Assembly: GCA_049614105.1 (NCBI GenBank)
Contig: JBMZDF010000001.1
Coordinates: forward strand, 24,338-88,337
Direction of reading: 5' to 3'
DNA length: 64,000 nt
Source of the DNA: Candidatus Promineifilaceae bacterium
GTDB taxonomy: Bacteria > Chloroflexota > Anaerolineae > Promineifilales > Promineifilaceae
Part shown: one piece after another, positions 1-64,000 of the stretch
How the letters are laid out: each line of letters begins with the position of its first letter
Numbering within the stretch: the stretch's first letter is position 1
The notes under the pieces: generated by a model
Told to the model about the DNA's origin: nothing
What the model saw: only the letters and a program-made list of their open reading frames with translations
The model's database searches: none
Made by a program: the position numbers and the translations under genes

Positions 1-229
1 TATTAACGTGTTAAAGAAACAAAAACAAACAGGAAACTTTCCTTTAGCCAACTCTAACTCATAAAACAGGTGTTTAAGGAGTACTTTGCACCTATCTATC
101 TTGCTCTAAAATCTAATTGGTCATTGTTTAGCGGAAATTTCTCTATAAAAACACGTACGTTGTTACATATATTTTTGATATGCGTGTTGATAGGCGCAAG
201 ATATATTTGTTATTTGTAGGTCTTAATAA

Positions 230-3200
230 ATGAAACTACCTTTTTCACTCTTATTTACCATTATGATGTTTGGCGTTTCAGTGTTGCGGGTTTCTGCATC
301 TTCTGGTTCGGATGATACATTCTATGTTGATAGTACCGTTGATGCAGTTGATATAAATATTGGTGATGGTGTGTGTGCATCATCAACAGGTGCATGTACA
401 TTACGTGCGGCTGTCCAAGAAAGTAATGCGTTGTCAGGTATAAACACGATTAGTCTTCCAGAAAATAAATACGTACTGTCTTTGAGTGGGGGGAATGAGG
501 ATTCATCGGCGTCGGGTGATTTAGACATCAGAGATGCATTGATTATCATAAACCCTACGCCAGAGATTGGCGCTAAAATAGAAGCAAGAGGTGATCGCGT
601 CTTTCATATTCATACAGGAGCAACTTTAACGGGATCATGGTTGGTGCTGGCAGGTGGTTTTGCGCAAAATGGGGGAAATATATTTGTTGAGAATGGGGGG
701 GAGGTTACGCTAAACCATACGCTTATTCGTTCTGGGTATGCGACAGACTATGGAGGAGGAGTTTATAGTCATGGTACGGTAAATTTACATAATTCTGGTG
801 TAGATGATAACTGGTCGTCTGGGCAGGGCGGGGGAATCTGGATTTCTTCTAACGGGCGTCTTGGTCTCGTTGGGACCAGAGTTGAGGGCAATCAGGCAGG
901 CAGCGGAGGGGCTGGGATTGCAAGTAGTGGTGTTGTAACAATTACACATAGTCGTATCGAGAACAATAAAACAAATATTGCCGATACATCACCTGATAAC
1001 GTCAGCCGTGTACATATGGGGGCAGGTATTTATAACAATGGGGAGATGACGATAGGAAACACCACGATCGCTTCAAATAAAACAAATGCGGGCGGCGGCG
1101 GTATTTTTAATACCGGTCATACAAATGGTGCTGAACTAAAAATTTATAACAGCACAATTTATGATAATGAAGCTATTGCGGGCGGTGGGTTGCTTAATAA
1201 TGCTCCAGCCACATTAATCAATACAACTATCAGCGATAATCGTGCCATTTTTGGGGAGACTAATTGGTCTCCTTATGTTGACAATCTTAAAGCCAGATAT
1301 CCTTTGTATATTGGTTTGATTAACTCGGTTGATCCACAGCCAGAGGATGTGCTGGGCGGCGGCGGTATTTTACACTATGCTGAAACAGATAAACTGTTGC
1401 GTCTGATTAATGTCACACTAAGCCATAATGAAACAGATTTATCTGGCGGAGGGCTACGAATTGTTGCAGGTGATGTGAGTAGTGTGAACACAATTATAGC
1501 CAAAAATAGGCCCAATAACTGTTATTATGGCTTCCCATCCGAAGAAAAATGGAACCCAATCAGGGCTATACAGAGCCTATATGGGGCTAGTATCAATTTT
1601 CGATCAGATGGTTACAATCTGGAAGATAGCAATATCTGTGAGTTGACAGGTATCGCAGATCGGGTTAACGCATCACCGTTGCTTGGCCCACTGGAAGATA
1701 ATGGCGGTGTTAGCTGGACGCGGGCGCTTTCTGTCACAAGTGCGGCCATAGACAATGGTGTGTCGATTGCGGCAGAAACCGAAACGGATCAACGTGGTAT
1801 TTCTCGGCCGCAAGGCGGCGCTTGGGATATTGGTGCGTATGAGTTAATTCCTCCAACGGTAGTTGCACCCTCTAATAAGGCGGAGGGCGTACTTGTTCTC
1901 TATGCATTCTCGCTCGATGGGGTCGTGCAAGATAACCACAATCTGACGGGGATGTTTCGGCCGATTATCAACACCCTAGAAACAACAACACGCGGGATGA
2001 CCCAAACACAGGTTGTCGCCCTAGTTGATTTAACAGGTGCTGACAACACATTCATCTTAACAGCTCAGAATGGTGTAGTCAGTCGGATTGACGGGCTGCC
2101 AGATGCAGCAGGCCAATTACAAACGCACCTAACCGAATACAATATGACCGATCCCCAGAGCTTGGGGGCCTTTATCAGTTGGGCACGCCATGCATACCCC
2201 CTACGCCAAACAACATTCTCATTTGTGGGACATGGGTCTTATGCTGTGCCAGATGTCCCAGACTCACCTTCAGCAAGAACAAGCCACGTTGTAAACTCAA
2301 ATCCTGTTGTGCCAGCGCCAGTCAATTGGCCGTTGCCAACCCTGCCTACATTTTGGGTGCTGCCCACGTTTTGGGTGCTGCCCACGTTTTGGGTCTTAAC
2401 GAATGTAACCGATGCGTACCCACAGCCTAGTATTATCTCGCCATATGACATCTCGGAAGCATTGCGAATCGGGACAAACGACGGGGCCGACCCGATTGAC
2501 GTACTCGACCTATACCACTGCTTTTCAGCATCGTTAGAAGAATTATATGAAGTATCAAACCCTAACGATCCGGAACGCCCTTATGCTCACAAGTTTCTCG
2601 CATCCCCCAGTTATGTTTATCTGGATGCGTCACTAATTGGCAACGCGCTGGCAACCTTACGGCCTCAAGCGAGTGCCGAGGCTTTGGGTAGAGGGATGAT
2701 AGATGGGTATGAGGATGCGTTGACAGCAGCAGAAGCAGATGGCCCCAGCGAACATCCGCGCAAAACTATTATGGTGGACAGCTTAAAAATCGCGGAGCTT
2801 AAGCCTGCTTTGGATGCACTCTCACAAAAAATTCTTGAAGAGGACGAACCAGATACGTTAATAGCAGCCTACACTAATGCTAAACGCTATGATACAGATT
2901 TCCAGTGCGGTATTCATGAATGGGAACTCAATGCAGACGACCCGTTTATTGACCTTCACAGTTTTACTGTCGAACTTGCCAATCGTTATGGGGACGCAAC
3001 CCCCGTTGGTATTAAAGCCAATACGCTTGCAATTAAGATCAGTAATGCTGTTGAATATAGCCGTACCGTTCATGGAACGCCGTGGTTTGCGGATGAATCA
3101 TCTGAGTGGCAATTAGATGGGATGGGGATTGCATTATGGGCTGATTTAAATGGTCGTGCATGTAATGGAGGCACCGCTTTAAGCTGGCAGGCAGCTTACT

Positions 3201-4531
3201 ACACTGACACAGTTTCGGTTGTTCAATTTGGCGACAACCCTCACCCCTTTAGCTTGCTTAAAGGTGGTGGCTGGTCAGATGTAGTGCATAAGAGTTGGGA
3301 AACGGAGATCACAACGCTTATTACACCAACAGTCAACATGCCAGCTTTAGTGACCCTGCCTGTCACCGTTGAGGCAGGGTTGAGTGAGATTGTCTTGCCA
3401 CGTACTGGTTCGCTCAGCGTCGACACCCCTGTCCCAATGGGGGTTGTTATCTCGGCCACTTCTATTGTCGAGAACCCCCGTGTGAATTTTGAGGTGCAGG
3501 CAGCGAATGGCGATACAGTTTTCCGCACACAGATAAACGCAGGTTACTTAGTGACAGGCACACATCCTATCTATATTGCCTCAGCCCCAGAGGCGAATTT
3601 ATGGATACCACAGCAAAACGGGCATTACACCTTAACTGTGACGCTTGACCCCGATCATTATCTTGTTGAGACAGACAGAACGGACAACGTACTTGTACAA
3701 CGATATGTGGTTGAGGGTCAGGGAAGTACGACTAAATTCTCTGTTTCCTTGAGAGATAACAAGGTTTGGTTTGATTCATCAACGCTGGAGCTAATATTGA
3801 ACAGTCAGGATACGCTCGGGATGGCATTTGTGGAGGTTTATCACTATCCAGCGGCAGGAGAAACAACTCACAAACCAGCTCTTTTAACGACGGATACACT
3901 TAATTTGAGCAACCCGATTTTGACACTACCTGCGGAATTGTTGGCTCGGGGGCGTGTGGAGCTATTTGTATGGGGTTGGGCAAACAATGGTGACTTTATC
4001 CCGCAGCCAGCTCGTTTGTCTTTGAGCTATGTGCCAGAGTCGTTAACGTTGGGCGCGAATGAGAGCCACTTTTTCTACTATAACCATCGTGCGGTGGATG
4101 GGACGACTTTAGCTTGGACATTGAACGAGTTGGCGGATTCGGCCGAAATGTTCATTTTTGAACCATACAATCATTGGCAGTCGCTGTATTCGGCCGATAA
4201 CACTATCACCGTGTCCCCCGCTCTCTCTGGAAACTATCTTGTTGAAATCCGCGCGGGCGAAAACGGGGCAACCTACTCTCTTAGTAACCAAGTTAGCCGC
4301 AGAGCGGCCGAGGCAACAACAACCCGCGTTACTCGTCCGCGCCCTAACCAGCTTCAACCCGTACCCGTGCCGCCGAAAAGCCCTGGGGTGTCCGCCATTA
4401 CAATCGCACAACATGAAGTTTCATCGCCTGTATACCCCATTGGTTTGATTATGTTCCTCGTACTTTCAACCGCGTGGGTTCTGCTCTGGCATACACATCG
4501 CGCCATTTTTCATCAGCGCACAAATAGATAG
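230..4531 (+). CDS. Giant secreted, C-terminally anchored protein with a parallel beta-helix N-terminal half and a clostripain (C11)-like region
   Basis: The ORF is 1433 aa. The N-terminus MKLPFSLLFTIMMFGVSVLRVSASS looks like a signal peptide. GACTLRAAVQESNA resembles the CSLREA motif. Gly/Asn-rich beta-helix turns repeat through the N-terminal half, which ends in DQRGISRPQGGAWDIGAYE. FVGHGSY and LDLYHCFSAS resemble a clan CD His/Cys dyad. The C-terminal hydrophobic helix is VYPIGLIMFLVLSTAWVLLW. Confidence 0.7.
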   Translation: MKLPFSLLFTIMMFGVSVLRVSASSGSDDTFYVDSTVDAVDINIGDGVCASSTGACTLRAAVQESNALSGINTISLPENKYVLSLSGGNEDSSASGDLDIRDALIIINPTPEIGAKIEARGDRVFHIHTGATLTGSWLVLAGGFAQNGGNIFVENGGEVTLNHTLIRSGYATDYGGGVYSHGTVNLHNSGVDDNWSSGQGGGIWISSNGRLGLVGTRVEGNQAGSGGAGIASSGVVTITHSRIENNKTNIADTSPDNVSRVHMGAGIYNNGEMTIGNTTIASNKTNAGGGGIFNTGHTNGAELKIYNSTIYDNEAIAGGGLLNNAPATLINTTISDNRAIFGETNWSPYVDNLKARYPLYIGLINSVDPQPEDVLGGGGILHYAETDKLLRLINVTLSHNETDLSGGGLRIVAGDVSSVNTIIAKNRPNNCYYGFPSEEKWNPIRAIQSLYGASINFRSDGYNLEDSNICELTGIADRVNASPLLGPLEDNGGVSWTRALSVTSAAIDNGVSIAAETETDQRGISRPQGGAWDIGAYELIPPTVVAPSNKAEGVLVLYAFSLDGVVQDNHNLTGMFRPIINTLETTTRGMTQTQVVALVDLTGADNTFILTAQNGVVSRIDGLPDAAGQLQTHLTEYNMTDPQSLGAFISWARHAYPLRQTTFSFVGHGSYAVPDVPDSPSARTSHVVNSNPVVPAPVNWPLPTLPTFWVLPTFWVLPTFWVLTNVTDAYPQPSIISPYDISEALRIGTNDGADPIDVLDLYHCFSASLEELYEVSNPNDPERPYAHKFLASPSYVYLDASLIGNALATLRPQASAEALGRGMIDGYEDALTAAEADGPSEHPRKTIMVDSLKIAELKPALDALSQKILEEDEPDTLIAAYTNAKRYDTDFQCGIHEWELNADDPFIDLHSFTVELANRYGDATPVGIKANTLAIKISNAVEYSRTVHGTPWFADESSEWQLDGMGIALWADLNGRACNGGTALSWQAAYYTDTVSVVQFGDNPHPFSLLKGGGWSDVVHKSWETEITTLITPTVNMPALVTLPVTVEAGLSEIVLPRTGSLSVDTPVPMGVVISATSIVENPRVNFEVQAANGDTVFRTQINAGYLVTGTHPIYIASAPEANLWIPQQNGHYTLTVTLDPDHYLVETDRTDNVLVQRYVVEGQGSTTKFSVSLRDNKVWFDSSTLELILNSQDTLGMAFVEVYHYPAAGETTHKPALLTTDTLNLSNPILTLPAELLARGRVELFVWGWANNGDFIPQPARLSLSYVPESLTLGANESHFFYYNHRAVDGTTLAWTLNELADSAEMFIFEPYNHWQSLYSADNTITVSPALSGNYLVEIRAGENGATYSLSNQVSRRAAEATTTRVTRPRPNQLQPVPVPPKSPGVSAITIAQHEVSSPVYPIGLIMFLVLSTAWVLLWHTHRAIFHQRTNR
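2342..2395 (+). repeat. Three tandem 18-bp units encoding (L)PTFWV x3 inside the giant ORF
   Basis: The DNA reads ctgcctacattttgggtg / ctgcccacgttttgggtg / ctgcccacgttttgggtc, and the protein reads LPTFWVLPTFWVLPTFWVL. Confidence 0.9.
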
Positions 4532-4560
4532 GTCCTTCGTTCTCATCAAGGTCGTGATCA

Positions 4561-6021
4561 ATGATAAAGTTGCCGTTTTCAAGAATTAGCTTGTTTGTAG
4601 TCTTCCTGTCGCTATTTATCTACTCAAATGCGTATGCACAGGCAACAGGTGGCTCTCTAATCCACAGCATAGAGTCTGGCGGAACCGCAAGAGGGCATCT
4701 TAATCAGAGCAAGACGCCACTTATTAATTCGAGGTCGCTTAGTACGCTGCCTCGTACACTTTTCAACAATATCACCATTATAGACAACGGCATCACGCTC
4801 AATTGCCAAAATGAGATGTTGTGCTTCAGTATTGGAATTGGTGATGCGGAACAGATTGATCGGCTTGTGATAAGGGTGGACGATTCAGGGGGAATGAGTG
4901 TCACCGATAGGTCTATCAACAATCCCAAAAATTCTGAAACCGTGACTTTTAACCTTGCAAACTTTATACCAGAAGAAACTTATTCTTTTCAAGTGTATGC
5001 GCTCAATCGAAATAACGAATATATCGTTCCAGAGGGCGAAAATAGCGAAGTCTTGTTGACTAAATCGTTCACTATGCCTGCGGTGCGCGTATCTACGTTT
5101 GAGTCTAAAATTGAGACGGTTAATGTAGAGTATGAATCGATGCGCTTTATCATTGATCTAGCATTGCCAAGCGGCAACAAGATTCAACTATACTCAGGCC
5201 AGATTGTCGAAAATGATTCGGGTCGTAGTGTTCATAAGTTTGAAAGTAACGTTTTCAATGGGGATACAATCATCACGCAGCTTCCGCAAGAACTGCGTAC
5301 ACCTGAAGCCAAATATGATTATACGCTTGAATTAATATTAGAAATATCGGATGAGAATGACAACTGGTCTAAATCCGAAGTTTCCCGCGAGTTCTCTCCT
5401 AATCTACCTGTTGCCCCTAGCTTTATACAGACGTTGATCTCGCGCTTGGGTAGCAGTCCTGTTTTTTTGTTTGCGATTATGACGGTTGCACTCTCTATCC
5501 CTATCCTTATCATACGTCGCAGGCGTCAGGCAAAAGCGGCAGAAGTTAAAGTAAAACGCCCCCCTGTAGATAATTACACCATACTGGCTGAAGATTTGGT
5601 TTTTCCGCCAGTGACACGTGAAAGTAACGCAGGCGAGGTGGGTAATCTGGGGCGAGCTCCTGAGGGGCGGCTGCAACAGACCTTATTACACTCACAGAAT
5701 CGGGTTACACAACAGATTCAACCAATCCAGGTACGGGTGTTTCGTATGCCCAAAAATGAGATTGTTCATGAGTGGCGTGTTTCATCGTTGCCAGCGACTT
5801 TGGGACGTGCGAATTGTGATTTGGTAATTCGAGGGGACAATCATATTTCACGCCTTCACATTGAGATCGGCCGAGAAGATAACGCTATTTATGTTAAAGA
5901 TTTAAACAGCAAGGTGGGCGTACGAATCAATAAGCGACGTTTGCCCGTTGGGGTTAATGTAACGATTCGGCCGAAAACACAGATCCAGCTAAGTTCCAAA
6001 ACAACCATCGAGCTGATGTAA
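4561..6021 (+). CDS. Single-pass membrane protein with an extracytoplasmic N-terminal region and a cytoplasmic C-terminal FHA domain
   Basis: There is a signal-like N-terminus and a TM segment VFLFAIMTVALSIPILIIRRRRQ. The C-terminus LGRANCDLVIRGDNHISRLHIEIGREDNAIYVKDLNSKVGVRIN matches the FHA G-R...S-R-x-H...D-L-x-S-x-x-G pattern. Confidence 0.75.
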   Translation: MIKLPFSRISLFVVFLSLFIYSNAYAQATGGSLIHSIESGGTARGHLNQSKTPLINSRSLSTLPRTLFNNITIIDNGITLNCQNEMLCFSIGIGDAEQIDRLVIRVDDSGGMSVTDRSINNPKNSETVTFNLANFIPEETYSFQVYALNRNNEYIVPEGENSEVLLTKSFTMPAVRVSTFESKIETVNVEYESMRFIIDLALPSGNKIQLYSGQIVENDSGRSVHKFESNVFNGDTIITQLPQELRTPEAKYDYTLELILEISDENDNWSKSEVSREFSPNLPVAPSFIQTLISRLGSSPVFLFAIMTVALSIPILIIRRRRQAKAAEVKVKRPPVDNYTILAEDLVFPPVTRESNAGEVGNLGRAPEGRLQQTLLHSQNRVTQQIQPIQVRVFRMPKNEIVHEWRVSSLPATLGRANCDLVIRGDNHISRLHIEIGREDNAIYVKDLNSKVGVRINKRRLPVGVNVTIRPKTQIQLSSKTTIELM

Positions 6022-6309
6022 CAAACGGTGATATTCGGCCGAAATCAAAGCCATCATGAAAGCTATGTAAAAGAGCGTTTACATAACCTATGTGAGGTGG
6101 ATCACATCCGCCAAAATAATTTAGGCGGTTAGTCCAAATAACCTTTGAACTGCACGGCGCTTTATTATAGTAGAGACCTTGATTTTATTCGGGGCGTGCC
6201 CTAGACGAAAACCGCAGAGGTTTGTTGTCATCTACTCTGGTTTGTGCATAAAAACCTCTGAGGTTTATTGACTTAGCAAAAAAGCTTAATAGATTGTTAT
6301 AATTGTTAT

Positions 6310-6546
6310 ATGGAACATAGTCAGCTTATAAATGATGATAAAGAACGGCTAATCTCACTTGCTGAAGCGGCAGGTAAATATGGCTTGACCCAACGATATT
6401 TGAGCAAGTTAGCCAAAAAAGGACGCTTGCAAGCTCAAAAGTATGGGCCGATTTGGCTTACTACCCCAAAAGACGTTGAAATCTATATTGCTAGCCGTCA
6501 AAAACGTGGTGTATATCGTGAAGATATTGATGTCACCAATTTTTGA
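6310..6546 (+). CDS. Excisionase/MerR-type HTH protein, paralog 1 of 5
   Basis: It starts MEHSQL, and RLISLAEAAGKYGLTQRYLSKLAKKGRLQAQKYGPIWLTTPKDVEIYI fits the HTH_17-like pattern (EAA..G......L...G.L.....G..W). The other four copies align over their full length. Confidence 0.8.
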   Translation: MEHSQLINDDKERLISLAEAAGKYGLTQRYLSKLAKKGRLQAQKYGPIWLTTPKDVEIYIASRQKRGVYREDIDVTNF

Positions 6547-6572
6547 CAAATGGCCTTTTATGTAGCTATAAT
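6543..6572 (+). promoter_or_regulatory. Near-consensus sigma-70 promoter (TTGACA-18-TATAAT) overlapping the stop codon of paralog 1
   Basis: ttgaca lies at 6543-6548 and tataat at 6567-6572. A conserved leader (agaaatcaaagcgcaaattgcgaagatag) follows and runs into the ATG at 6617. Confidence 0.55.
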
Positions 6573-6616
6573 TGCAGAAATCAAAGCGCAAATTGCGAAG
6601 ATAGTTTAATTATTGT

Positions 6617-6853
6617 ATGGAACACAATCAAACTGCGAGTGATAATAAAAGACGGTTGATTTCTTTGCCTGAAGCGGCTGAGCTTTATGGTTTCCATTCC
6701 GAGTATTTAAGTACACTAGTACGGAAAGGACGGCTAGACGGTCTGAAAGTTGGAGGGCGTTGGATTACAACCCCACAGGATGTAGAAAATTTTATCCGCA
6801 GCCGACAAAAACGCGGTGTTTATCGTGCTGATATTCAATTGGATTGCGAATAA
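6617..6853 (+). CDS. Excisionase/MerR-type HTH protein, paralog 2 of 5
   Basis: MEHNQTASDNKRRLISLPEAAELYGF...GRWITTPQDVENFIRSRQKRGVYRADIQLD is colinear with the other copies. Confidence 0.8.
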   Translation: MEHNQTASDNKRRLISLPEAAELYGFHSEYLSTLVRKGRLDGLKVGGRWITTPQDVENFIRSRQKRGVYRADIQLDCE

Positions 6854-6872
6854 CTGTTGAATCAGTTATAAT
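6844..6872 (+). promoter_or_regulatory. Sigma-70-like promoter (TTGCGA-17-TATAAT) overlapping the end of paralog 2
   Basis: ttgcga lies at 6844-6849 and tataat at 6867-6872. Confidence 0.4.
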
Positions 6873-7041
6873 AGCCCAAGAATGCAACAGATAATAAACT
6901 GCAAAAAACGTATTCATTTCAAAGAAGCAAGAGAATAGCTTTTGCAGGTTGTTGCAATTGACGAGGCCAACCATCCAGATTTAGATTATATTTGGGTGAG
7001 AGAAATCAAAACGCAAATTGCGAAGATAGCATAATTATTGT

Positions 7042-7269
7042 ATGGAACACGATCAAATTGCGAGTGATAATAAAAGACGGTTGATTTCTTTGCCTGAAGC
7101 GGCCGAGCTTTATGGGTTTAATGCTGATTACTTACGCCATTTAGCACATAGAGGCCGCTTACAAGCTCAAAAAGTTGGTCGAAATTGGATCACAACACCA
7201 GCACAAGTTGAAAGCTATATTGCCAGCCGAAAAAAGATGGGTGTTTATCGTGGCGATATTCAACTTTGA
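7042..7269 (+). CDS. Excisionase/MerR-type HTH protein, paralog 3 of 5
   Basis: MEHDQIASDNKRRLISLPEAAELYGF...GRNWITTPAQVESYIASRKKMGVYRGDIQL aligns with the other copies. Confidence 0.8.
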   Translation: MEHDQIASDNKRRLISLPEAAELYGFNADYLRHLAHRGRLQAQKVGRNWITTPAQVESYIASRKKMGVYRGDIQL

Positions 7270-7295
7270 CAAATAATCCTTTACAGGACTATAAT
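7266..7295 (+). promoter_or_regulatory. Near-consensus sigma-70 promoter (TTGACA-18-TATAAT) overlapping the stop codon of paralog 3
   Basis: ttgaca lies at 7266-7271 and tataat at 7290-7295. Confidence 0.55.
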
Positions 7296-7361
7296 TGCAA
7301 CCATCAACTAGCCGCTGAGAGAAATCAAAGCGCAAATTACGAAGATAGCATAATTATTGTT

Positions 7362-7592
7362 ATGGAACACGATCAAGTTGCGAGTGATAGTAAAAAACGG
7401 TTGATTTCTTTGTCCGAAGCGGCAGAAATCTATGATTTCAATAACGATTATTTGGGTCAGCTTGCTAGACGAGGAAGACTTAAAGCTCAAAAAATCGGCA
7501 ATTCATGGGTGACAACCCCTAATTATGTTGAAGACTTCATTCGTAGTCGAAAACAAAAAGGATTGTTCCGAAAAGATATTCAGATCAGTTGA
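7362..7592 (+). CDS. Excisionase/MerR-type HTH protein, paralog 4 of 5
   Basis: The start is set at the internal MEHDQVASD (ATG 7362) by homology with the other four copies and the conserved leader upstream. The track ORF beginning at 7266 would read through the promoter and leader. Confidence 0.75.
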   Translation: MEHDQVASDSKKRLISLSEAAEIYDFNNDYLGQLARRGRLKAQKIGNSWVTTPNYVEDFIRSRKQKGLFRKDIQIS

Positions 7593-7618
7593 CGCGTGCT
7601 CGTTTGATCGAGTATAAT
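7589..7618 (+). promoter_or_regulatory. Sigma-70-like promoter (TTGACG-18-TATAAT) overlapping the stop codon of paralog 4 and driving repeat copy A
   Basis: ttgacg lies at 7589-7594 and tataat at 7613-7618. Confidence 0.5.
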
Positions 7619-7812
7619 GCGTGCAATCAAATAGTTGATTATGCAACAACAGTACAGTGCAACAACACTGCGCAGTTGCCTAACCCAAACCCTGCAAAGA
7701 CAGGCGGCGGACTGTGTTCAGCGTACTCAGGTAGCTAACTGACTTCAAGTCAAAAAGCAAATGAGAATGCAAATCCAGCCAATTTCAAGCGGTTGAAGTC
7801 ACAGACTTCTCT
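7611..7812 (+). repeat. Copy A of a duplicated ~202-nt element, a candidate structured leader RNA of paralog 5
   Basis: It aligns base-for-base with 8089-8290 apart from scattered substitutions. It contains the hairpins CAGTG-N6-CACTG and CCTG-N6-CAGG and the 9-bp stem TGACTTCAA(7740-7748)/TTGAAGTCA(7793-7801). Confidence 0.7.
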
Positions 7813-7843
7813 GCGCAAATTGCAAAGATAGTTTAATTATTGC

Positions 7844-8071
7844 ATGGAATACAAGAGTGTGAATGACAATAAAGGGCGGTTAATTTCGTTGCCTGTAGCC
7901 GCAGAGATTTACGACTTTAATCCTGCCTATCTGCGACAACTTGCATTAAGAGGCAGGTTGGATGCACAAAAAGTAGGTAATAGCTGGGTGACAACCCCTG
8001 CAAACATCGAATTGTTTATTCGTAGTCGAAAAAAGACAGGCGCATATCGAGAAGATATACAATTAGATTGA
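7844..8071 (+). CDS. Excisionase/MerR-type HTH protein, paralog 5 of 5
   Basis: MEYKSVNDNKGRLISLPVAAEIYDF...GNSWVTTPANIELFIRSRKKTGAYREDIQLD aligns with the other copies. Confidence 0.8.
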   Translation: MEYKSVNDNKGRLISLPVAAEIYDFNPAYLRQLALRGRLDAQKVGNSWVTTPANIELFIRSRKKTGAYREDIQLD

Positions 8072-8095
8072 CTTAGCTCTTTAGCGTAGTATAAT
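8068..8095 (+). promoter_or_regulatory. Sigma-70-like promoter (TTGACT-16-TATAAT) overlapping the stop codon of paralog 5 and driving repeat copy B
   Basis: ttgact lies at 8068-8073 and tataat at 8090-8095. Confidence 0.45.
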
Positions 8096-8290
8096 CATAG
8101 TAATTAAATAGTTTATTATGCAACAACAGCACAGTGCACAAACACTGCGCAGTTGCTTAACCCGGACCCTGAAAAAAGCAGGCGGCGGGCTGCGTTAAGT
8201 GTACTCAGGTAGCTAATTGACTTCAAGTCAAAAAGCAAATGAGAATACAAATCCAGCCAATTTCAAGCGGTTGAAGTCACAGACCTCTCT
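8089..8290 (+). ncRNA. Copy B of the duplicated ~202-nt element, a candidate stand-alone small RNA (promoter upstream, terminator downstream, no ORF)
   Basis: It has the same stems as copy A with variable loops (CAGTG-cacaaa-CACTG; CCTG-aaaaaag-CAGG; TGACTTCAA 8218-8226 / TTGAAGTCA 8271-8279). An intrinsic terminator follows at 8303-8342. Confidence 0.35.
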
Positions 8291-8302
8291 ACCTTACTTG
8301 TC

Positions 8303-8342
8303 AAAAAGCCGTTTTCACAGGAATGTGGGGGCGGCTTTTTTT
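8303..8342 (+). terminator. Rho-independent terminator-like hairpin with a T-run
   Basis: AAAAAGCCG (8303-8311) pairs with CGGCTTTTT (8332-8340), and a run of T residues follows to 8342. Confidence 0.55.
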
Positions 8343-8396
8343 GTTGTCAGAGTAGGCTAGTTGAGAAAAGGTTACAGTTCTAAATAAGTTTAATTA

Positions 8397-9500
8397 ATGG
8401 CACCTGTTGACAGTTCCCACAATCCCGCAGAGCAATCTGCTAGATTACAATTGCTCACCACAGCAAATGCACCATTGCATCTGTTGCGTGAGCCGTTTGC
8501 GCGAACCGAGACAGAAACACCGCCACCCCCTCCCCAACCAACATTTGAAGAAAAGCCGTCTGAATCTGATCCTGTTCCCCAACCGCCCCCAATCTTTGCC
8601 CCCAACTTCACCCTGTACACCAATGTAGCGCACGCTATTCTCAGGCACGAAGTGGCAGCGGCCGCCCGCGTTTGGCTGCTTTTGCGCTGCCTAGACCACG
8701 ACCGTTGTGGTTGGATCACAGTCGAGGAAGCACGCTATCACTTGACGAGCAAACAATCGCCGCACCGCGTTTTCGGGTGGCGACAGCTCCGCAACTTATT
8801 GAAAGCGGGTCAGGACACATTCTGGCAACGGGATAAACAACGCATCTGGCTGCGTTCAACGGCCAAAGTGGCTAAGAAACTGGAGGTTTCACGACTTCAT
8901 AAACAACCGATCGTCATTCCCACAAATATTTTATTTGGAAAAATCCAAGGAGTACGCGCCCAACTATTTGCGCTGATGCACCACGGTCGCGATGATCGCC
9001 CGATCAGCCGCGCCAAACTACAAGATATCACAAGCGTCAATGAACGCACCCAACGCCGCTATGATCATGCGGCGAAGATTAAAAAGAAAGCCAGCTATTG
9101 TATAGAGCTAGCTAGCAAAAAGTCGCAAGATGCGGCTTGGCATCATCGACATGCCGCATTCGACTTTACGGACAGGAAAGGCGAACACGGGGAAGCAGGT
9201 ACAAAATATTATGCTTACCAACTGCCTAACAGTTATTCAGTCAATTATCTGAGCGCCGCTAAAGGGCGCACACACAAAATCAACCAACAATTACGAGAAG
9301 ACCTTGTGAATAATAGGGCGCAGGGGAACAATCGTGATGAGGGTGAAAATGTGTGTGCGGTTGAGCGTGTTGAAGATCGGCCGAATTTCACACAACTGTT
9401 CTTCGAGGGTGGAAAAAAAGCTAGCAGAGCAAGAGGAGAACGTTATCTGAAAATAACGGATAAATCACGCCACTCTTTTTGGGTCCACATGACAGATTAA
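8397..9500 (+). CDS. Hypothetical protein with a Pro-rich N-terminus, a possible replication-initiator-like DNA-binding protein
   Basis: The ORF is 367 aa and matches no family I recognise. The Rep-like suggestion rests only on its position directly upstream of the iteron-like tandem repeats and on segments that look like a winged helix (ISRAKLQDITSVNERTQRRYDHAAK). Confidence 0.35.
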   Translation: MAPVDSSHNPAEQSARLQLLTTANAPLHLLREPFARTETETPPPPPQPTFEEKPSESDPVPQPPPIFAPNFTLYTNVAHAILRHEVAAAARVWLLLRCLDHDRCGWITVEEARYHLTSKQSPHRVFGWRQLRNLLKAGQDTFWQRDKQRIWLRSTAKVAKKLEVSRLHKQPIVIPTNILFGKIQGVRAQLFALMHHGRDDRPISRAKLQDITSVNERTQRRYDHAAKIKKKASYCIELASKKSQDAAWHHRHAAFDFTDRKGEHGEAGTKYYAYQLPNSYSVNYLSAAKGRTHKINQQLREDLVNNRAQGNNRDEGENVCAVERVEDRPNFTQLFFEGGKKASRARGERYLKITDKSRHSFWVHMTD

Positions 9501-9595
9501 AGCGATCTGACCTTCACAGGCTTGGAAACGTTTGTCCGTCCTTTATTAGGGTGTTTTATATCTTTTTAAATATTTATGATCTTGTGTTTGATCTA

Positions 9596-9896
9596 ACCTA
9601 GGATCAATATTGACTCAGTGATAGTTAAGAGTTGACTTAGGTGATAACTAATTTCTTAGTAAACTAGTTTTAGACCTAGGATCAATATTGACTCAGAGAT
9701 AATTAAGAGTTGACTTGGGTGATAGCTAATTTTTGAGTAAACTGGCTTTAGGCCTTGGAGCAATATTGACTCAGTGGTGGTTAGGTTTTGGTTTAGCAAT
9801 AGCTAATTTTTGGGTAAACTGGCTTTAGGCCTTGGAGCAATATTGACTCAGTGGCGGTTAGGTTTTGGTTTAGCAGCAGCTTTTGGGTAGACAGAC
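9596..9896. repeat. Four tandem ~78-bp repeats (the last partial) with internal TTGACTYAG-GTGATA sub-repeats spaced 22 bp apart, iteron-like
   Basis: The units span 9596-9673, 9674-9751, 9752-9828 and 9829-~9896. All share caatattgactcag. Sub-repeats lie at 9610/9632 and 9688/9710. Confidence 0.85.
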
Positions 9897-10013
9897 TTTT
9901 CGCCGTTATCGTAACGAGACCTGTTACGGTGACTTCGGCCGAAACTATGATCCTAAGACCCTAGGCAAATAAAATGAACATGGTAACTTTCAAGATCACA
10001 AATCAACATAATT

Positions 10014-12230
10014 ATGCTGCTTCGTCATCCAACATCATCCATCAGCCTACGTTCTCTCACCAAGTCGCTACAGCAGCGCACGCCCATCAGCCGATCGACG
10101 CACACGCTATCTGAGCAACTGACACAAAATGCACCGCACAAGCCAAACCGACCTATCAGCCCAGCAACCAATCGGCAGTCGTTGGCACAAAGGCTAAACA
10201 GCTCTCAGCCACAAAAGAGCGTTGCCACACCCCGAACGATCGAGCAGGTTCGGCAGCATTACACAAACATCATTCGGTCCGTTCTCCAGATGAACGAAGC
10301 ACGTGACCAACAGTTACGCGCAATTTCCGAAGACATACCAGCCATCAGCGCGGCCGAAGCTGAACTCAACCGCAAAAGTCGCCTTTTCCTCACCTCCTTT
10401 GGCACTGCAAGCGTCGCCACACTCATCAGCCCTCAATTGGCTATTCTGGGATTACCAGCTTGTTTGTACATTCTCAAAGACGTTTACAAAGGCAGTTACG
10501 AGGCGTTATTCAAACAGAATGAGCTAACAATCGACACATTGGTTGCGCTGCTCGTTACGCTTTTCATCGCTAGCGGTTCCTACCTACTTTGCAACCTCTA
10601 CCTCGTTTTATTTCTCTCCAATCGCAAACTACTGTTCAAACTCAAAAATCAATCGAGCAACAATATTGTTGATGTTTTTAAGCAACAGCCACGTACCGTC
10701 TGGCTTTTAGCCGATGGTGCGGAAACAAAAATCGCGTTTGATCAGCTTAAACTAGGTGACAAGGTTGTGGTACATGCGGGTGAAACAATTCCCGTTGACG
10801 GCACGATTGTGACGGGCGTTGCCACAATTGATCAGCAGTTGCTGACAGGTGAGTCACAACCTGTTGAGCGCGAAGCTGACGACAAAGTATTCGCGATGAC
10901 CGTTGTGCTGTCGGGGCGCGTTGTGCTGCGTGTTGACAAGGCTGGCACAGAAACGACAGTTGCCCAAATTGGTCAAATTCTGAACCAGACCGTTGACGCT
11001 AAAACAGATATGCAGCTTTGGGCAGAACGCATCACGGATAAAACGGTGCTGCCTACCGTTGTACTAGCCGGGCTGGCATTACCGTTCGCGGGATCGCTGA
11101 GCGCCATGATTGTTTTGAATTCCCATTTTCGCTATCGGCTGAATATTATTACAGCCACCAGCGTGCTTAATTTTCTTAATTTGGCGTCGCAGCAAGGGAT
11201 ATTAATCAAAGATGGGCGGTCGCTAGAAGTACTTAATCAGGTAGATACGGTTGTGTTTGATAAAACAGGGACGCTGACGCTGGAGCAGCCCCATATCGGC
11301 CGAATTTACACCAACCCCACACACAACGAAGAAACTATCCTGCAATACGCAGCAATCGCTGAATACAAACAAACCCACCCTATCGCCAAAGCGATTCTTG
11401 ATGCGGCAGCGGCTCGCAACTTAGAACTGCCCAAAATTGATCAGGCTGAATACAAAATCGGCTACGGTGTTATCGTTACCTTGGGCAACCGTACCATCCG
11501 CGTTGGCAGCACGCGCTTTATGCAAATGGAAGCGTGCGCCATCGACGCCACAATTGAAGCGGCACAGACGCATTGTCAATCGCAAGGACATTCCCTTGTG
11601 CTGGTTGCTGTTGATGACAAGGTGATCGGCGCAATTGAACTACACGCGACTATCCGCCCCGAAGTGGATACCATCATCGAAAAATTGCGGGCGCGGTTTG
11701 GGGAGTCACTCTATATTATTTCGGGCGATCAGGAAATGGCGACCCGCAAACTGGCTCACGATGTCGGCATTCACAACTACTTTGCCGAAACGCTGCCTGA
11801 AAACAAATCTGAACTGATTGGACAATTACAGGCGTCTGGCAAATCGGTTTGTTACATTGGAGATGGGATCAACGATTCAATCGCGCTCAAGAAAGCGGAG
11901 ATTTCAGTCTCGCTGCGCGGTGCCTCCAGCGTCGCCATTGATAGTGCTGATATTGTTTTGATGGACGGAACCTTAAACCAATTGGAAACGCTATTCACAC
12001 TTGCCGAATCGTTTGAGAACAATTTGAAATGGACATTTCGAGGCATCGTCGCCCCTTGTTTACTCAATTTGGGCGGGTTGCTGCTGCCGCAATTCACGCT
12101 CATGCACTCTATGGCGTTGAGCGGTGTCAGCGTCGCGGCAGGATTTGGCAGCGCGATGCAACCGTTATTGAGTCATCACGCAGCCCAAGTTGCGTCAATT
12201 GCTGCTCATCACAACGGCAGCACCGCATAG
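10014..12230 (+). CDS. P-type ATPase related to the P1B heavy-metal class, lacking the CPx membrane motif and of unknown substrate
   Basis: The motifs LTGESQP, FDKTGTLT, ISGDQEMATRKLAHDVGI and GDGINDSIAL are present. The TM6-equivalent reads LNSHFRYRLNIITATSVLNFLNLAS instead of CPC. The N-terminal ~100 aa are low complexity, so the start is uncertain. Confidence 0.8.
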   Translation: MLLRHPTSSISLRSLTKSLQQRTPISRSTHTLSEQLTQNAPHKPNRPISPATNRQSLAQRLNSSQPQKSVATPRTIEQVRQHYTNIIRSVLQMNEARDQQLRAISEDIPAISAAEAELNRKSRLFLTSFGTASVATLISPQLAILGLPACLYILKDVYKGSYEALFKQNELTIDTLVALLVTLFIASGSYLLCNLYLVLFLSNRKLLFKLKNQSSNNIVDVFKQQPRTVWLLADGAETKIAFDQLKLGDKVVVHAGETIPVDGTIVTGVATIDQQLLTGESQPVEREADDKVFAMTVVLSGRVVLRVDKAGTETTVAQIGQILNQTVDAKTDMQLWAERITDKTVLPTVVLAGLALPFAGSLSAMIVLNSHFRYRLNIITATSVLNFLNLASQQGILIKDGRSLEVLNQVDTVVFDKTGTLTLEQPHIGRIYTNPTHNEETILQYAAIAEYKQTHPIAKAILDAAAARNLELPKIDQAEYKIGYGVIVTLGNRTIRVGSTRFMQMEACAIDATIEAAQTHCQSQGHSLVLVAVDDKVIGAIELHATIRPEVDTIIEKLRARFGESLYIISGDQEMATRKLAHDVGIHNYFAETLPENKSELIGQLQASGKSVCYIGDGINDSIALKKAEISVSLRGASSVAIDSADIVLMDGTLNQLETLFTLAESFENNLKWTFRGIVAPCLLNLGGLLLPQFTLMHSMALSGVSVAAGFGSAMQPLLSHHAAQVASIAAHHNGSTA

Positions 12231-12242
12231 AAACGGGACAAT

Positions 12243-13088
12243 TTGTTTGTGAAAACTTTAACTTTAGTCAACGCGTTGGTTGGTCGGGATATCGGCCGAA
12301 AACGATCCCCATTCAAAAAACGCCTCCCTCGTTTCAGGCGCAAAGCACACCGCAGCAGTTTCGCAAGCGCCATCGCCCCAACGCAAAAACAGGTTAAACA
12401 GGCGGCAATTATTGGTGGGGGGAGTGCTTTGGTTGCAGCAGGTCTTTACCTGACAACAGCTCACAGTTTGACACCAATTATTGTTGTCAACCGTTTTGCC
12501 TCAGTTATTATCACGTCTCGCTTTGGCCCACTTATTTATATTGCTGGGACAGTCATATTGCCCCTCGTATTTTTCCCACAAACGTTTATGACAATTGCAG
12601 GGGGCGTACTTTACGGCGTTTGGTATGGAACGCTGTTGGCGACAGGTGCTCAGGCGATTGGTGCATGGATCGGTCACATGGTCGGGCAACAAATTGGAGA
12701 TCAAACCCCGTTTGGTCAAAAAATGCGGCAACATATAGATCCTTATCTTGACCGTTTGCATAGCAACCAGCTTGAAACAGTGATGCTGACGCGCCTAATC
12801 TACTTGCCACATGAAGTGATTACCTACGCTTGTGGGATTCTAGGGGTTGATACTCGGCCATTTCTGATTGGCACGATCTTAGGCACGTTGCCCAGCACTG
12901 TTTTTCTTGTTCACGTGGGTGCTGCGATCACGGGCAGCGTGATTACAGGTGCGATTCATATCAACCCCGTTGGGCTTGCTCTGAGCGGTGGGGCGGCCAT
13001 CATCAGCGGATTGACCGCAATATACATCCGAAATCAAGCCGACCGTTCACCAAAAAACGTAATTGTTGATATGGCTCCACATCATTAG
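12243..13088 (+). CDS. DedA/TVP38-TMEM64 family membrane protein
   Basis: FFPQTFMTIAGGVLYGVWYGTLLATGAQAIGAWIGHMVG is typical of the TVP38/DedA core. The protein is polytopic. The start is non-ATG and uncertain. Confidence 0.65.
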   Translation: MFVKTLTLVNALVGRDIGRKRSPFKKRLPRFRRKAHRSSFASAIAPTQKQVKQAAIIGGGSALVAAGLYLTTAHSLTPIIVVNRFASVIITSRFGPLIYIAGTVILPLVFFPQTFMTIAGGVLYGVWYGTLLATGAQAIGAWIGHMVGQQIGDQTPFGQKMRQHIDPYLDRLHSNQLETVMLTRLIYLPHEVITYACGILGVDTRPFLIGTILGTLPSTVFLVHVGAAITGSVITGAIHINPVGLALSGGAAIISGLTAIYIRNQADRSPKNVIVDMAPHH

Positions 13089-13098
13089 GGTGTCTTTC
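13053..13098. repeat. Left copy of a ~47-bp direct repeat that contains the 3' end of the DedA-like gene
   Basis: aaaacgtaattgttgatatggctccacatcattagggtgtctttcat matches 13398-13445 apart from one substitution and one 1-nt indel. Confidence 0.85.
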
Positions 13099-13397
13099 AT
13101 TTGAGTAAAGAGCGGTGGCTGAGCATGTCGAAGCCTGAGCAACACACCGCTGCGACTTCGACAAGCTCAGTCTACCAGGGCGATTGCATTCCAACTCAAC
13201 TACAAAATTGGTAGGGCTAAATGCCAATAAAGCCCCTTGAAAGCGCCCCTTTTTTCCTTTCTGTATACCTCGTTCCACTGCTCTGCGGTGGAACGCCCCT
13301 CTTGCCGCTCCGCGGCCTCTTCTATGCCAAGAAAAGTCCTCCACAGGCCGCAGAGCGGCAAGAAAAAACACTCCCACGCGGAGCGTAGGAGCGAGTC
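13099..13397. mobile_element. ~300-bp non-coding insert between the direct repeats, rich in hairpins (MITE/REP-like)
   Basis: It is flanked by the 47-bp duplication. It contains the stems CGTTCCAC/GTGGAACG (13271-13295), CTTGCCGCTCcGCGGCC...GGCCGCaGAGCGGCAAG, and interleaved GCGGTG/CACCGC and GTCGAAG/CTTCGAC pairs. It holds no convincing ORF. Confidence 0.4.
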
Positions 13398-13445
13398 AAA
13401 ACGTAATTATTGATATGGCTCCACATCATTAGGGTGTCTTTTCAT
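13398..13445. repeat. Right copy of the ~47-bp direct repeat that contains the 3' end of the minus-strand ABC gene
   Basis: See 13053-13098. The minus-strand stop codon at 13429-13431 lies inside this copy. Confidence 0.85.
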
Positions 13446-16167
13446 GCAATGTGCCATTTTCCAGCCGCAGATGCCGCCATTCGGTACTTTCCCAAAGGCC
13501 GCGCCGCACTGCGTCTTCCGCGTCAAGCAGCTTGCGATAAGCCGAGTCAGCCTGTTGCGCCAGCACGTGTGGGGCGGCATCTTCTACTAACTGCCCTTCA
13601 TCAATCACAAATACGCGCTCAAATGTTTGCGTATCGCTCACATCATGGGAGATAAACAAGAGCGTTGCGTCAGACCAATAAGCACGCAGTTTGGCAAGCA
13701 GTGCCTGCCGTTGAGGGCGATCCAGACCGCGAAACGGTTCATCAAGGATAATCAAACGGGCGTCTTTGCGCAGCAACGAGCGACCCAAACGCACGCGCTG
13801 GCCCTCGCCACCTGATACAAGTCCGCCCCCTTCGCCTAATTTTGTTTGCAGTCCATCGGGTAAACGTTCGAGCACATCGTACAGGTCGGCTTGGTCGAGA
13901 ATGGGGTTGAGGTGGCTTGGTTCGGCCGAATTGCCATACAACAAATTATCGATCAGCTCACGATTCCAAATCTGCACCGTCGGATCAACCCATGCCGTTT
14001 CCTGCCGAATGGTGTCTAGTCGCGAACCATGCAGCGGCACACCATCAATCGACACCACACCTTCGCTGGCCCAATACCAGCCCAACAACAGCCCAACCAG
14101 ACTCGACTTCCCTGCTCCCGATGCCCCCACAATGGCGACATGCTCACCCGCTCCAATCGCAACATCAATGCCGCGCAAAATCGCATTGCCACCCGCTTCA
14201 ACATGCACATTCTGCATCTGAATTGCCATGCCGCTTTCCGCTGCCACAGGTGTTTCTGAAATAGGATCTCCGCTCCAGCGGTCAGACTCATTTGGCGCAC
14301 CAAGCGGCTCTAAAATCCGCAGCACGCGGTTGCGAATTTGCGGATATTGCAACGTGACAGCGGCAAGCTGTTGTCCAAGCTGGGGCAGATTGAGCACCCA
14401 ATAAAAAAGCAGCAGGACACCTGACGCGCTGCCGCCGATGGCAAGATAACGCAGCATAATCGCGACCGCGCCAACTGTGCCAACGAGCGCTTGGATGCCT
14501 TGCACCCAAAGCGCAACTTGGTTGTAGCTGCGTCCCGCTTTGACCCATTCAGTGAGCAGCATTTCGTGGGCGGTTTCAATGGCGTTTTCGGCCGAATGTG
14601 CCTTAATCGTCACAAGCCCCAACAGCCCATCTAAATAAAAGCGACTTAGCCCGCCGCTGTGCGCCCGCAAGCGTAAATCATGCTCCTGCAACAACGGCTG
14701 CATCAACAGACTAGGCAACACAGCCGCCACCAGCACAACCAGCACAACCCCAAACATTTGTGGGATCAAAATCGCCACGCCTAGCGTGGTCAGCAACAGT
14801 TGGAACGTCAGCCGCAAAAAGCGAACGCCCAACGATGGGAATTGCCGCACGCTTGCCAGCTCATGCGCCCGCATGCTCATGTCGGAAATTAACCGACTTT
14901 GAAAGTAACGATCGCCCAAATGTGGAATTTTTGACAAAAAGGCGATGCGTAACCGCATATCGAGATGGCGTCCCATCCGCTGCACCGTGTCAGACAGCCA
15001 AAATTCGAGCGCTATCATTAAAATGCCAAAACTTAATACCAACAGCAGCGCATTAGTCCGCTGGGCTTGCAGGGTAAGCAGCGCCCCTGCATCAAGCACG
15101 CCACGCAGCAAAAGTGCTTCCAACGTCACGCCAATTGCGGCCAGCGCGGTGGCTAGCGTCACAACGGAGGGCGCTAACAATCCATCCTCGCGCAGCAGTC
15201 GCCACATTTCCCAAAACGGGTGTGGCTCTGGTTCGGCTAGGGCTTGGGCTAATTCGGCCGATAATTCATCTACTTCCTCATCCTCATCCTCACCCTCCGC
15301 TTCTTCTTCTAACGCCTCATCCAAATCAGACGCCGCCTCCTGCACCCCCGTCACGCTCACCAACACCGCGCCGCGCACCATCACCGTTTCGTCCTCATGC
15401 GCCCCGTTTGCTGGACGCACAAACCAATAGTGTGCTGGGATTTGTTGCCACGCAGTCGCCATCGTACTTGATTCGATTAGCTGTGTTAGCAACGTTGCCG
15501 CTTCATTTCCCGTGCCGATCGCTTCCGCATGTACCAAACTGCTAACCAACCGTGTCGCCGCATCGAGCGTCGCAAGGGGAAACCAGCCGTCATCAGCCAA
15601 AGCGTGTGCTAGCAGTTCATCCCGTTGCGTGGCATCAATATGCAACGCCGTCAAACGGGCCGTCAGCGGATCGGTAAACCCTTCCGTGCCAGCCCATTCG
15701 CGCCATGCAGCGGCCGACATATCAAATTCATGCACATAGAGTTGTTCGAGGAGTTGCGCTTCTGTCAGCCAACGACGCCCAATACTTGGGTCCATCACCT
15801 GCACACGTCCGCCATCAACCCGCCACACCACGATAAAGTGGGTTAGCCCGTTGGGGAGACGTACCACCAAAATTGCGGGCAGCACAGCCGTTTCAGGCAG
15901 CAGCAGGTGATCAACAGGAACCATCACTTCCTGTGCTTCTAGCCCCAATTGGTTTGATACTTCTTCGAGAACTTGGATTGATGTGCCGTCTACGCTTGTC
16001 TGACATGCTTCGCGTAGGCGGCCGAAATGGACGGGAATCCCAAACCCTTCTAGGATCGATTTAAGCGCGGCAGGGCCGCAGTCCATGTTAGAGGTTTGTA
16101 CCGTTTCAGGAACTAACCAATGTTGGCCTGATTCGAGCGGAGGGATCCATGCTTGCCAGAAGGACAT
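13429..16167 (-). CDS. C39-peptidase-domain ABC exporter (PCAT type, peptidase-TMD-NBD)
   Basis: The N-terminal C39 triad context is present (NMDCGPAAL, THFIVVW, VMDPSIG). An acidic insert reads EEAEGEDEDEEVDE. The NBD has Walker A GASGAGKSS, signature LSGGEGQR and Walker B LIILDEP. Confidence 0.85.
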   Translation of the reverse strand: MSFWQAWIPPLESGQHWLVPETVQTSNMDCGPAALKSILEGFGIPVHFGRLREACQTSVDGTSIQVLEEVSNQLGLEAQEVMVPVDHLLLPETAVLPAILVVRLPNGLTHFIVVWRVDGGRVQVMDPSIGRRWLTEAQLLEQLYVHEFDMSAAAWREWAGTEGFTDPLTARLTALHIDATQRDELLAHALADDGWFPLATLDAATRLVSSLVHAEAIGTGNEAATLLTQLIESSTMATAWQQIPAHYWFVRPANGAHEDETVMVRGAVLVSVTGVQEAASDLDEALEEEAEGEDEDEEVDELSAELAQALAEPEPHPFWEMWRLLREDGLLAPSVVTLATALAAIGVTLEALLLRGVLDAGALLTLQAQRTNALLLVLSFGILMIALEFWLSDTVQRMGRHLDMRLRIAFLSKIPHLGDRYFQSRLISDMSMRAHELASVRQFPSLGVRFLRLTFQLLLTTLGVAILIPQMFGVVLVVLVAAVLPSLLMQPLLQEHDLRLRAHSGGLSRFYLDGLLGLVTIKAHSAENAIETAHEMLLTEWVKAGRSYNQVALWVQGIQALVGTVGAVAIMLRYLAIGGSASGVLLLFYWVLNLPQLGQQLAAVTLQYPQIRNRVLRILEPLGAPNESDRWSGDPISETPVAAESGMAIQMQNVHVEAGGNAILRGIDVAIGAGEHVAIVGASGAGKSSLVGLLLGWYWASEGVVSIDGVPLHGSRLDTIRQETAWVDPTVQIWNRELIDNLLYGNSAEPSHLNPILDQADLYDVLERLPDGLQTKLGEGGGLVSGGEGQRVRLGRSLLRKDARLIILDEPFRGLDRPQRQALLAKLRAYWSDATLLFISHDVSDTQTFERVFVIDEGQLVEDAAPHVLAQQADSAYRKLLDAEDAVRRGLWESTEWRHLRLENGTLHEKTP

Positions 16168-16179
16168 GAAAAAATACGA

Positions 16180-16627
16180 TTATTGTTTGGTCAACATATT
16201 CCACAGAAATTGCACGGGGGATACCGTCTCGATTTCAACCGCCACTTCACCTGTCAGCGCCTCACTCAGTTCGACACTATCAGACAACACATCAATATGC
16301 GCCACAACGGAGCCATCAGTATGTGGCACAAAGCGATGCACGTAGGCTGGCAGCACGCGCAAATCATTGCCATCCGCATCTTGCAAATGCAACCGCGCAC
16401 CGACCCCTGTCATAAGCGGTGGCAGCCCGTCGTCAAACTTGGCGGTGATCAGTCCGTCTCGTGTTTGGTCAAGCTGGCCACTGACTTCGTGCAGGGCGAT
16501 GTTACCTGTGGCGAACCAAATAAGCCACGCCACAAACAGCGGCGCAACAAGCAAAAGCCCCAGCAGTCCGTTGTGATAGCTGTCGGCTTCTAACGAGCGC
16601 AGAGATCGGGTGAAAGGTAGAGACATA
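16180..16627 (-). CDS. Short HlyD-like membrane-fusion/adaptor protein
   Basis: The start is taken at MSLPFTRSL. It has one N-terminal TM (LLGLLLVAPLFVAWLIWF) and then a beta-rich region loosely resembling the HlyD C-terminal barrel. The longer track ORF to 16890 overlaps the divergent gene. Confidence 0.45.
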
Positions 16628-16682
16628 GCGCACCTAACATATCGTTTGACCGCCTTTTCAAGTCGCGCCGTTGCATTTTGAC

Positions 16683-16701
16683 CGCAACGGAAATCGTTGC
16701 G
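16683..16701. repeat. CGCAACG-N5-CGTTGCG hairpin, family copy 1
   Basis: The sequence cgcaacg gaaat cgttgcg lies in the divergent intergenic region. Confidence 0.8.
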
Positions 16702-16760
16702 TTTCAATGTGTCAAGTTGGATCGCAAAATGCTGTTGCACGGTACACTTTAGCGGTGACG

Positions 16761-18845
16761 ATGTTGCAGACAATGAGCTGGACAAAAGCCGATCTTGGCA
16801 ACGGCATACACCTTTTGGCGCAGCGGGCGGGGTTATCGGCTGGCGCGTCGAATGAGGGGAGTGTTTCGGCCGAAACAAGCACCATCCCACATCTTGCGGC
16901 TTCCCTTGGACTCACCGCACAAGCGGTGAACTGGCGCTATCGCGATTATCGCATGCTGCTCCAGCTTGCCGCGCCTGCTGTCTTGCAGGTTGAAATTTCG
17001 GCCGAAATTCGCTACCTCCTGTTGCTCCGCCGTGGGCAAAAACAAATCACACTGCTCACCCCTGACCAAAAACAGGTGCGTTTACCGATCGCAACCCTGT
17101 TAGCACCACTGCAAGCGCAAGAAGCTGGCTCGCTCGGCGCAGAGGCCGATGCGCTGCTTGCCAAAACGCAGTTGCCAAGCGACCGCATCCCAATTGCCCG
17201 CGCCGCGTTGCTGGCTGAACAGCTCAACGGCAAACAACTGTCAGGCTGCTGGCTGCTCCAACCCGCCGCAAATGCCTCCCTTTGGCAACGATTGCGGCAA
17301 ACGCGCCTCATGCGCCACCTGCTCACCATTTTTAGCACCGCCGTCACCCAACAAGCATTGACCTTGGGGGCTTGGTACATGATCGGCCGCAGCGCCCTGC
17401 GACAGCATTTTGAGCCGTTTGTGGTCGCCGCATGGATTTTATTGTTGCTCACCGTCATTCCTGTGCAAATGACGGGGCTGTGGGCGCAGTCGGTTTTGGC
17501 CCTCGACACTGGCAAATTGTTTCGCTCACGGCTGCTGCGCGGCATTCTCAATCTGCGCCCCAACGACATTCGCCATCAAGGATCGGGTCAATTTTTAGAG
17601 CGCGTGATGCAAACAGAATCGTTTCAGTCGCTGCTGCTGGGGGGGGGGCTGACCATTCTGCTTGCGTTGATACAGCTCGTTTCAGCTTTTGTTGTGCTAT
17701 CGCTCGGTGCAGGTGGATGGCTACATGCTTTCTCGCTTGCTGGCTGGATGATGCTGACTGGGCTGGTGATTGCTCGATATACTTTTGCTTACAATCGCTG
17801 GTCTGACACGTATCGCAGCCTTACCAATGATCTCGTTGAGCGTATGGTGGGGCAGCGCACGCGGCTGGCGCAAGCGTCCCAGGCAACATGGCACGTGGCG
17901 GAGGATGCCCAGCTTGAGCAGTATCAACAAACGACGCAGCAGGTTGATCGGTGGCAGTTAGTGCTGAATGCGCTTGTCAATCGTGGCTGGTTAGTTGTTG
18001 GATTGGCAGGCATTGCGCTGCCGTTTGTCAGTGAGACGCCTGATGCGACGCACCTTGCGATCAGTTTGGGCGGCATTGTGTTGGCCAGCGGGGCGCTGTC
18101 GGCTATTTCAGCAGGCGTGTTGAGTTTGGCGCGGGTGATGAAAACGTGGCGTGATATTGGCCCGCTGCTGCAAGCGGCTGCAACGTCGGCGGAAAATCGT
18201 GAGATTGTGCTTGATACGACGGCGTCGGCGGGTGGGGCGTTGGTAGTGGCGCGGGATATTGAGTTTAATTATCGGCCGAATGCCAAACCAGTTTTCAGCG
18301 GCATAAACCTTGATATTGCGCACGGCGACCGACTTCTGCTTGAAGGTGCGTCGGGCGGTGGCAAATCAACCTTCGCCAGCTTGTTGATGGGGTTGCGCCA
18401 GCCAACTTCGGGCTTGCTATTGCTGCATGGTCTTGACCAGCCAACAATGGGATTAACCAACTGGCGGCAGCGTGTTGTGGCCGCCCCGCAGTTCCACGAA
18501 AATCATATTTTGACCGAGACGTTTGCTTTTAATTTGTTGATGGGACGGCGTTGGCCCGCCACTGAGGAGGATTTGCGAGCGGCCGCGCAAATTTGCTACG
18601 AGCTAGGTCTTGGTGATCTGCTAGAACGGATGCCGAGCGGGATGCAGCAGATGATTGGCGAGGGTGGCTGGCAGTTGTCGCATGGTGAGCGGAGTCGGCT
18701 ATTTATTGCGCGAACGTTGTTGCAAAATGCCGATCTTATCGTGCTTGATGAGAGCTTTGCGGCACTCGATCCAGCTAATTTGCGGCTGGCGATTGAGTGC
18801 GTTCTGCGGCGAGCGCCAACACTGCTTGTAATTGCTCACCCCTAA
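16761..18845 (+). CDS. ABC exporter, fused TMD-NBD, partner of the C39 exporter
   Basis: It has Walker A GASGGGKST, signature LSHGERSR and Walker B LIVLDES. The start is set at MLQTMSW because the TTG-initiated extension from 16671 contains the hairpin repeat. Confidence 0.75.
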   Translation: MLQTMSWTKADLGNGIHLLAQRAGLSAGASNEGSVSAETSTIPHLAASLGLTAQAVNWRYRDYRMLLQLAAPAVLQVEISAEIRYLLLLRRGQKQITLLTPDQKQVRLPIATLLAPLQAQEAGSLGAEADALLAKTQLPSDRIPIARAALLAEQLNGKQLSGCWLLQPAANASLWQRLRQTRLMRHLLTIFSTAVTQQALTLGAWYMIGRSALRQHFEPFVVAAWILLLLTVIPVQMTGLWAQSVLALDTGKLFRSRLLRGILNLRPNDIRHQGSGQFLERVMQTESFQSLLLGGGLTILLALIQLVSAFVVLSLGAGGWLHAFSLAGWMMLTGLVIARYTFAYNRWSDTYRSLTNDLVERMVGQRTRLAQASQATWHVAEDAQLEQYQQTTQQVDRWQLVLNALVNRGWLVVGLAGIALPFVSETPDATHLAISLGGIVLASGALSAISAGVLSLARVMKTWRDIGPLLQAAATSAENREIVLDTTASAGGALVVARDIEFNYRPNAKPVFSGINLDIAHGDRLLLEGASGGGKSTFASLLMGLRQPTSGLLLLHGLDQPTMGLTNWRQRVVAAPQFHENHILTETFAFNLLMGRRWPATEEDLRAAAQICYELGLGDLLERMPSGMQQMIGEGGWQLSHGERSRLFIARTLLQNADLIVLDESFAALDPANLRLAIECVLRRAPTLLVIAHP

Positions 18846-18865
18846 CGCAACGAATCTCGTTGCGT
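18845..18865. repeat. ACGCAACGA-N3-TCGTTGCGT hairpin, family copy 2, terminator-like position
   Basis: It lies immediately after the ABC gene stop codon. Confidence 0.8.
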
Positions 18866-19017
18866 TTGCAAAATAAACTGTATCTGCCAAAAGGCGATAA
18901 GACGTTAAAATAATGAAAAGTGATTGAAATAAATGCGATCTTGATACCAGTGTTTTTACCAAGTCGCTTAACCTGATGAAATTGTGCGCGGAACAGTTTC
19001 ACGACAAAGGAAACAAC

Positions 19018-19194
19018 ATGAAGAAAACAAAAAACAAAAAACAGGCACAGTTAAAAGTAAACACAAATGTACGTGCGGGTTTTAGCTTCAATGCATTCGT
19101 TGACAATTTGCAAGCGTTTGCTACCGATGTTGGCGACGCGGCACAGGGTGCTGTGGCTGGTGCGAAAGACGCAATAGCGGATAACGTTGTATAG
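19018..19194 (+). CDS. Small (58 aa) Lys-rich/Ala-Gly-rich peptide of unknown function
   Basis: The peptide is MKKTKNKKQAQLKVNTNVRAGFSFNAFVDNLQAFATDVGDAAQGAVAGAKDAIADNVV. An aaagga RBS lies 6 nt upstream and a 13-bp hairpin follows. Confidence 0.45.
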   Translation: MKKTKNKKQAQLKVNTNVRAGFSFNAFVDNLQAFATDVGDAAQGAVAGAKDAIADNVV

Positions 19195-19225
19195 GCGATT
19201 ATCAAAGATCATTCCCTCGAATTGA

Positions 19226-19255
19226 AAGCTCAACTTTCTGCTGAAAGTTGAGCTT
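19226..19255 (+). terminator. 13-bp perfect hairpin after the small peptide gene, with no T-run
   Basis: The structure is aagctcaactttc-tgct-gaaagttgagctt. Confidence 0.45.
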
Positions 19256-19454
19256 CCTGTCTATCATGGCGTTTTCATCATTTAATTGACATACTTGCCG
19301 TGCAAAAATGCCTGCACCCACCTTCTTTTTCAGATGAAACCAAGTGCGCCACAAAAAGTTTTGATCAGTTCTGAGCACATGTGTGTTTCATTTCTACCCG
19401 ACAGAGACAGGGTTTTCATAGGCTAAAATTTAAAAACGACAAGGGGAAATTTTC

Positions 19455-19628
19455 ATGTCAGCTCTAGCAATATTTCTTTCAGGTGCATTTGTTGGTAGTA
19501 GTGTCAAGTGGATTTGTGATGAGTGGCAGTTGCGCTCGCAGAACGCGCAGGTTGCAAATACAGACGATGATCTGTTAGCCCATGACAAACTATCTGATAA
19601 CCCACCTGTGGCTCCTACAAACTCATAG
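19455..19628 (+). CDS. Possible 57-aa small membrane protein, below the ORF-track length cutoff
   Basis: The peptide MSALAIFLSGAFVGSSVKWICDEW... follows an aaggggaaa RBS 7 nt upstream of the ATG. It conflicts with the 86-aa minus-strand track ORF, which has no such signal. Confidence 0.3.
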   Translation: MSALAIFLSGAFVGSSVKWICDEWQLRSQNAQVANTDDDLLAHDKLSDNPPVAPTNS

Positions 19629-19684
19629 GCATCGTGTACGTCACAGTCTGAGTTCTCTAAATCACTTTCCATAAGTTTTATCCC

Positions 19685-20803
19685 ATGCAATCTCTCGATC
19701 TCGATCTGCTGTTACAAATCGCCTCACAGATTACCTGGGTCTTTTTCTCAGTCTATGTCGTCACTGTTACTATTCGGTCGGCAATTCGACACGGTATTCT
19801 GCGTGCAGGTCTCGAACTGCTGACCTTTCGCGTTCTCCTGCCGCTCATGTTGCCGATTGTTATGTCGTTGATCAGCATGTCGGTCGTTTTTGTGCATCCA
19901 CAGCAGGTTGGCGTCGTTGTGTCGATTATGCTGCCTGGTGGTGTGCGTCCAGAGGCAATGCCGGCTGGTCTGCACTTCATCATCCCTCTGATCGAATATG
20001 AGGTAATCTATCCAATTTCTTGGCAAACATATACGATGTCAAGCAAAGTCGGCGAAGGAAACGTTCTGGGCGATGACTCAATTCGCGCTCGTACAAGCGA
20101 CGGGCAGGAAGTTCTAATCGACACGTCCGTGATTTTCCGCATCGATCGCGAACAAGCCGTGACGCTTTATATCGACTGGCAAGAACGGTACATCGAAGAT
20201 TTTATGCGCCCTGTGTTGCGCGGCTATGTGCGCCGCCAAGTGTCACAATTCACGGTTGAGGAAGTTAACAGCTCATCACGGCGCGATCTTGAAGCATTAC
20301 TTGATCGCCTGTTGCTAGATGAATTTGAGGATAAAGGCTTGGTTCTCGATCAGTTTTTGTTGCGCGATATTGCGTTTTCGCCAGAGTATGCGCTAGCGGT
20401 TGAGAAGAAACAGGTGGCGCTAGAAGGGCAACAACAAACGCTGTATGAGGCACAACAAGCGATCAACATTGCCACAGGCAACGCCAGCGCGATTGAAATT
20501 GAGGCAAACGGACGGGCAACAGCGATCAAACTGGAAGCGGAAGCGGAAGCAGAGGCCTTAAAGCTGATTGCGGCAGCATTGGAAACAAACGACCAGCTAC
20601 TGACGTATGCGTATATTGAGCAACTCGCCCCCAACATTGATGTTATGTTGCTTCCAAACGACGCACCGTTCCTCTTTCCACTGCCTGACCTTAAACAAAA
20701 TGATGTGGTGACACAAACGATTACCACCACAGTCGAAGAAACGCTCGAAATCGTGCCTCCCCCATTTCTGACACCTGTGCCAGAAAATGCTATTAAGGAA
20801 TAA
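19685..20803 (+). CDS. SPFH/band-7 (prohibitin/HflC-like) membrane protein
   Basis: Two N-terminal hydrophobic segments are followed by GLHFIIPLIEYEVIYPISWQTYTM...DGQEVLIDTSVIFRI...LLRDIAFSPEYALAVEKKQVA and an Ala/Glu coiled coil. Confidence 0.8.
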   Translation: MQSLDLDLLLQIASQITWVFFSVYVVTVTIRSAIRHGILRAGLELLTFRVLLPLMLPIVMSLISMSVVFVHPQQVGVVVSIMLPGGVRPEAMPAGLHFIIPLIEYEVIYPISWQTYTMSSKVGEGNVLGDDSIRARTSDGQEVLIDTSVIFRIDREQAVTLYIDWQERYIEDFMRPVLRGYVRRQVSQFTVEEVNSSSRRDLEALLDRLLLDEFEDKGLVLDQFLLRDIAFSPEYALAVEKKQVALEGQQQTLYEAQQAINIATGNASAIEIEANGRATAIKLEAEAEAEALKLIAAALETNDQLLTYAYIEQLAPNIDVMLLPNDAPFLFPLPDLKQNDVVTQTITTTVEETLEIVPPPFLTPVPENAIKE

Positions 20804-20805
20804 GT

Positions 20806-21543
20806 ATGGAGCATAAAGCACCCCAATTGAGTCGTATCAGTCAGAAACAACTGTTGGTCGATAAATTCTTAACTTGGATGCCTGCTAGCGATGCAACCGC
20901 TTGGCTGAGAGCCTTGTCTGCAACTGAGCAGGCGACAGCCATCCACGAGATCGCCGCGTTTTGCCAAGATGCGGGCTTTGAGTTGTCGTGGGTTGTCGAA
21001 AACCAAATCGGCAATGAGCAGTTGGCCGATCTGTTGAAGCAGTCCGTGTTGCGTAGCGTCGAAACGCTGCACAGCGCCAGCATCGCGCAGCCGTTGCTAA
21101 CAACGTACACGGCACTCGTCAAATGGTTAAACAACCCGATCAAGCGTGGCTATCGTAAACAAACGCGCCAAATTTATATTCGGCTAGTCGAACAAGGCGT
21201 CATTGCAAATGCAGACGCAGCTATTTTGCTCAATAGTGACAAATTGCGCTGGGACTATGTTCAGAAAGCGCTGTTGACGGCGTACCGTGAGGACGCGGCA
21301 GCGGTTGAATCGGCCGTGCAAGCAATCATCGTTAATGAGCCAGAGGCGGCTGAAACGCCGCAGCGGGCGTGGTGGTATTTCAGCCACAGGATAACCATCA
21401 TGCCGATTGGAATTGTGGAAACAGCCCTCGTTCTAACATTGGCACGTGGCGCACAGGGGCGCATTCGCAAACGGCGGCGACGTAAACGCCGCCGACAATT
21501 TTTTCACGCTCAGCGTTCACTGAGCAAACAGGAGTCACAATGA
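20806..21543 (+). CDS. Uncharacterised paralog family X, copy 1, with a C-terminal hydrophobic segment and a poly-Arg/Lys tail
   Basis: It shares the core W(L)..L...E......FC...GF.L.WVVE.QI..E.L... and the region ...YR(K/P)(Q/K)T(R/Q)..Y..L..(Q/D)GVI with 33790, 37509(-) and 38561. Confidence 0.6.
   Translation: MEHKAPQLSRISQKQLLVDKFLTWMPASDATAWLRALSATEQATAIHEIAAFCQDAGFELSWVVENQIGNEQLADLLKQSVLRSVETLHSASIAQPLLTTYTALVKWLNNPIKRGYRKQTRQIYIRLVEQGVIANADAAILLNSDKLRWDYVQKALLTAYREDAAAVESAVQAIIVNEPEAAETPQRAWWYFSHRITIMPIGIVETALVLTLARGAQGRIRKRRRRKRRRQFFHAQRSLSKQESQ
21472..21504 (+). terminator. Intragenic GC-rich hairpin plus T-run, terminator-like, inside the poly-Arg coding segment
   Basis: cggcggcg (21472-21479) and cgccgccg (21487-21494) flank the loop acgtaaa, followed by acaa and tttttt (21499-21504). 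Confidence 0.35.
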
Positions 21544-21977
21544 TTACACTCACTTCAATCCTTACTTTTGTATCTGGCTCGCTGATTGGCGGATTCTGTA
21601 CTCGCCAGGTACGTCGCTGGCGGCAACAACGTACGGTAGTTATGCTGAAGGAACCTACCCCAAACGAGCCTATACTGACTGACCCTGTTGTAAACGCGCC
21701 TGTTTTAGAGGAGCCGACACCAAACGAGCCAGTCTTGGTTGAATCTACACCAGATGAGCCTGTTGATGTCCCTGAAGCGAAAGAGGATAATCTTCAACAA
21801 ATTGCGGGCATCGGCAGGGTCTATGCAAAACGGCTGCAAGCGGCAGGTATTCGTTCATTTGCCGATCTCGCGCAACGTACACCACAAGAAATCGTCGCTT
21901 TTGTTACAGCAAGCGGCACGCCGCAACCTAACGTTGAGCCATGGATTATTGATGCAGCACGACTTGCTGCGGCCTAA
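21540..21977 (+). CDS. Membrane-anchored Pro-rich protein with a C-terminal helix-hairpin-helix motif
   Basis: It has an N-terminal TM, EPTPNEP(I/V)L repeats, and IAGIGRVYAKRLQAAGIRSFADLA (HhH-like). Its ATGA overlaps the upstream gene. Confidence 0.6.
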   Translation: MITLTSILTFVSGSLIGGFCTRQVRRWRQQRTVVMLKEPTPNEPILTDPVVNAPVLEEPTPNEPVLVESTPDEPVDVPEAKEDNLQQIAGIGRVYAKRLQAAGIRSFADLAQRTPQEIVAFVTASGTPQPNVEPWIIDAARLAAA

Positions 21978-22017
21978 TGTTGAGTCTCTTGTTAACATCT
22001 TTTAATAACTAAAAATT

Positions 22018-23397
22018 ATGACGCTTACGCAGTCTCTAGCACCACGCCCGATCACACAGGCACGCACCGTTTTATCTCGTTGGTGGCAAAAAACGCTTGC
22101 CCCGGCTGTTGATCGACTGGTGATGGAATCGGCCGAACATAATCAGACCCTCTCTACAGCAAGCGTTGGCCTGTCTGCTGCAAGCGTTATTTTCTTCCCA
22201 CCGCTCAAGCTACTTATTGCCCCAACGTTGTTGTTGACCGCCCTACCAGCTTGTCAGACCATGATCGAAACATGGCGGCGCGACAAAGCGGTTCACAACC
22301 ATACGCTCAAGGTTTTGCTGACGGGTGGACTGATCGCGACTAATCACCTGTTAGTGGGTGCGGTTGGGACGTGGCTGCTTACCCAATGTGATAACAACAC
22401 CACTGAAACAGATGGCCCACCATTGACGTTATCGGGGTTAGCAATTGGGGTGCTGGCTTTGCCCGTTGCAGGTGTTTCAGGTGGTTTGGCCGCGTTGTTT
22501 GCCGCTGCGGGCTATGATGCGCTGAAACCAATTGCCGCCCCGCTGCATAACAAACATGACATGGTGGTGCGTAATTTGCCCGCTGCATTACGATTGCCCA
22601 CAGTGGATGTGGTGCTGCTCGATCAGAACTGTTTGGTGCAAACAGAGCTGTTGGGCGTACAAGCCTATGGTCATCATGCGCCAGATGAGATTATCTACTT
22701 CGCCATGCTGGCCGCGACGCCAACGCTGCCCGCAACATTACGCAAACATTTCCCCCAGCTTGTCCCTGACACACACCAGATCGACGTGCTGCTCAGACCA
22801 GCATTAGACACACAGGATTTTGATAGTTGCCCAGAGGCCATCGCCATGCAGCGCCTTGAAGTTGTTGTGAGCGGTCACAGCATTGGCGCACTTGATCTGA
22901 CGTATGTGCCGCTCCCGCAAGCGCGGCTGTTGCTGCACGCTTTGCGCGAAAAGGGGTTCACAACACAGCTACTGTCTAATCTATCTGAGCCGCAAACGGC
23001 TAAATTAGCGTCTGAATTTGATATAGATGCGTATCAGGCTGAGCTTTCCACCGATGATAAGCGTCTGCAAATTTTTACCTTGCAGCAGAATGGTCAAACG
23101 GTTTGTTTTATAGGACGTGAACAGGTGATCGCTTCCGATCTCACGCTGTCACTTGAAGCAGGGTCATTAGATTCGGATGTTTCGCTGTCTGAGAACGCAT
23201 TACCTCAGTTGTTGTCTCATGTTGAACAGCAGACACGGCAGCTCAATCTGTTCAAGCGGCTGCGCGTTGTGCCTGTTGCGTTGACAACGGGCAGTATCTT
23301 TTTCTTTCATTGGGGACTCCCTGCGGCGGTGACTGTGCAGGCAGTGGGGTGGTTTGGCTATCAGTTGTTGGCAGCGTCCCGGCGACGTGGTTCGTGA
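22018..23397 (+). CDS. Degenerate P-type-ATPase-like membrane protein with no actuator domain and lost catalytic motifs
   Basis: The N-terminal TM pair aligns with 10014 and 39505. The DKTGT position reads LLDQNCLVQ and the GDGxND position reads FIGREQVIASD. No TGES region is present. Confidence 0.6.
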   Translation: MTLTQSLAPRPITQARTVLSRWWQKTLAPAVDRLVMESAEHNQTLSTASVGLSAASVIFFPPLKLLIAPTLLLTALPACQTMIETWRRDKAVHNHTLKVLLTGGLIATNHLLVGAVGTWLLTQCDNNTTETDGPPLTLSGLAIGVLALPVAGVSGGLAALFAAAGYDALKPIAAPLHNKHDMVVRNLPAALRLPTVDVVLLDQNCLVQTELLGVQAYGHHAPDEIIYFAMLAATPTLPATLRKHFPQLVPDTHQIDVLLRPALDTQDFDSCPEAIAMQRLEVVVSGHSIGALDLTYVPLPQARLLLHALREKGFTTQLLSNLSEPQTAKLASEFDIDAYQAELSTDDKRLQIFTLQQNGQTVCFIGREQVIASDLTLSLEAGSLDSDVSLSENALPQLLSHVEQQTRQLNLFKRLRVVPVALTTGSIFFFHWGLPAAVTVQAVGWFGYQLLAASRRRGS

Positions 23398-23561
23398 AGC
23401 GCTTTTCTCTAATTGGTAATTATCAATTATTCATTATCCGTTGTTTTCGGCACTGTTTTGATGTGGTTACTCTGGCAATCCTAACTACCTATGAGTTGTT
23501 ACCAATTGATAACGGATAACGGATAACGACCAATGAAGCATTATCACCACTGTTGAGTGCG

Positions 23562-25406
23562 TTAACTATATAGCTCTGCAAATGCTTCACCTAGTGCTTC
23601 CTGAAAGGTGTTGCGTTCTTGCCACGTAAGTGTTTCGTACAAATGATGACGTACAAGCGGGTGTTGAAAACGGTAGCGGGCGTAGCGTTGTCGATTGATG
23701 ATGAGCGGTTGTTGCTCGATGAGGAGACGATAGCGGCGCACCAGTTCTCCCAGTTGGTGTGCAAGCGTTTGCGAGGTGATGTGACAAACTGTGCCAATGG
23801 CATCAGCGGTAAACTCCTCACCTTCGACGCTGGCGGCACGCAACAGATAACAGAGTGATTCGGGCAAAACACCAACCCAACGTGTTAGGAGGGCTTCGAT
23901 TTCGGCCGAAACTAAATCCTCCCAAACCACATCCTTCACCAACATCCACGCCCCTTTACTATCACGCTCTACATAAGATTGAGCCTGTAACGTGCGCCAT
24001 ACCTGCACCACAATGGCAGGATGCCCACACGTAAAACGGTAAAACTGTCTGCGAAAAGCAAACGGTAGTGTATTTGGCTCGTTATCAAGCTTGGCATCTA
24101 TAAACCTTAAACCGTCCTGTTGCCACACCGCATCGAGATCAATCATGGCACTGTGTTGGGCTTGTAGCACAGGCGTCACATCCCAATGTGAGCGATAGGA
24201 ACCGATCAACATAATCTGCTGCGATCCAAGACGGGTTGCAAGCTGTTCAAAAAGCAACTGTGATGCGGTATCGGCCCACTGCAAATCGTCTATGACCAAA
24301 AGCAACGTTGTGCGCTGAACCATTGTTTCCAGCAGTTGGATCAGTTGAGATATGGTTGGGTAGGTGTTTTGCGGCCAGTTTAACCCAAGCTGTGCAAATA
24401 GGTGTTGTACAGAGGTATAGGGCTGTGTCCCGTTTTGTTGGCACGCTGTTTTTGCGCTGATTAATGTGCTGTGGGCCAAGATCGCCTGTTCGGTGAAGGT
24501 GTGTAACAGGCAGCTTTTGCCGCTGCCCGTTTGCCCTTTGATAAGAGCTAGCTGACCTTGCCCATGTCGTGTTTGGGTCAGCAGTTGGGTAAGCTGGTCA
24601 AGCTGGGTGTCTCGGCCGAGACAGCGGCTTATTTCGGCCGATTGTGTTTCGCCCATAGCAGGCAGCGGCGGGAGTTTTCCAAGTTTGATCTGATTGTAGA
24701 GCGTGGATGTTTCAGCCGAAACATCCACATCAACCTCTCTCCGCAGCGCCGTCACACAGCGATCATACTGCGCGATGGCCCCCGCCATATCTCCGTTACG
24801 CGCCTTGATTTCCATCAATAGCCGATGCCCGCCCTCATGATACGGTTGAAGCTGTAGCAGACGGGCCGCCGCTGCTTCTGTCTCATCCGTTCGCTGCTGC
24901 ACCCAATAACGATGCGCCACCACCAACCACCCCTTGAGCGCCAGTTGATACAGTCGCTCACGTTGTGTAATGACCCACTGCTCAAAAATTGGCGCATCTG
25001 GGACATAGAACTGCTGTAGAAAGTCGCCCTGATATTGTTGCAATGCATGGTGTAAAGTCGGTAGTGCGATCTGATGCAGATTGCCCGTCAACACCCGCTC
25101 AAACAGTGCAACATCGACCAGATGCGGCAACGTAACGTTAAACTCAACTGTATGGTGAGAAATAAGCAGGGTTTTGGGAAGATGTTGGCGCAACGATGGG
25201 AGAACATTACGCAGGTTTTTCTTGGCTTGAGCTGCGTCTGCGCTTGACCAGAACATTTTGCCAAGAAAATCACGTGCATGAATGCCTTTACACAAAGCGG
25301 TGTAGTAAAGCAGCGCCTGCGCCTTTTTCGGCAGCCGTTGTTGTCGCTGTTGTTCACCCCATGTAATTGTTGGCTCGCCTAACTGGCGAATGTACAGTTC
25401 ATCCAT
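23562..25406 (-). CDS. SARP-type regulator: OmpR-like wHTH, BTAD and a P-loop ATPase
   Basis: The N-terminal winged-helix region is followed by BTAD-like helices (...LLQLQPYHEGGHRLLMEIKARNGDMAGAIAQYDRCVTALRREV) and Walker A GQTGSGKS. Confidence 0.75.
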   Translation of the reverse strand: MDELYIRQLGEPTITWGEQQRQQRLPKKAQALLYYTALCKGIHARDFLGKMFWSSADAAQAKKNLRNVLPSLRQHLPKTLLISHHTVEFNVTLPHLVDVALFERVLTGNLHQIALPTLHHALQQYQGDFLQQFYVPDAPIFEQWVITQRERLYQLALKGWLVVAHRYWVQQRTDETEAAAARLLQLQPYHEGGHRLLMEIKARNGDMAGAIAQYDRCVTALRREVDVDVSAETSTLYNQIKLGKLPPLPAMGETQSAEISRCLGRDTQLDQLTQLLTQTRHGQGQLALIKGQTGSGKSCLLHTFTEQAILAHSTLISAKTACQQNGTQPYTSVQHLFAQLGLNWPQNTYPTISQLIQLLETMVQRTTLLLVIDDLQWADTASQLLFEQLATRLGSQQIMLIGSYRSHWDVTPVLQAQHSAMIDLDAVWQQDGLRFIDAKLDNEPNTLPFAFRRQFYRFTCGHPAIVVQVWRTLQAQSYVERDSKGAWMLVKDVVWEDLVSAEIEALLTRWVGVLPESLCYLLRAASVEGEEFTADAIGTVCHITSQTLAHQLGELVRRYRLLIEQQPLIINRQRYARYRFQHPLVRHHLYETLTWQERNTFQEALGEAFAELYS

Positions 25407-25549
25407 TGTTGTCGCCTGGATATATTGTGGGGCAAGGTTAACGCCTCGTATAGACTCTTAACGCAACTAGAGCGCAACGAAGTCTTGCTATCTACAAGGA
25501 TTGGGAGTTATATGCCCTGAGCTGACTGATTTTCCAGCGAAAAGATAGG

Positions 25550-26560
25550 CTAACTATGAATGCTTGTCAAATTGTGTTTGAGGGCAAACTTGACAAGGCC
25601 AGGGAGGTGAGAAATATTTAGCTTGCGCATAATATGAGCGCGATGGGTGCGGATGGTGACGTCGCTTAAGCTAAGCTGGATACCAATCTGGGCGGTTGTG
25701 TCGCCGTTACATAACAAGCTCAAAACCTCGCGCTCGCGTTCTGACAAACCAGCGAGTGCTGTAGATTCGGCATTGAGGGGGTTATTTTCGGCCGAACGAG
25801 GCGCAACCACAATCCCGTGCAAGTACCGCTGCATCTGATCCGCCCGCTGCCACACAGTTTGTAATAAATCAATGCTTCTACGATTTGTTGAGCTGTGCGC
25901 CGTTAAACTTTGAGTCGCTAAGTGCAAGTCAGTTGTTATAGCCGTTAAGTTGTCGAGCAACTGTTGATTAATAATATTAGCTAGCTCTAACTGCGTCATC
26001 GGCCGCGTTTGTAAAAGCTGGCTTGTGAAAGAATAGAGCTGTTGATTTTGCTCTTGTAGCAATCGCAACAGTTGTTCTTTCTCTAGCTGCTGCTGACAAC
26101 GTAACTCGATTTCAGCCTGTAACTCAGCCGTTTTGGCTGTCACTGTTTCTTCGAGCTGTTCGTTTGTTGTTATCAATACCTGCTGTAGGGTCGCAAGCGT
26201 GATATGAGTGCGGATGCGGGCCAAAACGTCCGCTGCGTTAACTGGCTTCGTGATGTAATCGACCCCTCCTGCCTCGAACCCCATTAGGCGATCGTCCGTA
26301 TCAGTTAGAGCAGAAAGAAACAGGATAGGCGTGTTGGCAATATCTGGGTTGGCTTTAATGGCACGACACGTCTCATAGCCGTTCATGCCTGGCATTCGTA
26401 CATCAAGCAAAATCAGATCGGGGCGTGCTTGTGCCGCCAGTTCAACGGCATCAATGCCGTTTCCTGCGGCGAGTATGTGGTATTCCTCTGAATCTAAATA
26501 GTCAAAAAGAACAGCGAGATTAGCAAGGTTATCATCAACGACCAGAAGTGTATGTTTCAT
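25550..26560 (-). CDS. Response regulator: REC, coiled coil and a LuxR-type HTH
   Basis: MKHTLLVVDD...LILLDVRMPGMNGYE...ILFLSALTD...GGVDYITKPV is a REC domain. The C-terminus LSEREREVLSLLCNGDTTAQIGIQLSLSDVTIRTHRAHIMRKL is a LuxR-type HTH. Confidence 0.8.
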   Translation of the reverse strand: MKHTLLVVDDNLANLAVLFDYLDSEEYHILAAGNGIDAVELAAQARPDLILLDVRMPGMNGYETCRAIKANPDIANTPILFLSALTDTDDRLMGFEAGGVDYITKPVNAADVLARIRTHITLATLQQVLITTNEQLEETVTAKTAELQAEIELRCQQQLEKEQLLRLLQEQNQQLYSFTSQLLQTRPMTQLELANIINQQLLDNLTAITTDLHLATQSLTAHSSTNRRSIDLLQTVWQRADQMQRYLHGIVVAPRSAENNPLNAESTALAGLSEREREVLSLLCNGDTTAQIGIQLSLSDVTIRTHRAHIMRKLNISHLPGLVKFALKHNLTSIHS

Positions 26561-26976
26561 ATTGTAGATTGTGTTGCGGTGGTTTCTTCTGCAAGCCACT
26601 AACATCGTTTGTGTATACAGAACGAGCGGAGCAGGATCAATGCTTGTGTGCTAAATGTCGGGTATTCGGCCGAAATTGTTTCCAACACGCCTTTTACCCC
26701 AGAAATATCCCTAGTTCCCCAGTTAATGCAACTGTAGCCGTCACGCAACGGATGGGAGGGTAAGCGTTTATTCTGGAGTTTTGTTGTCTGGATGATAGGT
26801 TTATTCGATGTGGAGCAATGCTTAGTTCGTATCTAGCAACTATTCTATAAAATGGATTAGGTGAAAAGTCGTTGGTCGCCAGCGTTCGGACAGATAAATT
26901 CAATCAGTTTCGTATAATGTGGTTTGTATCATAATAAGGGGGCGTCGTCTGTAGGGCTATTTTCGGCCGAGTTCAC

Positions 26977-26995
26977 CGCAACGAATATCGTTGCG
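26977..26995. repeat. CGCAACGA-N3-TCGTTGCG hairpin, family copy 3
   Basis: The sequence cgcaacga ata tcgttgcg lies in the intergenic region upstream of 27084. Confidence 0.8.
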
Positions 26996-27083
26996 ATAGA
27001 CAGGCCTTTCTCGTCTGTTAAATCAATCAATAAGGCGGTTGGCCTCTACCCTCCTAGGGTAGACCTACCCGCAATGATTCCAA

Positions 27084-29300
27084 TTGTGCGCTGTAAAAGC
27101 TCACCACTATTGCATGTACTTGTTTTTCCTGTTTGCTGTTCTTGCACTCATGGTGCTCGTTTCGATTGTCACTCTTGATGCAAAAGAGGCTGCACTCGGT
27201 CGCCTAGGCTGGCGCATTGGATTTCTGTTGCTGTTCATCATTGGTGGATTGGTTGGCGTGCGCTATTCAATCACACGTGCCGTTCCCTGTTTTCCAGATT
27301 GCACAGGTATTAATTTTTTAGATCGCAACTTCAGTGAACGCGACTTTACCAGTGGTAATTTCGTGGACTCTTACATGCCGCGCGTCGATTTTAGCAATGC
27401 AGATCTACGCAATAGCGACTTTTCGGGTGCAAACCTTCGGCACAGTGATTTTAAGGGCGCAGATTTGCGATTCACTTTTTTCATTGGGACTGATTTGGAA
27501 AGCGCCGATTTGGGTGCGGCTCAATTGCAAAATGCATCGTTTCAAGGGGCAGATTTAACCGAGAGCAATTTGGCAGGTGTGAATCTCTCACAGACCGATT
27601 TATCAGGTGCAATACTCAACCGAGCCACGTTGGTTGGTGCAGATTTGTCGGGTGCGCGGCTTACAGGAATTGAGTTGCGTGGCGCAGATTTAAGTGGCGC
27701 AGATTTAAGTGGCGCACAGCTTGCTGGTGCATCTTTGAGCGAGGCAAATCTAAGCGGCGCGGATTTAAGCGGTGCTAATTTGCAAGGCACATTCATAAAC
27801 CTTGCCACCCTAACTGGAGCCGATTTGACCGATGCGAAATTAGCAGGGGCGAGTCTGATCGGCACCGATTTATCATCGGTGAATTTACGGCGTGCCGAGC
27901 TAGTCGGTGCGCTCATTATGGGCGCTCGATTTGACGGGGCCGATTTACGCGGCGCACAGCTTCGTTATATGCGCGATGTCGATCAGGTTACGCCCGAAGA
28001 TTTAGAACTGGACCCTGTACTTGCGGGTATGAACGCCCTTCAACGCGAAGCGATCACCGTCCCTAGCCGTCTTGAGGGCATTGTTGTGGATGCCAACACG
28101 CTTGCCCCGGCCGAACTATTGCCTGCTGTTGCCCAAGTAGCCGAAGATACGACAGAGCGACAGGTTAATGTCGCTATTTTGCATTCTGTTAGCGGCGATT
28201 TGGCGTTTGGGGAATCGGCCGTGCTCGATGCAACGCTGCTTGCCATCCGCGAGATCAACGCGGCAGGTGGCATCTTGGGACGCAAGATCGTGCCAATTGT
28301 TGAAGATGGGGCTAGCGACCCAAGAGTGTTTGCAGAGAAAACAACCAAATTGTTAGAAATCGACGAAGTAGACGTGATGTTTGGCGTCTCAACAACCGCC
28401 AGTCGCAAGGCAATCATTCCTATCTTAGATAAAAACAGCAGTTTGCTTTTCTATCCCACACAGCACGAAGGGTTGGAAGTATCTGACAATATTATTTACA
28501 TGGGCGCTGACCCATCTCAGCAAATTGTGCCAACCATTGAATACCTTTTAGCGGAAGGGTTTGAAACCTTTTTCTTGATCGGCTCAGATCGTGAATATGC
28601 CCACATTGCCCACCCGCTTATCAAAGCACAGCTTGCCAATGCGGGTGCAGAGGTCACTGGTGAAGTGCTGGTTCCCCTTAAAAACACAAACTTAGCGGCT
28701 GCCGTGCGCGAAATCGCCTTTTTGAAACCAGCCGTTGTCATCAATACGCTGGTTGGCGTTTCCAACAAAGCTTTTTTTGAAGCTTTTGCCGAAGAACGCA
28801 TCGCACCGACATCGTTGCCGATCATATCGTTTGGCATGGGTGAAACAGAGGTACAGGAGGTGGGCGTTGAATTTGTTGCGGGTCATTTGATTGCTGCCAG
28901 CTATTTTCAGACGGTTAACACCATTGAGAATTTCACATTTGTCGATGCCTATAAAGAAACACACGGGCGAGAGTCGGTTACCTCAGATGCGATTATGTAT
29001 GGGTATGCGTCTGTCTATTTGTGGGAAGCCTTGGTTCGACAAGCGCGGTCTTTTGATGTGGAGGCGATCAAACAAGTAGTTGAGGAAATCCCCATTGAGT
29101 TAGAAACGCCCAACGGGATGATCCAGCTTGATGCTGAGACAAAGTATATTGCCAAACCGTTACGCATCGGCCGAATTCGGGATGATGGTCTAATCGAAGA
29201 GATATTTACCACAGGGAACCTGATCGCCCCCGACCCGTTTCTGACAGAGTACGATTGGGCCGAGGAAATAGTAACCCTTTTGTTGGAGGAAGAAGAATGA
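27084..29300 (+). CDS. Membrane protein fusing a long pentapeptide-repeat array to a type-1 periplasmic-binding (AmiC/UrtA/Liv-like) domain
   Basis: Two TM segments are followed by ~40 A(D/N)LxG-type pentapeptides. After these comes VNVAILHSVSGDLAFGESAVLDATLLAIREINAAGGILGRKIVPIVEDGASDP..., typical of PBP1 amide/urea/branched-chain binders. The exact start is uncertain. Confidence 0.7.
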   Translation: MCAVKAHHYCMYLFFLFAVLALMVLVSIVTLDAKEAALGRLGWRIGFLLLFIIGGLVGVRYSITRAVPCFPDCTGINFLDRNFSERDFTSGNFVDSYMPRVDFSNADLRNSDFSGANLRHSDFKGADLRFTFFIGTDLESADLGAAQLQNASFQGADLTESNLAGVNLSQTDLSGAILNRATLVGADLSGARLTGIELRGADLSGADLSGAQLAGASLSEANLSGADLSGANLQGTFINLATLTGADLTDAKLAGASLIGTDLSSVNLRRAELVGALIMGARFDGADLRGAQLRYMRDVDQVTPEDLELDPVLAGMNALQREAITVPSRLEGIVVDANTLAPAELLPAVAQVAEDTTERQVNVAILHSVSGDLAFGESAVLDATLLAIREINAAGGILGRKIVPIVEDGASDPRVFAEKTTKLLEIDEVDVMFGVSTTASRKAIIPILDKNSSLLFYPTQHEGLEVSDNIIYMGADPSQQIVPTIEYLLAEGFETFFLIGSDREYAHIAHPLIKAQLANAGAEVTGEVLVPLKNTNLAAAVREIAFLKPAVVINTLVGVSNKAFFEAFAEERIAPTSLPIISFGMGETEVQEVGVEFVAGHLIAASYFQTVNTIENFTFVDAYKETHGRESVTSDAIMYGYASVYLWEALVRQARSFDVEAIKQVVEEIPIELETPNGMIQLDAETKYIAKPLRIGRIRDDGLIEEIFTTGNLIAPDPFLTEYDWAEEIVTLLLEEEE

Positions 29301-30271
29301 AACAGTTCAGTTTACTCTGCTTCCTGCTTTTGTTGATTGCCTGTGGCAACAACACCTTGCAGTTGCCCGCAGGATGCCCGCCAGCCTGCAACGGCATTAA
29401 CTTGCGGGGGCGCAACTTGCAAGGGGCAGATTTAGCAGGTGCAGATTTACAAAAAGCGAACCTTGCACGCGCCAATTTGCGAAATGCACAGCTTGCGGGG
29501 GCAAATTTAAGTGGCGCAAATTTAGACCAGGCGGTACTCTCGCAGGCCGATCTGACAGAGACAAACTTTACAGGCGCATCAATGGTAAAGGCGACTTTAA
29601 CCAGTGCGATATTAGATGGCACAATTTTGGCAAGCACCGATTTAACAGAGGCGACGCTTACACGTGTGGATCTGACTTCGGCCGATTTGACAGCCATCAC
29701 GCTTAGAAGTACACGACTTATCGGCGCACGCCTGTTTGGTGTCGATCTTAGCGGGGCCGATTTGCGGCAGGCCAATCTGACGGGGGCAAACCTAACGGGG
29801 GCCAATCTTTCAGGGGCCAACCTTAGCACCGACGACGAGCGACAAGATGGCGCAGACCTCAGCGGGGCCGATCTACGCAGCGTCAATTTGAACGGTGCAA
29901 ACCTGACCCGCGCACGGCTGCGCGGCACGCTTTTCGACAACGCCTCACTCATTGAAGCGATTCTACATGCCAATCTATCTGGTGCGCGTATGATCAATGC
30001 CGACCTCAGCAACGCCAATATGGAAGCGGGCATTTTCAGCGGTGTCGATCTAACACGTGCGACGCTCAATGGGGCGCAGCTAGAGGGCGCTTTGCTCAAC
30101 GGCACAAATCTACACGGCGCATCACTTCAAGAGGCGACACTTATTACACGTGAAGGCAACACGATAGAAATAGTCAACCTTAGCGGCGCTCATTATGATT
30201 CTGAGACACGCTGGACGACAGGATTCGCCCCACCACCCATCGCAATTTTTGATGCCGACCCCACAGAATAA
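29297..30271 (+). CDS. Pentapeptide-repeat lipoprotein
   Basis: MKQFSLLCFLLLLIACGNN is a lipobox-type signal, followed by continuous pentapeptide repeats. Its ATGA overlaps the upstream gene. Confidence 0.75.
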   Translation: MKQFSLLCFLLLLIACGNNTLQLPAGCPPACNGINLRGRNLQGADLAGADLQKANLARANLRNAQLAGANLSGANLDQAVLSQADLTETNFTGASMVKATLTSAILDGTILASTDLTEATLTRVDLTSADLTAITLRSTRLIGARLFGVDLSGADLRQANLTGANLTGANLSGANLSTDDERQDGADLSGADLRSVNLNGANLTRARLRGTLFDNASLIEAILHANLSGARMINADLSNANMEAGIFSGVDLTRATLNGAQLEGALLNGTNLHGASLQEATLITREGNTIEIVNLSGAHYDSETRWTTGFAPPPIAIFDADPTE

Positions 30272-30273
30272 TT

Positions 30274-31488
30274 ATGAGCACTCGTCGCAAGCTACTTATC
30301 TGGTTGTTTCTAAGCATCATCACGGCCATAGGGGCAACCGCGATTTATCGCCAGGTGCAGCCAACAACTGGCGAAGATGGTGCTTCGGCCGTGTCGGATG
30401 ACCCCACTGTTGCAGAAGAACAAGACACATCGGCGTTACGCTCTAACGTCGAACAAATTCAAGAGCAGCTACAGGATTGGGTTGTAGAAGTACGCGCTTT
30501 AGTTTTGTCAGAGGAGCCGATCGGCACAACCACAGAAGGCTCCCTTGTTATTTACAGCACGGCATTTGAAGAGTCGCTGATTAACTACATCACGGCATTC
30601 CGCACAAAGTACCCCGAAATCACGATCACCTATGAGTTGATGGAGATTGCTGAATTAACGGCCCGCGTAACGGCGGAGAGGGACGACCCATATGCGGATG
30701 TGCTTTGGGGTGTACCTGCTACAACTGTTCAATGGCTTGCGTGGCAGGATACGCTTGCCGCTTATGCTCCCTCGCATGTTCAAAAGCTGCCGCTCTCGTT
30801 TCGTGACAATCTGACCCCCCCAGAGTGGGTTGGATTCGCTGCGTGGATGAATGCTATTTGCGTCAACAAACAGATGTTGCAAGCGGCAGGGCTTCCCATT
30901 CCTAAAACATGGGCGGACTTAACTGACCCACAATATCAAGATATGATCTTGATGCCAAACCCTAAAGCGTCTCAAACGGGGTATTTGGCCTTACAAGCTT
31001 TCATAGATTTATATGGTGAAGTTGACGCTTGGGCGTTTATGGATTTGCTCGACAAAAATATTCGCGCCTATCCTGACTCAGCGACAGGGTCATGCAGGGC
31101 GGTGGGCGATGGTGACGTGCCGATTGCTATTTCATACGCATTTGTGGCCACAGAACAGGCTAAAGAAATAGAATCTGCTATTGCAGTCTTTCCCAGCGAG
31201 GGCACAGGATGGGAAATAGAAGCTGCGGGTCTCATTCGCAAGTTTCCTGTCAAGCCTGCCGCGATGACTTTGATGGACTTTATTATTAGCGAAGAGGCGA
31301 TGCACGAGTATGGTCAAAGCTTTGCTGTTACCGCCATCGAATTAGACTATTTACGAGTTCCAGTTGGGTATCCTGAGGAGCCTAGCGCCATTCTGGTTAA
31401 AAAGGATTTTACGTGGGCAAGTGCAAACAGTACCCGTTTGTTAGATGAGTGGCAGCAGCGCTATGAACGGTCGGCCCAAGAACCGTAA
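30274..31488 (+). CDS. Orphan ABC-type extracellular solute-binding protein (family-1, Fe3+/polyamine-like) with no permease or ATPase nearby
   Basis: It has an N-terminal anchor. LVIYSTAFEESLINYITAFRTKYPEITITYELMEIAELTARVTAERDDPYADVLWGVPATT has the SBP family-1 signature architecture. Confidence 0.65.
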   Translation: MSTRRKLLIWLFLSIITAIGATAIYRQVQPTTGEDGASAVSDDPTVAEEQDTSALRSNVEQIQEQLQDWVVEVRALVLSEEPIGTTTEGSLVIYSTAFEESLINYITAFRTKYPEITITYELMEIAELTARVTAERDDPYADVLWGVPATTVQWLAWQDTLAAYAPSHVQKLPLSFRDNLTPPEWVGFAAWMNAICVNKQMLQAAGLPIPKTWADLTDPQYQDMILMPNPKASQTGYLALQAFIDLYGEVDAWAFMDLLDKNIRAYPDSATGSCRAVGDGDVPIAISYAFVATEQAKEIESAIAVFPSEGTGWEIEAAGLIRKFPVKPAAMTLMDFIISEEAMHEYGQSFAVTAIELDYLRVPVGYPEEPSAILVKKDFTWASANSTRLLDEWQQRYERSAQEP

Positions 31489-31506
31489 GGATGGAGTAAC
31501 GAGGCA

Positions 31507-33756
31507 GTGAAGTTTTTTAGAGACCTCAAAATCCGAACAAAAGTTACAATGCTTTTGTTTACCGTTGTAATCATCGCCTTTCTGGCCGTAAGCAGTATTG
31601 CTTGGTTTACGACCCGTTCGGTTTTGCAAACGGATGCTTTTAACCAGATTACGAGTGTGCGTGAAGTGCGGAAAGATGAGATCGAGCGTTATTTCAAAAC
31701 ACTGCGCAGTGAGTTGCAGTTGTTGTCGCAGGACGAAAATATCATCGATGCGATGCAGACATTGCACGCAGGTTTTATTGAGCTGGAAAATGTTGTTATT
31801 TCGGCCGAACAAGAAACCAATCTCAACAACTTCTACGACAGTGAGTTTTTGCAAAAGCTAGAAGCGAACATGCGGCGTGATTTATCAATTGAGGACTATC
31901 GGCCGCAGGGAAATGTGGCCGCTTACCTACAGTATCACTATCTTGCAAACAACCCGAATCCCACTGGCGAAAAACACCTGCTCGACCAAGCGGACGACGA
32001 CAGCAGCTACAGCAACGCACACGCTCGCTACCATCCGTTGCTGCGCACCTTTCTCGATCTTTTCCAATATTACGATCTCTTCCTCATAGACCCAGAAACA
32101 CGCACTATTGTCTATTCTGTGTTCAAGGAAGTGGACTATGCATCCAACCTGATCGATGGTCCCTATGCAACAAGCGGTCTTGGCGAGGCGGTTGACCGCA
32201 TACTAGAAAATCCTGACCCAGCACGGATTGATGTGGTTGATTTCCGTGCATATGATCCGTCAGCACAAGCCCCTGCTATGTTTTTGGGCATGTCACTTTA
32301 TGCGGGTGAAACATTGATCGGCGTGCTGGTTATTCAAGCCCCAGTTGACGAGATTGATCAAGTGATGACCAGTGGGCAAGCATGGGAAGAAAAAGGTCTA
32401 GGGGTGAGCGGTGAAACCTATCTGGTCGGAGCCGACCACCTTATGCGCTCCATGTCCCGTTTTTTAATCGAGGACAAATTAGGCTATTTGCAGGCGCTGC
32501 GTAACGCGGACACGAATCAAGAACAGATCGACCTGATCGCCAATCTCGAAACATCAATTTTGCAGCAAGAAGTGAACACGGCGTCTGTTGAATTGGCGCT
32601 AGCGGGTCAGGATGGCGTCCACATTGTCAACGATTACCGTGGCGTAGCCGTGTTGAGTGCCTATGCGCCTGTTGAAATCGAAGGCTTCGACTGGGTGATT
32701 TTAGCCGAAATAGATGAGGCTGAAGTGTCGCAACCCATTATTAAGCAGCAGCGTTTCTTTCTGATGAGTGCGGGGGGCTTTGCGGTTGTGCTCAGCATTT
32801 TGTCCTATGTTGCCGTCAATTTGTTGATGCGCCCTATCGGCCGTCTCGTCGACAGGCAAAAGCGCGTTCGTGAAGGGGATTTTGAAACGCTTGTCCCGAC
32901 GAACTCGGCCGATGAAGTCGGCATCTTAACGTCATCATTTAATCAAATGGTTGAGAGCCTGCATGCACAACGCAGCGAACTCAAAAAACAGATCGGCGCA
33001 AATGATCGCTTGATGCTCAGCATTTTGCCTGATTCAATCGTGACACGTGTCAAACAGGGTGAGAAAAATATCGCGGAGCCAGTTGGTCAGGTAACGCTGT
33101 TGTTTGCCCGTTTGCGTGGTTTGTATGCGATGGAGACACGTTTTGAAGATGACAAGCACATCGCCCAATTGCTCAATCTGTTGTCTAACGAGTTAAATCG
33201 TGCGGCTGATACAGTTGGTGTGGTGAGACAGCCCGCTGTAAGCAATCGTTACACGTTTACCTGTGGTTTAGACGATGCTGCGCCCGATCACACAGAGCGA
33301 ACTATCAAATTGGCGTTGATGATGCGCAAACTGCTCAAAACGTTTAACGAACAGCACGGCACGCAATTAGCGGCCCAAATTGGGATTCACACGGGGCGTG
33401 TGTTGGCGACTGTTTCTGAAACACGCAAGCTGCATTTTGATTTGTGGGGAACAACTGTTGCCATCACAGACTCTATCGTGTCGATGGCGGCATCGGATGA
33501 GCTTTTAGTCTCACATGAGGTATACCAAAAGCTGCGTTTGGCGTATGATTTTGAGCAGCATGAGCCAGTTCTGTTGGAAAACGGGACGATATGGCGTGTG
33601 TGGCGGTTTGTGCCGTCGATAGAAGATGATATTTCGGCCGAATTAGCTACCGAAAACCTCAACCAAATATTAGCGCAAACTGGCACAGCGCTCACGTTAC
33701 CCGCTTCGATAAAGCCACGGCGCAGACGTCTGTGGAGACGATTTGTGCAGAAGTGA
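31507..33756 (+). CDS. Double-Cache-like sensor, HAMP and a class III cyclase-homology domain with substituted catalytic residues
   Basis: The architecture is TM, a ~370-aa extracytoplasmic region, TM, then HAMP (RPIGRLVDRQ...DEVGILTSSFNQMVESL). In the CHD, FADIxGFT reads FARLRGLY, the GD position reads SNRY, and GDTVNxASR reads GTTVAITDS. Confidence 0.7.
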   Translation: MKFFRDLKIRTKVTMLLFTVVIIAFLAVSSIAWFTTRSVLQTDAFNQITSVREVRKDEIERYFKTLRSELQLLSQDENIIDAMQTLHAGFIELENVVISAEQETNLNNFYDSEFLQKLEANMRRDLSIEDYRPQGNVAAYLQYHYLANNPNPTGEKHLLDQADDDSSYSNAHARYHPLLRTFLDLFQYYDLFLIDPETRTIVYSVFKEVDYASNLIDGPYATSGLGEAVDRILENPDPARIDVVDFRAYDPSAQAPAMFLGMSLYAGETLIGVLVIQAPVDEIDQVMTSGQAWEEKGLGVSGETYLVGADHLMRSMSRFLIEDKLGYLQALRNADTNQEQIDLIANLETSILQQEVNTASVELALAGQDGVHIVNDYRGVAVLSAYAPVEIEGFDWVILAEIDEAEVSQPIIKQQRFFLMSAGGFAVVLSILSYVAVNLLMRPIGRLVDRQKRVREGDFETLVPTNSADEVGILTSSFNQMVESLHAQRSELKKQIGANDRLMLSILPDSIVTRVKQGEKNIAEPVGQVTLLFARLRGLYAMETRFEDDKHIAQLLNLLSNELNRAADTVGVVRQPAVSNRYTFTCGLDDAAPDHTERTIKLALMMRKLLKTFNEQHGTQLAAQIGIHTGRVLATVSETRKLHFDLWGTTVAITDSIVSMAASDELLVSHEVYQKLRLAYDFEQHEPVLLENGTIWRVWRFVPSIEDDISAELATENLNQILAQTGTALTLPASIKPRRRRLWRRFVQK

Positions 33757-33789
33757 TACCAACCCAAATTGGCATCAACTTGATCCCTT

Positions 33790-34431
33790 ATGTTGCTACT
33801 GATAATTCCCACCCTTTTGCTCTTCTTTAGCATTGGTACGTTCACAACAATCCGCATGCGCCGTCAAAAACAGACTGGCGAAAAAATCATACCGCCACGC
33901 CTTAGCAAGCGCTCCGACAAGAAACGGCGCAAACTGCCGCAGTTGCTTGTTGCATGGTTTGAGGAGCGCGATAAGCACGGCGTTGGGGCATGGCTGCGCA
34001 AGCTACCCGCCAAAGAGCTAGCCTTGTTGACCAAAGATGTCACAGCTTATGCACACGATATGGGGTTTGATTTACTGTGGGTTGTGGACAAACAGATTGA
34101 TGATGTCGCCTTGCGCGAACAAATCAGCAACGCAGTTTACCAATATGTCTACTCATTTTATGCAGCAGTTGTTTCACGTGATGAGATGCAATTTTATATG
34201 TCGTTGACTGATTTTCTCAACAATCTCAACAGCCGTAAACATCGGGCGCAAATGCAGGCCGTCTTTAAACATTTAACTGACGATGGGGTTATTCCGTATT
34301 CGGCCGAACTTATATTCCAGCCCAAACACAAACGCCGCTATCAAATTGAGCAGTTGATCCTCAAAGCTTCCCAGACCAACCGTGAAGCCCTCAAGCAGGC
34401 ATTGCGTGCCACAAGTGTTACCCAGCAGTGA
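33790..34431 (+). CDS. Uncharacterised paralog family X, copy 2, with an N-terminal TM anchor
   Basis: The segment AWLRKLPAKELALLTKDVTAYAHDMGFDLLWVVDKQIDDVALREQI...RKHRAQMQAVFKHLTDDGVIP is colinear with the other copies. Confidence 0.6.
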   Translation: MLLLIIPTLLLFFSIGTFTTIRMRRQKQTGEKIIPPRLSKRSDKKRRKLPQLLVAWFEERDKHGVGAWLRKLPAKELALLTKDVTAYAHDMGFDLLWVVDKQIDDVALREQISNAVYQYVYSFYAAVVSRDEMQFYMSLTDFLNNLNSRKHRAQMQAVFKHLTDDGVIPYSAELIFQPKHKRRYQIEQLILKASQTNREALKQALRATSVTQQ

Positions 34432-34830
34432 TTTGTCCATATCTTGTGGTATTGTTGTCAATATAAAAGCCATGTTTTTTCGATATTAATCGTTTCAATG
34501 ATGGGAATCCATTGTTTCGATAATAGTAAAAAAAGGTGATTCAGTGATAATTATTGCTAGGAAGTATGTATATGATACTTTTCAGAAGCAGTGCTTAGTG
34601 TAGTTATAGAAAAATCAGGAAAAGCTGTAGCCCAATTTCCATAGTACCAATATCAATCTGAAGTAGCTTGGCGCAAGGTTCAGGCAAATTTTAGGTGCGT
34701 TGCAAGCAGAGTTAGATTAATTAATTTGTGGTTTCCTCAAAATTAGTTCAATCTGGGTTTGGTCTGCATTATTGTGACTTGTCTGGGAATCATTCCGCAA
34801 TCTTGAATAAAGGGGAATAGAATCAATACT

Positions 34831-43389: not shown

Positions 43390-44865
43390 TTAGGCTGTGG
43401 ATGGTTTAAGCGACTCGCGTAGCTGGGTTACATTTAGCTCTAAACGTTTGAAAAAATCTGTTTCGACAATCGCATCCAGCCGCTCTTTTTTCTGGTGATG
43501 ATTGATTTTGATATGCAAAGCGGCTACCTGTTCCTTCAAATCGGTTTCACGTTCCCACACCTTGCCAGACATTTCGTTGAATGCGTTGGCAAGTACAACC
43601 AGTTCATCAAATGAGTTGACCTGTATTTTGTCCGCTTTGTTATCGGCCGAAACCTGTTGAACACCTTGCAAAAGTTGGGCAATCGGCCGATGAATAAGCT
43701 GTGTTAAATAAATCGCCAGCGCAGATGCGAGAATCACCAAAAACAACGTCACAAATAAAACACGCATCCGCATTTGAATGGCTGGCGCAACCACCTCTTC
43801 ACGTGGAACCGTGATACCAAGCCGCCAGCCAGTTGCTTCAATCGGGGCATACACCAATAACGAAGTATCGTTGTTGGTATCGTTGTTGTAATAGCCAAGC
43901 CCTGTGACATCTGAAAGCATCGAATTGACAAGCTGACGAAATTCGGCCGAACCTGTCTCCTGCAACTTTATCGCCTCTTGCTCCCCTTTTGTTGCGTCAT
44001 TGTCTTGAAAATCGGGGTGCGCAATAATGCCGCCCGTATGATCGATCAGAAACCCATGCCCCGCGCCTTCGAGCACTTGGATATTGAGGGCGATCTCCTT
44101 GAGCGACCCAATCGTGACATCATGCGACATAATGCCCAAAAAATCGCCGCCGCTGCCGATCAACGGTTTTGAGGCGGTGACCATCCAGCCTGCCCCGGCA
44201 AAATCGACATAGGGGGCGGTCCATTGCAACGCATAAGATGGATTATTAGCTGGCTCCGCGACCGTATAAAAAACAATTTGGGTTGGGTCCCACGCATCAG
44301 GATAATGATCATTACTGGCCCAAGGATAAAGACGCATCATACCCTCTGGCGTCGTCATGTAGATCCACTGTGTATCTGGGCTGACACCCTTAATGCCTTC
44401 AAATATCGTGTCGAGCTGTTCCGTTTGGATGATCGTTTTGGCAACTGTGGCGTCCACATCGGCCGATGCCCAGTAAACATTTGAGAGCGTGTCACCCAAA
44501 CTGTCGGCCCCTCCGCTGCGATTATAGTAATCGTCTAGCCCTAGAATGCCGCGATTGTCTAGCTGATAACGCATTAGCTCAGTGGTCACTATCTCGTCAT
44601 CAATTGGCGTTTCTAACACTTCCACAGCCTGATGCGCGGCAATCTGTGTGGTGTTGGCGACCTCGTTCAAACGAATATTGATTTCTTCCGCACGGGCGGA
44701 CGCAAGCTGCAATAAGTTTGCTTCCATTTGAGCGGTCAATGCTCGCATACTTTGGCTTGTAAATAGAATCGAAACGATCAGAATGGGGATCACTGAAAAG
44801 GACAACAGCGCAATTAAAATCACACGAGTGAGGGAGCGTTTGAGCCAAGACAATATCGTATTCAT
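43390..44865 (-). CDS. Cache-like sensor and HAMP protein with no recognisable output domain
   Basis: The architecture is TM, an extracytoplasmic ~330-aa region, TM, HAMP (IHRPIAQLLQGVQQVSADN...FDELVVLANAFNEMSGKV) and a short coiled coil. Confidence 0.7.
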   Translation of the reverse strand: MNTILSWLKRSLTRVILIALLSFSVIPILIVSILFTSQSMRALTAQMEANLLQLASARAEEINIRLNEVANTTQIAAHQAVEVLETPIDDEIVTTELMRYQLDNRGILGLDDYYNRSGGADSLGDTLSNVYWASADVDATVAKTIIQTEQLDTIFEGIKGVSPDTQWIYMTTPEGMMRLYPWASNDHYPDAWDPTQIVFYTVAEPANNPSYALQWTAPYVDFAGAGWMVTASKPLIGSGGDFLGIMSHDVTIGSLKEIALNIQVLEGAGHGFLIDHTGGIIAHPDFQDNDATKGEQEAIKLQETGSAEFRQLVNSMLSDVTGLGYYNNDTNNDTSLLVYAPIEATGWRLGITVPREEVVAPAIQMRMRVLFVTLFLVILASALAIYLTQLIHRPIAQLLQGVQQVSADNKADKIQVNSFDELVVLANAFNEMSGKVWERETDLKEQVAALHIKINHHQKKERLDAIVETDFFKRLELNVTQLRESLKPSTA

Positions 44866-44875
44866 AGGTTTTTTC

Positions 44876-46522
44876 CTAAACTAATATCAGCTTGTTGTCC
44901 ACATCGATTGCAACAGCTTCTTGTTGCATGTCGCGCTTTAGAGCGGTCGCAAAGTGCAACACATCTTCTAAATTGGAGTCTAGGGCGCGTTTTGACACAA
45001 AAGTGCGGACGATCGTGACAACCTCGGTCACCAGCCCACCCTGATCGCTTTTCCAAATGCCGTCCGCCCGCGAACTTGTTGCGCCACCAAAGACAGACCC
45101 AAGAAATGACAACGTATCATTCACCTGCGTCTCGTTATTGGTTTGCTGATCAACCGTTATCGTTGAGGGTACAAAAATCGCGATGGTGTGATTGAGCGAA
45201 AGGCGGCGGAACAGTTCGGCGATGGTGTGAGATAGGGTTGATGCGGTGCGGTTGGTGGGGAAATCGGCCGAAAATGGCAGCACACATTGGAAAGTAAACT
45301 GCGCCGCCTGTTGTGCATCCTCTGGGTTTGTCTTGTTGAGCAAGACCAGCCGTTTTTGCTGTGGTGGCGTTGGAATCGCCTGCCACTTGTCACGACACGT
45401 TTGCGCAGAAGCTGCACAGGTTGTGATGCTGATCACAACAGAGGCGCTTGCGATCACCTCGCGTTGCAACGGATCTGGGTGATGACCTAGATCGATCAAG
45501 ATGTAATCAAAGCGTGCTTTTAGCTCCGTGAGCAAAATATCGGCATAAACAGCGGGTGGATAATCAACAGATTGGTGAGCATGGAATAACATAATCCCGT
45601 TGCTCAACTGTTGAATGATGCCAAACCCACTGGGGGTTTCGGTTACGATAGTTGCGGATAGCAGATCGCGATAGGGGTTTACTTCTGTTTTCCAATCCCA
45701 GATGACAACGCTGGGGCTGTTTTCGGCCGAATCCAAAGCGCACAATGCAAGCTGCGCCGCAATTAACGAGGCACCATCTCCCGCCGCCAAGCCGTCAACC
45801 GCCCACACGTGACCCGCCCGTCGCCCACCATGACATAGGCAATTTCTTAGCTGTTTGCTCAGGTATCGCGCCACGGCGGTTGCCAAATCGTGCTGAACAG
45901 ACTGCATCGCAACAAATGCTTCAATCGGCCACAGCATCACTGTACATGCTGTCACCGCTTTGTAGGTTTCCTGCGGCTGCTGATTGCCAAACAGCTCCGC
46001 CACGCCCAGCCATTCCCCCTGCCGCAAATACCCGTTTAAGGTTTGCGCCCTGTTGCCGCTAATCTGCACTTTGCCAAGTAAACCGCTGCGAACCACCCCG
46101 ATAAAAGGAAATGATTTCCCCTGCCAGGCCAGCACTTCGTTGGTCTGTAGTTTGCGGACACGGCATATTTGCTGCATTTTTTCCAGCGTTACCTTTGACA
46201 ATGTTTGCCCAATATCGGTATTGGACAGAAATTCGTCATCAGGTTGTGCTAGTAATGCTTGAATCGGTGCTGGCAAATTGCGAACGTTGGCTGCGCGTAG
46301 CTGAAAACGGGTCACAAAAACACGCTCGTTATTGACAAGCTGTTCAACGAGTTTGGCGCGTGTCACCAGTTCTTCGATGGTTATGGCAACTTCGGCCGAA
46401 GGGAGATTAATCCGTTCCGTTATTGCACGAACGCTCAATCTTGGAAATCGCGTGACGCAGCGCAAAATATCTTGCTCTACAGGGTTCGCGTTTAGAAGGT
46501 CGAGGGTCGATAAATACGACAT
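44876..46522 (-). CDS. Multidomain protein: wHTH, cNMP-binding-like domain, degenerate ParA/MinD-like domain and an unknown C-terminal domain
   Basis: The N-terminus is paralogous to the 46528 protein. The beta-roll-like segment reads LQTNEVLAWQGKSFPFIGVVRSGLLGKV...GEWLGVAELF. The Walker A position reads GLAAGDGAS (no Lys) and FDYILIDLG is Walker-B-like. Confidence 0.55.
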   Translation of the reverse strand: MSYLSTLDLLNANPVEQDILRCVTRFPRLSVRAITERINLPSAEVAITIEELVTRAKLVEQLVNNERVFVTRFQLRAANVRNLPAPIQALLAQPDDEFLSNTDIGQTLSKVTLEKMQQICRVRKLQTNEVLAWQGKSFPFIGVVRSGLLGKVQISGNRAQTLNGYLRQGEWLGVAELFGNQQPQETYKAVTACTVMLWPIEAFVAMQSVQHDLATAVARYLSKQLRNCLCHGGRRAGHVWAVDGLAAGDGASLIAAQLALCALDSAENSPSVVIWDWKTEVNPYRDLLSATIVTETPSGFGIIQQLSNGIMLFHAHQSVDYPPAVYADILLTELKARFDYILIDLGHHPDPLQREVIASASVVISITTCAASAQTCRDKWQAIPTPPQQKRLVLLNKTNPEDAQQAAQFTFQCVLPFSADFPTNRTASTLSHTIAELFRRLSLNHTIAIFVPSTITVDQQTNNETQVNDTLSFLGSVFGGATSSRADGIWKSDQGGLVTEVVTIVRTFVSKRALDSNLEDVLHFATALKRDMQQEAVAIDVDNKLILV

Positions 46523-46527
46523 AGTGA

Positions 46528-46806
46528 TTAGTTAAAGAAGGAGTCTAGCAACCCACCCGACGGGCGTTTCCTGGGCGTATTGCCCTTTGGTGAGATTTGA
46601 ACTGAATAACGCAGCTCGCTCTCATCATGCAAAATGAGTTTGGCGGAACGCACCATCTGGCTGAGCACTTGGTCGAGTTCTCTAAGCGGGATGCGTGTTC
46701 TACGGGCAATTTCGCGTTTTGTTTGAAATGGGCGTCGTACTAAACAGCGAATCACATCCTGTTCGGACGCAGAGACTTGTAGTAGATCGAGTGGGCTAAG
46801 CAACAT
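46528..46806 (-). CDS. Small winged-helix protein, paralog of the N-terminus of the 44876-46522 protein
   Basis: MLLSPLDLLQVSASEQDVIRCLVRRPFQTKREIARRTRIPLRELDQVLSQMV aligns with LSTLDLLNANPVEQDILRCVTRFPRLSVRAITERINLPSAEVAITIEELV. Confidence 0.6.
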   Translation of the reverse strand: MLLSPLDLLQVSASEQDVIRCLVRRPFQTKREIARRTRIPLRELDQVLSQMVRSAKLILHDESELRYSVQISPKGNTPRKRPSGGLLDSFFN

Positions 46807-46814
46807 AGTAATCT

Positions 46815-48074
46815 TTATAGTTGTGAGCTGACTGGGGCATGTGCTTGTGAAAAAGGGGCGGGTTGTTTTTGATGTACCATGTTGATAATCAGGTTTGCGG
46901 CATGGTTGCATTCGCGCATGTCGGCGAAGTCGGCCGCCATGCGCTGTGCGTTTGTTTCTAACGTTTGATCGCTGGTTAATCGGCCGAAACTTTCCCGCAG
47001 CCGCGCTTCGGTCACATCCTCAACAGGCAGGCAAATAGCCACGCCAGTCTCCGCACAACGTTCAGCCACCAAAAAGTTCTCACTGGCCGTCACAATTTGC
47101 AACATCGGCAGCCCGTGGCTCAACGCAGCAAGCATCACGCTTGATGTCCCCGTTGCGATCACATAATCAGCCCGTGGGAAAATTAGTTGATGCGGAATAA
47201 AGCGGTCAACAAAAAAGTTGTCTGGTTGGGTTGCTGTGACTAAATCTGAATCGTTGGTTGAAACAATGACGCGTACAGGGCGATCGGCCAGAACGGATAC
47301 AAGGGTTTCCCAGAAATCAGGTATCCCCTCCCTCATGTGATTTTCTTGTTCAAATTGGCGCGACCAGCGATTATCGTGTTGTACAAAACAGATCGGCATG
47401 TCGGTATCAAGTGCCGCTGCCAGCGTGCGGTAAGCATTTTGGTCAACAGACGGATACCATGTGCAAGCACCGACCAGCCGTACTTTGGTTGGTAAGCGCA
47501 AGTGATTTGCCTGCAAGGCTGAAATTGAGCGCAGTAAGTATAAATCGCCTAAAAGCGGGAATTGGTCATAGTCGCCTTGATACGGCGTGTGGCCGCAAAT
47601 AGAGGCGATTTGGTTGGCGATGTGCATGACGGTCAGATAGCGTAAGCCGCTGTCGGTATGAACTTCATCAGGTGTACTGTTGGGCAGCGGCGCATTTTCG
47701 CAAGTCGGCCACATATACGTGCCTAAACCAAGTACTGCAACTGGAATGTGATGCCATTTGGCGAAAAGAATCGCTCCCAGCGCCATTGAGGAGGCGACGA
47801 TTGCATCTGGTTGAAATACGGCTGCTGCTTCACGAACAAGCGCCACTTGCAACACGTTCGGTTTGGTGCTGCCCCACAAACTGACCCGAAAAGCGACACG
47901 GCTCGGCTCGCTGCCGGTATTGACGCGAGGGCAATTTGCTTCGTCCAGTTCAGAATCAAACCCTGATCCCGTTACAAAGCCGACGGTGTGCCCTAATGCC
48001 TGAAGCGATTGGGCAACGCGAATGGCTGGATAGATATAACCGTGGCTGGCAAGTGGACAAAACAAAAAGCGCAT
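46815..48074 (-). CDS. GT-B fold glycosyltransferase (GT1/MGT-like)
   Basis: MRFLFCPLASHGYIYPAIRVAQSLQALGHTVGFVTG is typical of the GT1 N-terminus. The C-terminal donor-binding region reads ATGTSSVMLAALSHGLPMLQIV...AERCAETGVAI. An aaaggag RBS precedes the chosen start. Confidence 0.7.
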   Translation of the reverse strand: MRFLFCPLASHGYIYPAIRVAQSLQALGHTVGFVTGSGFDSELDEANCPRVNTGSEPSRVAFRVSLWGSTKPNVLQVALVREAAAVFQPDAIVASSMALGAILFAKWHHIPVAVLGLGTYMWPTCENAPLPNSTPDEVHTDSGLRYLTVMHIANQIASICGHTPYQGDYDQFPLLGDLYLLRSISALQANHLRLPTKVRLVGACTWYPSVDQNAYRTLAAALDTDMPICFVQHDNRWSRQFEQENHMREGIPDFWETLVSVLADRPVRVIVSTNDSDLVTATQPDNFFVDRFIPHQLIFPRADYVIATGTSSVMLAALSHGLPMLQIVTASENFLVAERCAETGVAICLPVEDVTEARLRESFGRLTSDQTLETNAQRMAADFADMRECNHAANLIINMVHQKQPAPFSQAHAPVSSQL

Positions 48075-48122
48075 AAGGTTGCTCCTTTGAAAATAGCGGT
48101 TGAACAAACAGCCTGTCAGTTC

Positions 48123-51100
48123 TTACGCCGCGCGAACCAGCGGCAAAACGGTTAAGAGCGATGGTAGTTTGCTGGGTGCGATGTAGCGCACTAAGCCATA
48201 GCCAATCCCTGCTAAACCTTGTATCAACCCTGCCGCCTCAACTGCAAGCGGCAAGCCACATTGAATCGCATCTATGGTTAAGTTAGCGAGGTGTTGTGCG
48301 GCTAGTTGTTCAGTTGTGTGCTGTAGGATTGGGTCGGCTAATATTTCGGCCGATGTGTGCAAAAAATCGAGTGATCCAAATAGCCCATTTGCTAATGAAT
48401 GATCCCGTATTTCAGCATCCGAAACCTGTCGGATCGCTTGGTCAATTAAGTTGGAAGCCTGCACCGTTCTGTGTTCAGGCGGGAGCGACAGCCAACCGAG
48501 CGCATACCCGATCGCGCCATCATGCCAATTTGTCGCGGTTGGCATCGCTGGCACATGTTCAAGTAGTTGATTGGCCGCAATCGCAAAACGAGGCTGTCCC
48601 GCCCACTGTGCCACCCGATATAGCTCTGCCGCGATACCGATGAGTCCGCTTGCATAGCCTGTCCCCAAGCGCACATGGGTGGGCAACTGCCACGCCTCCA
48701 CGCAAGGCTGTAGCTGTTGCAGCAGCCGCTCCCCCGCTTGAACGGCGTAGGCCAATAAGTCCTCAGACGGGTCTATTTCGTTGAGACACCAGAGTGCGGG
48801 TATCAGACCTGCTGTGCCAGACAAAACGTTGAGATAGCCGTCTGAATCGATTTTATGCGAGCTGAGTGTTGCCCACGCATGCGCCTGTGACAAAAGCGCT
48901 GGATCGTCAAATTGTTGTCCAAGACGGGCGCAGGTTGTGATGTATCCCGCAATCCCGTCATATGCGCCCAACAGGGTCCCGTTGAGATGTGCCTCAATTG
49001 AACTCGTATTGGCAAGCGTGGCTTGCAGCGGGGCAATTGTTTTACGGGCTAGATTTTCCCAGCGGACATTGTTTGTGACGCGGGCAAGTGCGGCGAAAAA
49101 CAACGCGATCCCACAGCTACCGCTGTAAAGCGTCAGATTGTTTGGCCCAACATAGTGACGATGCCGATAGCTAGATACAGAAATCCATGCCAAGGAAGTT
49201 CCATCATCAACCGCTTGCGCTGCCAGCTTGTCGCCAATCGCACAGGCCAATTCAAGCGGTGACTGTGTTCGTTTTGACGGAGCAGGGGGCGTTAAACTAT
49301 TTTCGCGGGTTGAGCTACAGGCGAGCGTTGCCCGAATGTACCAAAGTTGTTCACGACAGCCACGATCGCTGATTGCGTCAACGCGAGCCATCGCTGCATC
49401 TAATCCGCTGCGATCTGTGACCTGAGAAAACCGTTTGCCGCTGCTTGCCCAAACGTCACGCGAGTCAGCTTGCGTGTAGAAGTACGGCACATCAAATGTG
49501 CGTAGCTCGCGCTTTTCATCGGCAATAAAGTTGGCATACTGCTCGCCTTGATTCACACGCCCCCATAATAGGTCGAGCGTGCGCTCTTGGGTTAAGCCAC
49601 GACGCAGTTGGTCGGGCTGTCGCAGTTGTCGCAACAACATGTCGTAAATCATTGTGTCGCGGAACAAGAATCGGATACGTGCGCCAGCAAAGGTTGAAAG
49701 TTGTTGACGTAAAGCGGCCTGATTATTTTGTGCAATGCGGTAGGCGGTGCGGAAGCCCTGTTCGATTTGGTCAATGTAGTCAGTTGGATCTGCTTGGGTT
49801 TGGTTGAATTTCGGCCGATTTTGCGCCTCATCCCCCGCCACAGATACCCAAATTTGTTCATAACGCATCTGGTCACTCTGTGCATCAAGTACCTTCAACC
49901 GCAGCGCCAGTTTTGTTGCATTCCCACCAAGCCCCCCATCCGCCGCATCATCAAACTGATTCGGCCGAATGTTTGGCAGCAACAACGTTGTGATCACTGA
50001 ACTATAGAAACGCGCATACGCCTGTTGTTCAGCCTCGCTCAAATCGTCTGTCTGGTCTGGAATATCAGGGTGAAATAAGCCCTCAAGATCGATCAGAATC
50101 GGATGTGCTCCGCTGGCAATCACGTTGTCGCTGTGGAAATCTGTGCCGCGTACCAAATATAAAATTGCAAGCAGTGCGCCTAACCGTTCATAGAACTGGG
50201 CGACCTCACCACTTGTTAAACAGCTTTCGTGGGTGACAAATTCGACCCAGCCATAGGCGGGACGCTCAACAATCGTGAGCAGCCGCAGCGGCGGCAGTTG
50301 TCCCTGTCCATGCTGATTAAACCAGTTGAGCAAAGTCTGAAATTGTGCATCAACCGTCAGCGGTTTGGGCTTGTAAAGAAGACGTGCGCCGTTGCTATCG
50401 TGCAGAATATAAACGGTGCGTCCGCTATCGTGTCGGTCGCTAACTGAGTCCTGAATCTGTTGAATAGCGGGCGCAGAGTCTGTGAAAAATGTTTTGGTCA
50501 AGGTTGACCAATCGGCCGCCAGCCGATCCAAAAATTCGACGCGAGCCGCTAGCCAATTTGTGGTGAAGTCATGCAGCAATCGGCCGAGCACAGGATACGC
50601 CTTTAACAGCGTCAACGCCCCCGCCGCACTGCGATACAGGTCTAAAAATGATTGAAAACGCGCTTGTGAGGTTTCCCCAGAGAGCTGTTTGAGAAAACGG
50701 GCTGACTGTAGTTCGGTTACAACAATCGGCGTCAAAATATCATCACAATCGTCAAGCAGGGCGGTCACCCATAGGGACAATGCTGTTTCAGGAAAAGCTG
50801 CTTGACCAAGGTGTGCCGCCGTTGTTGCGTAAGCGTCATACAGGTCATTTAGAATTGAATAGATGAGCGGGCGCACAATAACCAAGAGCGTCTCGTCAAG
50901 CCGTGCTTGTTGTGCGGTTGAGGTGAGAGAGGGCGTTTGACAGGTTGTATAGCGTTGTTTTAAGGCTGTCACCCAGTTTAGATTGGGGGTTCGTGTTTTG
51001 AGCTGGCCCAGCGGTTCACTGAGAATGCCAACGAATTGAGGTTCTGACAGGTTATCTTTTGCCAAACGTTGGGCGAAATCGGTCGATTGCGTAAATGTCC

Positions 51101-51239
51101 CCACTTTACGCCATTTGTTGTAACGAAAACGCCCCACGCCTGTGACGGGCTGAGTACTTAGCTGTTGTAATTCGGCCGAATTACAAGACGCAACCCGCTC
51201 ACTCAATGTCAACGCATCAAACCAAGCTTCATCCATCAT
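48123..51239 (-). CDS. lanM: Class II lanthipeptide synthetase (LanM): dehydratase domain plus a LanC-like domain with non-canonical active-site positions
   Basis: LLYKPKPLTVDAQFQTLLNWFN and HSDNVIASGAHPILIDLE belong to the LanM dehydratase. The C-terminal LanC-like repeats include GTAGLIPAL, GYASGLIGIA, NWHDGAIGYALGW, SLANGLFGSLDFL and GLIQGLAGIGYGLVRY. Confidence 0.85.
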   Translation of the reverse strand: MMDEAWFDALTLSERVASCNSAELQQLSTQPVTGVGRFRYNKWRKVGTFTQSTDFAQRLAKDNLSEPQFVGILSEPLGQLKTRTPNLNWVTALKQRYTTCQTPSLTSTAQQARLDETLLVIVRPLIYSILNDLYDAYATTAAHLGQAAFPETALSLWVTALLDDCDDILTPIVVTELQSARFLKQLSGETSQARFQSFLDLYRSAAGALTLLKAYPVLGRLLHDFTTNWLAARVEFLDRLAADWSTLTKTFFTDSAPAIQQIQDSVSDRHDSGRTVYILHDSNGARLLYKPKPLTVDAQFQTLLNWFNQHGQGQLPPLRLLTIVERPAYGWVEFVTHESCLTSGEVAQFYERLGALLAILYLVRGTDFHSDNVIASGAHPILIDLEGLFHPDIPDQTDDLSEAEQQAYARFYSSVITTLLLPNIRPNQFDDAADGGLGGNATKLALRLKVLDAQSDQMRYEQIWVSVAGDEAQNRPKFNQTQADPTDYIDQIEQGFRTAYRIAQNNQAALRQQLSTFAGARIRFLFRDTMIYDMLLRQLRQPDQLRRGLTQERTLDLLWGRVNQGEQYANFIADEKRELRTFDVPYFYTQADSRDVWASSGKRFSQVTDRSGLDAAMARVDAISDRGCREQLWYIRATLACSSTRENSLTPPAPSKRTQSPLELACAIGDKLAAQAVDDGTSLAWISVSSYRHRHYVGPNNLTLYSGSCGIALFFAALARVTNNVRWENLARKTIAPLQATLANTSSIEAHLNGTLLGAYDGIAGYITTCARLGQQFDDPALLSQAHAWATLSSHKIDSDGYLNVLSGTAGLIPALWCLNEIDPSEDLLAYAVQAGERLLQQLQPCVEAWQLPTHVRLGTGYASGLIGIAAELYRVAQWAGQPRFAIAANQLLEHVPAMPTATNWHDGAIGYALGWLSLPPEHRTVQASNLIDQAIRQVSDAEIRDHSLANGLFGSLDFLHTSAEILADPILQHTTEQLAAQHLANLTIDAIQCGLPLAVEAAGLIQGLAGIGYGLVRYIAPSKLPSLLTVLPLVRAA

Positions 51240-51331
51240 TCAACCACCCCGTAAACCTAACAATAAAAATAAACAATGGCCTACCTTGAGGGTAAGCCAT
51301 TGCCTGCAATTAGATTATTGCTACCAGGTTT

Positions 51332-51571
51332 TTACGCCTTTTCCTTCTTCGTGAAGGTGCAGCCTCTGGTGCAAATGCAGATGCCTCGACCGCCAGCAAT
51401 TTGCTCAAGCTCTTCATCAGACAATTCAGCCATGTTTGAAGGGGCGTCTGGAAGGCCTGCTTGCTGGTCTGAGGTCAATGAAGCGCGAAATTCTTCATCT
51501 TTCCATGCGCGAACGACGTCGTCTGAGGTCAAACCAATATCTTCTAGTGTGTGTTCAGTGTTGTTAGACAT
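51332..51571 (-). CDS. lanA: Lanthipeptide precursor (79 aa) with a mersacidin-type leader ending in GG and the 18-aa core RGICICTRGCTFTKKEKA
   Basis: An aggag RBS lies 6 nt upstream of ATG 51571. The leader ...DDVVRAWKDEEFRASL...ELSDEELEQIAGG resembles the mersacidin leader (IIRSWKDPFSR...). The core has 3 Cys and 3 Thr. Confidence 0.8.
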   Translation of the reverse strand: MSNNTEHTLEDIGLTSDDVVRAWKDEEFRASLTSDQQAGLPDAPSNMAELSDEELEQIAGGRGICICTRGCTFTKKEKA

Positions 51572-51672
51572 TCTTAACTCCTGTAGAGGTAGTAGCTCAA
51601 CCAACCGATTTTGGCCGAGTAAATGATGTGAAAGAAGGACATACAGCCGTTAGGGTTGTGCGTCTGCACGCA

Positions 51673-51951
51673 TTACTCAAGAAAAATAATGCGTTTGTCC
51701 AATAGCAGATGATGCCACCAGCCATCTTCCGACGGAATGGTGTCACTTTGCCAGTCAGCTTCAACGCCAAAAACACCAAAGCGATCCCCATGTCCGTCTG
51801 TCTTTTCAGCAATAAATCGTTGGGCGGTTTCTACATTTTGAAAAACGCAACCACCCAGATAATCATCGCTGCGGCCAACTTTTAACAGGGGTCTTCCCCA
51901 TACTTCGGCTTGTGCTTTGTATACATTTCTAGGACCAACTGTATAGAGCAT
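51673..51951 (-). CDS. Hypothetical 92-aa protein at the head of the lan operon
   Basis: A ggaga RBS precedes the start. I see no recognisable domain. Confidence 0.5.
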   Translation of the reverse strand: MLYTVGPRNVYKAQAEVWGRPLLKVGRSDDYLGGCVFQNVETAQRFIAEKTDGHGDRFGVFGVEADWQSDTIPSEDGWWHHLLLDKRIIFLE

Positions 51952-52237
51952 GTTTTCTCCGTTTCAGCTTGCGATTGACTCACCTCTCAACAGGTTAAAG
52001 CGTAATTTGGGGTATGCATGATGCCATCTACATATCGTGGACTATGCCAACTGGCACAGCCCGTTGTGCCAACAGGAACAGATGGCCTCTACTCAACAGA
52101 CCATCAGGGATGGGTAAATGTGGCGTATGGTTTGAGGACAATTTGATGTGGGCATATACATATCAGGCAGATGAGCACGCCTACGCAGACTAAAGCACCA
52201 ACTTCTTGCTCAAAACAAGCTGCAAACATCTGCGAGA

Positions 52238-53317
52238 TTGGCACAGACTCTACTTATGTCTTTGGAATCATATTTAAACGTTCAACTAGCAACCTATCGT
52301 GACAAACCGCAGCCAACCGTCTTTATAAACCAAGCCTCGATTCAGGTTTGGCGTGAGTATGCGTCTGTTGCGGAGCGACTGGGGGCGTATGTTGTTTTGG
52401 CGCAACATTTGTTGCAATTACAGTTTCCAGTTGAGATGGGCATACAGCAGACCCCTGCTTATCAAGCGGCCATCCGTCGCGGCATTCGGCCGAAATCCAA
52501 CCACGCACTACAGCTAAACGCTCCCCAAGCGGTGCATCTTTCTTTGCATGAAGGCGTGGGGGGAACCGTGCCGCTGATTCACGTGCCGCAACGGGCGGAC
52601 TTTCTAAAAGTGGCGGCAGCGCTGGCGTTTCGCAACGAACCGCAAACGTTTAGTGCCGCCATTGGGGCGTTTTTGGTGAATGGGTACAGCAATTGGGATC
52701 GGATAGAGCGCAAACAGGTTGAATGGGTGCGTACACGGAATTCGGCCGAATGGGGCCATTTATTTCAACAGCTATTGGCCGATCGAGCAAGCTATCAAGA
52801 CAGCTTCATGATTATCACAAAGCAGCCATACAGCGGCGTAGACAGTCACGTTGCGGGAATGTCGCCGCAGCGATGGCTGGCCCGGTCCCACACAATCCGC
52901 GTGGCCCATGAGTCGGCCCACCTATTTACAAAACGAGCCTACGGGCAGCTTAATCACCATCTACTAGATGAATTAGTCGCTGATTATTGCGGGTTGGTTA
53001 CCGCATTTGGAACCTATGATGCGTCGTTAGCTCTCCGTTTGCTTGGTATCGACACGACACAGCGCCCCACAGGCCGCGTATCGCACTACCTGCCTCCCAT
53101 GCTGCGAGAGGATGAAATCTATCGCCAGCTTGCAACAATCGTGACACGGGCCGCACATACCTTGCAGGCGTTCACCTGCTGGGTTTGCCCCGATCCAACC
53201 TCTATTTCAGCGATGCGGCTGTTGCTGCACACAATTTCACAAGCATCACTGCAATCTCTTGCCTGCACAAACGCGCTGGCCGCGCTTCAGGCTTGCTATC
53301 AAAGGAGTAGAAAATGA
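52238..53317 (+). CDS. Hypothetical protein with an HExxH...E motif, a possible zincin-like metallopeptidase
   Basis: The motif is VAHESAHLFTKRAYGQLNHHLLDE. It is the first gene of the exporter operon and its ATGA overlaps the next gene. Confidence 0.4.
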   Translation: MAQTLLMSLESYLNVQLATYRDKPQPTVFINQASIQVWREYASVAERLGAYVVLAQHLLQLQFPVEMGIQQTPAYQAAIRRGIRPKSNHALQLNAPQAVHLSLHEGVGGTVPLIHVPQRADFLKVAAALAFRNEPQTFSAAIGAFLVNGYSNWDRIERKQVEWVRTRNSAEWGHLFQQLLADRASYQDSFMIITKQPYSGVDSHVAGMSPQRWLARSHTIRVAHESAHLFTKRAYGQLNHHLLDELVADYCGLVTAFGTYDASLALRLLGIDTTQRPTGRVSHYLPPMLREDEIYRQLATIVTRAAHTLQAFTCWVCPDPTSISAMRLLLHTISQASLQSLACTNALAALQACYQRSRK

Positions 53318-54078
53318 GTTCTTCCATTTTTCGCAAGGTCTCAATTGACCGACTGTCATCGCCTGAGCAGCTTGATATGCTGTTAGAGGTGGTTAATCCG
53401 CGTAGCTGGCTTGTTTTTGTTGCACTGGTTGTTGTGTTGATCGGTGGGCTGGCGTTCGGTGCGTTTGTTCGCGTGCCGACCACTATTTCGGCCGAAGGCG
53501 TCCTGCTCAATCATGGGAGCCTTGTGCCAATCGATGCACCTGCCAGCGGCTATGTCAGCAACCTATCAATTGACGAGGGCGACGTCATCGCCGTTGGTCA
53601 GCAGCTTGCCATGCTGGAAACAGAAGCAGGGCCGCGACCGCTGTTTAGTATGCAGGATGGCCGTGTTATTCAACTGCTCATTGCGCGTGGGAACACGATT
53701 GAGGTTGACGATCTGCTGCTTGTTCTAGAGCCGCTCGACGAAACGATTCTCCCCTCCGTGCTGGCGCTCTTGCCTGCGGATCAGGCGGACGAAGTAACGG
53801 CCGATACCCTTGTTGACGTGTCAATTGCAAACCAGTCAATCGTTGGGCAAGTTCGCACAGTGAGCCAGTTACCGATCAATGCGGCGGCACTCACGCGCCT
53901 TGTGGGCAGCGATAACGTGGTTGATCAGCTAGCAACGATGACCGACCATGTTTTAGTGGATATTGCATTAGCCAACACACACGATACCAACATACCGTCT
54001 GGCGTGATTGCTGATGTTGATTTTCGCATCGCAGAACAACAAATTTGGCGTTATGTTGTGCAGCAAGGAGGAGAATAA
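53314..54078 (+). CDS. HlyD-family adaptor of an NHLM-type bacteriocin secretion system
   Basis: MSSSIFRKVSIDRLSSPEQLDMLLEVVNPRSWL, a TM segment and a lipoyl-like segment (GYVSNLSIDEGDVIAVGQQLAML) follow the pattern I recall for the NHLM bacteriocin secretion protein. Confidence 0.7.
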   Translation: MSSSIFRKVSIDRLSSPEQLDMLLEVVNPRSWLVFVALVVVLIGGLAFGAFVRVPTTISAEGVLLNHGSLVPIDAPASGYVSNLSIDEGDVIAVGQQLAMLETEAGPRPLFSMQDGRVIQLLIARGNTIEVDDLLLVLEPLDETILPSVLALLPADQADEVTADTLVDVSIANQSIVGQVRTVSQLPINAAALTRLVGSDNVVDQLATMTDHVLVDIALANTHDTNIPSGVIADVDFRIAEQQIWRYVVQQGGE

Positions 54079-56291
54079 TGAGGCTATTTCGACGCATTCG
54101 CCGAACGCCAACGGTGCTCCAAATGGAAGCTGTCGAGTGTGGCGCAGCGGCGCTTGGCATTATTTTGGCCCATCATGGCAGCTATATCTCCCTCGAAGAA
54201 CTGCGCAATGATTGTGGTGTCAGCCGCGATGGGAGTAAGGCCAGCAATATTGTGCGTGCTGCCCGTCGTTTTGGTTTTGAAACACGCGGTTTTCGTGCTG
54301 AGCCAGCGCAACTATGGGATCTGCCTATGCCAGCCATTATTCACTGGAATTTCAATCATTTTTTGGTGCTTGAGGGGCATGATGACGATACCGTTTATCT
54401 GAATGACCCTGCGTTTGGTTCGCGCAAAGTGACGATGCAGGAATTGGACATGGCGTTTACGGGGGTTGTTATTACGTTCGAGCCGACTGATGCGTATCGG
54501 CCGATGGGCAAAAAACCAACCCTCGTTAGCACACTTCGCAAGCATCTTGTTGGCACTGAAAAAGCGATTGGCTACGTTGTTTTAGTCAGCCTTGCGCTTT
54601 TGGTGCTAGGGATGTTGGTTCCCACATTTTCAAGCTTTTTTATCGATCAAATCGTCGTTGCCAACAAAGTTGCTTGGACCAGACCGCTGTTAGGCATCAT
54701 GCTGTTGTTTGCCATGGCAACCGCTGCGCTTGTGTGGTTACGCCGCACCCATTTGATGCGGCTTGAAGCACGTCTCTCAATTGCCAACTCCAGCCGCTTT
54801 TTCTGGCACATTCTACAGCTCCCAATCACATTTTTTAATCAGCGCAGTGCTGGCGACATCAATGCCCGCATCGGTCAAAATGATCATGTCGCTACGTTAA
54901 TCTCCAATGATTTGGCGGCAACCTGTATTAATCTGCTGCTGATTGGGCTGTATGCGCTCTTGATGTGGCAATACAGCATCCTCCTAACGTTGATCACCAT
55001 AGTTGCCGCGCTAGTCAATTTTGTGACGCTGCGCGTGATGTCGCAGCGGCGCATGCAGCACAGCCAGCGGATGGTTCAAGAACAGGGCAAACTGCTGGGC
55101 ACAACGTTTGGCACGCTCCAGCAAATCGAAACGGTTAAAGCGGGCGGTGGCGAAAACGACGCCTTCGCCAAGTGGGCAGGGTATCACGCCAAACTGGTCA
55201 ACGTGACGCAGGAAATTGCGTTGAGCAGCAGCATTCTGAACGTTGTCCCTGCGATGTTGCAGCAAATCACATTAATGCTGATTTTGGGCATTGGCGGGTG
55301 GCTGATTATGCAGAATCAGATGACGCTTGGGTTTCTGCTAGCGTTTCAGATTTTAGCCAATCGCTTTTTGCATCCCGTTCGTGAGCTGATGGGTTTTGGG
55401 GCAAAGCTCCAAGAAACGGAAGGTATTTTGAACCGTATGTCAGATGTTCTCAACTATGCACCTGAGGTAAATATTGTGCTTACATCGGCCGAACCAGAGA
55501 ACGTTGAAGATCTGCCACCATTGGTTGGCGGGCTTGAAATACGCGATCTGACGTTTGGGTACAGCCGACTAGACCCGCCGCTGATTAAAGGGTTCTCGCT
55601 CACGTTAAAACCTGGCAAGCGTATCGCGCTTGTGGGCAGCAGCGGCAGTGGAAAATCAACCATTGCGCGACTAATTGCGGGTCTTTACACACCTTGGGAA
55701 GGCTCGATCCTTTTTGATGGGGTGGAACGTGCAGCATTTCCTGCCGTGATGCTCAGTAACGCCGTGCGATTTGTCGATCAGGAGATATTTCTGTTTGCCG
55801 ACTCGATCCAAAACAACATTACGTTGTGGAATGATGAGATTGCACAGAAACAAGTGGTCCAAGCCGCACAAGATGCGGTGATTCACTCTGAGATTTTGCG
55901 GCGAGAGAATCAGTATCAATTTATGTTGACGGAGGGCGGGGCAAATCTAAGCGGTGGACAGCGGCAGCGAATTGAGATCGCACGTGCGCTTGTGAGCAAT
56001 CCGCGCTTGCTGATTATGGACGAGGCGACGAGTGCGCTCGACCCGATTACAGAGCTAGCGATTGCCGATAATCTGCGACGCCGTGGGTGTACCTGTCTGA
56101 TTGTGGCGCACCGTTTGAGCACAATTCGTGATTGCGATGAAATTATTGTGTTGGACAAAGGGCGTGTGGTTGAGCGCGGGACACATGCCGATCTGTGGCG
56201 TGCAAATGGCGTTTATGCACGTCTATTGCAAAGTGATGGGGTGGAATCAGAGCACCTCATGGAGTCGCTTTGGAAAAAGGTGACGGGATGA
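54078..56291 (+). CDS. C39-peptidase ABC exporter (NHLM-type peptidase/ATP-binding subunit)
   Basis: MRLFRRIRRTPTVLQMEAVECGAAAL, NHFLVLEG and LNDPAFG form the C39 triad context. The NBD has Walker A GSSGSGKST, signature LSGGQRQR and Walker B LIMDEATSALD. An aaggaggag RBS precedes the start. Confidence 0.85.
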   Translation: MRLFRRIRRTPTVLQMEAVECGAAALGIILAHHGSYISLEELRNDCGVSRDGSKASNIVRAARRFGFETRGFRAEPAQLWDLPMPAIIHWNFNHFLVLEGHDDDTVYLNDPAFGSRKVTMQELDMAFTGVVITFEPTDAYRPMGKKPTLVSTLRKHLVGTEKAIGYVVLVSLALLVLGMLVPTFSSFFIDQIVVANKVAWTRPLLGIMLLFAMATAALVWLRRTHLMRLEARLSIANSSRFFWHILQLPITFFNQRSAGDINARIGQNDHVATLISNDLAATCINLLLIGLYALLMWQYSILLTLITIVAALVNFVTLRVMSQRRMQHSQRMVQEQGKLLGTTFGTLQQIETVKAGGGENDAFAKWAGYHAKLVNVTQEIALSSSILNVVPAMLQQITLMLILGIGGWLIMQNQMTLGFLLAFQILANRFLHPVRELMGFGAKLQETEGILNRMSDVLNYAPEVNIVLTSAEPENVEDLPPLVGGLEIRDLTFGYSRLDPPLIKGFSLTLKPGKRIALVGSSGSGKSTIARLIAGLYTPWEGSILFDGVERAAFPAVMLSNAVRFVDQEIFLFADSIQNNITLWNDEIAQKQVVQAAQDAVIHSEILRRENQYQFMLTEGGANLSGGQRQRIEIARALVSNPRLLIMDEATSALDPITELAIADNLRRRGCTCLIVAHRLSTIRDCDEIIVLDKGRVVERGTHADLWRANGVYARLLQSDGVESEHLMESLWKKVTG

Positions 56292-59206
56292 GTGAAAAGC
56301 AAACAACGTCGTCAGTTGCCGAAATGCTGTTGCTGCATTTGCGTTACAAAGAGGTTGCGGGGCTTGTCAATCAGGGAGGAACAGAATGGTTGTTAGATGA
56401 TCCGAGCCGTGCGTTTATTCTTTATGATGGTTCGGCCGATCTGTTTGCCGTCCCGTTGCAGGCGGGACGTATTGTGGGGGCGCGAACACATCTCATGCAT
56501 TTGGAAGCGGGCGACATTGCGCTCGGTTGTGGAACGTTGGGGGAGACGCTTGGCTATCTACTCGTCAGCGGGCATCGCACAAAGGTGATGCAAATCGGCC
56601 GAAATCGACTCGACAAAATCGCCAACAACGAAGGGTTTCAAACTGAGATTGCCACCATGCTCAATCGCTGGATTGTGAACCTGACCCACGCGGTCGTCAC
56701 CGATCTGCCCCCCAAAGAAAGTATCAAATTAGCCGCCAATCATGCGCTGCCGCTGAAAAAAGGAACAAGCGCCAGCGTCCAGCGTGGCGTTCTCTGGATC
56801 AAGCACGAACAGGGCAAATCTCAGTTTGGCAATTTGGAACACATGCCTCATCTAAACGGGGTGGGGCGCTGGCCGCTTGGCGAGCGTCATTGGATTCGGG
56901 CTTTAGAAAATGGCCAGCTATCGAGCATCGACACAAACAAATGGCTTGAGAAGGGAGCTGATTGGGCTGACGTTGACCAGTTTCATCAGTTTATTTCAGG
57001 GGTGCTTGAAAAGTGGCTGTTAGATTCGGCCGAAACACAAGCCCGCCAGCTTGCCGCACAGGTCACCGCCAGCCAGCAAGCGATCAATCAGGGACTGCGC
57101 CAGCTTGCACAGCCGTTGCTGCCAAGTCAAGAGACGCCGCAACGCCAATACACCAAACGCGAAGCGCTACAGGCAACGTATCAGCTTGTTGCAGACACCA
57201 TTGATGCTGACATTGTGATGCCAGCCAGCAAATCTTGGTGGAGTTCAACCGCAAAAATTGCGGCGGCCTCACAGCTACAGGCGCGTCGTGTGGCGCTCAA
57301 AGGGGAATGGTGGCGTGAAGATCACGGCGCACTGATTGGCATTGTTGGAGAAAGCGAGGATGAAGTTGCACTGCTTCCGACTCGCCGAGGCTACAAACAA
57401 ATCAACCTGTTTACAGGCAGTGAGCAGGTTGTTGATGAGGCGGTTGCGACCGCGATGTGGCCCGTTGCCGACATGCTTTATCGTGGTTTAGCGGATCGGC
57501 CGCTCACGGCATGGGACCTGTTGCGTTTTGGCATGAAATCGACAAAACGGGATGTGGTCAAGATTTTCGCGCTAGGCATCGCCATTGGGCTGTCCGGGCT
57601 TGCGCTGCCGCTGGCAACCGCGTTTATGGTTGATACGATTATTCCCATTGGACAGCCTCAACTGCTTGTGTCGATGATGTTACTGCTGCTGCTTGTCATT
57701 GGCGCGTCCGCTAGTTTTCAGTTCGTTCAGGATTTGTTCGTGCTGCGATTACAGATGCGGTTAAGTCGTGATCTCCAAACGGCAATTTGGATGCGTGTGT
57801 TGAATCTGCCCGTTTCATTTTTCAAACGGTACACGGCGGGTGAACTAGGCAAACGTGTTTTGGGCGTGCAAATGATTCAGCAGGTTGTATCTGGCATCTT
57901 GCCAATGATGTTGATTGCCGTCTTTTTCGCGCTTTTCAACTTTGGGTTACTGCTGTACTTTGATATACGGTTGGCCGCCGTTGCGATGCTGCTTGTGTTA
58001 TTCTCCAGCAGCGTTTCATTCACCATTGGTCTGCGTCAGCTTTCTGCGCGTCGTCAGGTCGCGCATAGTGAGGGGGAATTGTCGGGGCAAGTGTTACAGT
58101 CGTTGGAAGGAATCGCGAAGTTGCGCGTTTTTTCGGCCGAAGGGCGTGCATTCGCCAACTGGGCACAACAGTTTGGGGCGCTCAAACAGCTAGAACTCTC
58201 TATCGAATCTAAAAACAATCAGCTAAGCGTCTTTAACGCCGCCTTTGGCATCGTCACTAATGTCGCATTATTTGCAATGGTCGTGGGGCTGGGACAAGGC
58301 AACATGACGGTCGGCCAGTTTTTGGCATTCAACGCGGCGTTTATTCAATTTCTGTTTGGGATGTTGACGTTGAGCGATGGCGCGATTGAGATTTTAGACA
58401 GCATCCCACTTTATGAACGACTTCGGCCGATAATCGAACAACAGCCAGAGCTAACCCAAGACAATCTCTCGCCGGGCAAGCTAGCAGGCATGATTAGCTT
58501 GCAAGATGTTCAATTTAAGTATCACGATGACGGCCCGCTTATTTTGCAACAGCTCTCATTGACCGTTCAGCCGGGCGAGTTTGTTGCGGTTGTTGGCCCA
58601 TCTGGATCTGGAAAATCAACGTTGTTGCGCTTGCTGCTTGGTTTTGAAGCGCCCAGCGTGGGCGCGATTTATTTTGACGGCAATGATGCCGCAATGCTGA
58701 ACTGGCGTGAAGTGCGGGCGCAGATAGGAACGGTGTTGCAGGATGGGCAAATATTGCCTGAGAGCATTTTTCAAAACATTGTCGGTGTCGCATCTAGTTT
58801 GACACATGATGATGCATGGGCCGCGTTAAAGATGGCGGGTTTAGAACGGGACGTTCGTGCGATGCCAATGGATCTTAGCACCGTGCTGACGCAAGGCGGG
58901 GGAACGCTTTCAGGTGGGCAGCGGCAGCGGTTGCTGATTGCACGGGCGCTGGTTCGCCGCCCGCGCATCATTCTTCTGGACGAAGCAACAAGCGCCCTCG
59001 ACAACAAGACACAAGCCGAGGTCATGAAAAGCGTTGAGGCACTGCAATCAACGCGCATCGTCATCGCACATCGTCTGAGCACCATCCGCAACGCCGATCG
59101 CATCATCGTGATGGATCATGGGAAAGTGGTCCAAGAAGGCACTTATCAACAGCTATTGCGGGAAGATGGTTTATTTGCTGAGCTGGCCAAACGCCAGCTT
59201 GCATGA
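56288..59206 (+). CDS. ABC exporter subunit with an N-terminal cNMP-binding-like domain (NHLM-type ATP-binding subunit)
   Basis: An N-terminal ~150-aa beta-roll-like region (FILYDGSADLFAV...GDIALG) precedes the TMD and NBD (GPSGSGKST, LSGGQRQR, ILLDEATSALD). Its ATGA overlaps the upstream gene. Confidence 0.8.
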   Translation: MSEKQTTSSVAEMLLLHLRYKEVAGLVNQGGTEWLLDDPSRAFILYDGSADLFAVPLQAGRIVGARTHLMHLEAGDIALGCGTLGETLGYLLVSGHRTKVMQIGRNRLDKIANNEGFQTEIATMLNRWIVNLTHAVVTDLPPKESIKLAANHALPLKKGTSASVQRGVLWIKHEQGKSQFGNLEHMPHLNGVGRWPLGERHWIRALENGQLSSIDTNKWLEKGADWADVDQFHQFISGVLEKWLLDSAETQARQLAAQVTASQQAINQGLRQLAQPLLPSQETPQRQYTKREALQATYQLVADTIDADIVMPASKSWWSSTAKIAAASQLQARRVALKGEWWREDHGALIGIVGESEDEVALLPTRRGYKQINLFTGSEQVVDEAVATAMWPVADMLYRGLADRPLTAWDLLRFGMKSTKRDVVKIFALGIAIGLSGLALPLATAFMVDTIIPIGQPQLLVSMMLLLLLVIGASASFQFVQDLFVLRLQMRLSRDLQTAIWMRVLNLPVSFFKRYTAGELGKRVLGVQMIQQVVSGILPMMLIAVFFALFNFGLLLYFDIRLAAVAMLLVLFSSSVSFTIGLRQLSARRQVAHSEGELSGQVLQSLEGIAKLRVFSAEGRAFANWAQQFGALKQLELSIESKNNQLSVFNAAFGIVTNVALFAMVVGLGQGNMTVGQFLAFNAAFIQFLFGMLTLSDGAIEILDSIPLYERLRPIIEQQPELTQDNLSPGKLAGMISLQDVQFKYHDDGPLILQQLSLTVQPGEFVAVVGPSGSGKSTLLRLLLGFEAPSVGAIYFDGNDAAMLNWREVRAQIGTVLQDGQILPESIFQNIVGVASSLTHDDAWAALKMAGLERDVRAMPMDLSTVLTQGGGTLSGGQRQRLLIARALVRRPRIILLDEATSALDNKTQAEVMKSVEALQSTRIVIAHRLSTIRNADRIIVMDHGKVVQEGTYQQLLREDGLFAELAKRQLA

Positions 59207-59254
59207 TGTTGGGACAGAAAGGCGTTAAGAACGCCGAGTTGTTATTGCCCCTTG

Positions 59255-59905
59255 TCAATAAGGGGCCAAACTAACAACGCGATTTTCCCACGCCCAGACA
59301 ACTGCCTCAGAGCGATTGCCTACGCCCGGCAGCTTAGAATAAATATTGTTCATGTGATTTTTGACTGTGCCAGGGGTGATAATCAGCCGATTGGCGATGC
59401 GTTGATTACACCATCCGTGCGCCGCCAGTTTCAACACTTCACGCTCACGCTCGCTGAGTTCGCTCTGCACCCCTTTACGGCGCTGTAAGATGATTTTTTG
59501 TACGGCCGTGCTTAGGGCGGGTTCCCCATGATAAACATCGCGAATACTTTGCATGACGCGGCGCGGCGGCTCATCTTTGAGTAAGTAGCCAGCCAGTTCA
59601 AGCGTGAGGAATTTTTCAACAAGGAAGCTGTCACATAAGCTTGAAAGCAAAATAATTTTTATCGAAGGTTGCTGCTGACGTAATTGCTCGGCAACTTTTA
59701 GGCCGTTCATATCGGGCATTTGAATATCAATGAGGAGAATATCAAGGGGATGCCGTTTTGCCAGTGCGATAGCCGCGACACCGCTGCTGGCTTCCGCTAC
59801 AAAGCACAGGTCTTCTTGGGTGTCTATAGCCGTTTTCAGCCCTATACGGACCAAATGATGGTCATCAGCAATTGCAACGCGAATAGGAGGAGGTATTTTG
59901 TACAT
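59255..59905 (-). CDS. NarL/LuxR-family response regulator
   Basis: The REC domain reads IRVAIADDHHLVRIGL...ILLIDIQMPDMNG. The HTH reads LSEREREVLKLAAHGWCNQRIANRLIITPGTVKNHMNNIYSKL. Confidence 0.85.
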   Translation of the reverse strand: MYKIPPPIRVAIADDHHLVRIGLKTAIDTQEDLCFVAEASSGVAAIALAKRHPLDILLIDIQMPDMNGLKVAEQLRQQQPSIKIILLSSLCDSFLVEKFLTLELAGYLLKDEPPRRVMQSIRDVYHGEPALSTAVQKIILQRRKGVQSELSEREREVLKLAAHGWCNQRIANRLIITPGTVKNHMNNIYSKLPGVGNRSEAVVWAWENRVVSLAPY

Positions 59906-60274
59906 AAATGGGGTAATTGAGGTGTGAATCCCTACTTACTTGTCATTTTTGGACTGTGCCTCGGTTTGTGTGCGTTGTGTGTAGCAGGTTGATACCTCTT
60001 TGAACATTGCCACCCATACCCTCACAAACTGTTAAAAGGACACAAATCACACTATTTCACAGGCGTTCATGTGCGTGTGTCAATCTGGCCGTTATGAACC
60101 CCTGCGTCAAGCTGCTTAGTCATGATTCAAACAATCATGCCTGCATCGTTTGATCAATCAACAAGCAAGTCGTGACAAAATCTGCCATGAGACGAATCGT
60201 AAAAGAAAATACTCACGTTGTTCATAGCAGAAAAATAAATCTCCCATTGTTTATTACAATAGAGGAAAAGTTTA

Positions 60275-61054
60275 ATGCTAATCGAGGCACAAACAAGTGT
60301 GAACTATACATTTTTTGAAGAAGACGCAGAACGACCCTCAAATAATCTAACGCATTTGCCGATTGATCTGTTAGAAAAGCATTGCCTAGTTGAATCCCAA
60401 CGTTTTCAGCAGACGGGACAATGTAAAACTGAATTTGGATACGAACTATGTCGGCGTGCGCTCAAGCTCCAAAATGAGTCTGCTTGGACAGTACTGATGC
60501 GCGTTTATCAGCAGTTGGTCGCCCATTGGGTACGCAATCATCCTAGCTTTTTGAGCAGTCGCGAGGACGAATTTTTTTTTGTCAATCGAGCTTTTGAGCG
60601 ACTGTGGCGCAATATTGCGTGTAAACCGCAGAAATTTGAAAAATTTACCTCATTAAAAGGATTGCTGCGATTTTTGAAACTGTGTGTCCATTCGGCCGTC
60701 CTTGACGACGGCCCACGGCGCTCACCAGTTGATGAATCCTCCATTGAATCAGTTGAATCGTTGCTGATTGGGGAACGCGGTGTGAGGCTAGACCAGCGCA
60801 ACAAGTTCTGGCAGATAGTTCAACAACAACTCAACAATGAGGCAGAGCGGGTGGCAATTGGTGGCTATTTCCTCTTTGGTATGAAGAACCGCGAGATAGC
60901 CGCCGCCTATCCATCCCTATTTGAAGATGCTAAGCAAATCGCAAATTTGCGACTTACAGTTATACGTCGATTTGCTCGGATACCCGCATTTGAGGCGAAA
61001 TTGCGCGATATCCTTGGGCAGGAGCCGACACATCAGCAACATTTGACGTGCTAG
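60275..61054 (+). CDS. ECF-like sigma-70 family protein, divergent
   Basis: The region-2-like segment is WTVLMRVYQQLVAHWVRNH...FFVNRAFERLWRNI. The region-4-like segment is MKNREIAAAYPSLFEDAKQIANLRLTVIRRFAR. An anti-sigma-like gene lies downstream. Confidence 0.45.
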   Translation: MLIEAQTSVNYTFFEEDAERPSNNLTHLPIDLLEKHCLVESQRFQQTGQCKTEFGYELCRRALKLQNESAWTVLMRVYQQLVAHWVRNHPSFLSSREDEFFFVNRAFERLWRNIACKPQKFEKFTSLKGLLRFLKLCVHSAVLDDGPRRSPVDESSIESVESLLIGERGVRLDQRNKFWQIVQQQLNNEAERVAIGGYFLFGMKNREIAAAYPSLFEDAKQIANLRLTVIRRFARIPAFEAKLRDILGQEPTHQQHLTC

Positions 61055-61731
61055 AGGAACCCATGATCTTTCTAACAGACAATGAACGGATGCAGTATTT
61101 AGATGGTGTGGCTTCGGCCGAAATCACCGCGCTCATCGTCAACTCTAGCAGCGAACGCTCACGCGTGGCGCAATTAGCCACCCTGCATAAGCGATTTCAC
61201 CAGTTAATCAACCCCAATTGTTGCCCTGACGTGATGGAACTGGGCGAATACTATCTTGATACACTCGACTTTGAACAAAGTTTCAGTGTGTCACTTCACG
61301 TGCAGCATTGCACGCTCTGCCAACAGAAATTGGCGCAAACTATGCACTTACTTGATGGTCAGGAAACGCAGCAACTTTTTTTTCTATATCCGCAGCGGGG
61401 TGACTTGTTGCAGGCAACCCGCAGCGCCTCGATGCCAGAAGTGCCAGATTCTTATACATTCCGCATGAATGAGGCGGAAATCAACGTTGCCTTGCAGCAT
61501 AGCACCACCCACAGCGGGCAAATGTCGCTGTGGGGGTTGTTGACAGGGCTTGATTTGAATATGCAATATTCGGCCGAATTGCGTTCCCTAAACGATCGCG
61601 CCTCTATTACGACCGCTGTCGCAGGACTCGGTGATTTTAGTTTTGAGCAAGTCACAAATGGCGAGTATGAACTCGTCATCCGTAGCAGCATCATGGATTA
61701 TGTGTTGCGCGGTATTGTGGTTGCTGCATGA
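61048..61731 (+). CDS. Putative zinc-finger (HxxxCxxC) anti-sigma factor
   Basis: HVQHCTLCQQKL matches the zf-HC2 pattern. The gene overlaps the sigma gene. An alternative ATG start lies at 61063. Confidence 0.45.
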   Translation: MLEEPMIFLTDNERMQYLDGVASAEITALIVNSSSERSRVAQLATLHKRFHQLINPNCCPDVMELGEYYLDTLDFEQSFSVSLHVQHCTLCQQKLAQTMHLLDGQETQQLFFLYPQRGDLLQATRSASMPEVPDSYTFRMNEAEINVALQHSTTHSGQMSLWGLLTGLDLNMQYSAELRSLNDRASITTAVAGLGDFSFEQVTNGEYELVIRSSIMDYVLRGIVVAA

Positions 61732-64000
61732 CCCCCCAGGAAACTGTTGAAGTATTAATTGCAGGTGACCCCATAACGCGCATCGATGCGCCAAAACTTG
61801 TCCAAACCCAACTCAAAACAATAGCACGGCAGACGGTTCGCCAAAACGTGGCGGCTGCAAATGAGGTGGTGCAAGCCGCCTATCGGTTTGCCGATCTTGT
61901 CTCAGCCGATTGGTCCCGCTCGTTTGCACTCACGCTTGCGGCCAATGTGCAACTGCTGGCCGTGGGCAACTACGAACAAGCGATCGGGCTGTTTGACAAA
62001 GCGGCCGCGCTTGCTGAGACACCGCTCGATCGTGCCGTCATACAGGTGGGCACAATTGCCGCGCTGCTGCATCAAGGGGCATTTGACAAAGCGGTACAGC
62101 TTGGCGACCTCATTGCCCCCATTCTTGAACAACATGGCGCAAATGAACAACTGGCAGGGATGCTGAACAATCTCGCGTTGGGGATGCATATTCGCCAAGG
62201 GAACGATGCGCTGGCGCTCGAACATTTTGAGCGTGCCGCCGCATTGTTAGACCCTAGTCATCCTTATTACGCGCTCATCCAGATGAACCACAGCGTGCCG
62301 TTGCGCCACTTGGGGCGGTTTGCTGCGTCGTTGCACTTTAGCACAACCGCCTATGACCAACTGATGGCGCAGGGCGCGACGGCCGAGGCGATCCGCGCAC
62401 ACCAGAATGTGGCGATGACCTATTTTACGCTGGGCAACTATAACGAGGCGTTGCGCTTGTTTGACGAGGTGCGTCAATTTTGGCTGGCAGACGGACGTGA
62501 GCGGGATGCGTTGGTTGTGGAGCTATTTGTCAGTGATGGCTTGTTTCAACTGTATCGTTACGGCGATGTCATCACGCGCTGTGAGCAAGCAATTGAGGGG
62601 TTGGCAACGCGCCAACTGCCGGGGGAACTGGCGCAGGCGTGGCTTCTTCTGGCACGCGCCTACGCCGCAATCGGGCGCACGGCTGATGCGCTGGCGGCGG
62701 TTGAACACGTGACCCAGCTATTTGCAGAGATAAATAATCAGCATGGTCAGCAGGTGGCGCAGCTAGAACGGGCTGCGATTTTGCTCCAGCAGGGCAAACA
62801 ATCGCAGGCGGCGATGCTGGCGGCGTCGTTAGTTGCGCCGCTGGGCGAACAGATTATGTTGCAGATGCGTGCTAAATTGATCGTTGCGGCGGCTAATTTG
62901 GCTGATAGCGCGACGGAAGGGCATCTGGAGCGCGTGATTGCGTGTGCAAAATCGGCCGAACTCAGCGGCGTACTTTATCGTGCCTATGCGCTGCTGGGGG
63001 ATTGGCACAGTCAGCACGGCCAGCCGTTGGCGGCGCTCAAACGTTATGAATCGGCGCTAGAGATTATTGAGTTGCTTAAAGGGCGGCTGATGGTTGAGTT
63101 TCGCATCAGCTTTGCCGATGGTGCGTTTGATATTTATGAAAAAGCGACCGCCCTGTGTATTGAGCAAAAAGCGTATGTCATGGCGCTTGATCTTGCAGAA
63201 CGGGCTAAATCGCGTGCGTTGCTCGATATGATTGCGCATCGCTTGGATTTGAGCATTCAAGCACGGCAGCCTACTGATGAACCGCTGGTGCGCGAACTGC
63301 TTGCGCTGCGTAAAAAGCGGGATCAGCTTTATCGGCAGTTGGGCAGCCGTGATGATTTGCGTTTGTCGACGATTGTTTCGACAACGCCTGCGCTGGCTGG
63401 GGTGCAGCAGCAGATCCAGCAGTATGAGGCGCAAATTACCGCCTTGTGGCATCAGTTGTTAATCCGCAACGCGGACTACACGCGGGAGTCGGCGCTGTGG
63501 CAGGTGCAGACGCAACGGCCACAGCTTGATGCTGATACGTTGCTGATTGAATACTTTACGCTGCAAGATCGGTTTGTGGTGTTCTTAGTTTCGGCCGAAA
63601 CGGTCGACGTGATCCAGCTTGAAGTCACAAGCAAAATGGTTGAACGCTGGCTTCAATTTTTCAAAATAAACTGTCAACGCGCCGTTCCAAATCGCCATTC
63701 TCCTAAACTGTATCGCGCCCTCACCGCACAAGCCGTTCAGTTTCTCCAAAATTTATATTCACAGCTCATCGCCCCTATTCGTTCGCGCCTCACCCACTAT
63801 CCCAATCTGATTATTGTGCCGCATGACATGCTGCATCATGTTCCGTTTCATGCGCTGCATGATGGAACCTGTTTTCTGCATGAAGCGCATGTTGTCAGCT
63901 ATTTGCCGAGCGCCACGCTGTTTACGCCGGCCCGTCGTCGTTCATCAATCGGCCGATTTGTCGCGTTTGGCTACTCCAACGCGGATCAGCTTCCCCACAC
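61728..64000 (+). CDS. TPR and CHAT-domain protein, 3'-partial because it runs off the window
   Basis: I translated this ORF myself; it is absent from the track because it has no stop codon. It reads MTPQETVEVLIAGDP..., followed by many TPR-like helices (GNYEQAIGLFDKAA, GNYNEALRLFDEV) and then LIIVPHDMLHHVPFHALHDG, typical of the start of a CHAT domain. Its ATGA overlaps the anti-sigma gene. Confidence 0.7.
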   Translation, partial: MTPQETVEVLIAGDPITRIDAPKLVQTQLKTIARQTVRQNVAAANEVVQAAYRFADLVSADWSRSFALTLAANVQLLAVGNYEQAIGLFDKAAALAETPLDRAVIQVGTIAALLHQGAFDKAVQLGDLIAPILEQHGANEQLAGMLNNLALGMHIRQGNDALALEHFERAAALLDPSHPYYALIQMNHSVPLRHLGRFAASLHFSTTAYDQLMAQGATAEAIRAHQNVAMTYFTLGNYNEALRLFDEVRQFWLADGRERDALVVELFVSDGLFQLYRYGDVITRCEQAIEGLATRQLPGELAQAWLLLARAYAAIGRTADALAAVEHVTQLFAEINNQHGQQVAQLERAAILLQQGKQSQAAMLAASLVAPLGEQIMLQMRAKLIVAAANLADSATEGHLERVIACAKSAELSGVLYRAYALLGDWHSQHGQPLAALKRYESALEIIELLKGRLMVEFRISFADGAFDIYEKATALCIEQKAYVMALDLAERAKSRALLDMIAHRLDLSIQARQPTDEPLVRELLALRKKRDQLYRQLGSRDDLRLSTIVSTTPALAGVQQQIQQYEAQITALWHQLLIRNADYTRESALWQVQTQRPQLDADTLLIEYFTLQDRFVVFLVSAETVDVIQLEVTSKMVERWLQFFKINCQRAVPNRHSPKLYRALTAQAVQFLQNLYSQLIAPIRSRLTHYPNLIIVPHDMLHHVPFHALHDGTCFLHEAHVVSYLPSATLFTPARRRSSIGRFVAFGYSNADQLPH

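Follow-up and report, generated by a model that had tools for sequence, protein, structure and literature searches.

A palindromic octamer that resembles HIP1 and marks local GC-skew switches in a Chloroflexota genome

Introduction

What kind of signal is a palindromic word that recurs about once per 1000 bases, in genes and in spacers? The question is raised by TCGGCCGA in a 64,000-nt window (the whole stretch of DNA analysed here) that belongs to a Chloroflexota metagenome-assembled genome with the label Candidatus Promineifilaceae. In cyanobacteria an iterated word, HIP1, is known and unexplained, and an earlier sequence-only reading of the window had counted 63 copies of TCGGCCGA and likened their behaviour to that of HIP1.

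Occurrence of the octamer

An exact search returns the same 63 copies at the same coordinates:

Coordinates, strand (. for all), context, position, reading frame
1957..1964,., TTCGGCCGATT, ORF 230-4531(+), Arg-Pro
4139..4146,., TTCGGCCGAAA, ORF 230-4531(+), Ser-Ala-Glu/Asp
4190..4197,., TTCGGCCGATA, ORF 230-4531(+), Ser-Ala-Asp
5867..5874,., ATCGGCCGAGA, ORF 4561-6021(+), Gly-Arg
5967..5974,., TTCGGCCGAAA, ORF 4561-6021(+), Arg-Pro
6035..6042,., TTCGGCCGAAA, between ORFs
9377..9384,., ATCGGCCGAAT, ORF 8397-9500(+), Arg-Pro
9935..9942,., TTCGGCCGAAA, between ORFs
11296..11303,., ATCGGCCGAAT, P-type ATPase ORF 10014-12230(+), Gly-Arg
12292..12299,., ATCGGCCGAAA, ORF 12243-13088(+), Gly-Arg
13922..13929,., TTCGGCCGAAT, ORF 13429-16167(-), Ser-Ala-Glu
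14588..14595,., TTCGGCCGAAT, ORF 13429-16167(-), Ser-Ala-Glu
15254..15261,., TTCGGCCGATA, ORF 13429-16167(-), Ser-Ala-Glu
16866..16873,., TTCGGCCGAAA, ORF 16671-18845(+), Ser-Ala-Glu
16998..17005,., TTCGGCCGAAA, ORF 16671-18845(+), Ser-Ala-Glu
18272..18279,., ATCGGCCGAAT, ORF 16671-18845(+), Arg-Pro
22129..22136,., ATCGGCCGAAC, ORF 22018-23397(+), Ser-Ala-Glu
23902..23909,., TTCGGCCGAAA, ORF 23562-25406(-), Ser-Ala-Glu
24612..24619,., CTCGGCCGAGA, ORF 23562-25406(-), Gly-Arg
24634..24641,., TTCGGCCGATT, ORF 23562-25406(-), Ser-Ala-Glu
25788..25795,., TTCGGCCGAAC, ORF 25550-26605(-), Ser-Ala-Glu
26666..26673,., TTCGGCCGAAA, between ORFs
26963..26970,., TTCGGCCGAGT, between ORFs
29167..29174,., ATCGGCCGAAT, ORF 27084-29300(+), Gly-Arg
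29678..29685,., TTCGGCCGATT, ORF 29255-30271(+), Ser-Ala-Asp
31801..31808,., TTCGGCCGAAC, ORF 31507-33756(+), Ser-Ala-Glu
32905..32912,., CTCGGCCGATG, ORF 31507-33756(+), Ser-Ala-Asp
33634..33641,., TTCGGCCGAAT, ORF 31507-33756(+), Ser-Ala-Glu
34300..34307,., TTCGGCCGAAC, ORF 33790-34431(+), Ser-Ala-Glu
35398..35405,., TTCGGCCGAAA, ORF 34831-37503(+), Ser-Ala-Glu
36202..36209,., TTCGGCCGAAA, ORF 34831-37503(+), Ser-Ala-Glu
36868..36875,., TTCGGCCGAAA, ORF 34831-37503(+), Ser-Ala-Glu
36982..36989,., ATCGGCCGAAT, ORF 34831-37503(+), Ser-Ala-Glu
37769..37776,., TTCGGCCGATA, ORF 37509-38273(-), Arg-Pro
40270..40277,., ATCGGCCGAAA, ORF 39505-40971(+), Ser-Ala-Glu
43643..43650,., ATCGGCCGAAA, ORF 43390-44865(-), Ser-Ala-Asp
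43683..43690,., ATCGGCCGATG, ORF 43390-44865(-), Arg-Pro
43943..43950,., TTCGGCCGAAC, ORF 43390-44865(-), Ser-Ala-Glu
44459..44466,., ATCGGCCGATG, ORF 43390-44865(-), Ser-Ala-Asp
45264..45271,., ATCGGCCGAAA, ORF 44876-46522(-), Ser-Ala-Asp
45723..45730,., TTCGGCCGAAT, ORF 44876-46522(-), Ser-Ala-Glu
46392..46399,., TTCGGCCGAAG, ORF 44876-46522(-), Ser-Ala-Glu
46980..46987,., ATCGGCCGAAA, ORF 46815-48107(-), Gly-Arg
48346..48353,., TTCGGCCGATG, LanM ORF 48123-51239(-), Ser-Ala-Glu
49811..49818,., TTCGGCCGATT, LanM ORF 48123-51239(-), Arg-Pro
49961..49968,., TTCGGCCGAAT, LanM ORF 48123-51239(-), Arg-Pro
50580..50587,., ATCGGCCGAGC, LanM ORF 48123-51239(-), Gly-Arg
51172..51179,., TTCGGCCGAAT, LanM ORF 48123-51239(-), Ser-Ala-Glu
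52486..52493,., TTCGGCCGAAA, ORF 52238-53317(+), Arg-Pro
52742..52749,., TTCGGCCGAAT, ORF 52238-53317(+), Ser-Ala-Glu
53488..53495,., TTCGGCCGAAG, ORF 53314-54078(+), Ser-Ala-Glu
54497..54504,., ATCGGCCGATG, ORF 54045-56291(+), Arg-Pro
55485..55492,., ATCGGCCGAAC, ORF 54045-56291(+), Ser-Ala-Glu
56432..56439,., TTCGGCCGATC, ORF 56270-59206(+), Ser-Ala-Asp
56595..56602,., ATCGGCCGAAA, ORF 56270-59206(+), Gly-Arg
57026..57033,., TTCGGCCGAAA, ORF 56270-59206(+), Ser-Ala-Glu
58133..58140,., TTCGGCCGAAG, ORF 56270-59206(+), Ser-Ala-Glu
58423..58430,., TTCGGCCGATA, ORF 56270-59206(+), Arg-Pro
61114..61121,., TTCGGCCGAAA, ORF 61048-61731(+), Ser-Ala-Glu
61570..61577,., TTCGGCCGAAT, ORF 61048-61731(+), Ser-Ala-Glu
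62952..62959,., ATCGGCCGAAC, ORF 61686-63998(+), Ser-Ala-Glu
63591..63598,., TTCGGCCGAAA, ORF 61686-63998(+), Ser-Ala-Glu
63949..63956,., ATCGGCCGATT, ORF 61686-63998(+), Gly-Arg

The claimed over-abundance holds in the window against every background used, with an observed/expected ratio far above 1. Dinucleotide shuffles give 0.76 expected copies (maximum 3), Markov models (orders 0-4) fitted after these sites were masked out predict 0.7-1.9, and a synonymous-codon shuffle inside genes gives 3.7 (maximum 9) versus the 59 present in ORFs. The enrichment is about 60-80-fold, and among palindromic 8-mers TCGGCCGA is the commonest, 7-fold ahead. Variants that differ from it at one base cluster at the outer positions of the word.

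As had been claimed, genes of either orientation contain copies (38 in plus-strand and 21 in minus-strand ORFs), 4 copies fall between ORFs, and those within ORFs use all three reading frames (39/9/11): Ser-Ala-Glu/Asp (TCG-GCC-GAn), Gly-Arg (nTC-GGC-CGA) and Arg-Pro (nnT-CGG-CCG-Ann). The tripeptide S-A-[E/D] is spelled TCG-GCC-GA, that is, with TCGGCCGA, in 39 of its 46 occurrences, where TCG has a 19% share of Ser codons and GCC a 26% share of Ala codons; Ser-Ala-Glu itself is 5 times over-represented (35 observed vs 6.5 expected). Therefore, the pressure for TCGGCCGA is exerted at the DNA level, and it has changed proteins. The view that the constraint is on the DNA, not on a protein motif, is upheld by this codon usage, by the two other frames and by the copies in spacers. 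Spacing between copies is near Poisson (CV 0.85, P=0.11) and thus gives no sign of a ruler-like function.

A dispersed repeat that carries the word can be rejected, as the 60-nt flanks of the copies are unrelated: their pairwise identity (mean 0.28, maximum 0.48) is no higher than that at random positions. TCGGCCGA stands on its own as a DNA signal of 8 bp; it is not a mobile repeat, and it is not a protein motif. The sites do not form hairpins, since neither mirrored complementarity of the flanks nor extra folding energy is found there.

Boundaries of the word

The sequence-only reading had placed the core in the EagI-type hexamer CGGCCG and had most copies extending to the 10-mer TTCGGCCGAA. 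The latter is overstated, given that TTCGGCCGAA accounts for 30 of the 63 copies (48%); what does stand is a preference for A/T, present at both -1 and +1 in 58/63 copies, with T at -1 or A at +1 in 55/63. The functional unit is the octamer TCGGCCGA and not the hexamer, because CGGCCG sites that lack the outer T/A show no more than mild enrichment and have none of the flank signature described below.

A GC-skew switch at each copy

A new observation of this analysis is that GC skew inverts at the word:

1..64000, strand., flank signature attached to every TCGGCCGA copy

Each full octamer is a local GC-skew switch, G-rich on its 5' side and C-rich on its 3' side. About 50 nt upstream are G(+T)-rich, the mirror stretch downstream is C(+A)-rich, and the skew fades by ~200-250 nt; positions -1/-2 and +1/+2 are A/T. 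G+T content differs by 0.34 between the 50 nt on the left and the 50 nt on the right, versus a random standard deviation of 0.031. Of the two strands, the G-rich one has its 3' end directed towards the site. This polarity is present on both strands, is independent of gene orientation (plus- and minus-strand genes alike), and is replicated in 4/4 word-bearing relatives. Third codon positions carry most of the skew (within 30 nt, G is 0.41 and C 0.13), and their purine content rises; non-coding bases show the skew as well. The G-versus-C part is universal, and the T-versus-A part differs between lineages. A pool of 104 TCGGCCG[C/G/T] sites, counted on both strands, has no flank skew, and neither have other CGGCCG sites, GGCC, CCGG or GATC. 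Sites one base off TCGGCCGA show no residual skew and are uninformative on direction.

Relatives and the origin of sites

The word is present at 1.1-1.7 per kb in at least 4 other Chloroflexota genomes (MAGs; GC 51-61%). Three relatives that were identified by way of the ATPase gene lack it. The comparison of orthologues that the sequence-only reading had proposed shows sites arising by both synonymous and amino-acid-changing substitutions. At site 11296, in the P-type ATPase gene, the word-free orthologue L096 reads ATT GGC CGG where this genome reads ATC GGC CGA, so that two synonymous changes suffice to create the word. At site 18272, the word-free orthologue L095 reads TAT CAA GCC CAA, and the amino acids are changed here. 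Relative to word-free orthologues, the 3' flank is recoded to A/C-rich codons. In one orthologous pair between word-bearing genomes, 1/6 site positions are common to both. Point substitutions, partly synonymous and partly amino-acid-changing, wrote TCGGCCGA into genes and spacers that already existed.

A possible DNA-processing site

The sharp switch from G-rich to C-rich at each copy suggests that the word is where some strand-directed process on DNA begins or stops. Most likely, TCGGCCGA is recognised by an octamer-specific activity that processes DNA, presumably a protein; as the overall best explanation this is given a probability of about 0.45. Such an activity would work outward from (or inward to) the word with 5'->3' polarity on both strands. 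It might begin when a recognised or methylated TCGGCCGA is nicked or broken; directional excision or resection would come next, and then resynthesis or strand exchange. A bias in the process (biased repair or gene conversion) could multiply the word to ~1 per kb, and the same bias could leave behind flanks that are rich in G on the 5' side and in C on the 3' side; the word would then owe its spread to conversion bias and not to selection at the level of the organism. That a polar repair or recombination mechanism specifically lies behind TCGGCCGA is a tentative proposal, given slightly less than even odds. A point against it is that genes for a DNA methyltransferase, Vsr, MutH or restriction enzymes are not found within the 64-kb window.

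The flanks themselves could have other causes. Selection for G-rich flanks, through a preference in binding, would explain them no less well than a mutational footprint would. Simple single-strand deamination or an asymmetry of G:T mispairs is not the explanation alone, because it predicts coupled transitions, whereas the T-versus-A part varies between lineages and third-position purines rise. For an octamer-specific activity, the orientation of the G-rich strand would suit Chi-like or RecA-preferred G/T-rich DNA acting on an end made at the word. TGG-type sequences that resemble Chi are preferred by RecA (PMC3763553). Transformation and recombination are enhanced by methylated HIP1 in a "Chi-like" manner (bioRxiv 10.1101/2024.09.10.611283).

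Comparison with HIP1

The likeness to HIP1 is borne out in a density of about 1 per kb, a distorted peptide composition, one-off variants that gather at outer positions, and possession by a lineage in common. Unlike HIP1, TCGGCCGA belongs to a Chloroflexota clade rather than to cyanobacteria. It is very probably a HIP-class word acting at the DNA level, which would place that class in a new phylum. An octamer-specific inversion of the same sign is also seen at HIP1 sites in 14 metagenome contigs that are dense in HIP1 and presumed to be cyanobacterial; there the inversion (GC-skew difference between left and right 0.13, z=6) is weaker than at TCGGCCGA sites.

Abundance and form of the word

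Exact searching of the window yields 63 copies of the palindromic octamer TCGGCCGA, at positions identical to those listed in the sequence-only reading. Dinucleotide-preserving shuffles of the window contain a mean of 0.76 copies and at most 3, and Markov models of order 0-4, with the sites masked in training, predict 0.7-1.9 copies, an excess of ~30-90-fold. (High-order models trained on unmasked sequence do come near the observed count, but only through being dominated by sub-words of the word itself.) When synonymous codons are shuffled inside each ORF, 3.7 copies are obtained (maximum 9), versus 59 observed in ORFs. Thus, under the Markov and codon-shuffled backgrounds that the earlier reading had proposed as a check, 0.7-3.7 copies are expected in the window and the observed/expected ratio is far from 1.

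The octamer usually lies between A/T shoulders. Position -1 is T in 41/63 copies and A in 20/63, position +1 is A in 44/63 and T in 15/63, and A or T is present on both sides in 58/63. The 10-mer extension TTCGGCCGAA occurs 30 times in the window (0.06 expected). Since this is only 48% of the 63 copies, the earlier description of the word as "mostly" TTCGGCCGAA was too strong as to the 10-mer itself, and what holds is the A/T pair around nearly all copies. The spacing of the copies is close to Poisson (CV 0.85, P=0.11). Variants of TCGGCCGA with a single mismatch are concentrated at the outer positions, with 24 in the window at positions 1/8 versus 9, 6, and 4 at the inner positions, and the same trend is present in four relatives, other Chloroflexota metagenome-assembled genomes (MAGs) that carry the word.

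Taken together, the word has the following features of a HIP. It is a GC-rich palindromic octamer, in more than 15-fold excess and with a density of about one copy in each kb or gene. Its copies are free-standing rather than part of a longer repeat, and lie in coding sequence in all frames and on both strands as well as in non-coding DNA. It also shows a shift in codon and peptide usage, deviations at the outer positions, and sharing within a lineage. The canonical cyanobacterial HIP1 word, GCGATCGC, has no copy in the window, so this is not HIP1 proper; the analogy to HIP1 that had been drawn from the sequence is supported, with a new word in a new phylum.

Constraint on the DNA and effect on genes

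With a simple longest-ORF gene model, 59 of the 63 copies fall within ORFs (38 in plus-strand and 21 in minus-strand ORFs, numbers that match the coding length of each strand), and 4 lie between ORFs. Within the window the frame TCG-GCC-GAn is used 39 times, nTC-GGC-CGA 9 times, and nnT-CGG-CCG-Ann 11 times; in all word-bearing genomes taken together, the three frames account for 213, 74, and 56 copies. The constraint therefore acts on the DNA and not on a protein motif, as had been argued earlier from the presence of the word on both strands, in spacers, and in all three frames. Proteins are affected nonetheless. In the window, 39 of the 46 Ser-Ala-Glu/Asp tripeptides are spelled TCGGCCGA, against a codon background in which TCG accounts for 19% of Ser codons and GCC for 26% of Ala codons. 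Ser-Ala-Glu itself is found 35 times versus 6.5 expected from amino-acid composition, with its permutations at or below expectation. Thus, both codon choice and protein sequence are pushed by the word.

Comparison with orthologues in word-free genomes, another check that had been suggested, bears on how sites arise. In the gene for a P-type ATPase (10014-12230), the comparison contig L096 has ATT GGC CGG where the window has ATC GGC CGA, two synonymous changes that create a site. In an ABC transporter gene, contig L095 has TAT CAA GCC CAA where the window has TAT CGG CCG AAT, and here the amino acids are altered. The sites are thus shown to have been written by substitution, whether synonymous or amino-acid-changing, into pre-existing sequence, and the word is specific to the octamer and to a lineage. 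The only orthologous segment found between word-bearing genomes is a single 1.3-kb pair with 69% nt identity (L050 6686-8000 and L083 6258-7572). Its members contain 4 and 3 TCGGCCGA sites, 1 position is common to both, and at two further positions a full site in one genome corresponds to the one-off variant TTGGCCGA in the other.

That the word belongs to a repeat or mobile element, a conserved protein motif, or a structured RNA, or that it is an artefact of chance or composition, is essentially excluded. In favor of such origins, Ser-Ala-Glu is the commonest reading (39/59), and TTCGGCCGAA is found elsewhere inside tandem repeats. However, the word is used in three frames, on two strands, and in spacers, and its count is far above any of the expectations. 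The copies are not confined to one dispersed repeat, the outcome that the earlier reading had named against itself, but are free-standing. Their 60-nt flanks have a mean identity of 0.28 and a maximum of 0.48, as at random positions. REP and MITE elements have an extended conserved sequence or hairpin and are mostly intergenic, while nearly all of these copies lie in ORFs. Both in the window and in three relatives, the two flanks of a copy show the same mirror-image complementarity as partner-shuffled controls, in which the left flank of one copy is set against the right flank of another. The minimum free energies of 88-nt site-centred segments equal those of chimeras, of random windows, and of random windows with a planted octamer. 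A hairpin, REP, or MITE was thus rejected.

The tandem occurrences are unrelated to the free-standing word. In Cohnella faecalis (contig L032, 5319-6137), TTCGGCCGAA is part of a 51-nt tandem unit present in 16 copies, and in the Myxococcales MAG BP4.bin7 (L037, 3404-4078) it is part of a 21/42-nt tandem unit present in ~32 copies. In Chloroflexota SMAG_U4645 (L068), it lies inside a recurring longer palindrome, GGTTCGGCCGAACC, and this occurrence is likewise unrelated.

A polar composition of the flanks

Within 20 nt of the 63 copies, the left side is rich in G/T and the right side in A/C. The mean G+T content of the left flanks is 0.57-0.68 and that of the right flanks 0.37-0.45, alike in plus- and minus-strand genes. 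Over 50 nt, the left-minus-right difference in G+T is 0.34, versus a standard deviation of 0.031 for random positions, and it fades over about 200-250 nt. The inversion is found again in all four relatives, where the constant part is an excess of G over C 5' of the site and of C over G 3' of it; the T/A component is weak, missing, or of opposite sign. On either side, then, the G-rich strand is the one that runs 5' to 3' into the site.

The inversion is specific to the complete octamer. No flank skew is seen at CGGCCG lacking the outer T/A (30 copies in the window, 40-80 in relatives), at 104 pooled TCGGCCG[C/G/T] sites, or at inner one-off variants, GGCC, CCGG, GATC, CGCG, and other palindromes. 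A skew generic to GGCC-type words, to the hexamer, or to half-sites was therefore rejected. An effect of protein context was also rejected, because the skew is carried by third codon positions and by non-coding bases. At third positions the GC skew around the sites is +0.39 and -0.37, and the frequencies of G and C within 30 nt are 0.41 and 0.13 (background 0.26 each); codon positions 1 and 2 carry little. Thus, the skew is a DNA-level feature.

Other simple accounts of the flanks also fail. Neither a Chi-like word, a fixed GG at -10/-9, nor any other discrete co-motif is found, since k-mer enrichment gives general G-richness only. The enriched flank words are G-runs and G/T-rich words (GGGG, GGTG, GTTG, TGTG), and the apparent G peaks at -9/-10 track codon phase, not distance. 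A pure deamination footprint was rejected, since the T/A skew differs from lineage to lineage and the purine content shifts. The flanks can also reach into protein sequence. Directly 3' of the ATPase site, positions 11304-11324 read TAC ACC AAC CCC ACA CAC (Y-T-N-P-T-H), and the same stretch is H-T-C-A-E-Y and H-A-C-V-Q-Y in two word-free orthologues. It is an example of a C/A-rich flank that alters a protein.

Distribution among lineages

The host is labelled as a member of the Promineifilaceae (Chloroflexota, class Ardenticatenia/Anaerolineae), and the P-type ATPase of the window has 100% identity to an NCBI protein from a Candidatus Promineifilaceae MAG. Other genomes were scanned, one per GTDB species, for two copies of TTCGGCCGAA lying 40-70 nt apart, and at least four Chloroflexota MAGs were found with dense sites. 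TCGGCCGA is by far the commonest palindromic octamer in each of them.

Relatives that carry the word; site densities are inflated, as each locus was picked for having two sites
Anaerolineae bacterium ACE_NR_CHLO5: at least 13 loci; 1.71 sites per kb; GC 54%
Chloroflexota bacterium NJ_NJASGE3bin.21: at least 11 loci; 1.37 sites per kb; GC 61%
Anaerolineae bacterium 5_bin.52: at least 4 loci; 1.25 sites per kb
Ardenticatenaceae MAG: at least 3 loci; 1.13 sites per kb

Among the matches listed, most other hits have few copies only and look like chance pairs, and two further multi-copy loci are the tandem repeats of Cohnella and Myxococcales. A genome scan with the ATPase protein gave no matches, and among viral contigs there was no virus with a high density of the word. 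Relatives free of the word were reached via the ATPase: L096 (70% amino-acid identity) has 0 copies in 7 kb, L095 (64%) has 2 in 22 kb, and L220 (60%) has 0 in 20 kb. Because the word is dense in at least four Chloroflexota MAGs and absent in these three, it characterises a sub-lineage whose GC contents span 10 points, and not the phylum.

Within the window, the longest stretches without the word (3.3-3.9 kb) are 6043-9376, 18280-22128, and 40278-43642. The stretch at 6043-9376 has the lowest GC (0.43) and contains a small HTH_17 (excisionase-type) ORF at 7266-7592. Its acquisition may have been too recent for sites to have arisen in it.

Comparison with HIP1 and other iterated sequences

HIP1 has been known for three decades, and its function is not agreed. 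The alternate HIPs described in the HIP1 papers (TCGATCGA, GGGATCCC, CAGGCCTG) are all cyanobacterial. A literature search found no paper that ties TCGGCCGA, CGGCCG enrichment, or HIP-like words to Chloroflexota, or that reports a HIP outside cyanobacteria. Like HIP1 and the alternate HIPs, TCGGCCGA is a GC-rich palindromic octamer present at ~1 per kb on both strands, in all frames, and in spacers, and it is lineage-specific, with different words in different lineages. It shares with HIP1 the distortion of codons and peptides and the bias of one-off variants to the outer two positions. Unlike HIP1, it has the core CGGCCG, outer T/A, and A/T shoulders, and its host is a member of the Chloroflexota. 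For HIP1, the concentration of one-off variants at outer positions led to a hexamer-methylase model (Elhai 2015, PMC4390886), while selection and roles in chromosome structure have been argued elsewhere, with sites retained in orthologues more often than under neutrality (Xu et al. 2018, PMC5861425). Cognate orphan methyltransferases of the inner core, methylated sites, and a site density that is periodic over 10-90 kb are further traits of HIPs. More recently, HIP1 has been proposed as an uptake sequence, and methylated HIP1 gives a "Chi-like", methylation-dependent boost to recombination and transformation (bioRxiv 10.1101/2024.09.10.611283).

The flank skew goes unmentioned in the HIP1 papers (PMC4390886, PMC5861425), and it was sought in HIP1-dense DNA fetched by a metagenome scan for paired GGCGATCGCC. 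Fourteen contigs (L100, L102, L119, L121, L155, L157, L164, L165, L168, L180, L181, L182, L189, and L209), which are presumed cyanobacterial, contain 223 GCGATCGC sites in 101 kb. At 4-50 nt from these sites the GC skew is +0.07 on the left and -0.06 on the right, a difference of 0.13 (z=6 versus random positions). Its sign is that seen at TCGGCCGA, G-rich 5' and C-rich 3', and it is again octamer-specific, as no inversion is found in these contigs at CGATCG sites outside HIP1 or at GATC, GGCC, or CGCG. At TCGGCCGA the skew is ~2-3 times stronger and extends over a greater distance. This octamer-specific inversion of GC skew is a new, quantitative, and easily checked property, strong in the window and weaker at HIP1.

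Other iterated sequences offer partial parallels. The uptake sequences of Haemophilus (USS) and Neisseria (DUS) occur at ~1 per kb, are tolerated within genes with a preferred frame, consist of a strong core and weak flanks, and form lineage "dialects"; their function depends on a known competence apparatus. TCGGCCGA resembles them in density, in-gene tolerance with a preferred frame, core plus weak flanks, and dialects. However, it is a perfect palindrome, whereas USS and DUS are non-palindromic 9-12-mers. As for Chi, it is the flanks of TCGGCCGA and not the word that may be compared, since they are G-rich on the strand running 5' to 3' into the site, which would be the Chi orientation on an end made there. 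The orientation would also be that of KOPS around dif. Unlike Chi, KOPS, and SRS, TCGGCCGA is palindromic and without polarity, and its flanks hold no discrete motif.

Restriction targets are usually avoided in the host. The earlier reading had called the core an EagI/XmaIII-type site, which is correct in that the inner six bases are the EagI site, CGGCCG. The unit, however, is the octamer, to which the skew and most of the enrichment belong. With CGGCCG enriched rather than avoided or neutral and with a signature tied to 8 bp, the word does not behave as a host type II restriction target.

Other palindromes and candidate enzymes

CGGCCG is the only strongly enriched 6-mer palindrome in the window, where at least nine others have 0 copies: GCGCGC (47 expected), CAGCTG (37), GGCGCC (25), CTGCAG (23), GGGCCC (15), TTCGAA (15), CCCGGG (9), CTCGAG (7.5), and GGTACC (5.7). 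CCGG is present 18 times versus 174 expected. This avoidance suggests a heavy load of restriction-modification systems. In another Chloroflexota lineage (MAG P01_D01_bin.58, contig L010, 1-6725), CGGCCG occurs 20 times in 6.7 kb at 47% GC (1.2-2.4 expected). This ~10-fold enrichment, with arbitrary flanking bases and no flank skew, may represent a hexamer-level iterated palindrome.

The genes of the window include no DNA methyltransferase, Vsr, MutH, or restriction enzyme. In ACE_NR_CHLO5 (contig L021, JAMLHW010000004.1), positions 6206-7927 encode a beta-class SPPY DNA methyltransferase (Pfam N6_N4_Mtase), whose best solved relative is the N4-cytosine enzyme M.PvuII. It adjoins an EcoO109I-family (RGGNCCY) endonuclease that is split into two ORFs and has probably decayed, which would leave an orphan methylase. 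Given that partner, the methyltransferase is probably unrelated to TCGGCCGA.

Mechanism

The skew inversion implies a 5' to 3' strand-polar process centred on the site. Such polarity narrows the candidates to nick-directed repair, resection with recombination, or strand-specific uptake, and counts against a passive binding site. We infer that the octamer is read by something that then acts directionally, and rank first a polar repair or recombination process with conversion bias (probability about 0.45). In one form (a), a nick or break at the site would be followed by 5' to 3' excision or resection, with the G-rich strands left as 3' tails. This would fit both the preference of RecA for TGG-type, Chi-resembling sequence composition and the orientation of Chi (PMC3763553), as well as the Chi-like boost that HIP1 gives to recombination. 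In another form (b), a polar version of Elhai's model for HIP1, nick-directed mismatch correction would proceed only 5' to 3' from the site, so that on each side the replication errors of one strand would escape repair. A third possibility (c) is strand-specific uptake that would begin at the site. Each of the three gives the observed sign of the skew. Simple deamination or an asymmetry of G:T mispairs is insufficient alone, because the T/A skew is inconsistent and the purine content changes; selection or biased conversion for G-rich flanks therefore likely contributes.

Second in rank, and rather unlikely, is a sequence for DNA uptake or self-recognition in natural transformation. A surface or periplasmic receptor would prefer DNA containing TCGGCCGA, and the word and helpful flanks would build up through uptake bias, as fragments containing it would be imported and recombined more often. 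The density, the use of all frames with one preferred, the peptide distortion, the lineage dialect, and the strong core with weak A/T flanks at +/-1-2 all resemble USS and DUS, and HIP1, lately proposed as an uptake sequence, transforms better when methylated. However, known uptake sequences are non-palindromic, the window has no competence genes, and uptake bias gives no obvious reason for a skew whose inversion falls exactly at the site and whose decay takes ~200 nt at most; competence is not known to be documented in this lineage. Placed third, and unlikely as well, is the view that the word is a functionless by-product of cytosine methylation of CGGCCG together with very-short-patch-type or methyl-directed mismatch repair, whereby near-matches would be turned into full sites, as in Elhai's model for HIP1. 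The excess of one-off variants at the outer positions matches that model (PMC4390886), CGGCCG stands alone as an enriched 6-mer palindrome while many others are strongly avoided, P01_D01_bin.58 shows enrichment of the hexamer itself, and 5' to 3'-only excision from a nick at the site would give the observed sign. Against this, it is the octamer that carries the flank signature and most of the enrichment, neither the 30 window CGGCCG copies lacking T...A nor those of P01_D01_bin.58 have the skew, no methyltransferase or Vsr is seen in the window, and the skew is not transition-coupled.

Ranked fourth, and seemingly improbable, is a selectively maintained array of sites bound by a dimeric nucleoid or chromosome-organising protein. 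A palindrome with A/T shoulders and symmetric extended flanks would suit such a protein, and this role has been proposed for HIP1 (Xu et al. 2018, PMC5861425). Yet the spacing is near-random, 1/6 site positions are common to the one orthologous pair available, and static binding leaves both the ~200-nt skew and the 5' to 3' polarity unexplained.

Significance

The word is a signal of a known but unexplained kind, found here in a new phylum and as a new word, and the flank signature that it has in common with HIP1 makes the mechanism testable. A second HIP system, independent of the cyanobacterial one and from an unrelated phylum, permits comparative tests, for example of which genes co-occur with iterated palindromes in both phyla; for HIP1, a phylogenetic-profile or PGLS analysis has been carried out (bioRxiv 10.64898/2026.06.24.733823). 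More tentatively, HIPs might form a cross-phylum class of signals with one mechanism, an idea we consider possible but doubtful. The octamer would be the start or end of strand-polar processing (a nick or break, with 5' to 3' resection that feeds recombination) and the flanks its footprint or landing pad, while words would be swapped and the machinery kept. The word also reshapes genes strongly: it alters which codons are used, how often one tripeptide occurs, and, over tens of codons, the local amino-acid composition. As a compositional marker, it is of practical use in binning these MAGs and in recognising recently acquired DNA.

Other contents of the window

The products encoded in the window include a class II lanthipeptide synthetase, C39-peptidase ABC exporters, pentapeptide-repeat proteins, STAND NTPases, adenylate cyclases, and response regulators.

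Genes and clusters of the window
10014-12230: P-type ATPase
13429-16167: second C39 ABC exporter
44876-59206: lanthipeptide-type gene cluster
46815-48107: glycosyltransferase
48123-51239, minus strand: LanM synthetase
51276-51951: small ORFs that could be lanthipeptide precursors
54045-59206: two C39-peptidase or ABC exporters
within 44876-59206: DUF7005 and HlyD-like protein

Four times, neighbouring copies of the word are separated by exactly 666 bp in unrelated genes (13922/14588/15254, 33634/34300, and 36202/36868). With 4 such intervals in the window (p ~0.003, post hoc) and 0 among 1796 pair distances in relatives, a 666-bp ruler was rejected, and the recurrence is probably a coincidence. 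The pair at 45723/46392 is spaced by 669 bp.

Follow-up and report, generated by a model that had tools for sequence, protein, structure and literature searches.

Five HTH genes in a Promineifilaceae bacterium probably form a tandem array of mobile-element control modules with a predicted antisense RNA

The closest described counterparts of the locus reported here govern copy control and conjugation. CopR of pIP501 is a Cro/cI-type HTH protein. In pCF10, the regulator gene prgX is carried on the antisense transcript, peptide pheromones act as the signal, and a peptide is encoded by the sense RNA. On pIP501, copR (92 aa) is accompanied by pII, a 329-bp leader, repR and a 136-nt antisense RNA, RNAIII (PMC4981023); inc18 copy control in general (pIP501 and also pAMbeta1 and pSM19035) combines a small DNA-binding gene, a strong promoter, a terminated leader of approximately 330 bp and a regulated gene. 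Antisense RNA also controls conjugation in the prgQ/prgX (Anti-Q) system of pCF10 from Enterococcus, which has convergent overlapping promoters, an antisense RNA that acts on a terminated sense leader 5′ of conjugation genes and an HTH protein that regulates the sense promoter (PMC3181467). In ConAn, a bipartite antitermination system of Gram-positive bacteria, a conjugation operon that contains terminators begins with the gene of a small protein and, after it, a large RNA element (PMC8191782).

The window (that is, the whole 64,000-nt stretch of DNA that was analysed, from a Candidatus Promineifilaceae bacterium) contains five HTH_17 (Xis/BldC-fold) paralogs of 75–78 aa, head to tail on the + strand (Table 1), in agreement with an earlier note on this DNA that had described five such genes of ~76–78 aa. 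Comparison with related loci supports an anatomy for the intact module that comprises the HTH gene, a rightward promoter (P_sense), a predicted antisense RNA, terminators and an inverted box (box2). We suggest that this module is analogous to CopR/RNAIII of pIP501 and not homologous to it: the inc18 parts named above recur, as would an antisense RNA of approximately 130 nt whose convergent promoter lies within the leader (described for pIP501, PMC4981023; predicted here), and in both cases the promoters lie face to face, so that transcriptional interference is possible. The module differs from pIP501 in that its protein has a MerR/Xis/BldC-type (HTH_17) fold, the RNAs have no sequence or Rfam relation, the protein’s stop codon lies inside the promoter -35, no antisense-dependent alternative terminator fold is predicted, the downstream genes are transfer-type genes and a 367-aa protein rather than a proven Rep, and the host phylum is Chloroflexota. 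The features listed for pCF10 are likewise shared, the action of the HTH protein at the sense promoter being a proposal in our case; unlike in pCF10, the sense leader has no conserved open reading frame among the related loci compared. The gene order at the head of the operon resembles that of ConAn, but conAn2 acts in the sense transcript whereas the fold found here is antisense with its own promoter, and the proteins are unrelated. Actinomycete-type AICEs resemble the related loci in carrying genes for an FtsK/SpoIIIE (TraB-like) translocase, a DUF2637 protein and small HTH regulators, all with one orientation; the present elements, in contrast, occur in Chloroflexota and yielded no Rep or Int of a known family, and the copy in the window is without all of the transfer genes. 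We know of no antisense-RNA control module described for AICEs.

Table 1. Predicted features of the HTH array and its control modules in the window
Feature	Position	Strand	Description
g1	6310–6546	+	78-aa HTH paralog
P_sense copy 1	6543–6572	+	TTGACA-18-TATAAT, 12/12 consensus matches; g1 TGA stop inside -35
Leader before g2	6583–6616	+	34 nt; CGCAAATTGCG at 6587–6597; degenerate -10 TTTAAT 6605–6610, six nt before ATG
g2	6617–6853	+	78-aa HTH paralog; closest homologues P0007 (82%), P0006 (77%)
P_sense copy 2	6844–6872	+	TTGCGA-17-TATAAT, 10/12
Leader before g3	7008–7041	+	Palindrome 7012–7022; CATAAT six nt before ATG
g3	7042–7269	+	75-aa HTH paralog; closest homologue P0004 (86%)
P_sense copy 3	7266–7295	+	TTGACA-18-TATAAT, 12/12
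Leader before g4	7327–7361	+	One-mismatch palindrome 7331–7341
g4	7362–7592	+	76-aa HTH paralog; closest homologue P0010 (70%), on L048; a 108-aa ORF listed from 7266 is its upstream TTG extension
P_sense copy 4	7589–7618	+	TTGACG-18-TATAAT, 11/12
Antisense RNA copy A	7589–7718	-	Model R1 103.5 bits, E 5e-24; 88.7% identical to copy B
P_anti copy A	7720–7748	-	-35 TTGAAG (complement 7743–7748), 17 nt, -10 TACGCT (complement 7720–7725)
Leader before g5	7810–7843	+	One-mismatch palindrome 7814–7824
g5	7844–8071	+	75-aa HTH paralog
P_sense copy 5	8068–8095	+	TTGACT-16-TATAAT, 11/12
Antisense RNA copy B	8068–8196	-	Complete module; model R1 99.1 bits, E 7e-23
P_anti copy B	8198–8226	-	-35 TTGAAG (complement 8221–8226), 17 nt, -10 TACACT (complement 8198–8203)
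Intrinsic terminator of sense leader	8303–8340	+	17-pair stem, then T run; absent from the earlier note
box2	8355–8365	+	GGCTAGTTGAG, inverted copy of box1
367-aa conserved element protein	8397–9500	+	First gene 3′ of the control region

As had been claimed, the -35 of a strong predicted promoter overlaps the stop codon of the preceding HTH gene in all five cassettes (10–12 of 12 consensus matches), and promoter-like sites number 11 in the array region, compared with 6.3 ± 2.3 after shuffling. The HTH gene is usually single in approximately 40 related Anaerolineae/Promineifilaceae loci, and in all of those with flanking DNA the stop-codon/-35 overlap, the -10 and the downstream element recur, the stop-codon promoter being the conserved rightward P_sense of a control region of approximately 330 bp. 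The idea that this promoter evolved for the next HTH gene is therefore not upheld, as in relatives it drives a non-coding control region with the antisense RNA. The HTH gene itself is preceded by TGnTATAAT-N6/7-ATG in L005, L007, L028, L043, L046, L048, L056 and at g1 of the window (TG 6295–6296, TATAAT 6298–6303, 6 nt before the ATG), by the same arrangement with TATACT in L045 and by TATAAT without TG in L034; an extended -10 six nt before the ATG implies a leaderless HTH mRNA.

Before g2–g5, the conserved leader with its inverted repeat (CGCAA-A-TTGCG; two copies exact, two with one mismatch) was recovered as repeat family D2 (75–91% identical). This leader is specific to the window and probably contains a control-region stub fused to a degraded copy of the HTH gene’s own -10. 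It is taken as homologous to the 5′ stub of the RNA region on the strength of short matches and one 28-bit covariance-model match. The reported lack of a Shine–Dalgarno sequence holds true, yet is unremarkable because most window genes are without one. Conceivably, although we doubt it, the cassettes are self-contained promoter–leader–HTH units whose products repress through the palindrome, which, counted from P_sense copy 1, spans +9 to +19 and, counted from the g2 ATG, approximately -30 to -20, and is thus a plausible operator; as RNA it would form a 4-bp stem and triloop at most, so that a DNA site is more likely. The leader is also at least 88% identical among g2–g5 although synonymous sites are saturated, but gene conversion would explain this identity equally well, and the four palindromes, being homologous copies of one leader, are not independent. 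Moreover, the stop-codon promoter is conserved in approximately 40 loci with no HTH gene after it, the palindrome and leader occur neither in any related locus nor in 185,579 reference genomes, and typical targets of Xis and BldC are direct repeats, not palindromes. Such autoregulation is compatible with the tandem control-module reading that we favour and may be a secondary adaptation of the array.

The earlier note did not mention a non-coding repeat of ~200 nt after g4 (7611–7812) and g5 (8088–8290; 84–92% identical). A covariance model (R1) places the structured RNA element of the control region immediately 3′ of the stop codon of the HTH gene in 42 related loci (a count that includes 12 loci outside the model-building set); in the window, the full gene is kept in modules 4 and 5 only. 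Paired bases fill 93% of cells, compared with 30–41% when partner columns are slid, and changes on both sides of a pair occur in 143 cells versus 43 in shuffles, with the observed value reached in 0 of 500. The strand is indicated by helix P1, in which 49 A.C/C.A and 2 G.U pairs on the + strand become 49 G.U and 2 A.C on the minus strand, by a more stable minus-strand fold in 29 of 30 sequences and by folding energies (consensus, -40.9 on the minus versus -25.5 kcal/mol on the + strand; P1 of copy B, -21.1 versus -13.4 kcal/mol). A leftward promoter, P_anti, adjoins the structure: TAnnnT stands 5–7 nt before CAGCC in 33 of 33 loci, with a -35 matching at least 4 of 6 positions in 21 and TGn in 18 of the 33, and one or the other in every locus. 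We read the structure as a predicted antisense RNA of 80–130 nt transcribed leftward from P_anti. As no Rfam family matched it, this RNA, putatively encoded on the minus strand of the intact control module, appears to be previously uncatalogued.

The functional RNA might instead be a ~240-nt sRNA that starts at P_sense and ends at the terminator, the minus-strand signal being a by-product. P_sense is near-perfect in consensus in every locus, the strong terminator (8303–8340) has four U.G wobbles on the + strand, and box1/box2 complementarity on that strand counts 36 G.U against 10 A.C pairs (the scoring favoured G.U). Yet the excess of A.C over G.U in P1 on the + strand is the reverse of selection for a sense hairpin, and in all 33 loci the structure is bordered, exactly at its edge, by a conserved leftward promoter; we consider a sense sRNA highly improbable.

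Returning to the antisense reading, copy A comprises helix P2, the 15-bp helix P1, box1 and a hairpin in the P_sense spacer, and its sense leader, without a terminator, continues into g5. Modules 1–3 retain P_sense and a stub that is joined to the shared leader. In these modules, model R1 has a degenerate minus-strand match at 6543–6639 (28 bits, E 4e-5, P1 deleted) and a match at 7266–7321 (19.8 bits, E 0.005), where a box1 remnant (CCATCAACTAGCCGC, 7301–7315) lies 3′ of P_sense copy 3, but no significant remnant at 6844–6905 (E 3.9). P_sense copy 2 is followed by a 148-nt spacer that has no significant BLAST match to the full module, and by a second, weak promoter-like site (6958–6987).

The terminator pairs with probability 0.96 whether or not the region of antisense overlap is masked, and masking raised terminator formation modestly in only 4 of 15 loci. 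An attenuator of the pT181/pIP501 type is consequently unsupported, given that the window leader has no antisense-dependent fold switch. Related control regions also end in strong terminators, followed by box2 (family consensus GGGCTATYYGGTT, always 3′ of the terminators) and by mobile-element genes, which include DUF2637, FtsK/SpoIIIE (TraB-like) and the 367-aa family; in the window, the transfer genes of related elements are absent and the 367-aa gene begins 329 bp from P_sense (8068 to 8397). This protein has 228 homologues at E ≤ 1e-5, some of them in the same elements (L001, L004, L005, L007, L015, L018 and L019). None of 120 listed homologues has a Pfam domain, its AF2 model (pLDDT 85) has no fold match in the PDB, and domain, homologue and fold searches gave no support for a replication protein.

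Because the terminator folds whatever the antisense overlap does, read-through would need another factor. One proposal would be processive antitermination, in which the HTH protein joins the polymerase at P_sense in the manner of lambda Q and P. aeruginosa AlpA, whose loading sites fall between the -35 and the -10, or acts with leader RNA as in ConAn1/conAn2 (PMC9371919, PMC7969949, PMC8191782). It would suit a regulator gene directly 5′ of a constitutive-looking consensus promoter with a terminated transcript of ~200–260 nt, and a conjugation-type operon that begins beyond one or two strong terminators. It would also suit the lack of an obvious sigma-70 promoter ahead of the first gene, 3′ of the terminators, at the single locus inspected by eye (L001). 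We nevertheless regard it as improbable: the element in the P_sense spacer (helix 1) is a hairpin that covaries freely in sequence from locus to locus, unlike a conserved protein site, the fold under selection belongs to the antisense strand and not to the sense leader, an informal look at the early part of the transcript gave no conserved -10-like pause element, and the HTH protein is unlike Q, ConAn1 and the eight-helix AlpA of P. aeruginosa.

The paralogs are 51–70% identical pairwise (32 invariant columns), and all match PF12728 (HTH_17), the gathering score being passed by g2 and g3 only. The AF2 model of g3 (pLDDT 84) has a winged-helix fold, and Foldseek (probability 0.9–0.99) relates it to Pukovnik Xis, RdfS, BldC, pIP501 TraN and NmlR, with target-normalised TM scores of 0.69–0.77 for Pukovnik Xis and BldC and 0.3–0.6 for RdfS, TraN and NmlR. 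Fold and profile thus place the paralogs near the MerR-like excisionase/BldC/TraN group (HTH_17, TIGR01764), from which the array differs in lacking an integrase partner nearby in the window and in its conserved C-terminal tail (GxYRxDIQ, the last codons of which overlap the promoter). Proteins of this fold are often excisionases or direct-repeat binders, which counts against the control-module explanation. If the HTH proteins were true excisionases, the array could be the scar of tandem-integrated elements that lost their interiors, with the RNA incidental. The match to Pukovnik Xis and RdfS, sub-threshold matches to TIGR01764 (‘excisionase family’), the occurrence of each paralog’s closest relative in a separate element from another metagenome, and a possible recombination core (GAAATCAAAGC at 6041, 6577 and 7321, with one mismatch at 7002) are in keeping with this. 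On the other side, window genes flanking the array (230 to 25406) contain no integrase domain, no att-like direct repeats bracket it, a regulatory role is suggested by the invariant association of the HTH gene with P_sense and the antisense RNA at every locus, and the common junction in g2–g4 indicates one deletion followed by duplication or conversion rather than independent integrations. A scar of this kind seems unlikely to us.

The array probably consists of tandem, diverged copies of the regulatory head of an Anaerolineae/Promineifilaceae mobile-element family; tandem copying of the control module would account for the five consecutive HTH genes. The earlier suggestion of repeated excisionase-fold cassettes from a mobile element is borne out by paralogy, fold and related loci. 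Each paralog has a closer homologue elsewhere (78, 82, 86 and 70% for g1–g4) than within the array, and for g1–g4 close homologues with their own full RNA module lie on separate contigs (P0016, the closest to g1 and followed by that module, P0006, P0004 and P0010); on L048, P0010 precedes the RNA module and then a 359-aa gene in the position of the 367-aa gene. The nearest homologue of g5 outside the array is 73% identical. A search for gene-conversion tracts, as the earlier note had proposed, gave a candidate: the 5′ tract common to g2, g3 and g4 (82–95% identical between g2 and g3, 71–95% for g2–g4, against 51–62% in the next stretch of the gene) resembles gene conversion. Given the absence of transfer genes from the window, the array may be a decaying remnant without current function; dN/dS of 0.07–0.29 among the paralogs, with dS saturated, argues instead that the HTH proteins are old and still under purifying selection.

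We also weighed whether metagenome assembly joined HTH genes of different loci or strains. Homologues typically lie on very short contigs, as if assemblies break at the module; the NCBI MAG protein nearest to the 367-aa protein (94%) bears a locus tag ending in _00005, so its contig appears to begin there; and the longest exact matches between cassettes reach 45 nt (cassettes 2 and 3) and 37 nt (cassette 5 and the tail). All other exact matches between cassettes, however, are 21 nt at most, the junctions g1–g2, g3–g4 and g4–g5 have no longer exact repeat, so that k-mer chimeras cannot explain them, paralogs 51–70% identical are not collapsed repeats, and two-copy tandem arrays occur independently in L028 and L034. 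A k-mer chimera is thus an unlikely origin, and an assembly artefact of any kind very unlikely indeed.

On the basis of these observations, we propose that a small Xis/BldC-fold HTH gene would be expressed as a leaderless mRNA from its own extended -10, followed by the rightward sigma-70 P_sense with the HTH stop codon within its -35. The next ~95 bp would also be transcribed leftward from the face-to-face P_anti, yielding an antisense RNA of ~80–130 nt with helix P2, the 15-bp helix P1 and a conserved unpaired box, before one or two strong + strand terminators, box2 and the element genes. For downstream genes to be expressed, P_sense transcripts would have to get past the terminators; antisense RNA and convergent transcription may restrain this read-through, and the HTH protein may set the balance by acting at P_sense or the boxes. 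In the window, modules 4 and 5 would be intact (module 4 without its terminator), whereas the RNA region of modules 1–3 would have shrunk to P_sense and a short stub joined to the 34-nt leader, a reduction through which each P_sense would now read into the next HTH gene as the own -10 of g2–g5 decayed. The explanation as a whole, with its promoters, RNAs and RNA ends predicted, strikes us as reasonably probable, and it implies that the HTH protein and the antisense RNA are likely to control the downstream genes of this mobile-element family jointly.

The five small helix–turn–helix (HTH) genes described in the earlier note (g1–g5, head to tail) are real and amount to something more interesting than an ordinary paralog cluster, and their first interpretation needs revision: the array consists of sense/antisense control modules of a Chloroflexota mobile element, repeated in tandem and in part truncated, each module comprising an HTH gene and the DNA 3′ of it (see table). 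The encoded proteins (75–78 aa, 51–70% pairwise identity, 32 residues invariant) all match Pfam HTH_17 (PF12728), with g2 (30.6) and g3 (28.5) passing the gathering score of 27 and g4 (26.4), g1 (20.1) and g5 (18.8) falling below it; precomputed matches to this family are present on many of their close database homologues, and the best paralog score against the excisionase-family profile TIGR01764 was 23.4, with a cut-off of 28.8. The AF2 model of the g3 protein (pLDDT 84; H17–24, H28–36, E43–45, E48–51, H53–66) suggests a MerR-like winged-helix fold (that is, a strand, helix–turn–helix, two-strand wing and C-terminal helix) and resembles Pukovnik Xis (Foldseek r.m.s.d. 1.6 Å over 47 columns, TMt 0.69–0.70), BldC (TMt 0.68–0.77), RdfS, pIP501 TraN and MerR-family DNA-binding domains, the Foldseek matches at probability 0.9–0.99 being Pukovnik Xis, BldC, RdfS, TraN and NmlR; a PDB sequence search with the HTH profile gave chance matches only. 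At E ≤ 0.001 the family comprises 727 database proteins, and its named members are almost all from Chloroflexota (Anaerolineae, Ardenticatenaceae and Promineifilaceae). A true excisionase (that is, a recombination directionality factor) would be expected alongside an integrase and att sites; no integrase domain was found in the window genes scanned (230–25406), and no direct repeats bracket the array in the window.

Strong promoters over each stop codon, also claimed in the earlier note, were recovered at five sites by a consensus scan (P_sense, rightward), whereas their supposed task of serving the next HTH gene was not borne out. Among 41 loci encoding relatives (from reference genomes and metagenomes), the HTH gene is single in 38, paired in tandem in L028 and L034 and paired divergently in L025, and none holds a second five-gene array. 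In every locus with downstream DNA, the HTH TGA stop lies inside TTGAC, TATAAT follows 16–18 nt on, and a conserved non-coding element comes next. On these comparative grounds we regard the stop-codon/−35 overlap as a trait of the whole HTH family, and its presence in relatives with other downstream content argues that the ancestral role of the promoter was not the expression of another HTH gene.

Past the element, the related loci have a single or double strong terminator and then a conserved box (GGGCTATYYGGTT). Next come an ORF of ~115 aa and the genes for a winged-helix DUF2637 protein and for an FtsK/SpoIIIE protein (~700 aa), followed by a homologue of the 367-aa ORF that is the first gene 3′ of the control region in the window. 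FtsK_SpoIIIE and DUF2637 domains were found in scanned proteins of L004, L014 and L018, and ORFs of similar appearance occur in L001 and L015. An AICE-type conjugative element would combine such a translocase with genes for replication and integration, and no Rep or Int of a known family was recognized. The mobile-element origin proposed earlier is thus upheld, the related loci being an FtsK/TraB-type mobile element; a literature search for FtsK/DUF2637 elements in Chloroflexi found no paper in the library covered. The window holds only the array and the 367-aa gene amid ordinary chromosomal genes, and neither domain occurs in the window genes scanned (230–25406). The 367-aa protein has 228 homologues at E ≤ 1e-5, all named ones being 'hypothetical' and the 120 listed ones having no Pfam domain; it matches no Pfam or NCBIfam family and no PDB fold significantly, its AF2 model is confident (pLDDT 85; several winged-helix-like units and a beta domain), and it may represent a new fold family of mobile-element proteins. 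Directly 5′ of the array region, 230–4531 encodes a secreted-looking protein of 1433 aa that includes a clostripain (C11) peptidase region, and 4561–6021 encodes a membrane protein of 486 aa with an FHA domain at its C-terminus, both unrelated to the mobile element. Runs of the heptamer RGATGAA (iteron-like direct repeats) occur in L003, L016, L019, L043/L044 and L048, ~220–420 nt after P_sense and just past the sense terminator and box2 (an inverted copy, after the terminators, of the conserved unpaired box1), and none occurs in the window.

The conserved element is, by computational prediction, an antisense RNA gene with a convergent promoter. Covariation is strong across 30 aligned copies: the paired fraction of cells is 93%, versus 30–41% with the partners slid, and two-sided changes occur in 143 cells, versus 43 in shuffles. 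Read on the + strand, the helix P1 contains 49 A·C/C·A mismatches and 2 G·U pairs; on the minus strand those mismatches become wobble pairs, giving 15 continuous base pairs, and the minus-strand fold is the more stable one in 29 of the 30 copies (consensus folding energy −40.9 kcal/mol, versus −25.5 kcal/mol on the + strand). The downstream terminator is reversed relative to P1, with U·G wobbles on the + strand, and these opposite patterns imply that the two strands carry two different selected RNAs; a first reading of the repeat as a sense sRNA from P_sense was abandoned after the wobble-pair counts. At the right edge of the structure, all 33 loci have a predicted leftward promoter (P_anti; a TAnnnT hexamer 5–7 nt before CAGCC), each with a TTGAAA/G-type −35 at 16–18 nt, a TGn extended −10 or both, and genuine promoters typically show this sort of compensation between the two elements.

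The RNA is predicted to start at CAGCC, to contain the helices P2 and P1 and a conserved unpaired stretch (GUUGCGUUU...GCUAUUYGRUU), and to end either after P1 (~80 nt), which a promoter/terminator scan flagged as terminator-like, or at a covarying hairpin in the P_sense spacer (~130 nt). This hairpin (5–8 bp, between −35 and −10; alignment A3 columns 13–28, window 7600–7613) is present in all loci, covaries freely in sequence between them and, in the window, is degraded 3′ of g1 and g5; it may close the HTH mRNA as its 3′ hairpin, terminate the antisense RNA or do both. A covariance model of the element (R1) finds it directly 3′ of the HTH gene in 42 loci, 12 of them outside the model-building set. 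Three extra matches to the RNA pattern (L050, L052 and L055, in viral contigs and genomes) lack the hairpin and were set aside as chance. A small conserved leader ORF (that is, a type I toxin) was also rejected: an ATG is present in the window copies only, and reading frames are not conserved. Against Rfam, the full window yielded nothing at gathering thresholds, and permissive ones brought up chance-level matches alone (E ≥ 0.06; window 6200–8400 and L001 6150–6700).

Positions of the array features in window coordinates
Feature	Position	Strand	Remark
g1	6310-6546	+	HTH ORF
g2	6617-6853	+	HTH ORF
g3	7042-7269	+	HTH ORF
g4	7362-7592	+	HTH ORF
g5	7844-8071	+	HTH ORF
g1 own promoter, TG	6295-6296		kept
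g1 own promoter, TATAAT	6298-6303		kept
P_sense	6543-6572	+	12/12 consensus matches
P_sense	6844-6872	+	10/12 consensus matches
P_sense	7266-7295	+	12/12 consensus matches
P_sense	7589-7618	+	11/12 consensus matches
P_sense	8068-8095	+	11/12 consensus matches
R1, full match	7589-7718	minus	103 bits
R1, full match	8068-8196	minus	99 bits
R1, degenerate match	6543-6639		28 bits, P1 deleted
R1, degenerate match	7266-7321		20 bits, box1 alone (7301-7315)
Non-coding repeat, ~200 nt	7611-7812		3′ of g4
Non-coding repeat, ~200 nt	8088-8290		3′ of g5
Strong terminator	8303-8340		closes second repeat copy
367-aa gene	8397-9500	+	first gene 3′ of control region

In the window, a ~200-nt non-coding repeat overlooked in the earlier note (copies 84–92% identical) lies 3′ of g4 and of g5, and the full R1 matches there mark modules 4 and 5 as intact, module 4 having no terminator and reading into g5. 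Modules 1 and 3 retain P_sense and a stub, and module 2 retains P_sense and 148 nt without demonstrable relation to the RNA; a decayed RNA module in this g2–g3 spacer (6853–7000) was rejected, with nothing significant by BLAST and a covariance-model match at E 3.9. The conserved leader claimed for g2–g5 stands as a 53-nt repeat family, as does its inverted repeat (6587–6597, 7012–7022, 7331–7341 and 7814–7824), and the 34-nt leader has no counterpart in relatives or in 185,579 reference genomes; short matches make it likely that its first part resembles the beginning of the control region (AAATCAAA...CGCAAnnTGCG...AAG). It does lack a Shine–Dalgarno sequence, but this is no special feature because most window genes lack one too, and we dropped it as a distinctive trait of the array, the absence being genome-wide. 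Most long window ORFs have A/T-rich sequence before the start codon instead of the motif, and, unlike these, the first gene 3′ of the control region in several related loci is preceded by a clear GGAGG.

In eight related loci (L005, L007, L028, L043, L045, L046, L048 and L056) TGnTATAAT and 6 or 7 nt precede the HTH ATG, and in L034 TATAAT does so without TG; a −10 so near the ATG would imply a leaderless HTH mRNA in the closest relatives and several others. This promoter is kept at g1, and g2–g5 have agTTTAAT or agCATAAT at the same position (that is, the TG is gone and the hexamer weaker). In L034 (922–1700) a truncated HTH copy has a TATAAT-N7-ATG start, with no TG before the −10, and is followed by a zinc-ribbon-like small ORF, a (CAGTAAA)n heptamer run and an intact HTH–RNA module. 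Just 5′ of the g1 promoter region is a 15-nt inverted repeat (6209–6223/6252–6266; 93% complementary, 28-nt loop). The g2/g4 leader begins with 11 nt (GAAATCAAAGC) that recur exactly at 6041–6051, 20 nt past the stop of the FHA-domain gene and adjoining a local 18-nt repeat (5965–5982, 6033–6050); this copy may be a scar of recombination or mark the left edge of the array.

The paralogs have dN/dS values of 0.07–0.29 with dS saturated (0.7 to more than 5). The leader and first 90 nt of g2, g3 and g4 are 71–95% identical (g2/g3, 82–95%), versus 51–62% in the next gene stretch, which points to gene conversion or nucleotide-level constraint. Outside the array, the nearest homologues of g1–g4 share 78, 82, 86 and 70% identity with them, above any array sibling; for each of the four, a close homologue (P0016, P0006, P0004 and P0010) lies on a separate contig with a complete RNA module of its own, and three of these contigs (g1-, g3- and g4-like) come from one and the same sample. 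The array is therefore old or was built from distinct modules, with partial homogenisation of its 5′ ends in either case coming later, and a k-mer assembly chimera is an unlikely source. We consider it improbable that the array, instead of being a decaying remnant, is an immunity locus, domesticated and multivalent, that silences or excludes incoming elements belonging to several incompatibility types. In that case a relay of strong promoters would express five diverged repressor-type proteins and two antisense RNAs from the chromosome, with g1–g4 each closest to the regulator of a different element lineage circulating in the same kind of community; if true, conjugative elements would here face a stacked defence built on repressors as well as countertranscripts.

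For the control module, sequence comparison reveals two promoters facing each other across ~95 bp, structural selection on an antisense RNA, a sense leader closed by strong terminators before the element genes, and tight joining of the HTH gene to P_sense; all functional statements on it are predictions. The antisense RNA and convergent transcription would restrain productive transcription of the sense strand, with the HTH protein tuning P_sense. The logic parallels, by analogy only, that of CopR/RNAIII/repR of pIP501, including a 329-bp leader (PMC4981023). As in pIP501/inc18, a small DNA-binding-protein gene lies directly 5′ of the leader promoter (five times in the window and in all related loci), and an antisense RNA is predicted from a convergent promoter within the leader. 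In contrast to pIP501, the terminator is not predicted to depend on antisense pairing: the one closing the second repeat copy has a predicted pairing probability of 0.96 whether or not the antisense overlap is masked, and masking gave a modest rise only in L001, L004, L013 and L014. Classical attenuation is therefore not supported, and we rejected an antisense-dependent attenuator fold in the window's clade. Nor is the regulated gene recognizable as a replication initiator, the 367-aa protein having no family, fold match or informative name, or the HTH protein a CopR homologue, given its predicted Xis/BldC fold; the resemblance is thus one of analogy.

An antitermination step at the sense leader terminators is a live rival to this reading. 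A Q/AlpA-type system would have a conserved factor-binding element in the promoter spacer and a sigma-dependent pause element early in the transcript; the P_sense spacer holds a hairpin with covarying, not conserved, sequence, and inspection of box1 by eye found no −10-like pause element. Box2 is an inverted copy of box1, which lies at the sense RNA 5′ end, and the two may pair in read-through RNA or serve as two protein sites (on the + strand, 36 G·U versus 10 A·C, under a scoring biased towards G·U).

To our knowledge, the mobile elements of Chloroflexota are almost unstudied, and the antisense RNA family that heads these FtsK/TraB-type elements is absent from RNA databases, with unusually clear comparative support (that is, covariation, strand-specific wobbles and a promoter alternating between −35 and extended −10). 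In metagenomes, R1 can be used to flag such elements together with the assembly breaks that result from them. The array is a compact example of a promoter −35 with a stop codon inside it, and its intact and truncated modules form a natural series for studying how switches are rewired. The regulatory logic is of a known kind, and what is new is the RNA family, its protein partner, the stop-codon/−35 overlap, the host phylum and the five-fold array. With unrelated parts, the 'small repressor plus countertranscript' logic of Firmicutes plasmids would have arisen again here.

Follow-up and report, generated by a model that had tools for sequence, protein, structure and literature searches.

The five co-directional genes between positions 19455 and 23397, which an earlier note had singled out as a candidate operon around an SPFH/Band-7 protein, represent a local variant of a larger gene cluster that is widely conserved and apparently undescribed. 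This cluster is found in several lineages of Chloroflexota and in many metagenomes. The SPFH protein and its neighbour, a member of a family here called X, probably form an accessory membrane module, involved in export organisation or self-protection, of a cluster exporting double-glycine-type peptides, with the four conserved genes of the five as the tail of this cluster. The relevant features of the window (the whole stretch of 64,000 nucleotides analysed from a Candidatus Promineifilaceae bacterium, genome G000) are the following:

10014-12230, plus strand: intact P1B-like P-type ATPase paralogue, 738 aa (TIGR01525 397 bits, above cut-off)
13429-16167, minus strand: C39-peptidase ABC exporter (C39-ABC), 912 aa (Peptidase_C39 4e-22, ABC_tran, ABC_membrane)
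16180-16626, minus strand: short HlyD-like adaptor, 148 aa, an N-terminal TM segment and then a small beta-rich part
16761-18845, plus strand: second ABC exporter, comprising permease and ATPase but lacking a C39 domain (ABC_tran 1.3e-19)
19018-19194, plus strand: precursor-like peptide, 58 aa, leader MKK..QLKVNTNVRAG, Ala/Gln-rich core
19455-19628, plus strand: 57-aa ORF, candidate peptide with one hydrophobic segment
19685-20803, plus strand: SPFH/Band-7 protein, 372 aa (PF01145)
20806-21543, plus strand: family X protein (X245), 245 aa, all-alpha domain in the AF2 model, no Pfam or NCBIfam match
21540-21977, plus strand: TM/Pro-rich/HhH protein, 145 aa (PF14229, HHH_5)
22018-23397, plus strand: degenerate P1B-type ATPase homologue, 459 aa (from alignment with the intact paralogue)
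23562-25406, minus strand: SARP/BTAD and AAA(STAND) regulator (BTAD 6.7e-14, AAA_16 2.3e-21)
27084-34431, plus strand: five-gene block (Pfam and NCBIfam matches) of a pentapeptide-UrtA-like PBP fusion, a pentapeptide lipoprotein, an SBP, a Cache-HAMP cyclase-homology protein and the X paralogue Xb
33790-34431, plus strand: X paralogue Xb
37509-38273, minus strand: X paralogue Xc
38555-39166, plus strand: X paralogue Xd
39505-40971, plus strand: second truncated P-type ATPase, same family as the window's other P-type ATPases
41177-42124, plus strand: ParA-like ATPase

The SPFH gene and its immediate surroundings

All five ORFs were confirmed on the plus strand at these positions, and their junctions bear out the tight coupling that had been claimed. 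The SPFH stop codon (TAA, 20801-20803) is separated by the 2 bp GT from the ATG of X at 20806, just 5' of which stands AAGGA; the X and HhH genes overlap in the ATGA at 21540-21543, with AGGAG 5 nt 5' of it; and an AT-rich gap of 40 nt precedes the ATG of the degenerate ATPase gene at 22018. Homologues exist for four of the five genes, the exception being the 57-aa peptide. Its ORF has a good Shine-Dalgarno sequence (AAGGGG, read from the sequence), and the peptide gave no match to the ~95-aa TM family found after SPFH elsewhere. Because neither the genome nor its relatives nor any of the fetched loci hold a homologue of the peptide, and its GC3 is near the intergenic level (0.38, versus 0.34 in neighbouring intergenic DNA), it is treated as a putative gene only.

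The SPFH protein matches Band_7 (PF01145) at 1.4e-29 and consists of two N-terminal TM helices, the SPFH domain, a coiled-coil helix of ~70 residues and a Pro/Thr-rich tail. Its best phmmer match in the PDB is prohibitin-2 (1.8e-11), and Foldseek searches with its AF2 model (pLDDT 84) retrieve PHB2 (2e-18) and HflK/C (8e-16), QmcA being a weaker match (4e-10). It is thus closest, by both sequence and fold, to the prohibitin/HflK-like proteins. Prohibitin and HflK/C form cages. With HflK/C-FtsH from E. coli and PHB1/2 it has in common the N-terminal TM helices, the SPFH domain and the long coiled-coil helix, as well as a predicted non-cytoplasmic location of the SPFH domain, which positive-inside counts place outside (all topology calls are simple hydropathy and charge counts). 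In contrast to those systems, there is a single SPFH gene instead of a hetero-pair, the cluster holds no gene for FtsH or another AAA protease, the surrounding genes encode ABC exporters, X and pentapeptide proteins, and the protein scores 28 bits against the HflK equivalog, under its cut-off of 159.

SPFH genes are also known from operons with NfeD partners, such as QmcA-YbbJ, PH1511-PH1510, YuaF-FloT and YqeZ-FloA, and the earlier note took such pairing as the usual case. This premise does not apply to the present clade, whose nearest kin by sequence and fold, prohibitin and HflK/C, are not known to have an NfeD partner. The absence itself was upheld: no NfeD signal was obtained in any of the partner genes at E<=0.1 to 1, Pfam gave no match, and no neighbour, either here or in the related loci examined, shows an NfeD (PF01957) signal. 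The genome as a whole has ten Band_7 matches and one NfeD match. The arrangement resembles the SPFH-NfeD operons in that the SPFH gene is translationally coupled to the gene of a small membrane-anchored partner; it differs in that the partner, X, is encoded downstream of SPFH and is all-alpha, its AlphaFold model having no match in the PDB.

Family X, the TM-HhH protein and the degenerate ATPase

Family X has no match in Pfam, NCBIfam or PADLOC. Residues 14-176 of X245 form an all-alpha domain (AF2 pLDDT >90 across it), which is followed by a C-terminal hydrophobic segment and a poly-Arg tail, and Foldseek found no PDB match to the model at E<1, which suggests a new-fold protein. A profile built from the four paralogues in the window, which are all the X genes of this genome, matches 324 cluster representatives at E<=1e-3. 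An N-terminal anchor is typical of the family but missing in X245. In the congener G001, the counterpart of the C-terminal TM/poly-Arg piece of X245 stands at the N-terminus encoded by the following gene. Positive-inside counts predict that the X245 domain lies inside. X is missing from the whole genomes G060 and G106, though both keep the ABC-SPFH pair, so it is not obligatory.

The 145-aa protein starts with a TM segment, which a Pro-rich linker joins to a DUF4332/HhH domain (PF14229 25.6 bits, cut-off 23.2; HHH_5 9e-6), predicted by positive-inside counts to be cytoplasmic, and its orthologue in G001 is 36% identical. The 459-aa protein is homologous to P1B-type (heavy-metal) ATPases in its N-terminal TM region and in its P-domain/C-terminal TM region, with matches to TIGR01525 (1e-4) and HAD (0.004) that are both under cut-off. 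While the intact paralogue at 10014-12230, which passes TIGR01525, keeps TGES, DKTGT and GDGIND (it has no CPC motif), in the 459-aa protein the A-domain with TGES is deleted, DQN-C stands in place of DKTGT and GDGxND has been lost. These lesions recur in the G001 orthologue, which is 32% identical (across the pair, DKTG reads DQ(N/S)C and GDG reads (G/S)RE), and both genes keep open frames at this level of identity. Judged by these motifs, ATP-driven pumping by this protein is impossible. Of 41 relatives, G001 alone has a full-length orthologue, and no gene of this type occurs in 80 metagenome loci.

Conservation of the cluster and its leader peptides

Orthologues of the SPFH protein with 45-70% identity come from 8 loci in genomes and 230 stretches of metagenome sequence, and 80 metagenome loci were examined (70 after dereplication), 27 of them being long loci of at least 9 kb. 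The earlier note asked whether the synteny extends beyond this strain, and it does for SPFH-X: X is the next gene 3' of SPFH in 25 of 48 dereplicated metagenome loci, and the pair recurs in three further Chloroflexota genera or families. Adjacency was seen in G019, G064, G181, G419 and L052. The next gene 5' is the second ABC exporter in 16 of 39 dereplicated loci, often overlapping SPFH; this exporter has the same position immediately before SPFH in G001 (two loci), G060, G106, G181 and L052. Among the long loci, 22 hold pentapeptide-repeat proteins (usually two), 20 the ABC exporter, 18 X, 13 C39-ABC and 12 the short adaptor. The best-conserved partners of SPFH, namely the upstream ABC exporter, the leader peptide and the pentapeptide proteins, lie outside the five genes, which do not make up the functional unit.

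Nor are the five genes conserved as a unit. HhH and the degenerate ATPase follow X in the same genus only, in G001, where SPFH and X are parted by five further genes in a single tight array: two pentapeptide proteins, an SBP, a pseudo-cyclase and a second X. These genes correspond to the window's five-gene block at 27084-34431. The SARP gene, convergent with the degenerate ATPase gene, has an orthologue at the same position in G001.

Upstream of SPFH, the ORF of the second ABC exporter opens at 16671, and its start is likely M31 at 16761. This exporter scores 124 bits with TIGR03797 and C39-ABC 199 bits with TIGR03796, both under cut-off. The adaptor gene is upstream of the C39-ABC gene, an arrangement also seen in G001, G060 and the 12 long loci, and its product is 29% identical to that of a 149-aa gene between ABC and SPFH in L052. 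In the five-gene block, Penta338 carries the lipobox LIAC.

The 58-aa peptide and the one at the same position in G001 have a common leader and different cores. The motif K[VIL]x[TS]x[VILM][RSKQ][AG]G heads 24 small ORFs, the one at 19018-19194 among them, which come from 20 of the 91 loci (0.4 in shuffles), with the consensus K-V-x-T-x-L-K-A-G(G) and diverse cores behind the constant leader; SPFH is the nearest annotated gene for 13 of 22 leader peptides in metagenome loci. A leader ORF was not detected in 71 of the 91 loci, many of whose contigs are short, and the leader, which is very short, matches no NCBIfam model. C39-ABC, the second ABC exporter, the adaptor and the small precursors with a conserved AG/GG-ending leader and variable cores resemble NHLP/NHLM-type and class II bacteriocin cassettes. 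The cluster differs from these cassettes in that its exporters fall far below the TIGR03796 and TIGR03797 cut-offs, its adaptor is small (~148 aa), its leader is very short, it has no conserved modification enzyme, and SPFH, X and pentapeptide proteins are added. No published description of these additions to an export cluster was found, and the claim that the architecture matches no known system stands, since no curated family, defence-system model or paper fits it.

Alternative readings and proposed function

The tight junctions could also indicate a self-contained system of five or four genes, in which SPFH, X, HhH and the degenerate ATPase form one complex independent of the exporter. G001 does keep the last three together with the convergent SARP gene, but the separation of SPFH from X in that genome, the presence of HhH in only 2 of 27 long loci, the restriction of the degenerate ATPase to the genus and the position of the commonest SPFH neighbours outside the proposed unit make this reading very improbable, as does the absence of a four-gene array without nearby exporter genes from the unrelated lineages examined. 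Hardly more convincing is a module that assists or regulates P1B-like ATPases, with X and the truncated ATPases as pump subunits or regulators and SPFH as scaffold. In G001:C13 and G064 the gene right after an intact pump is X, in the window X genes have one intact and two decayed copies beside them, and P-ATPase-derived genes lie directly 5' of SPFH in 4 of 39 loci and occur in 8 of 27 long loci; however, the other 19 long loci have no P-ATPase relative, and none of the five further intact paralogues of this genome has X nearby, all four X genes being in the window.

Quorum-type peptide signalling is unlikely, if somewhat better placed. The PBP/SBP-pentapeptide proteins and the Cache-HAMP pseudo-cyclase would sense the exported peptide outside, SPFH would cluster the receptors, and X, HhH, ParA and SARP would act at the cytoplasmic side. 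The constant leader with diverse cores agrees with it, as do regulators of the SARP, response-regulator and STAND types within the cluster or next to it and the recurrence of permease-less binding proteins (the UrtA-like PBP-pentapeptide fusion, a PhnS2-like SBP and the fusion of a PBP with a family-5 peptide-type SBP in L122). Against it, SBP, SARP and the cyclase homologue occur in just 6, 4 and 1 of the 27 long loci, respectively, no histidine kinase is conserved, and the binding domains have no specific tie to peptides. ParA-type positioning, in which X and/or TM-HhH would link the assembly of SPFH and exporter to a ParA-like ATPase on the nucleoid, is the most doubtful: X neighbours 10 of 22 ParA315-like genes, similar TM-HhH genes precede ParA-like genes in G064 and on G000:C201, and ParA-like genes occur in 9 of 27 long loci, but most loci have none, and the one in the window is 18 kb from the SPFH operon.

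The preferred reading thus remains an accessory membrane module of a cluster whose purpose would be the export of small peptides with double-glycine-type (AG/GG) leaders. Its core would comprise the HlyD-like adaptor with C39-ABC, the second ABC exporter, at least one K-V-x-T-x-L-K-A-G(G) precursor, SPFH, X and two pentapeptide-repeat envelope proteins, while the ParA-like ATPase, solute-binding proteins, SARP regulator and intact or decayed P1B-type ATPases would be variable accessories. The topology, physical association and function that we infer for these proteins are as follows. SPFH may oligomerise into a cage or microdomain with an outward-facing SPFH domain, as in HflK/C and prohibitin. 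Located with the exporter, it would either arrange the export machinery or protect the producer membrane from the exported peptide. A role of an SPFH operon in peptide resistance has a precedent, since yqeZ-yqfA-yqfB from B. subtilis is listed under 'resistance against sublancin' (PMC3498285). The exported peptides could be bacteriocins, signals or something else. X, anchored at the cytoplasmic face, would be a lineage-variable partner serving as an adaptor or immunity-like factor, and in this genus it may have recruited two cytoplasm-facing membrane proteins, TM-HhH and a dead P-type ATPase, the latter as a non-enzymatic subunit.

Reading frames, junctions and proteins of the candidate operon

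The candidate operon proposed in the earlier note comprises five open reading frames (ORFs), all of which do lie on the plus strand at the positions assigned to them. They are listed here together with the other genes of the window that enter the argument:

10014-12230, intact P1B-like ATPase paralogue
13429-16167 (-), C39-ABC exporter
16180-16626 (-), short HlyD-like adaptor, 148 aa
16761-18845 (+), ABC exporter
19018-19194 (+), leader peptide
19455-19628 (+), 57-aa ORF
19685-20803 (+), SPFH protein, 372 aa
20806-21543 (+), family X protein (X), 245 aa
21540-21977 (+), HhH protein, 145 aa
22018-23397 (+), pseudo-ATPase, 459 aa
23562-25406 (-), SARP regulator
27084-34431, block of five genes, ending in Xb
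33790-34431, X paralogue Xb
37509-38273 (-), X paralogue Xc
38555-39166, X paralogue Xd
41177-42124 (+), ParA-like ATPase

The junctions reported with these ORFs are borne out by the sequence. The SPFH stop codon (TAA, 20801-20803) is followed by GT and then by the start codon of X (ATG, 20806), immediately 5' of which stands AAGGA; X and HhH overlap in the ATGA at 21540-21543, preceded by AGGAG; and the ATG of the pseudo-ATPase at 22018 is preceded by an AT-rich gap of 40 nt. Although a good Shine-Dalgarno sequence precedes the 57-aa ORF, neither the genome nor the related loci yielded a homologue of it, and its GC3 (0.38) is similar to that of the neighbouring spacer (0.34), so that it is treated as a candidate gene only. 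Promoter and terminator scans performed no better than chance. A strong, terminator-like hairpin is found at 21472-21504, 36 nt 5' of the HhH start, which consists of a perfect 8-bp stem of G/C pairs only (CGGCGGCG…CGCCGCCG) followed by T6 and is made by the poly-Arg codons of X. This hairpin could partially uncouple SPFH and X from the two genes downstream, or could simply result from those codons.

The SPFH protein matches PF01145 over residues 70-258 (1.4e-29; 103.8 bits, cut-off 23.6). In its AF2 model (pLDDT 84), residues 6-66 are helical, residues 67-231 form a mixed domain and residues 233-301 a further helix. The protein is thus modelled with a membrane anchor, an SPFH fold of the alpha/beta type and, C-terminally, a long coiled-coil helix, like the cage-forming members of the superfamily. 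Its best Foldseek matches are PHB2 (2e-18) and HflK/C (8e-16), with QmcA only at 4e-10, and its nearest sequence match in the PDB is prohibitin-2 (1.8e-11). However, it scores below the cut-offs of the HflK and HflC equivalogs (TIGR01933, 28 bits versus 159; HflC, 18 versus 427), and neither the second SPFH gene nor the FtsH with which HflK/C is paired has been found in this cluster. Three metagenome loci (L112, L113 and L127) carry two tandem SPFH genes of the same clade after the ABC exporter, which could form a hetero-pair like HflK/C.

The absence of an NfeD-like partner, on which the earlier note had remarked, holds: none of the five ORFs gives an NfeD signal (PF01957) at E up to 0.1-1, nor do the adaptor or the recurrent neighbours of related loci in the same range, and unbiased clustering of the unannotated ORFs in metagenome loci revealed no NfeD-like family. 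The source genome, G000, has 10 Band_7 matches and one NfeD match, the latter on a separate contig (C23). Nevertheless, the premise that an NfeD partner was to be expected fails. This expectation suits stomatin-type SPFH proteins, while the protein of the window is closest, by sequence and by fold, to prohibitin and HflK/C, for which we know of no NfeD partner.

The protein X has no match in Pfam, NCBIfam or PADLOC. It has three paralogues in the window (Xb, Xc and Xd), and the family X HMM detected no further copies outside the window in the 88%-complete genome. An AlphaFold model built with 9 sequences shows pLDDT >90 over residues 14-176, all of them helical, and a Foldseek comparison of this model with the PDB gave no match at E<1. 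Since the model is wholly helical, X is not a structural analogue of the OB-fold NfeD. A profile of the four window paralogues retrieved 324 cluster representatives among 1.84 billion proteins (196 at E<=1e-10), and Pfam searches with 10 distant members returned no domain, with the exception of a TPR fusion in one of them. In a word-indexed protein search, X alone retrieves only X and an 89-row alignment only 3 others, and a 3-row alignment run against genome contigs returned only the locus of the congener, G001.

In the HhH protein, a Pro-rich linker connects a hydrophobic N-terminal segment to a DUF4332/HhH domain (PF14229, 25.6 bits, cut-off 23.2; HHH_5 marginally under, 26.5 versus 27). 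In the window its transmembrane (TM) start is unlike that of G001, and it carries an EPTPNEP(I/V)L repeat. The hydrophobic/poly-Arg C-terminal tail of X (…IMPIGIVETALVLTLA…RKRRRRKRRRQFF) is in turn homologous to the N-terminus of the G001 HhH protein (MPIGIIETAVVVAAV…KKRKQRARRRNFF); the regions compared are 21390-21650 in the window and 10587-11042 in the G001 locus (L042). The segment is fused in frame to X in the window, and the boundary between both genes has moved. A second full-length TM-HhH paralogue, 31% identical, is encoded in the source genome (G000:C201:7638-9602) and is directly followed by a ParA-like gene, while in G064, a genome of another genus, Xd, HhH and ParA are flanked on either side by an intact P-type ATPase gene. 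HhH genes and ParA-like genes appear to go together.

The topology of these proteins has been predicted from hydropathy and flanking-charge counts. The basic loop between the two TM segments of SPFH would be cytoplasmic, with the SPFH domain and the Pro/Thr-rich tail outside, as is the SPFH domain of HflK/C and prohibitin. In members of family X and in the HhH protein, basic residues follow an N-terminal TM segment, which places the domains of these proteins in the cytoplasm. The small pentapeptide protein bears a lipobox (LIAC), the SBP a signal anchor, and the adaptor is oriented N-in/C-out. On these grounds, SPFH, the pentapeptide proteins, the SBP and the adaptor probably face outward, and X, HhH, the remnant P-domain of the pseudo-ATPase, the ParA-like protein and SARP would be cytoplasmic.

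Gene order in related genomes and metagenomes

The source genome is an uncultured Chloroflexota MAG, and its congener G001 is labelled Ardenticatenaceae. In G001 the genes form a tight, co-directional array which starts with the ABC exporter, a small peptide and SPFH, continues with a pentapeptide-PBP fusion, a pentapeptide protein, an SBP, a cyclase homologue and Xb, and ends with X, HhH and the pseudo-ATPase, facing the gene of the same SARP regulator in convergent orientation. X, HhH, the pseudo-ATPase and SARP are therefore kept together within the genus, with SPFH and X five genes apart. In the window, the block of five genes is a separate operon (27084-34431) downstream of SARP and response-regulator genes. 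A single rearrangement, that of the block from pentapeptide-PBP to Xb, distinguishes window 19685-34431 from G001:C48.

Outside the genus, the order in G019 and G064 starts with an N-terminal P-type ATPase fragment of 265-277 aa, which is followed by SPFH, X, an SBP and two pentapeptide proteins, and in G181 and G419, from two other Chloroflexota families, the order is ABC exporter, SPFH and X, with two pentapeptide genes alongside. In G060 and G106 (genus g10) the ABC exporter overlaps or abuts SPFH, unrelated housekeeping genes come next, and no X was found in either genome.

A scan of metagenomes with an SPFH alignment returned 230 relatives, of which 80 loci were taken (70 clusters at 90% SPFH identity). 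X is the most frequent gene directly downstream of SPFH in this set (see table). Separately, one of the X homologues retrieved by the profile of the window paralogues lies on a contig that encodes the ABC exporter, a 149-aa adaptor, SPFH and X.

Table. Neighbours of SPFH and gene content in metagenome loci, annotated with the window proteins and the X HMM; these references may under-count families missing from the window, against which unbiased ORF clustering is a partial guard
Next downstream of SPFH, dereplicated loci: X, 25/48; convergent ParA-like ATPase, 10/48; pentapeptide protein, 8/48
Next upstream of SPFH: ABC exporter, 16/39; P-ATPase derivative, 4/39
Content of loci >=9 kb: pentapeptide proteins, 22/27; ABC exporter, 20/27; X, 18/27; C39-ABC, 13/27; short adaptor, 12/27; ParA-like, 9/27; P-ATPase relatives, 8/27; SBP, 6/27; SARP, 4/27; HhH, 2/27

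The conservation beyond this strain on which the five-gene proposal depended is thus found for part of it. SPFH followed by X recurs in another Chloroflexota genus, in other families and in metagenomes, but their adjacency is broken in G001. The five genes are not a conserved unit, given the scarcity of HhH in the long loci, the absence of any gene of the pseudo-ATPase type from the metagenome loci and the separation of SPFH and X in G001.

In 14 loci (L078, L086, L090, L092, L099, L102, L104, L109, L114, L115, L121, L131, L132 and L133), most of those with a convergent ParA-like gene included, SPFH is directly followed by a protein of ~95 aa. This N-terminally anchored protein begins with ME/QLLxxxLIAGVxGYxLAxSRxSKPID, has an acidic tail and ends in SRRK. 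It takes the position of X between SPFH and the convergent ParA-like gene, and it has no Pfam match and no significant similarity to X or to the 57-aa ORF of the window.

Leader peptides, exporters and P-type ATPase derivatives

The peptide gene (19018-19194) is placed downstream of the ABC exporter and upstream of SPFH. The peptide found in the same position in G001 shares with it the N-terminal stretch MKK..KK..QLKV.T..R[AG]G, the remainder being different. When the pattern K[VIL]x[TS]x[VILM][RSKQ][AG]G was required near the start of ORFs of up to 160 residues, 24 small ORFs were found in 20 of 91 loci (the window, L035, L073, L079, L081, L083, L089, L096, L098, L100, L106, L107, L115, L116, L118, L120, L121, L123, L125 and L129), compared with 0.4 in shuffled sequences. 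Their consensus reads (M)K-V/I-x-T-x-L/V-K/R-A/G-G. The cores are of several types, unrelated to each other: some are helical and rich in Ala/Gln, some have a duplicated GGGYVNGVWYPDKSG-x-C unit (GGGYVNGVWYPDKSGxC), some contain CGCD, and some a PLLDPFTGAPM repeat. Of the 22 leader peptides of metagenome loci, 13 have SPFH as their closest annotated gene, usually in divergent orientation, and others abut X or the ABC exporter.

No NCBIfam model matches these peptides. Together with the presence of a C39-peptidase exporter, the leader pattern is consistent with a double-glycine-type leader family. With their AG/GG/GA leader, C39-ABC neighbour and variable core, they would fit putatively C39-processed precursors of the double-glycine type, and they are likely to be the substrate of the exporter set at 13429-18845. 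These exporters resemble those of the NHLM cassette in architecture only (TIGR03796, 199 bits versus 853; TIGR03797, 124 versus 709). The adaptor gene lies directly upstream of the C39-ABC gene; a plus-strand ORF (16153-16593) considered for this role is spurious, the real gene being that of the minus strand. The ABC exporter ORF opens with a TTG at 16671, and the alignment with G001 points to M31 (16761) as the probable start, which leaves a divergent promoter region of ~135 bp.

The pseudo-ATPase is homologous to many ~700-aa P1B-type ATPases of the source genome, and matches genes for ATPases of 680-750 aa in G000, G001 and G003 at 1e-13 to 1e-9, while its TIGR01525 match (1.2e-4) is under the cut-off. 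An alignment with the intact paralogue (10014-12230) shows that the entire actuator domain, TGES included, is missing from the pseudo-ATPase, a loss of ~150 residues. The position of DKTGT is occupied by LLDQN--CL (LLDQS-CL in G001), and that of the GDGxND hinge by FIGRE (FISRE in G001). As both orthologues have these lesions in common at only 32% identity, the catalytic loss must be old, and the open frame has been kept.

At least six intact P1B-like paralogues are found, one in the window and the others on contigs C2, C83, C273, C499 and C531 of the source genome, each of which either passes TIGR01525 or shares 39-44% identity with a paralogue that passes it. In these proteins the CPC transport motif is missing from the helix preceding DKTGT, where the window copy reads …LNSHFRYRLN…. 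The 265-277-aa fragment of genus g17 (8958-9755 in the G064 locus L036; 16867-17697 in the G019 locus L041) lies directly upstream of SPFH and overlaps it, and it is also found in L068, L069, L070, L080 and L094. It consists of the N-terminal TM helices and a beta-rich actuator domain in which TGES has been lost (PF00122, 3e-6). As a membrane anchor with a small beta domain preceding an SPFH gene, this fragment may recall the short NfeD proteins.

Possible roles of SPFH and X

The best-supported reading is that a cluster for leader-peptide export has SPFH and X as an accessory membrane module, to which HhH and the dead P-type ATPase are lineage-specific, cytoplasmic-side additions in this genus. 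Two roles are compatible with it. The module may organise or regulate the exporter, as suggested by the translational coupling of ABC and SPFH, retained where X is absent, and by the known cage-client relation of HflK/C and FtsH. Alternatively, it may shield the membrane of the producer against its own peptide, a role consistent with the proximity of the precursor genes to SPFH and X, and with X being multi-copy and faster-evolving (41% identity between the congeners, versus 66-70% for SPFH). A precedent exists in the SPFH operon yqeZ-yqfA-yqfB of B. subtilis, listed as conferring 'resistance against sublancin' (PMC3498285).

A role in ParA-type positioning is a live alternative to such an export module, because TM-HhH genes adjoin ParA-like genes in G064 and G000:C201 and X neighbours 10 of 22 ParA-like genes. 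A stand-alone SPFH system, peptide sensing and pump regulation are further rivals. A defence island or the cargo of a mobile element has been discarded, as no defence or phage matches were obtained (PADLOC gave none for the five ORFs, and the SARP protein only a weak AAA match) and the gene content is conserved across lineages. We regard as doubtful, although conceivable, a further extension of the export reading to a widespread and unrecognised export type, in which an outward SPFH cage around or beside a double ABC exporter would have X and pentapeptide proteins as partners and dead P-type ATPases as structural subunits. If true, this would add a new class to the clients of SPFH cages and a new family to the precursor leaders.

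The claim that the architecture matches no known system stands: the whole cluster, the X fold and the leader family are unmatched in Pfam, NCBIfam, PADLOC, the PDB and the literature searched, where queries on SPFH, pentapeptide/ABC combinations, NfeD neighbourhoods and DUF4332 yielded no description of it. Its parts come from known superfamilies (SPFH, ABC/C39, pentapeptide, P-type ATPase and HhH), and it is classed here as a putative cluster for the export of double-glycine peptides that has an SPFH scaffold of its own.

The structures of the SPFH cages of HflK/C, prohibitin, stomatin and flotillin are now known, while, to our knowledge, few clients of bacterial SPFH proteins other than FtsH and NfeD have been defined. 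The cluster offers a recurrent, genetically defined set of candidate clients: ABC peptide exporters, X and pentapeptide proteins. Through X, it further adds a family that spans at least 324 sequence clusters and has neither a Pfam model nor a fold resembling one in the PDB, as well as a new short leader family for putative exported peptides; it provides a case of P-type ATPases retained as pseudo-enzymes; and it assigns a likely substrate to the exporter set of the window.

Follow-up and report, generated by a model that had tools for sequence, protein, structure and literature searches.

Few membrane pumps have been studied as thoroughly as the P-type ATPases. The described members closest to the proteins treated here are the P1B pumps CopA, ZntA, CadA, and HMA4, which are their best matches in sequence and fold and have the MA/MB and M1–M6 scaffold and the P-domain core in common with them. 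All seven P1B subtypes (P1B-1 to P1B-7) are defined by a cysteine-containing motif in TM4, namely CPC, SPC, PCP, SCA, or CSC (PMC13460109). That a bacterial P-type ATPase can function solely within a hetero-oligomeric membrane complex is known from KdpB of the KdpFABC system (P1A). KdpB has catalytic activity and unrelated partners, whereas the candidate partner considered here is the pump's own dead paralog. Pseudoenzyme partners are known elsewhere, as in the degenerate nucleotide-binding site of heterodimeric ABC exporters and in pseudokinases. A further point of comparison is the capless (C0) HAD phosphatases, such as KdsC. The searchable literature yielded nothing relevant on FUPA or truncated, actuator-less, or pseudoenzyme P-type ATPases, and dead, domain-excised paralogs under selection were not found described.

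The window, which is the whole stretch of 64,000 nucleotides that was analysed, contains three reading frames related to these pumps, denoted A, B, and C:

22018–23397, plus strand: pseudo-ATPase A, 459 aa; TM helices and P-domain core kept, A domain deleted, N domain shrunken and motif-less (locus tag ACPG8W_00170)
39505–40971, plus strand: pseudo-ATPase B, 488 aa; P1B-like TM helices and capless P domain kept, A-domain core and N domain deleted (locus tag ACPG8W_00225)
10014–12230, plus strand: C, full-length C-type P-type ATPase, 738 aa; TGES, DKTGT, HP, SGD, and GDGIND present, no HMA domain, no CPx

A and B come from a 91-kb contig of a metagenome-assembled genome of Candidatus Promineifilaceae bacterium (Chloroflexota). 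The original prediction had delimited these three frames and described A and B as homologs of C, and BLASTP agrees on both counts. A aligns with C at 32% identity over 127 aa (E=7e-8), and B does so in two segments, the first at 27% over 158 aa (E=9e-13) and the second at 25% over 108 aa (E=1e-5). Unlike P1B pumps, A and B have no A domain, functional N domain, or DKTGT motif, while C and its clade have neither the Cys tripeptide of TM4 nor an HMA domain and carry NSHF[K/R]Y[R/K] instead. A and B are intact and selected, domain-deleted derivatives of a clade of P1B-like pumps that includes C; they are catalytically dead by sequence and fold, and probably act as non-catalytic membrane subunits.

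The extent of the deletions is evident from an alignment of 37 sequences. The actuator position, which holds 111 residues in C, holds 0 in A and 27 in B; the N-domain position, with 121 residues in C, holds 89 in A and 5 in B. PF00122 of Pfam matches neither A nor B, as expected from the proposed absence of the actuator domain. It had also been proposed that both proteins keep a P- and N-domain scaffold. This is the case for A; in B the N domain is gone. The N-like insert of A has itself lost the HP and GxG motifs of ATP binding. The motifs that occupy the catalytic positions, and the corresponding TM4 motif of C, are as follows:

22621–22635, plus strand: DQNCL, aa 202–206 of A, at the DKTGT position
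23113–23139, plus strand: GREQVIASD, aa 366–374 of A, at the GDGxND position
40300–40314, plus strand: NTDLL, aa 266–270 of B, at the DKTGT position, with Asn for the phosphorylated Asp
40540–40557, plus strand: GDGITD, aa 346–351 of B, motif-IV-like and retained
11118–11138, plus strand: NSHFRYR, aa 369–375 of C, at the CPC/SPC position of TM4 (116-sequence alignment)

The first four were placed by regular expression and alignment. Regular expressions reproduced every motif position quoted earlier for A, B, and C, and together with the 37-sequence alignment they revealed no intact catalytic motif in A or B, which disposes of the worry that such motifs had been mis-registered. In A, the Asp of the phosphorylation position (Asp202) is kept, as are a Ser at motif II and Lys348. 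The Mg-binding acidic motif GDGxND is gone throughout the A family, with [G/S]R in its place in most members. Residual phosphate or ligand binding by A through Asp202, the Ser, and Lys348 is therefore conceivable from the residues present. In B the situation is reversed at the nucleophile, which is Asn in B itself and Asp in almost all of its relatives, many of which have a degenerate motif IV (for example SSNAEN, GVDEQD, or GARDEP). The TM4 metal-site position reads AAGY in A and SFGAH in B, with no Cys tripeptide in either.

Judged by motifs and models, A and B are catalytically dead, with the A domain, a usable N domain, and DKTGT all missing. Because these elements are lost, and in A also GDGxND, the two proteins would be unable to bind ATP, undergo autophosphorylation, or pass through an E1/E2 cycle.

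Profile searches place A and B below the family thresholds. On TIGR01525 (NCBIfam) they score 21 and 51.4 bits, respectively, against a cutoff of 346.25; TIGR01494, with a cutoff of 62.3, gives B 23.3 bits and does not match A; and on PF00702 (Hydrolase) the values are 18.1 and 15.4 bits against 26.4. In the proposed comparison with P1B models and structures, A and B fall short of the TIGR01525 cutoff and fold as P1B-type ATPases. AF2 models reached a pLDDT of 88.5 and pTM of 0.81 for A, and 90.7 and 0.84 for B, a confidence partly owed to many full-length homologs in the input alignments. The best PDB matches of both models are ZntA, CopA, CadA, HMA4, and KdpB, and Foldseek gives their membrane and P-domain fold a probability of 1.00 to ZntA, CopA, and KdpB. 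The top match of A is ZntA (4umw, E=2e-14). B matches CopA (4bbj, E=3e-10) and has query-normalised TM-scores of 0.64–0.67 to 7r0g (CopA) and 8q74 (HMA4). Without its N domain, the P domain of B is a capless Rossmann-like HAD fold, as in KdsC; it differs from KdsC in its incomplete set of catalytic motifs and in its position between TM helices. The topology of A is ambiguous between M1 and M4, where the AF2 model has two short helices and a helix of 30 residues.

By its sequence, C is a bona fide P-type ATPase and would be the catalytically competent clade member within the window. Regular expressions locate TGES at residue 278, DKTGT at 416, SGD at 570, and GDGIND at 616; Pfam assigns E1-E2_ATPase (6.8e-33) and Hydrolase (6.2e-25) domains; and the TIGR01525 score of 396.7 bits exceeds the cutoff. 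The earlier remark that C has no CPx metal site was borne out by regular expression. The C-type clade comprises at least 2,605 proteins at E<=1e-60 among the candidates scored, and a 116-sequence alignment gives a TM4 consensus of L-N-S-H-F-[KRG]-Y-[RK] with conserved catalytic motifs. Lacking the Cys tripeptide in TM4, C-type pumps lie outside the recognised P1B subtypes and are unlikely to transport a soft metal. All proteins of the clade are auto-named heavy-metal or Cu2+-exporting ATPases, an annotation that is probably wrong because the clade is without any metal-binding TM4 motif. C-type proteins would then constitute a large, uncharacterised, cysteine-less P1B-like clade that has been mis-annotated.

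A word-indexed homolog search with A returned A as its sole match, and its family emerged when 1.84 billion representatives were searched exhaustively with HMMER. The closest relative, P0019, has 475 aa, 37% identity, and E=7e-66; P0020 has 469 aa and P0022 has 506 aa, and P0021 is a partial sequence. The three full-length relatives span E=7e-66 to 1e-39, and behind them is a second tier of ~230 full-length pumps whose similarity to A is confined to the C-terminal half of A. The deletion of the A domain is clean throughout the A family. Four of its five proteins have DQ[S/N]CL and P0022 has DDSCL, so that the Asp is invariant, as is the Lys at the PxxK position (Lys348 of A). An A-type DNA pattern with a fixed 75-aa spacing, which also misses P0021- and P0022-like members, matched once among GTDB species genomes, in the Ardenticatenaceae MAG contig that carries locus L012, and had no match in JGI metagenomes.

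Relatives of B are more numerous, with 11 close ones in the first search and 19 more metagenome loci, and they form three grades. One consists of full-length pumps (P0013 is an example); a second, “delta-N”, has 560–605 aa, keeps the A domain, and has lost the N domain and KTGT; and the third, “delta-A delta-N”, has 400–490 aa and includes B. An N-like insert is present in the A family and missing from every B-family member, which by domain parsimony implies at least two independent losses of the A domain.

The original prediction had argued for a new non-pump function, such as a sensor or scaffold, and against decay, and had proposed orthologs and dN/dS as checks. Intact reading frames of like architecture exist for both A and B, and dN/dS (Nei–Gojobori) is far below 1 wherever dS is measurable:

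B-family pairs: dN/dS 0.09–0.27, dS 0.8–2.3
short-form pair L002/L008: dN/dS 0.26, dS 1.2
adjacent full-length pumps: dN/dS 0.11–0.34, dS 1.1–1.8
A family: dN/dS 0.2–0.37, rough values only, with dS saturated (above 2.2) or undefined

B-family values are comparable to those of the neighbouring full-length pumps. In the A family, the reading frame and 31–37% identity persist where synonymous sites are randomised. Independent assemblies (NCBI, ENA, Logan, and JGI) carry the same in-frame deletions, and no stray coding remnants of an A or N domain are present in the window. A and B are intact genes under purifying selection, not pseudogenes. A pseudogene reading was rejected on the strength of the intact conserved orthologs and the low dN/dS. 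Orthologs and dN/dS thus uphold the argument against decay, and the interpretation of A and B as retained non-pump proteins is supported; the sensor or scaffold role is an inference, and the further evidence favours, more specifically, a non-catalytic membrane subunit with a link to full-length paralogs.

The distribution of constraint, taken as mean pairwise identity per segment, is inverted relative to real pumps. In the catalytic C-type family the P domain is most conserved (0.66–0.73), followed by the A domain (0.59), the N domain (0.51), and the TM segments (0.32–0.45). In the A and B families, MA–MB and M3–M4, together with M1–M2 and M5–M6 of B, stand at 0.45–0.57, and part 2 of the P domain, at 0.34, is among the least conserved regions; M1–M2 and M5–M6 of the A family are at 0.34 and 0.39, respectively. 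The membrane helices of the pseudo-pumps are more conserved than their P domain. The most conserved stretch of the B family is a polar M5–M6 motif with the invariants FD..DITTT..H..Y.....Y, which is missing from C-type pumps. A and B would accordingly be expected to act through the membrane domain, as a non-catalytic partner, regulator, or scaffold.

Gene neighbourhoods point to candidate partners for the B type. Nine of ~19 distinct loci have the B-type gene within 10 kb of one to three full-length C-type ATPases. The two adjoin with an 8-nt gap in L006 and a 30-nt gap in L017 and L018, and their stop and start codons overlap by 4 nt in L027/L028 and again by 4 nt in L030. Full-length C-type pumps, often co-transcribed, are thus likely partners of B-type proteins, and this adjacency is the main evidence for a partnership of pump and pseudo-pump, which it suggests less strongly for short forms like B. 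Short forms have variable neighbourhoods (L002, L008) with a recurrent VTT/DedA neighbour (L008, L031), and the long forms L001, L004, and L029 have no full-length pump within 10 kb. Within the window neither pseudo-pump adjoins C, from which A is 10 kb and B 27 kb distant.

The genes surrounding A, B, and C form the following arrangement:

12243–13088, plus strand: VTT/DedA-family membrane protein, directly 3' of C; the same pairing stands behind B-type genes in L008 and L031
13429–16167, minus strand: C39-peptidase ABC exporter of the conserved island, 48% identical to its L001 counterpart
16671–18845, plus strand: second ABC protein of the island (homology, synteny)
18976–19194, plus strand: 72-aa peptide with the motif LKVNTNVRAG, common to small ORFs in L012, L001, and L006
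19685–20803, plus strand: SPFH/Band_7 protein, first of the run of SPFH, family X, HHH, and A, 65% identical to its L012 counterpart
20806–21543, plus strand: “family X” paralog 1, its end overlapping the HHH gene by 4 nt
21540–21977, plus strand: small helix-hairpin-helix (HHH; DUF4332-like) protein with a hydrophobic N-terminal segment, directly 5' of the A-type gene in 4/4 loci
23562–25406, minus strand: SARP-like BTAD and AAA_16 STAND regulator, convergent with the A-type gene in 4/4 loci
27084–33756, plus strand: block of pentapeptide/PBP, pentapeptide, SBP, and Cache-HAMP-cyclase genes, syntenic with L012
33790–34431, plus strand: “family X” paralog 2, after the cyclase as in L012
37509–38273, minus strand: “family X” paralog 3 (homology)
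38555–39166, plus strand: “family X” paralog 4, upstream of B
41177–42124, plus strand: ParA/MinD-like ATPase, downstream of B

The run that ends in A is compact, with a 2-nt gap, a 4-nt overlap, and a 40-nt gap between its successive genes. Promoter and terminator scans around A gave results at or below shuffle expectation, and a clear Shine-Dalgarno sequence was looked for and not seen for A. The 72-aa peptide is a probable GG/AG-leader substrate of the C39 exporter. Family X, o16180, and o8397 had no match in Pfam or NCBIfam, and the searchable literature held nothing relevant on DUF4332. PADLOC defence models did not match A, B, family X, HHH, SPFH, or ParA; the two STAND proteins gave weak matches only (~20 bits), with no defence-system assignment.

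HHH, A-type, and convergent STAND genes occur as a triad in 4/4 A-type loci (the window, L010, L012, and L013), and the A type is likely to belong to a fixed module with the small HHH protein and the SARP/STAND regulator. L012, from an uncultured Ardenticatenaceae MAG, has the same gene set as 16.6–34.4 kb of the window: ABC, small peptide, SPFH, pentapeptide/PBP, pentapeptide, SBP, Cache-HAMP-cyclase, two family X genes, HHH, A-type, and STAND. The two are one block rearrangement apart, with protein identities from 65% (SPFH) down to 31% (A), and this synteny confirms the suggested co-occurrence of A with family X and SPFH genes. L001 (P0008, of the delta-N grade) also has the run of C39-ABC, ABC, SPFH, family X, and PentaPBP, and L031 has a run of family X paralog 4, HHH, and ParA among C-type ATPases. 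A and B both lie within a conserved, uncharacterised island that combines a C39-ABC peptide exporter, a small peptide, SPFH, family X, HHH, a cyclase sensor, a SARP/STAND regulator, and both real and pseudo-pumps.

The role of non-catalytic membrane subunit is to be weighed against several others. A and B may work on their own in the membrane, as a sensor, channel, or carrier for instance, with no need of a catalytic P-type partner; the A type might, for example, supply membrane input to the convergent SARP/STAND regulator through the HHH protein as adaptor. The constancy of the triad suits this proposal, as do the visible flanks of L010, L012, and L013, where no full-length pump is seen, the M5–M6 motif of the B family that C-type pumps do not have, and the several B-type loci without a nearby pump. 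However, the A-type flanks are short (8 kb in L010 and 2 kb in L013), a C-type pump does lie in the same island within the window, and the translationally coupled pairs of pseudo- and full-length pumps at five or more loci are hard to explain by autonomy, which we consider rather unlikely. A bolder form of partnership would posit a new class of P-type ATPase, hetero-oligomeric, in which the pseudo-pumps are obligate, non-catalytic subunits and the catalytic C-type subunit has the basic NSHF[K/R]Y[R/K] site in TM4 in place of a metal site, with a non-metal cargo and a tie to GG-leader peptide export and signalling. So specific a scheme is unlikely to hold in full; its cargo would possibly be anionic, with a peptide and a sulfated lipid or polyketide as candidates, and sulfotransferase and PKS genes are among the neighbours.

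More doubtful still is a non-canonical activity kept by the P domain, either phosphorylation in trans or a phosphatase chemistry of the capless HAD type. Every A-family protein has the Asp of the phosphorylation position, as does almost every B-family protein, Lys348 does not vary among A and its relatives, B keeps GDGITD, and the capless P domain of B resembles KdsC-type phosphatases by fold (Foldseek ranks 43–49). Neither family, however, has a complete motif set: the A type is without the acidic residues of motif IV, B itself has Asn at the nucleophile while its relatives have degenerated in motif IV, the +2 residue of motif I is not conserved, and part 2 of the P domain varies as described. 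It is hardly credible that A and B are pseudogenes in decay, or that errors of assembly or annotation made them out of a full-length pump gene. Sub-threshold Pfam and NCBIfam scores and the single return of the word-indexed search could be taken to suggest it, but identical in-frame deletions across the NCBI, ENA, Logan, and JGI assemblies, dN/dS below 0.3, frames intact despite saturated synonymous divergence, and the absence of domain remnants in flanks too tight for the missing domains all speak against it.

Under the preferred reading of A and B as non-catalytic membrane subunits, they are like other pseudoenzyme partners in that a dead paralog is under selection beside an active one, and unlike them in that whole domains have been excised, beyond point inactivation. 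Should A and B turn out to be partners of active pumps, the P-type ATPase superfamily would have its first pseudoenzyme subunits, and with them a natural experiment on what a membrane domain and P-domain core do once the catalytic cycle is gone. The hypothesis of a hetero-oligomer of pump plus dead paralog is now testable, and the island could be studied in culturable filamentous bacteria. The hosts of the pump and pseudo-pump system named so far are all filamentous, and comprise Chloroflexota, cable bacteria, Thiotrichaceae, Crenothrix, and Entotheonella.

The full-length P-type ATPase of the window (C, 10014-12230) belongs to a large clade. Its close relatives in the database number at least 2,605, and every one of them is automatically annotated as a heavy-metal or Cu2+ ATPase. 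Throughout this clade a basic NSHF[K/R]Y[R/K] motif is conserved in TM4 (window 11118-11138), and because it occupies the place of CPx, the heavy-metal/Cu2+ label is probably wrong. The genes flanking C-type pumps and B-type pseudo-ATPases (the family of window ORF B, 39505-40971, which lacks the actuator domain and DKTGT) recurrently encode sulfotransferases, a sulfatase, type I and type III PKS, acyl-CoA ligases, a halogenase, and VTT/DedA proteins (related loci L006, L002, L004, L008, and L035 of other assemblies). These neighbors hint that C-type pumps could carry an anionic cargo such as a sulfated lipid or polyketide. Named hosts of the clade are Promineifilaceae, Ardenticatenaceae, Caldilinea, Ca. 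Electrothrix, Thiotrichaceae, Crenothrix, Thiolinea, and Ca. Entotheonella; anecdotally, all are filamentous taxa.

A third class of truncated ORFs, of ~225-330 aa, adjoins C-type pumps (L001 7934-8929; L034 1673-2461). These consist of the N-terminal TM helices and actuator domain only, with PF00122 as the sole domain. Pumps, pseudo-pumps, and SPFH genes are also repeatedly adjoined by “family X” genes (L001, L012, L025, L027, and L031). The four window paralogs have no Pfam or NCBIfam match:

20806-21543, family X; C-terminal end a predicted TM segment and Arg-rich tail (RIRKRRRRKRRRQ)
33790-34431, family X
37509-38273, (-), family X
38555-39166, family X

Comparison of window 19685-34431 with the syntenic Ardenticatenaceae locus (L012 460-13244) reveals a single block rearrangement, the rest of the island being collinear. 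The famX-HHH-A-STAND(-RR) block, which carries the pseudo-ATPase A, a small helix-hairpin-helix protein (HHH), and a SARP-like regulator (STAND), lies between SPFH and the pentapeptide/PBP gene in the window; in L012 it comes after the cyclase-famX genes.

Small ORFs of 56-72 aa sharing L-x-V-[R/N]-T-x-[L/I/V]-R-[G/A]-G are located between or beside C39-ABC/ABC/SPFH genes or C-type pumps. They probably encode GG/AG-leader peptides that serve the exporter as substrates. These ORFs and a further gene of the exporter region are:

window 18976-19194, (+), small motif-sharing ORF
L012 140-310, small motif-sharing ORF
L001 12401-12604, small motif-sharing ORF
L006 14812-15027, small motif-sharing ORF
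window 16180-16890, (-), 236-aa protein of unknown function

In L001, L006, and L008 the 236-aa protein has homologs of 143-164 aa, encoded beside ABC and ATPase genes. In the window its gene overlaps, on the opposite strand, the TTG codon annotated as start of the ABC gene at 16671; the ABC gene probably has its true start further downstream.

Elsewhere, the window carries a class II lanthipeptide cluster:

within 48123-59206, LanM (DUF4135+LANC_like), DUF7005, and HlyD-like protein
within 48123-59206, ABC genes: C39-ABC (LanT-like) and 978-aa ABC protein
51332-51604, (-), 90-aa lanthipeptide precursor, C-terminal end ...ELEQIAGGRGICICTRGCTFTKKEKA

At 230-6021 the window encodes two proteins in succession, the first of 1433 aa and bearing a clostripain-like (Peptidase_C11) domain, the second an FHA-domain protein of 486 aa.
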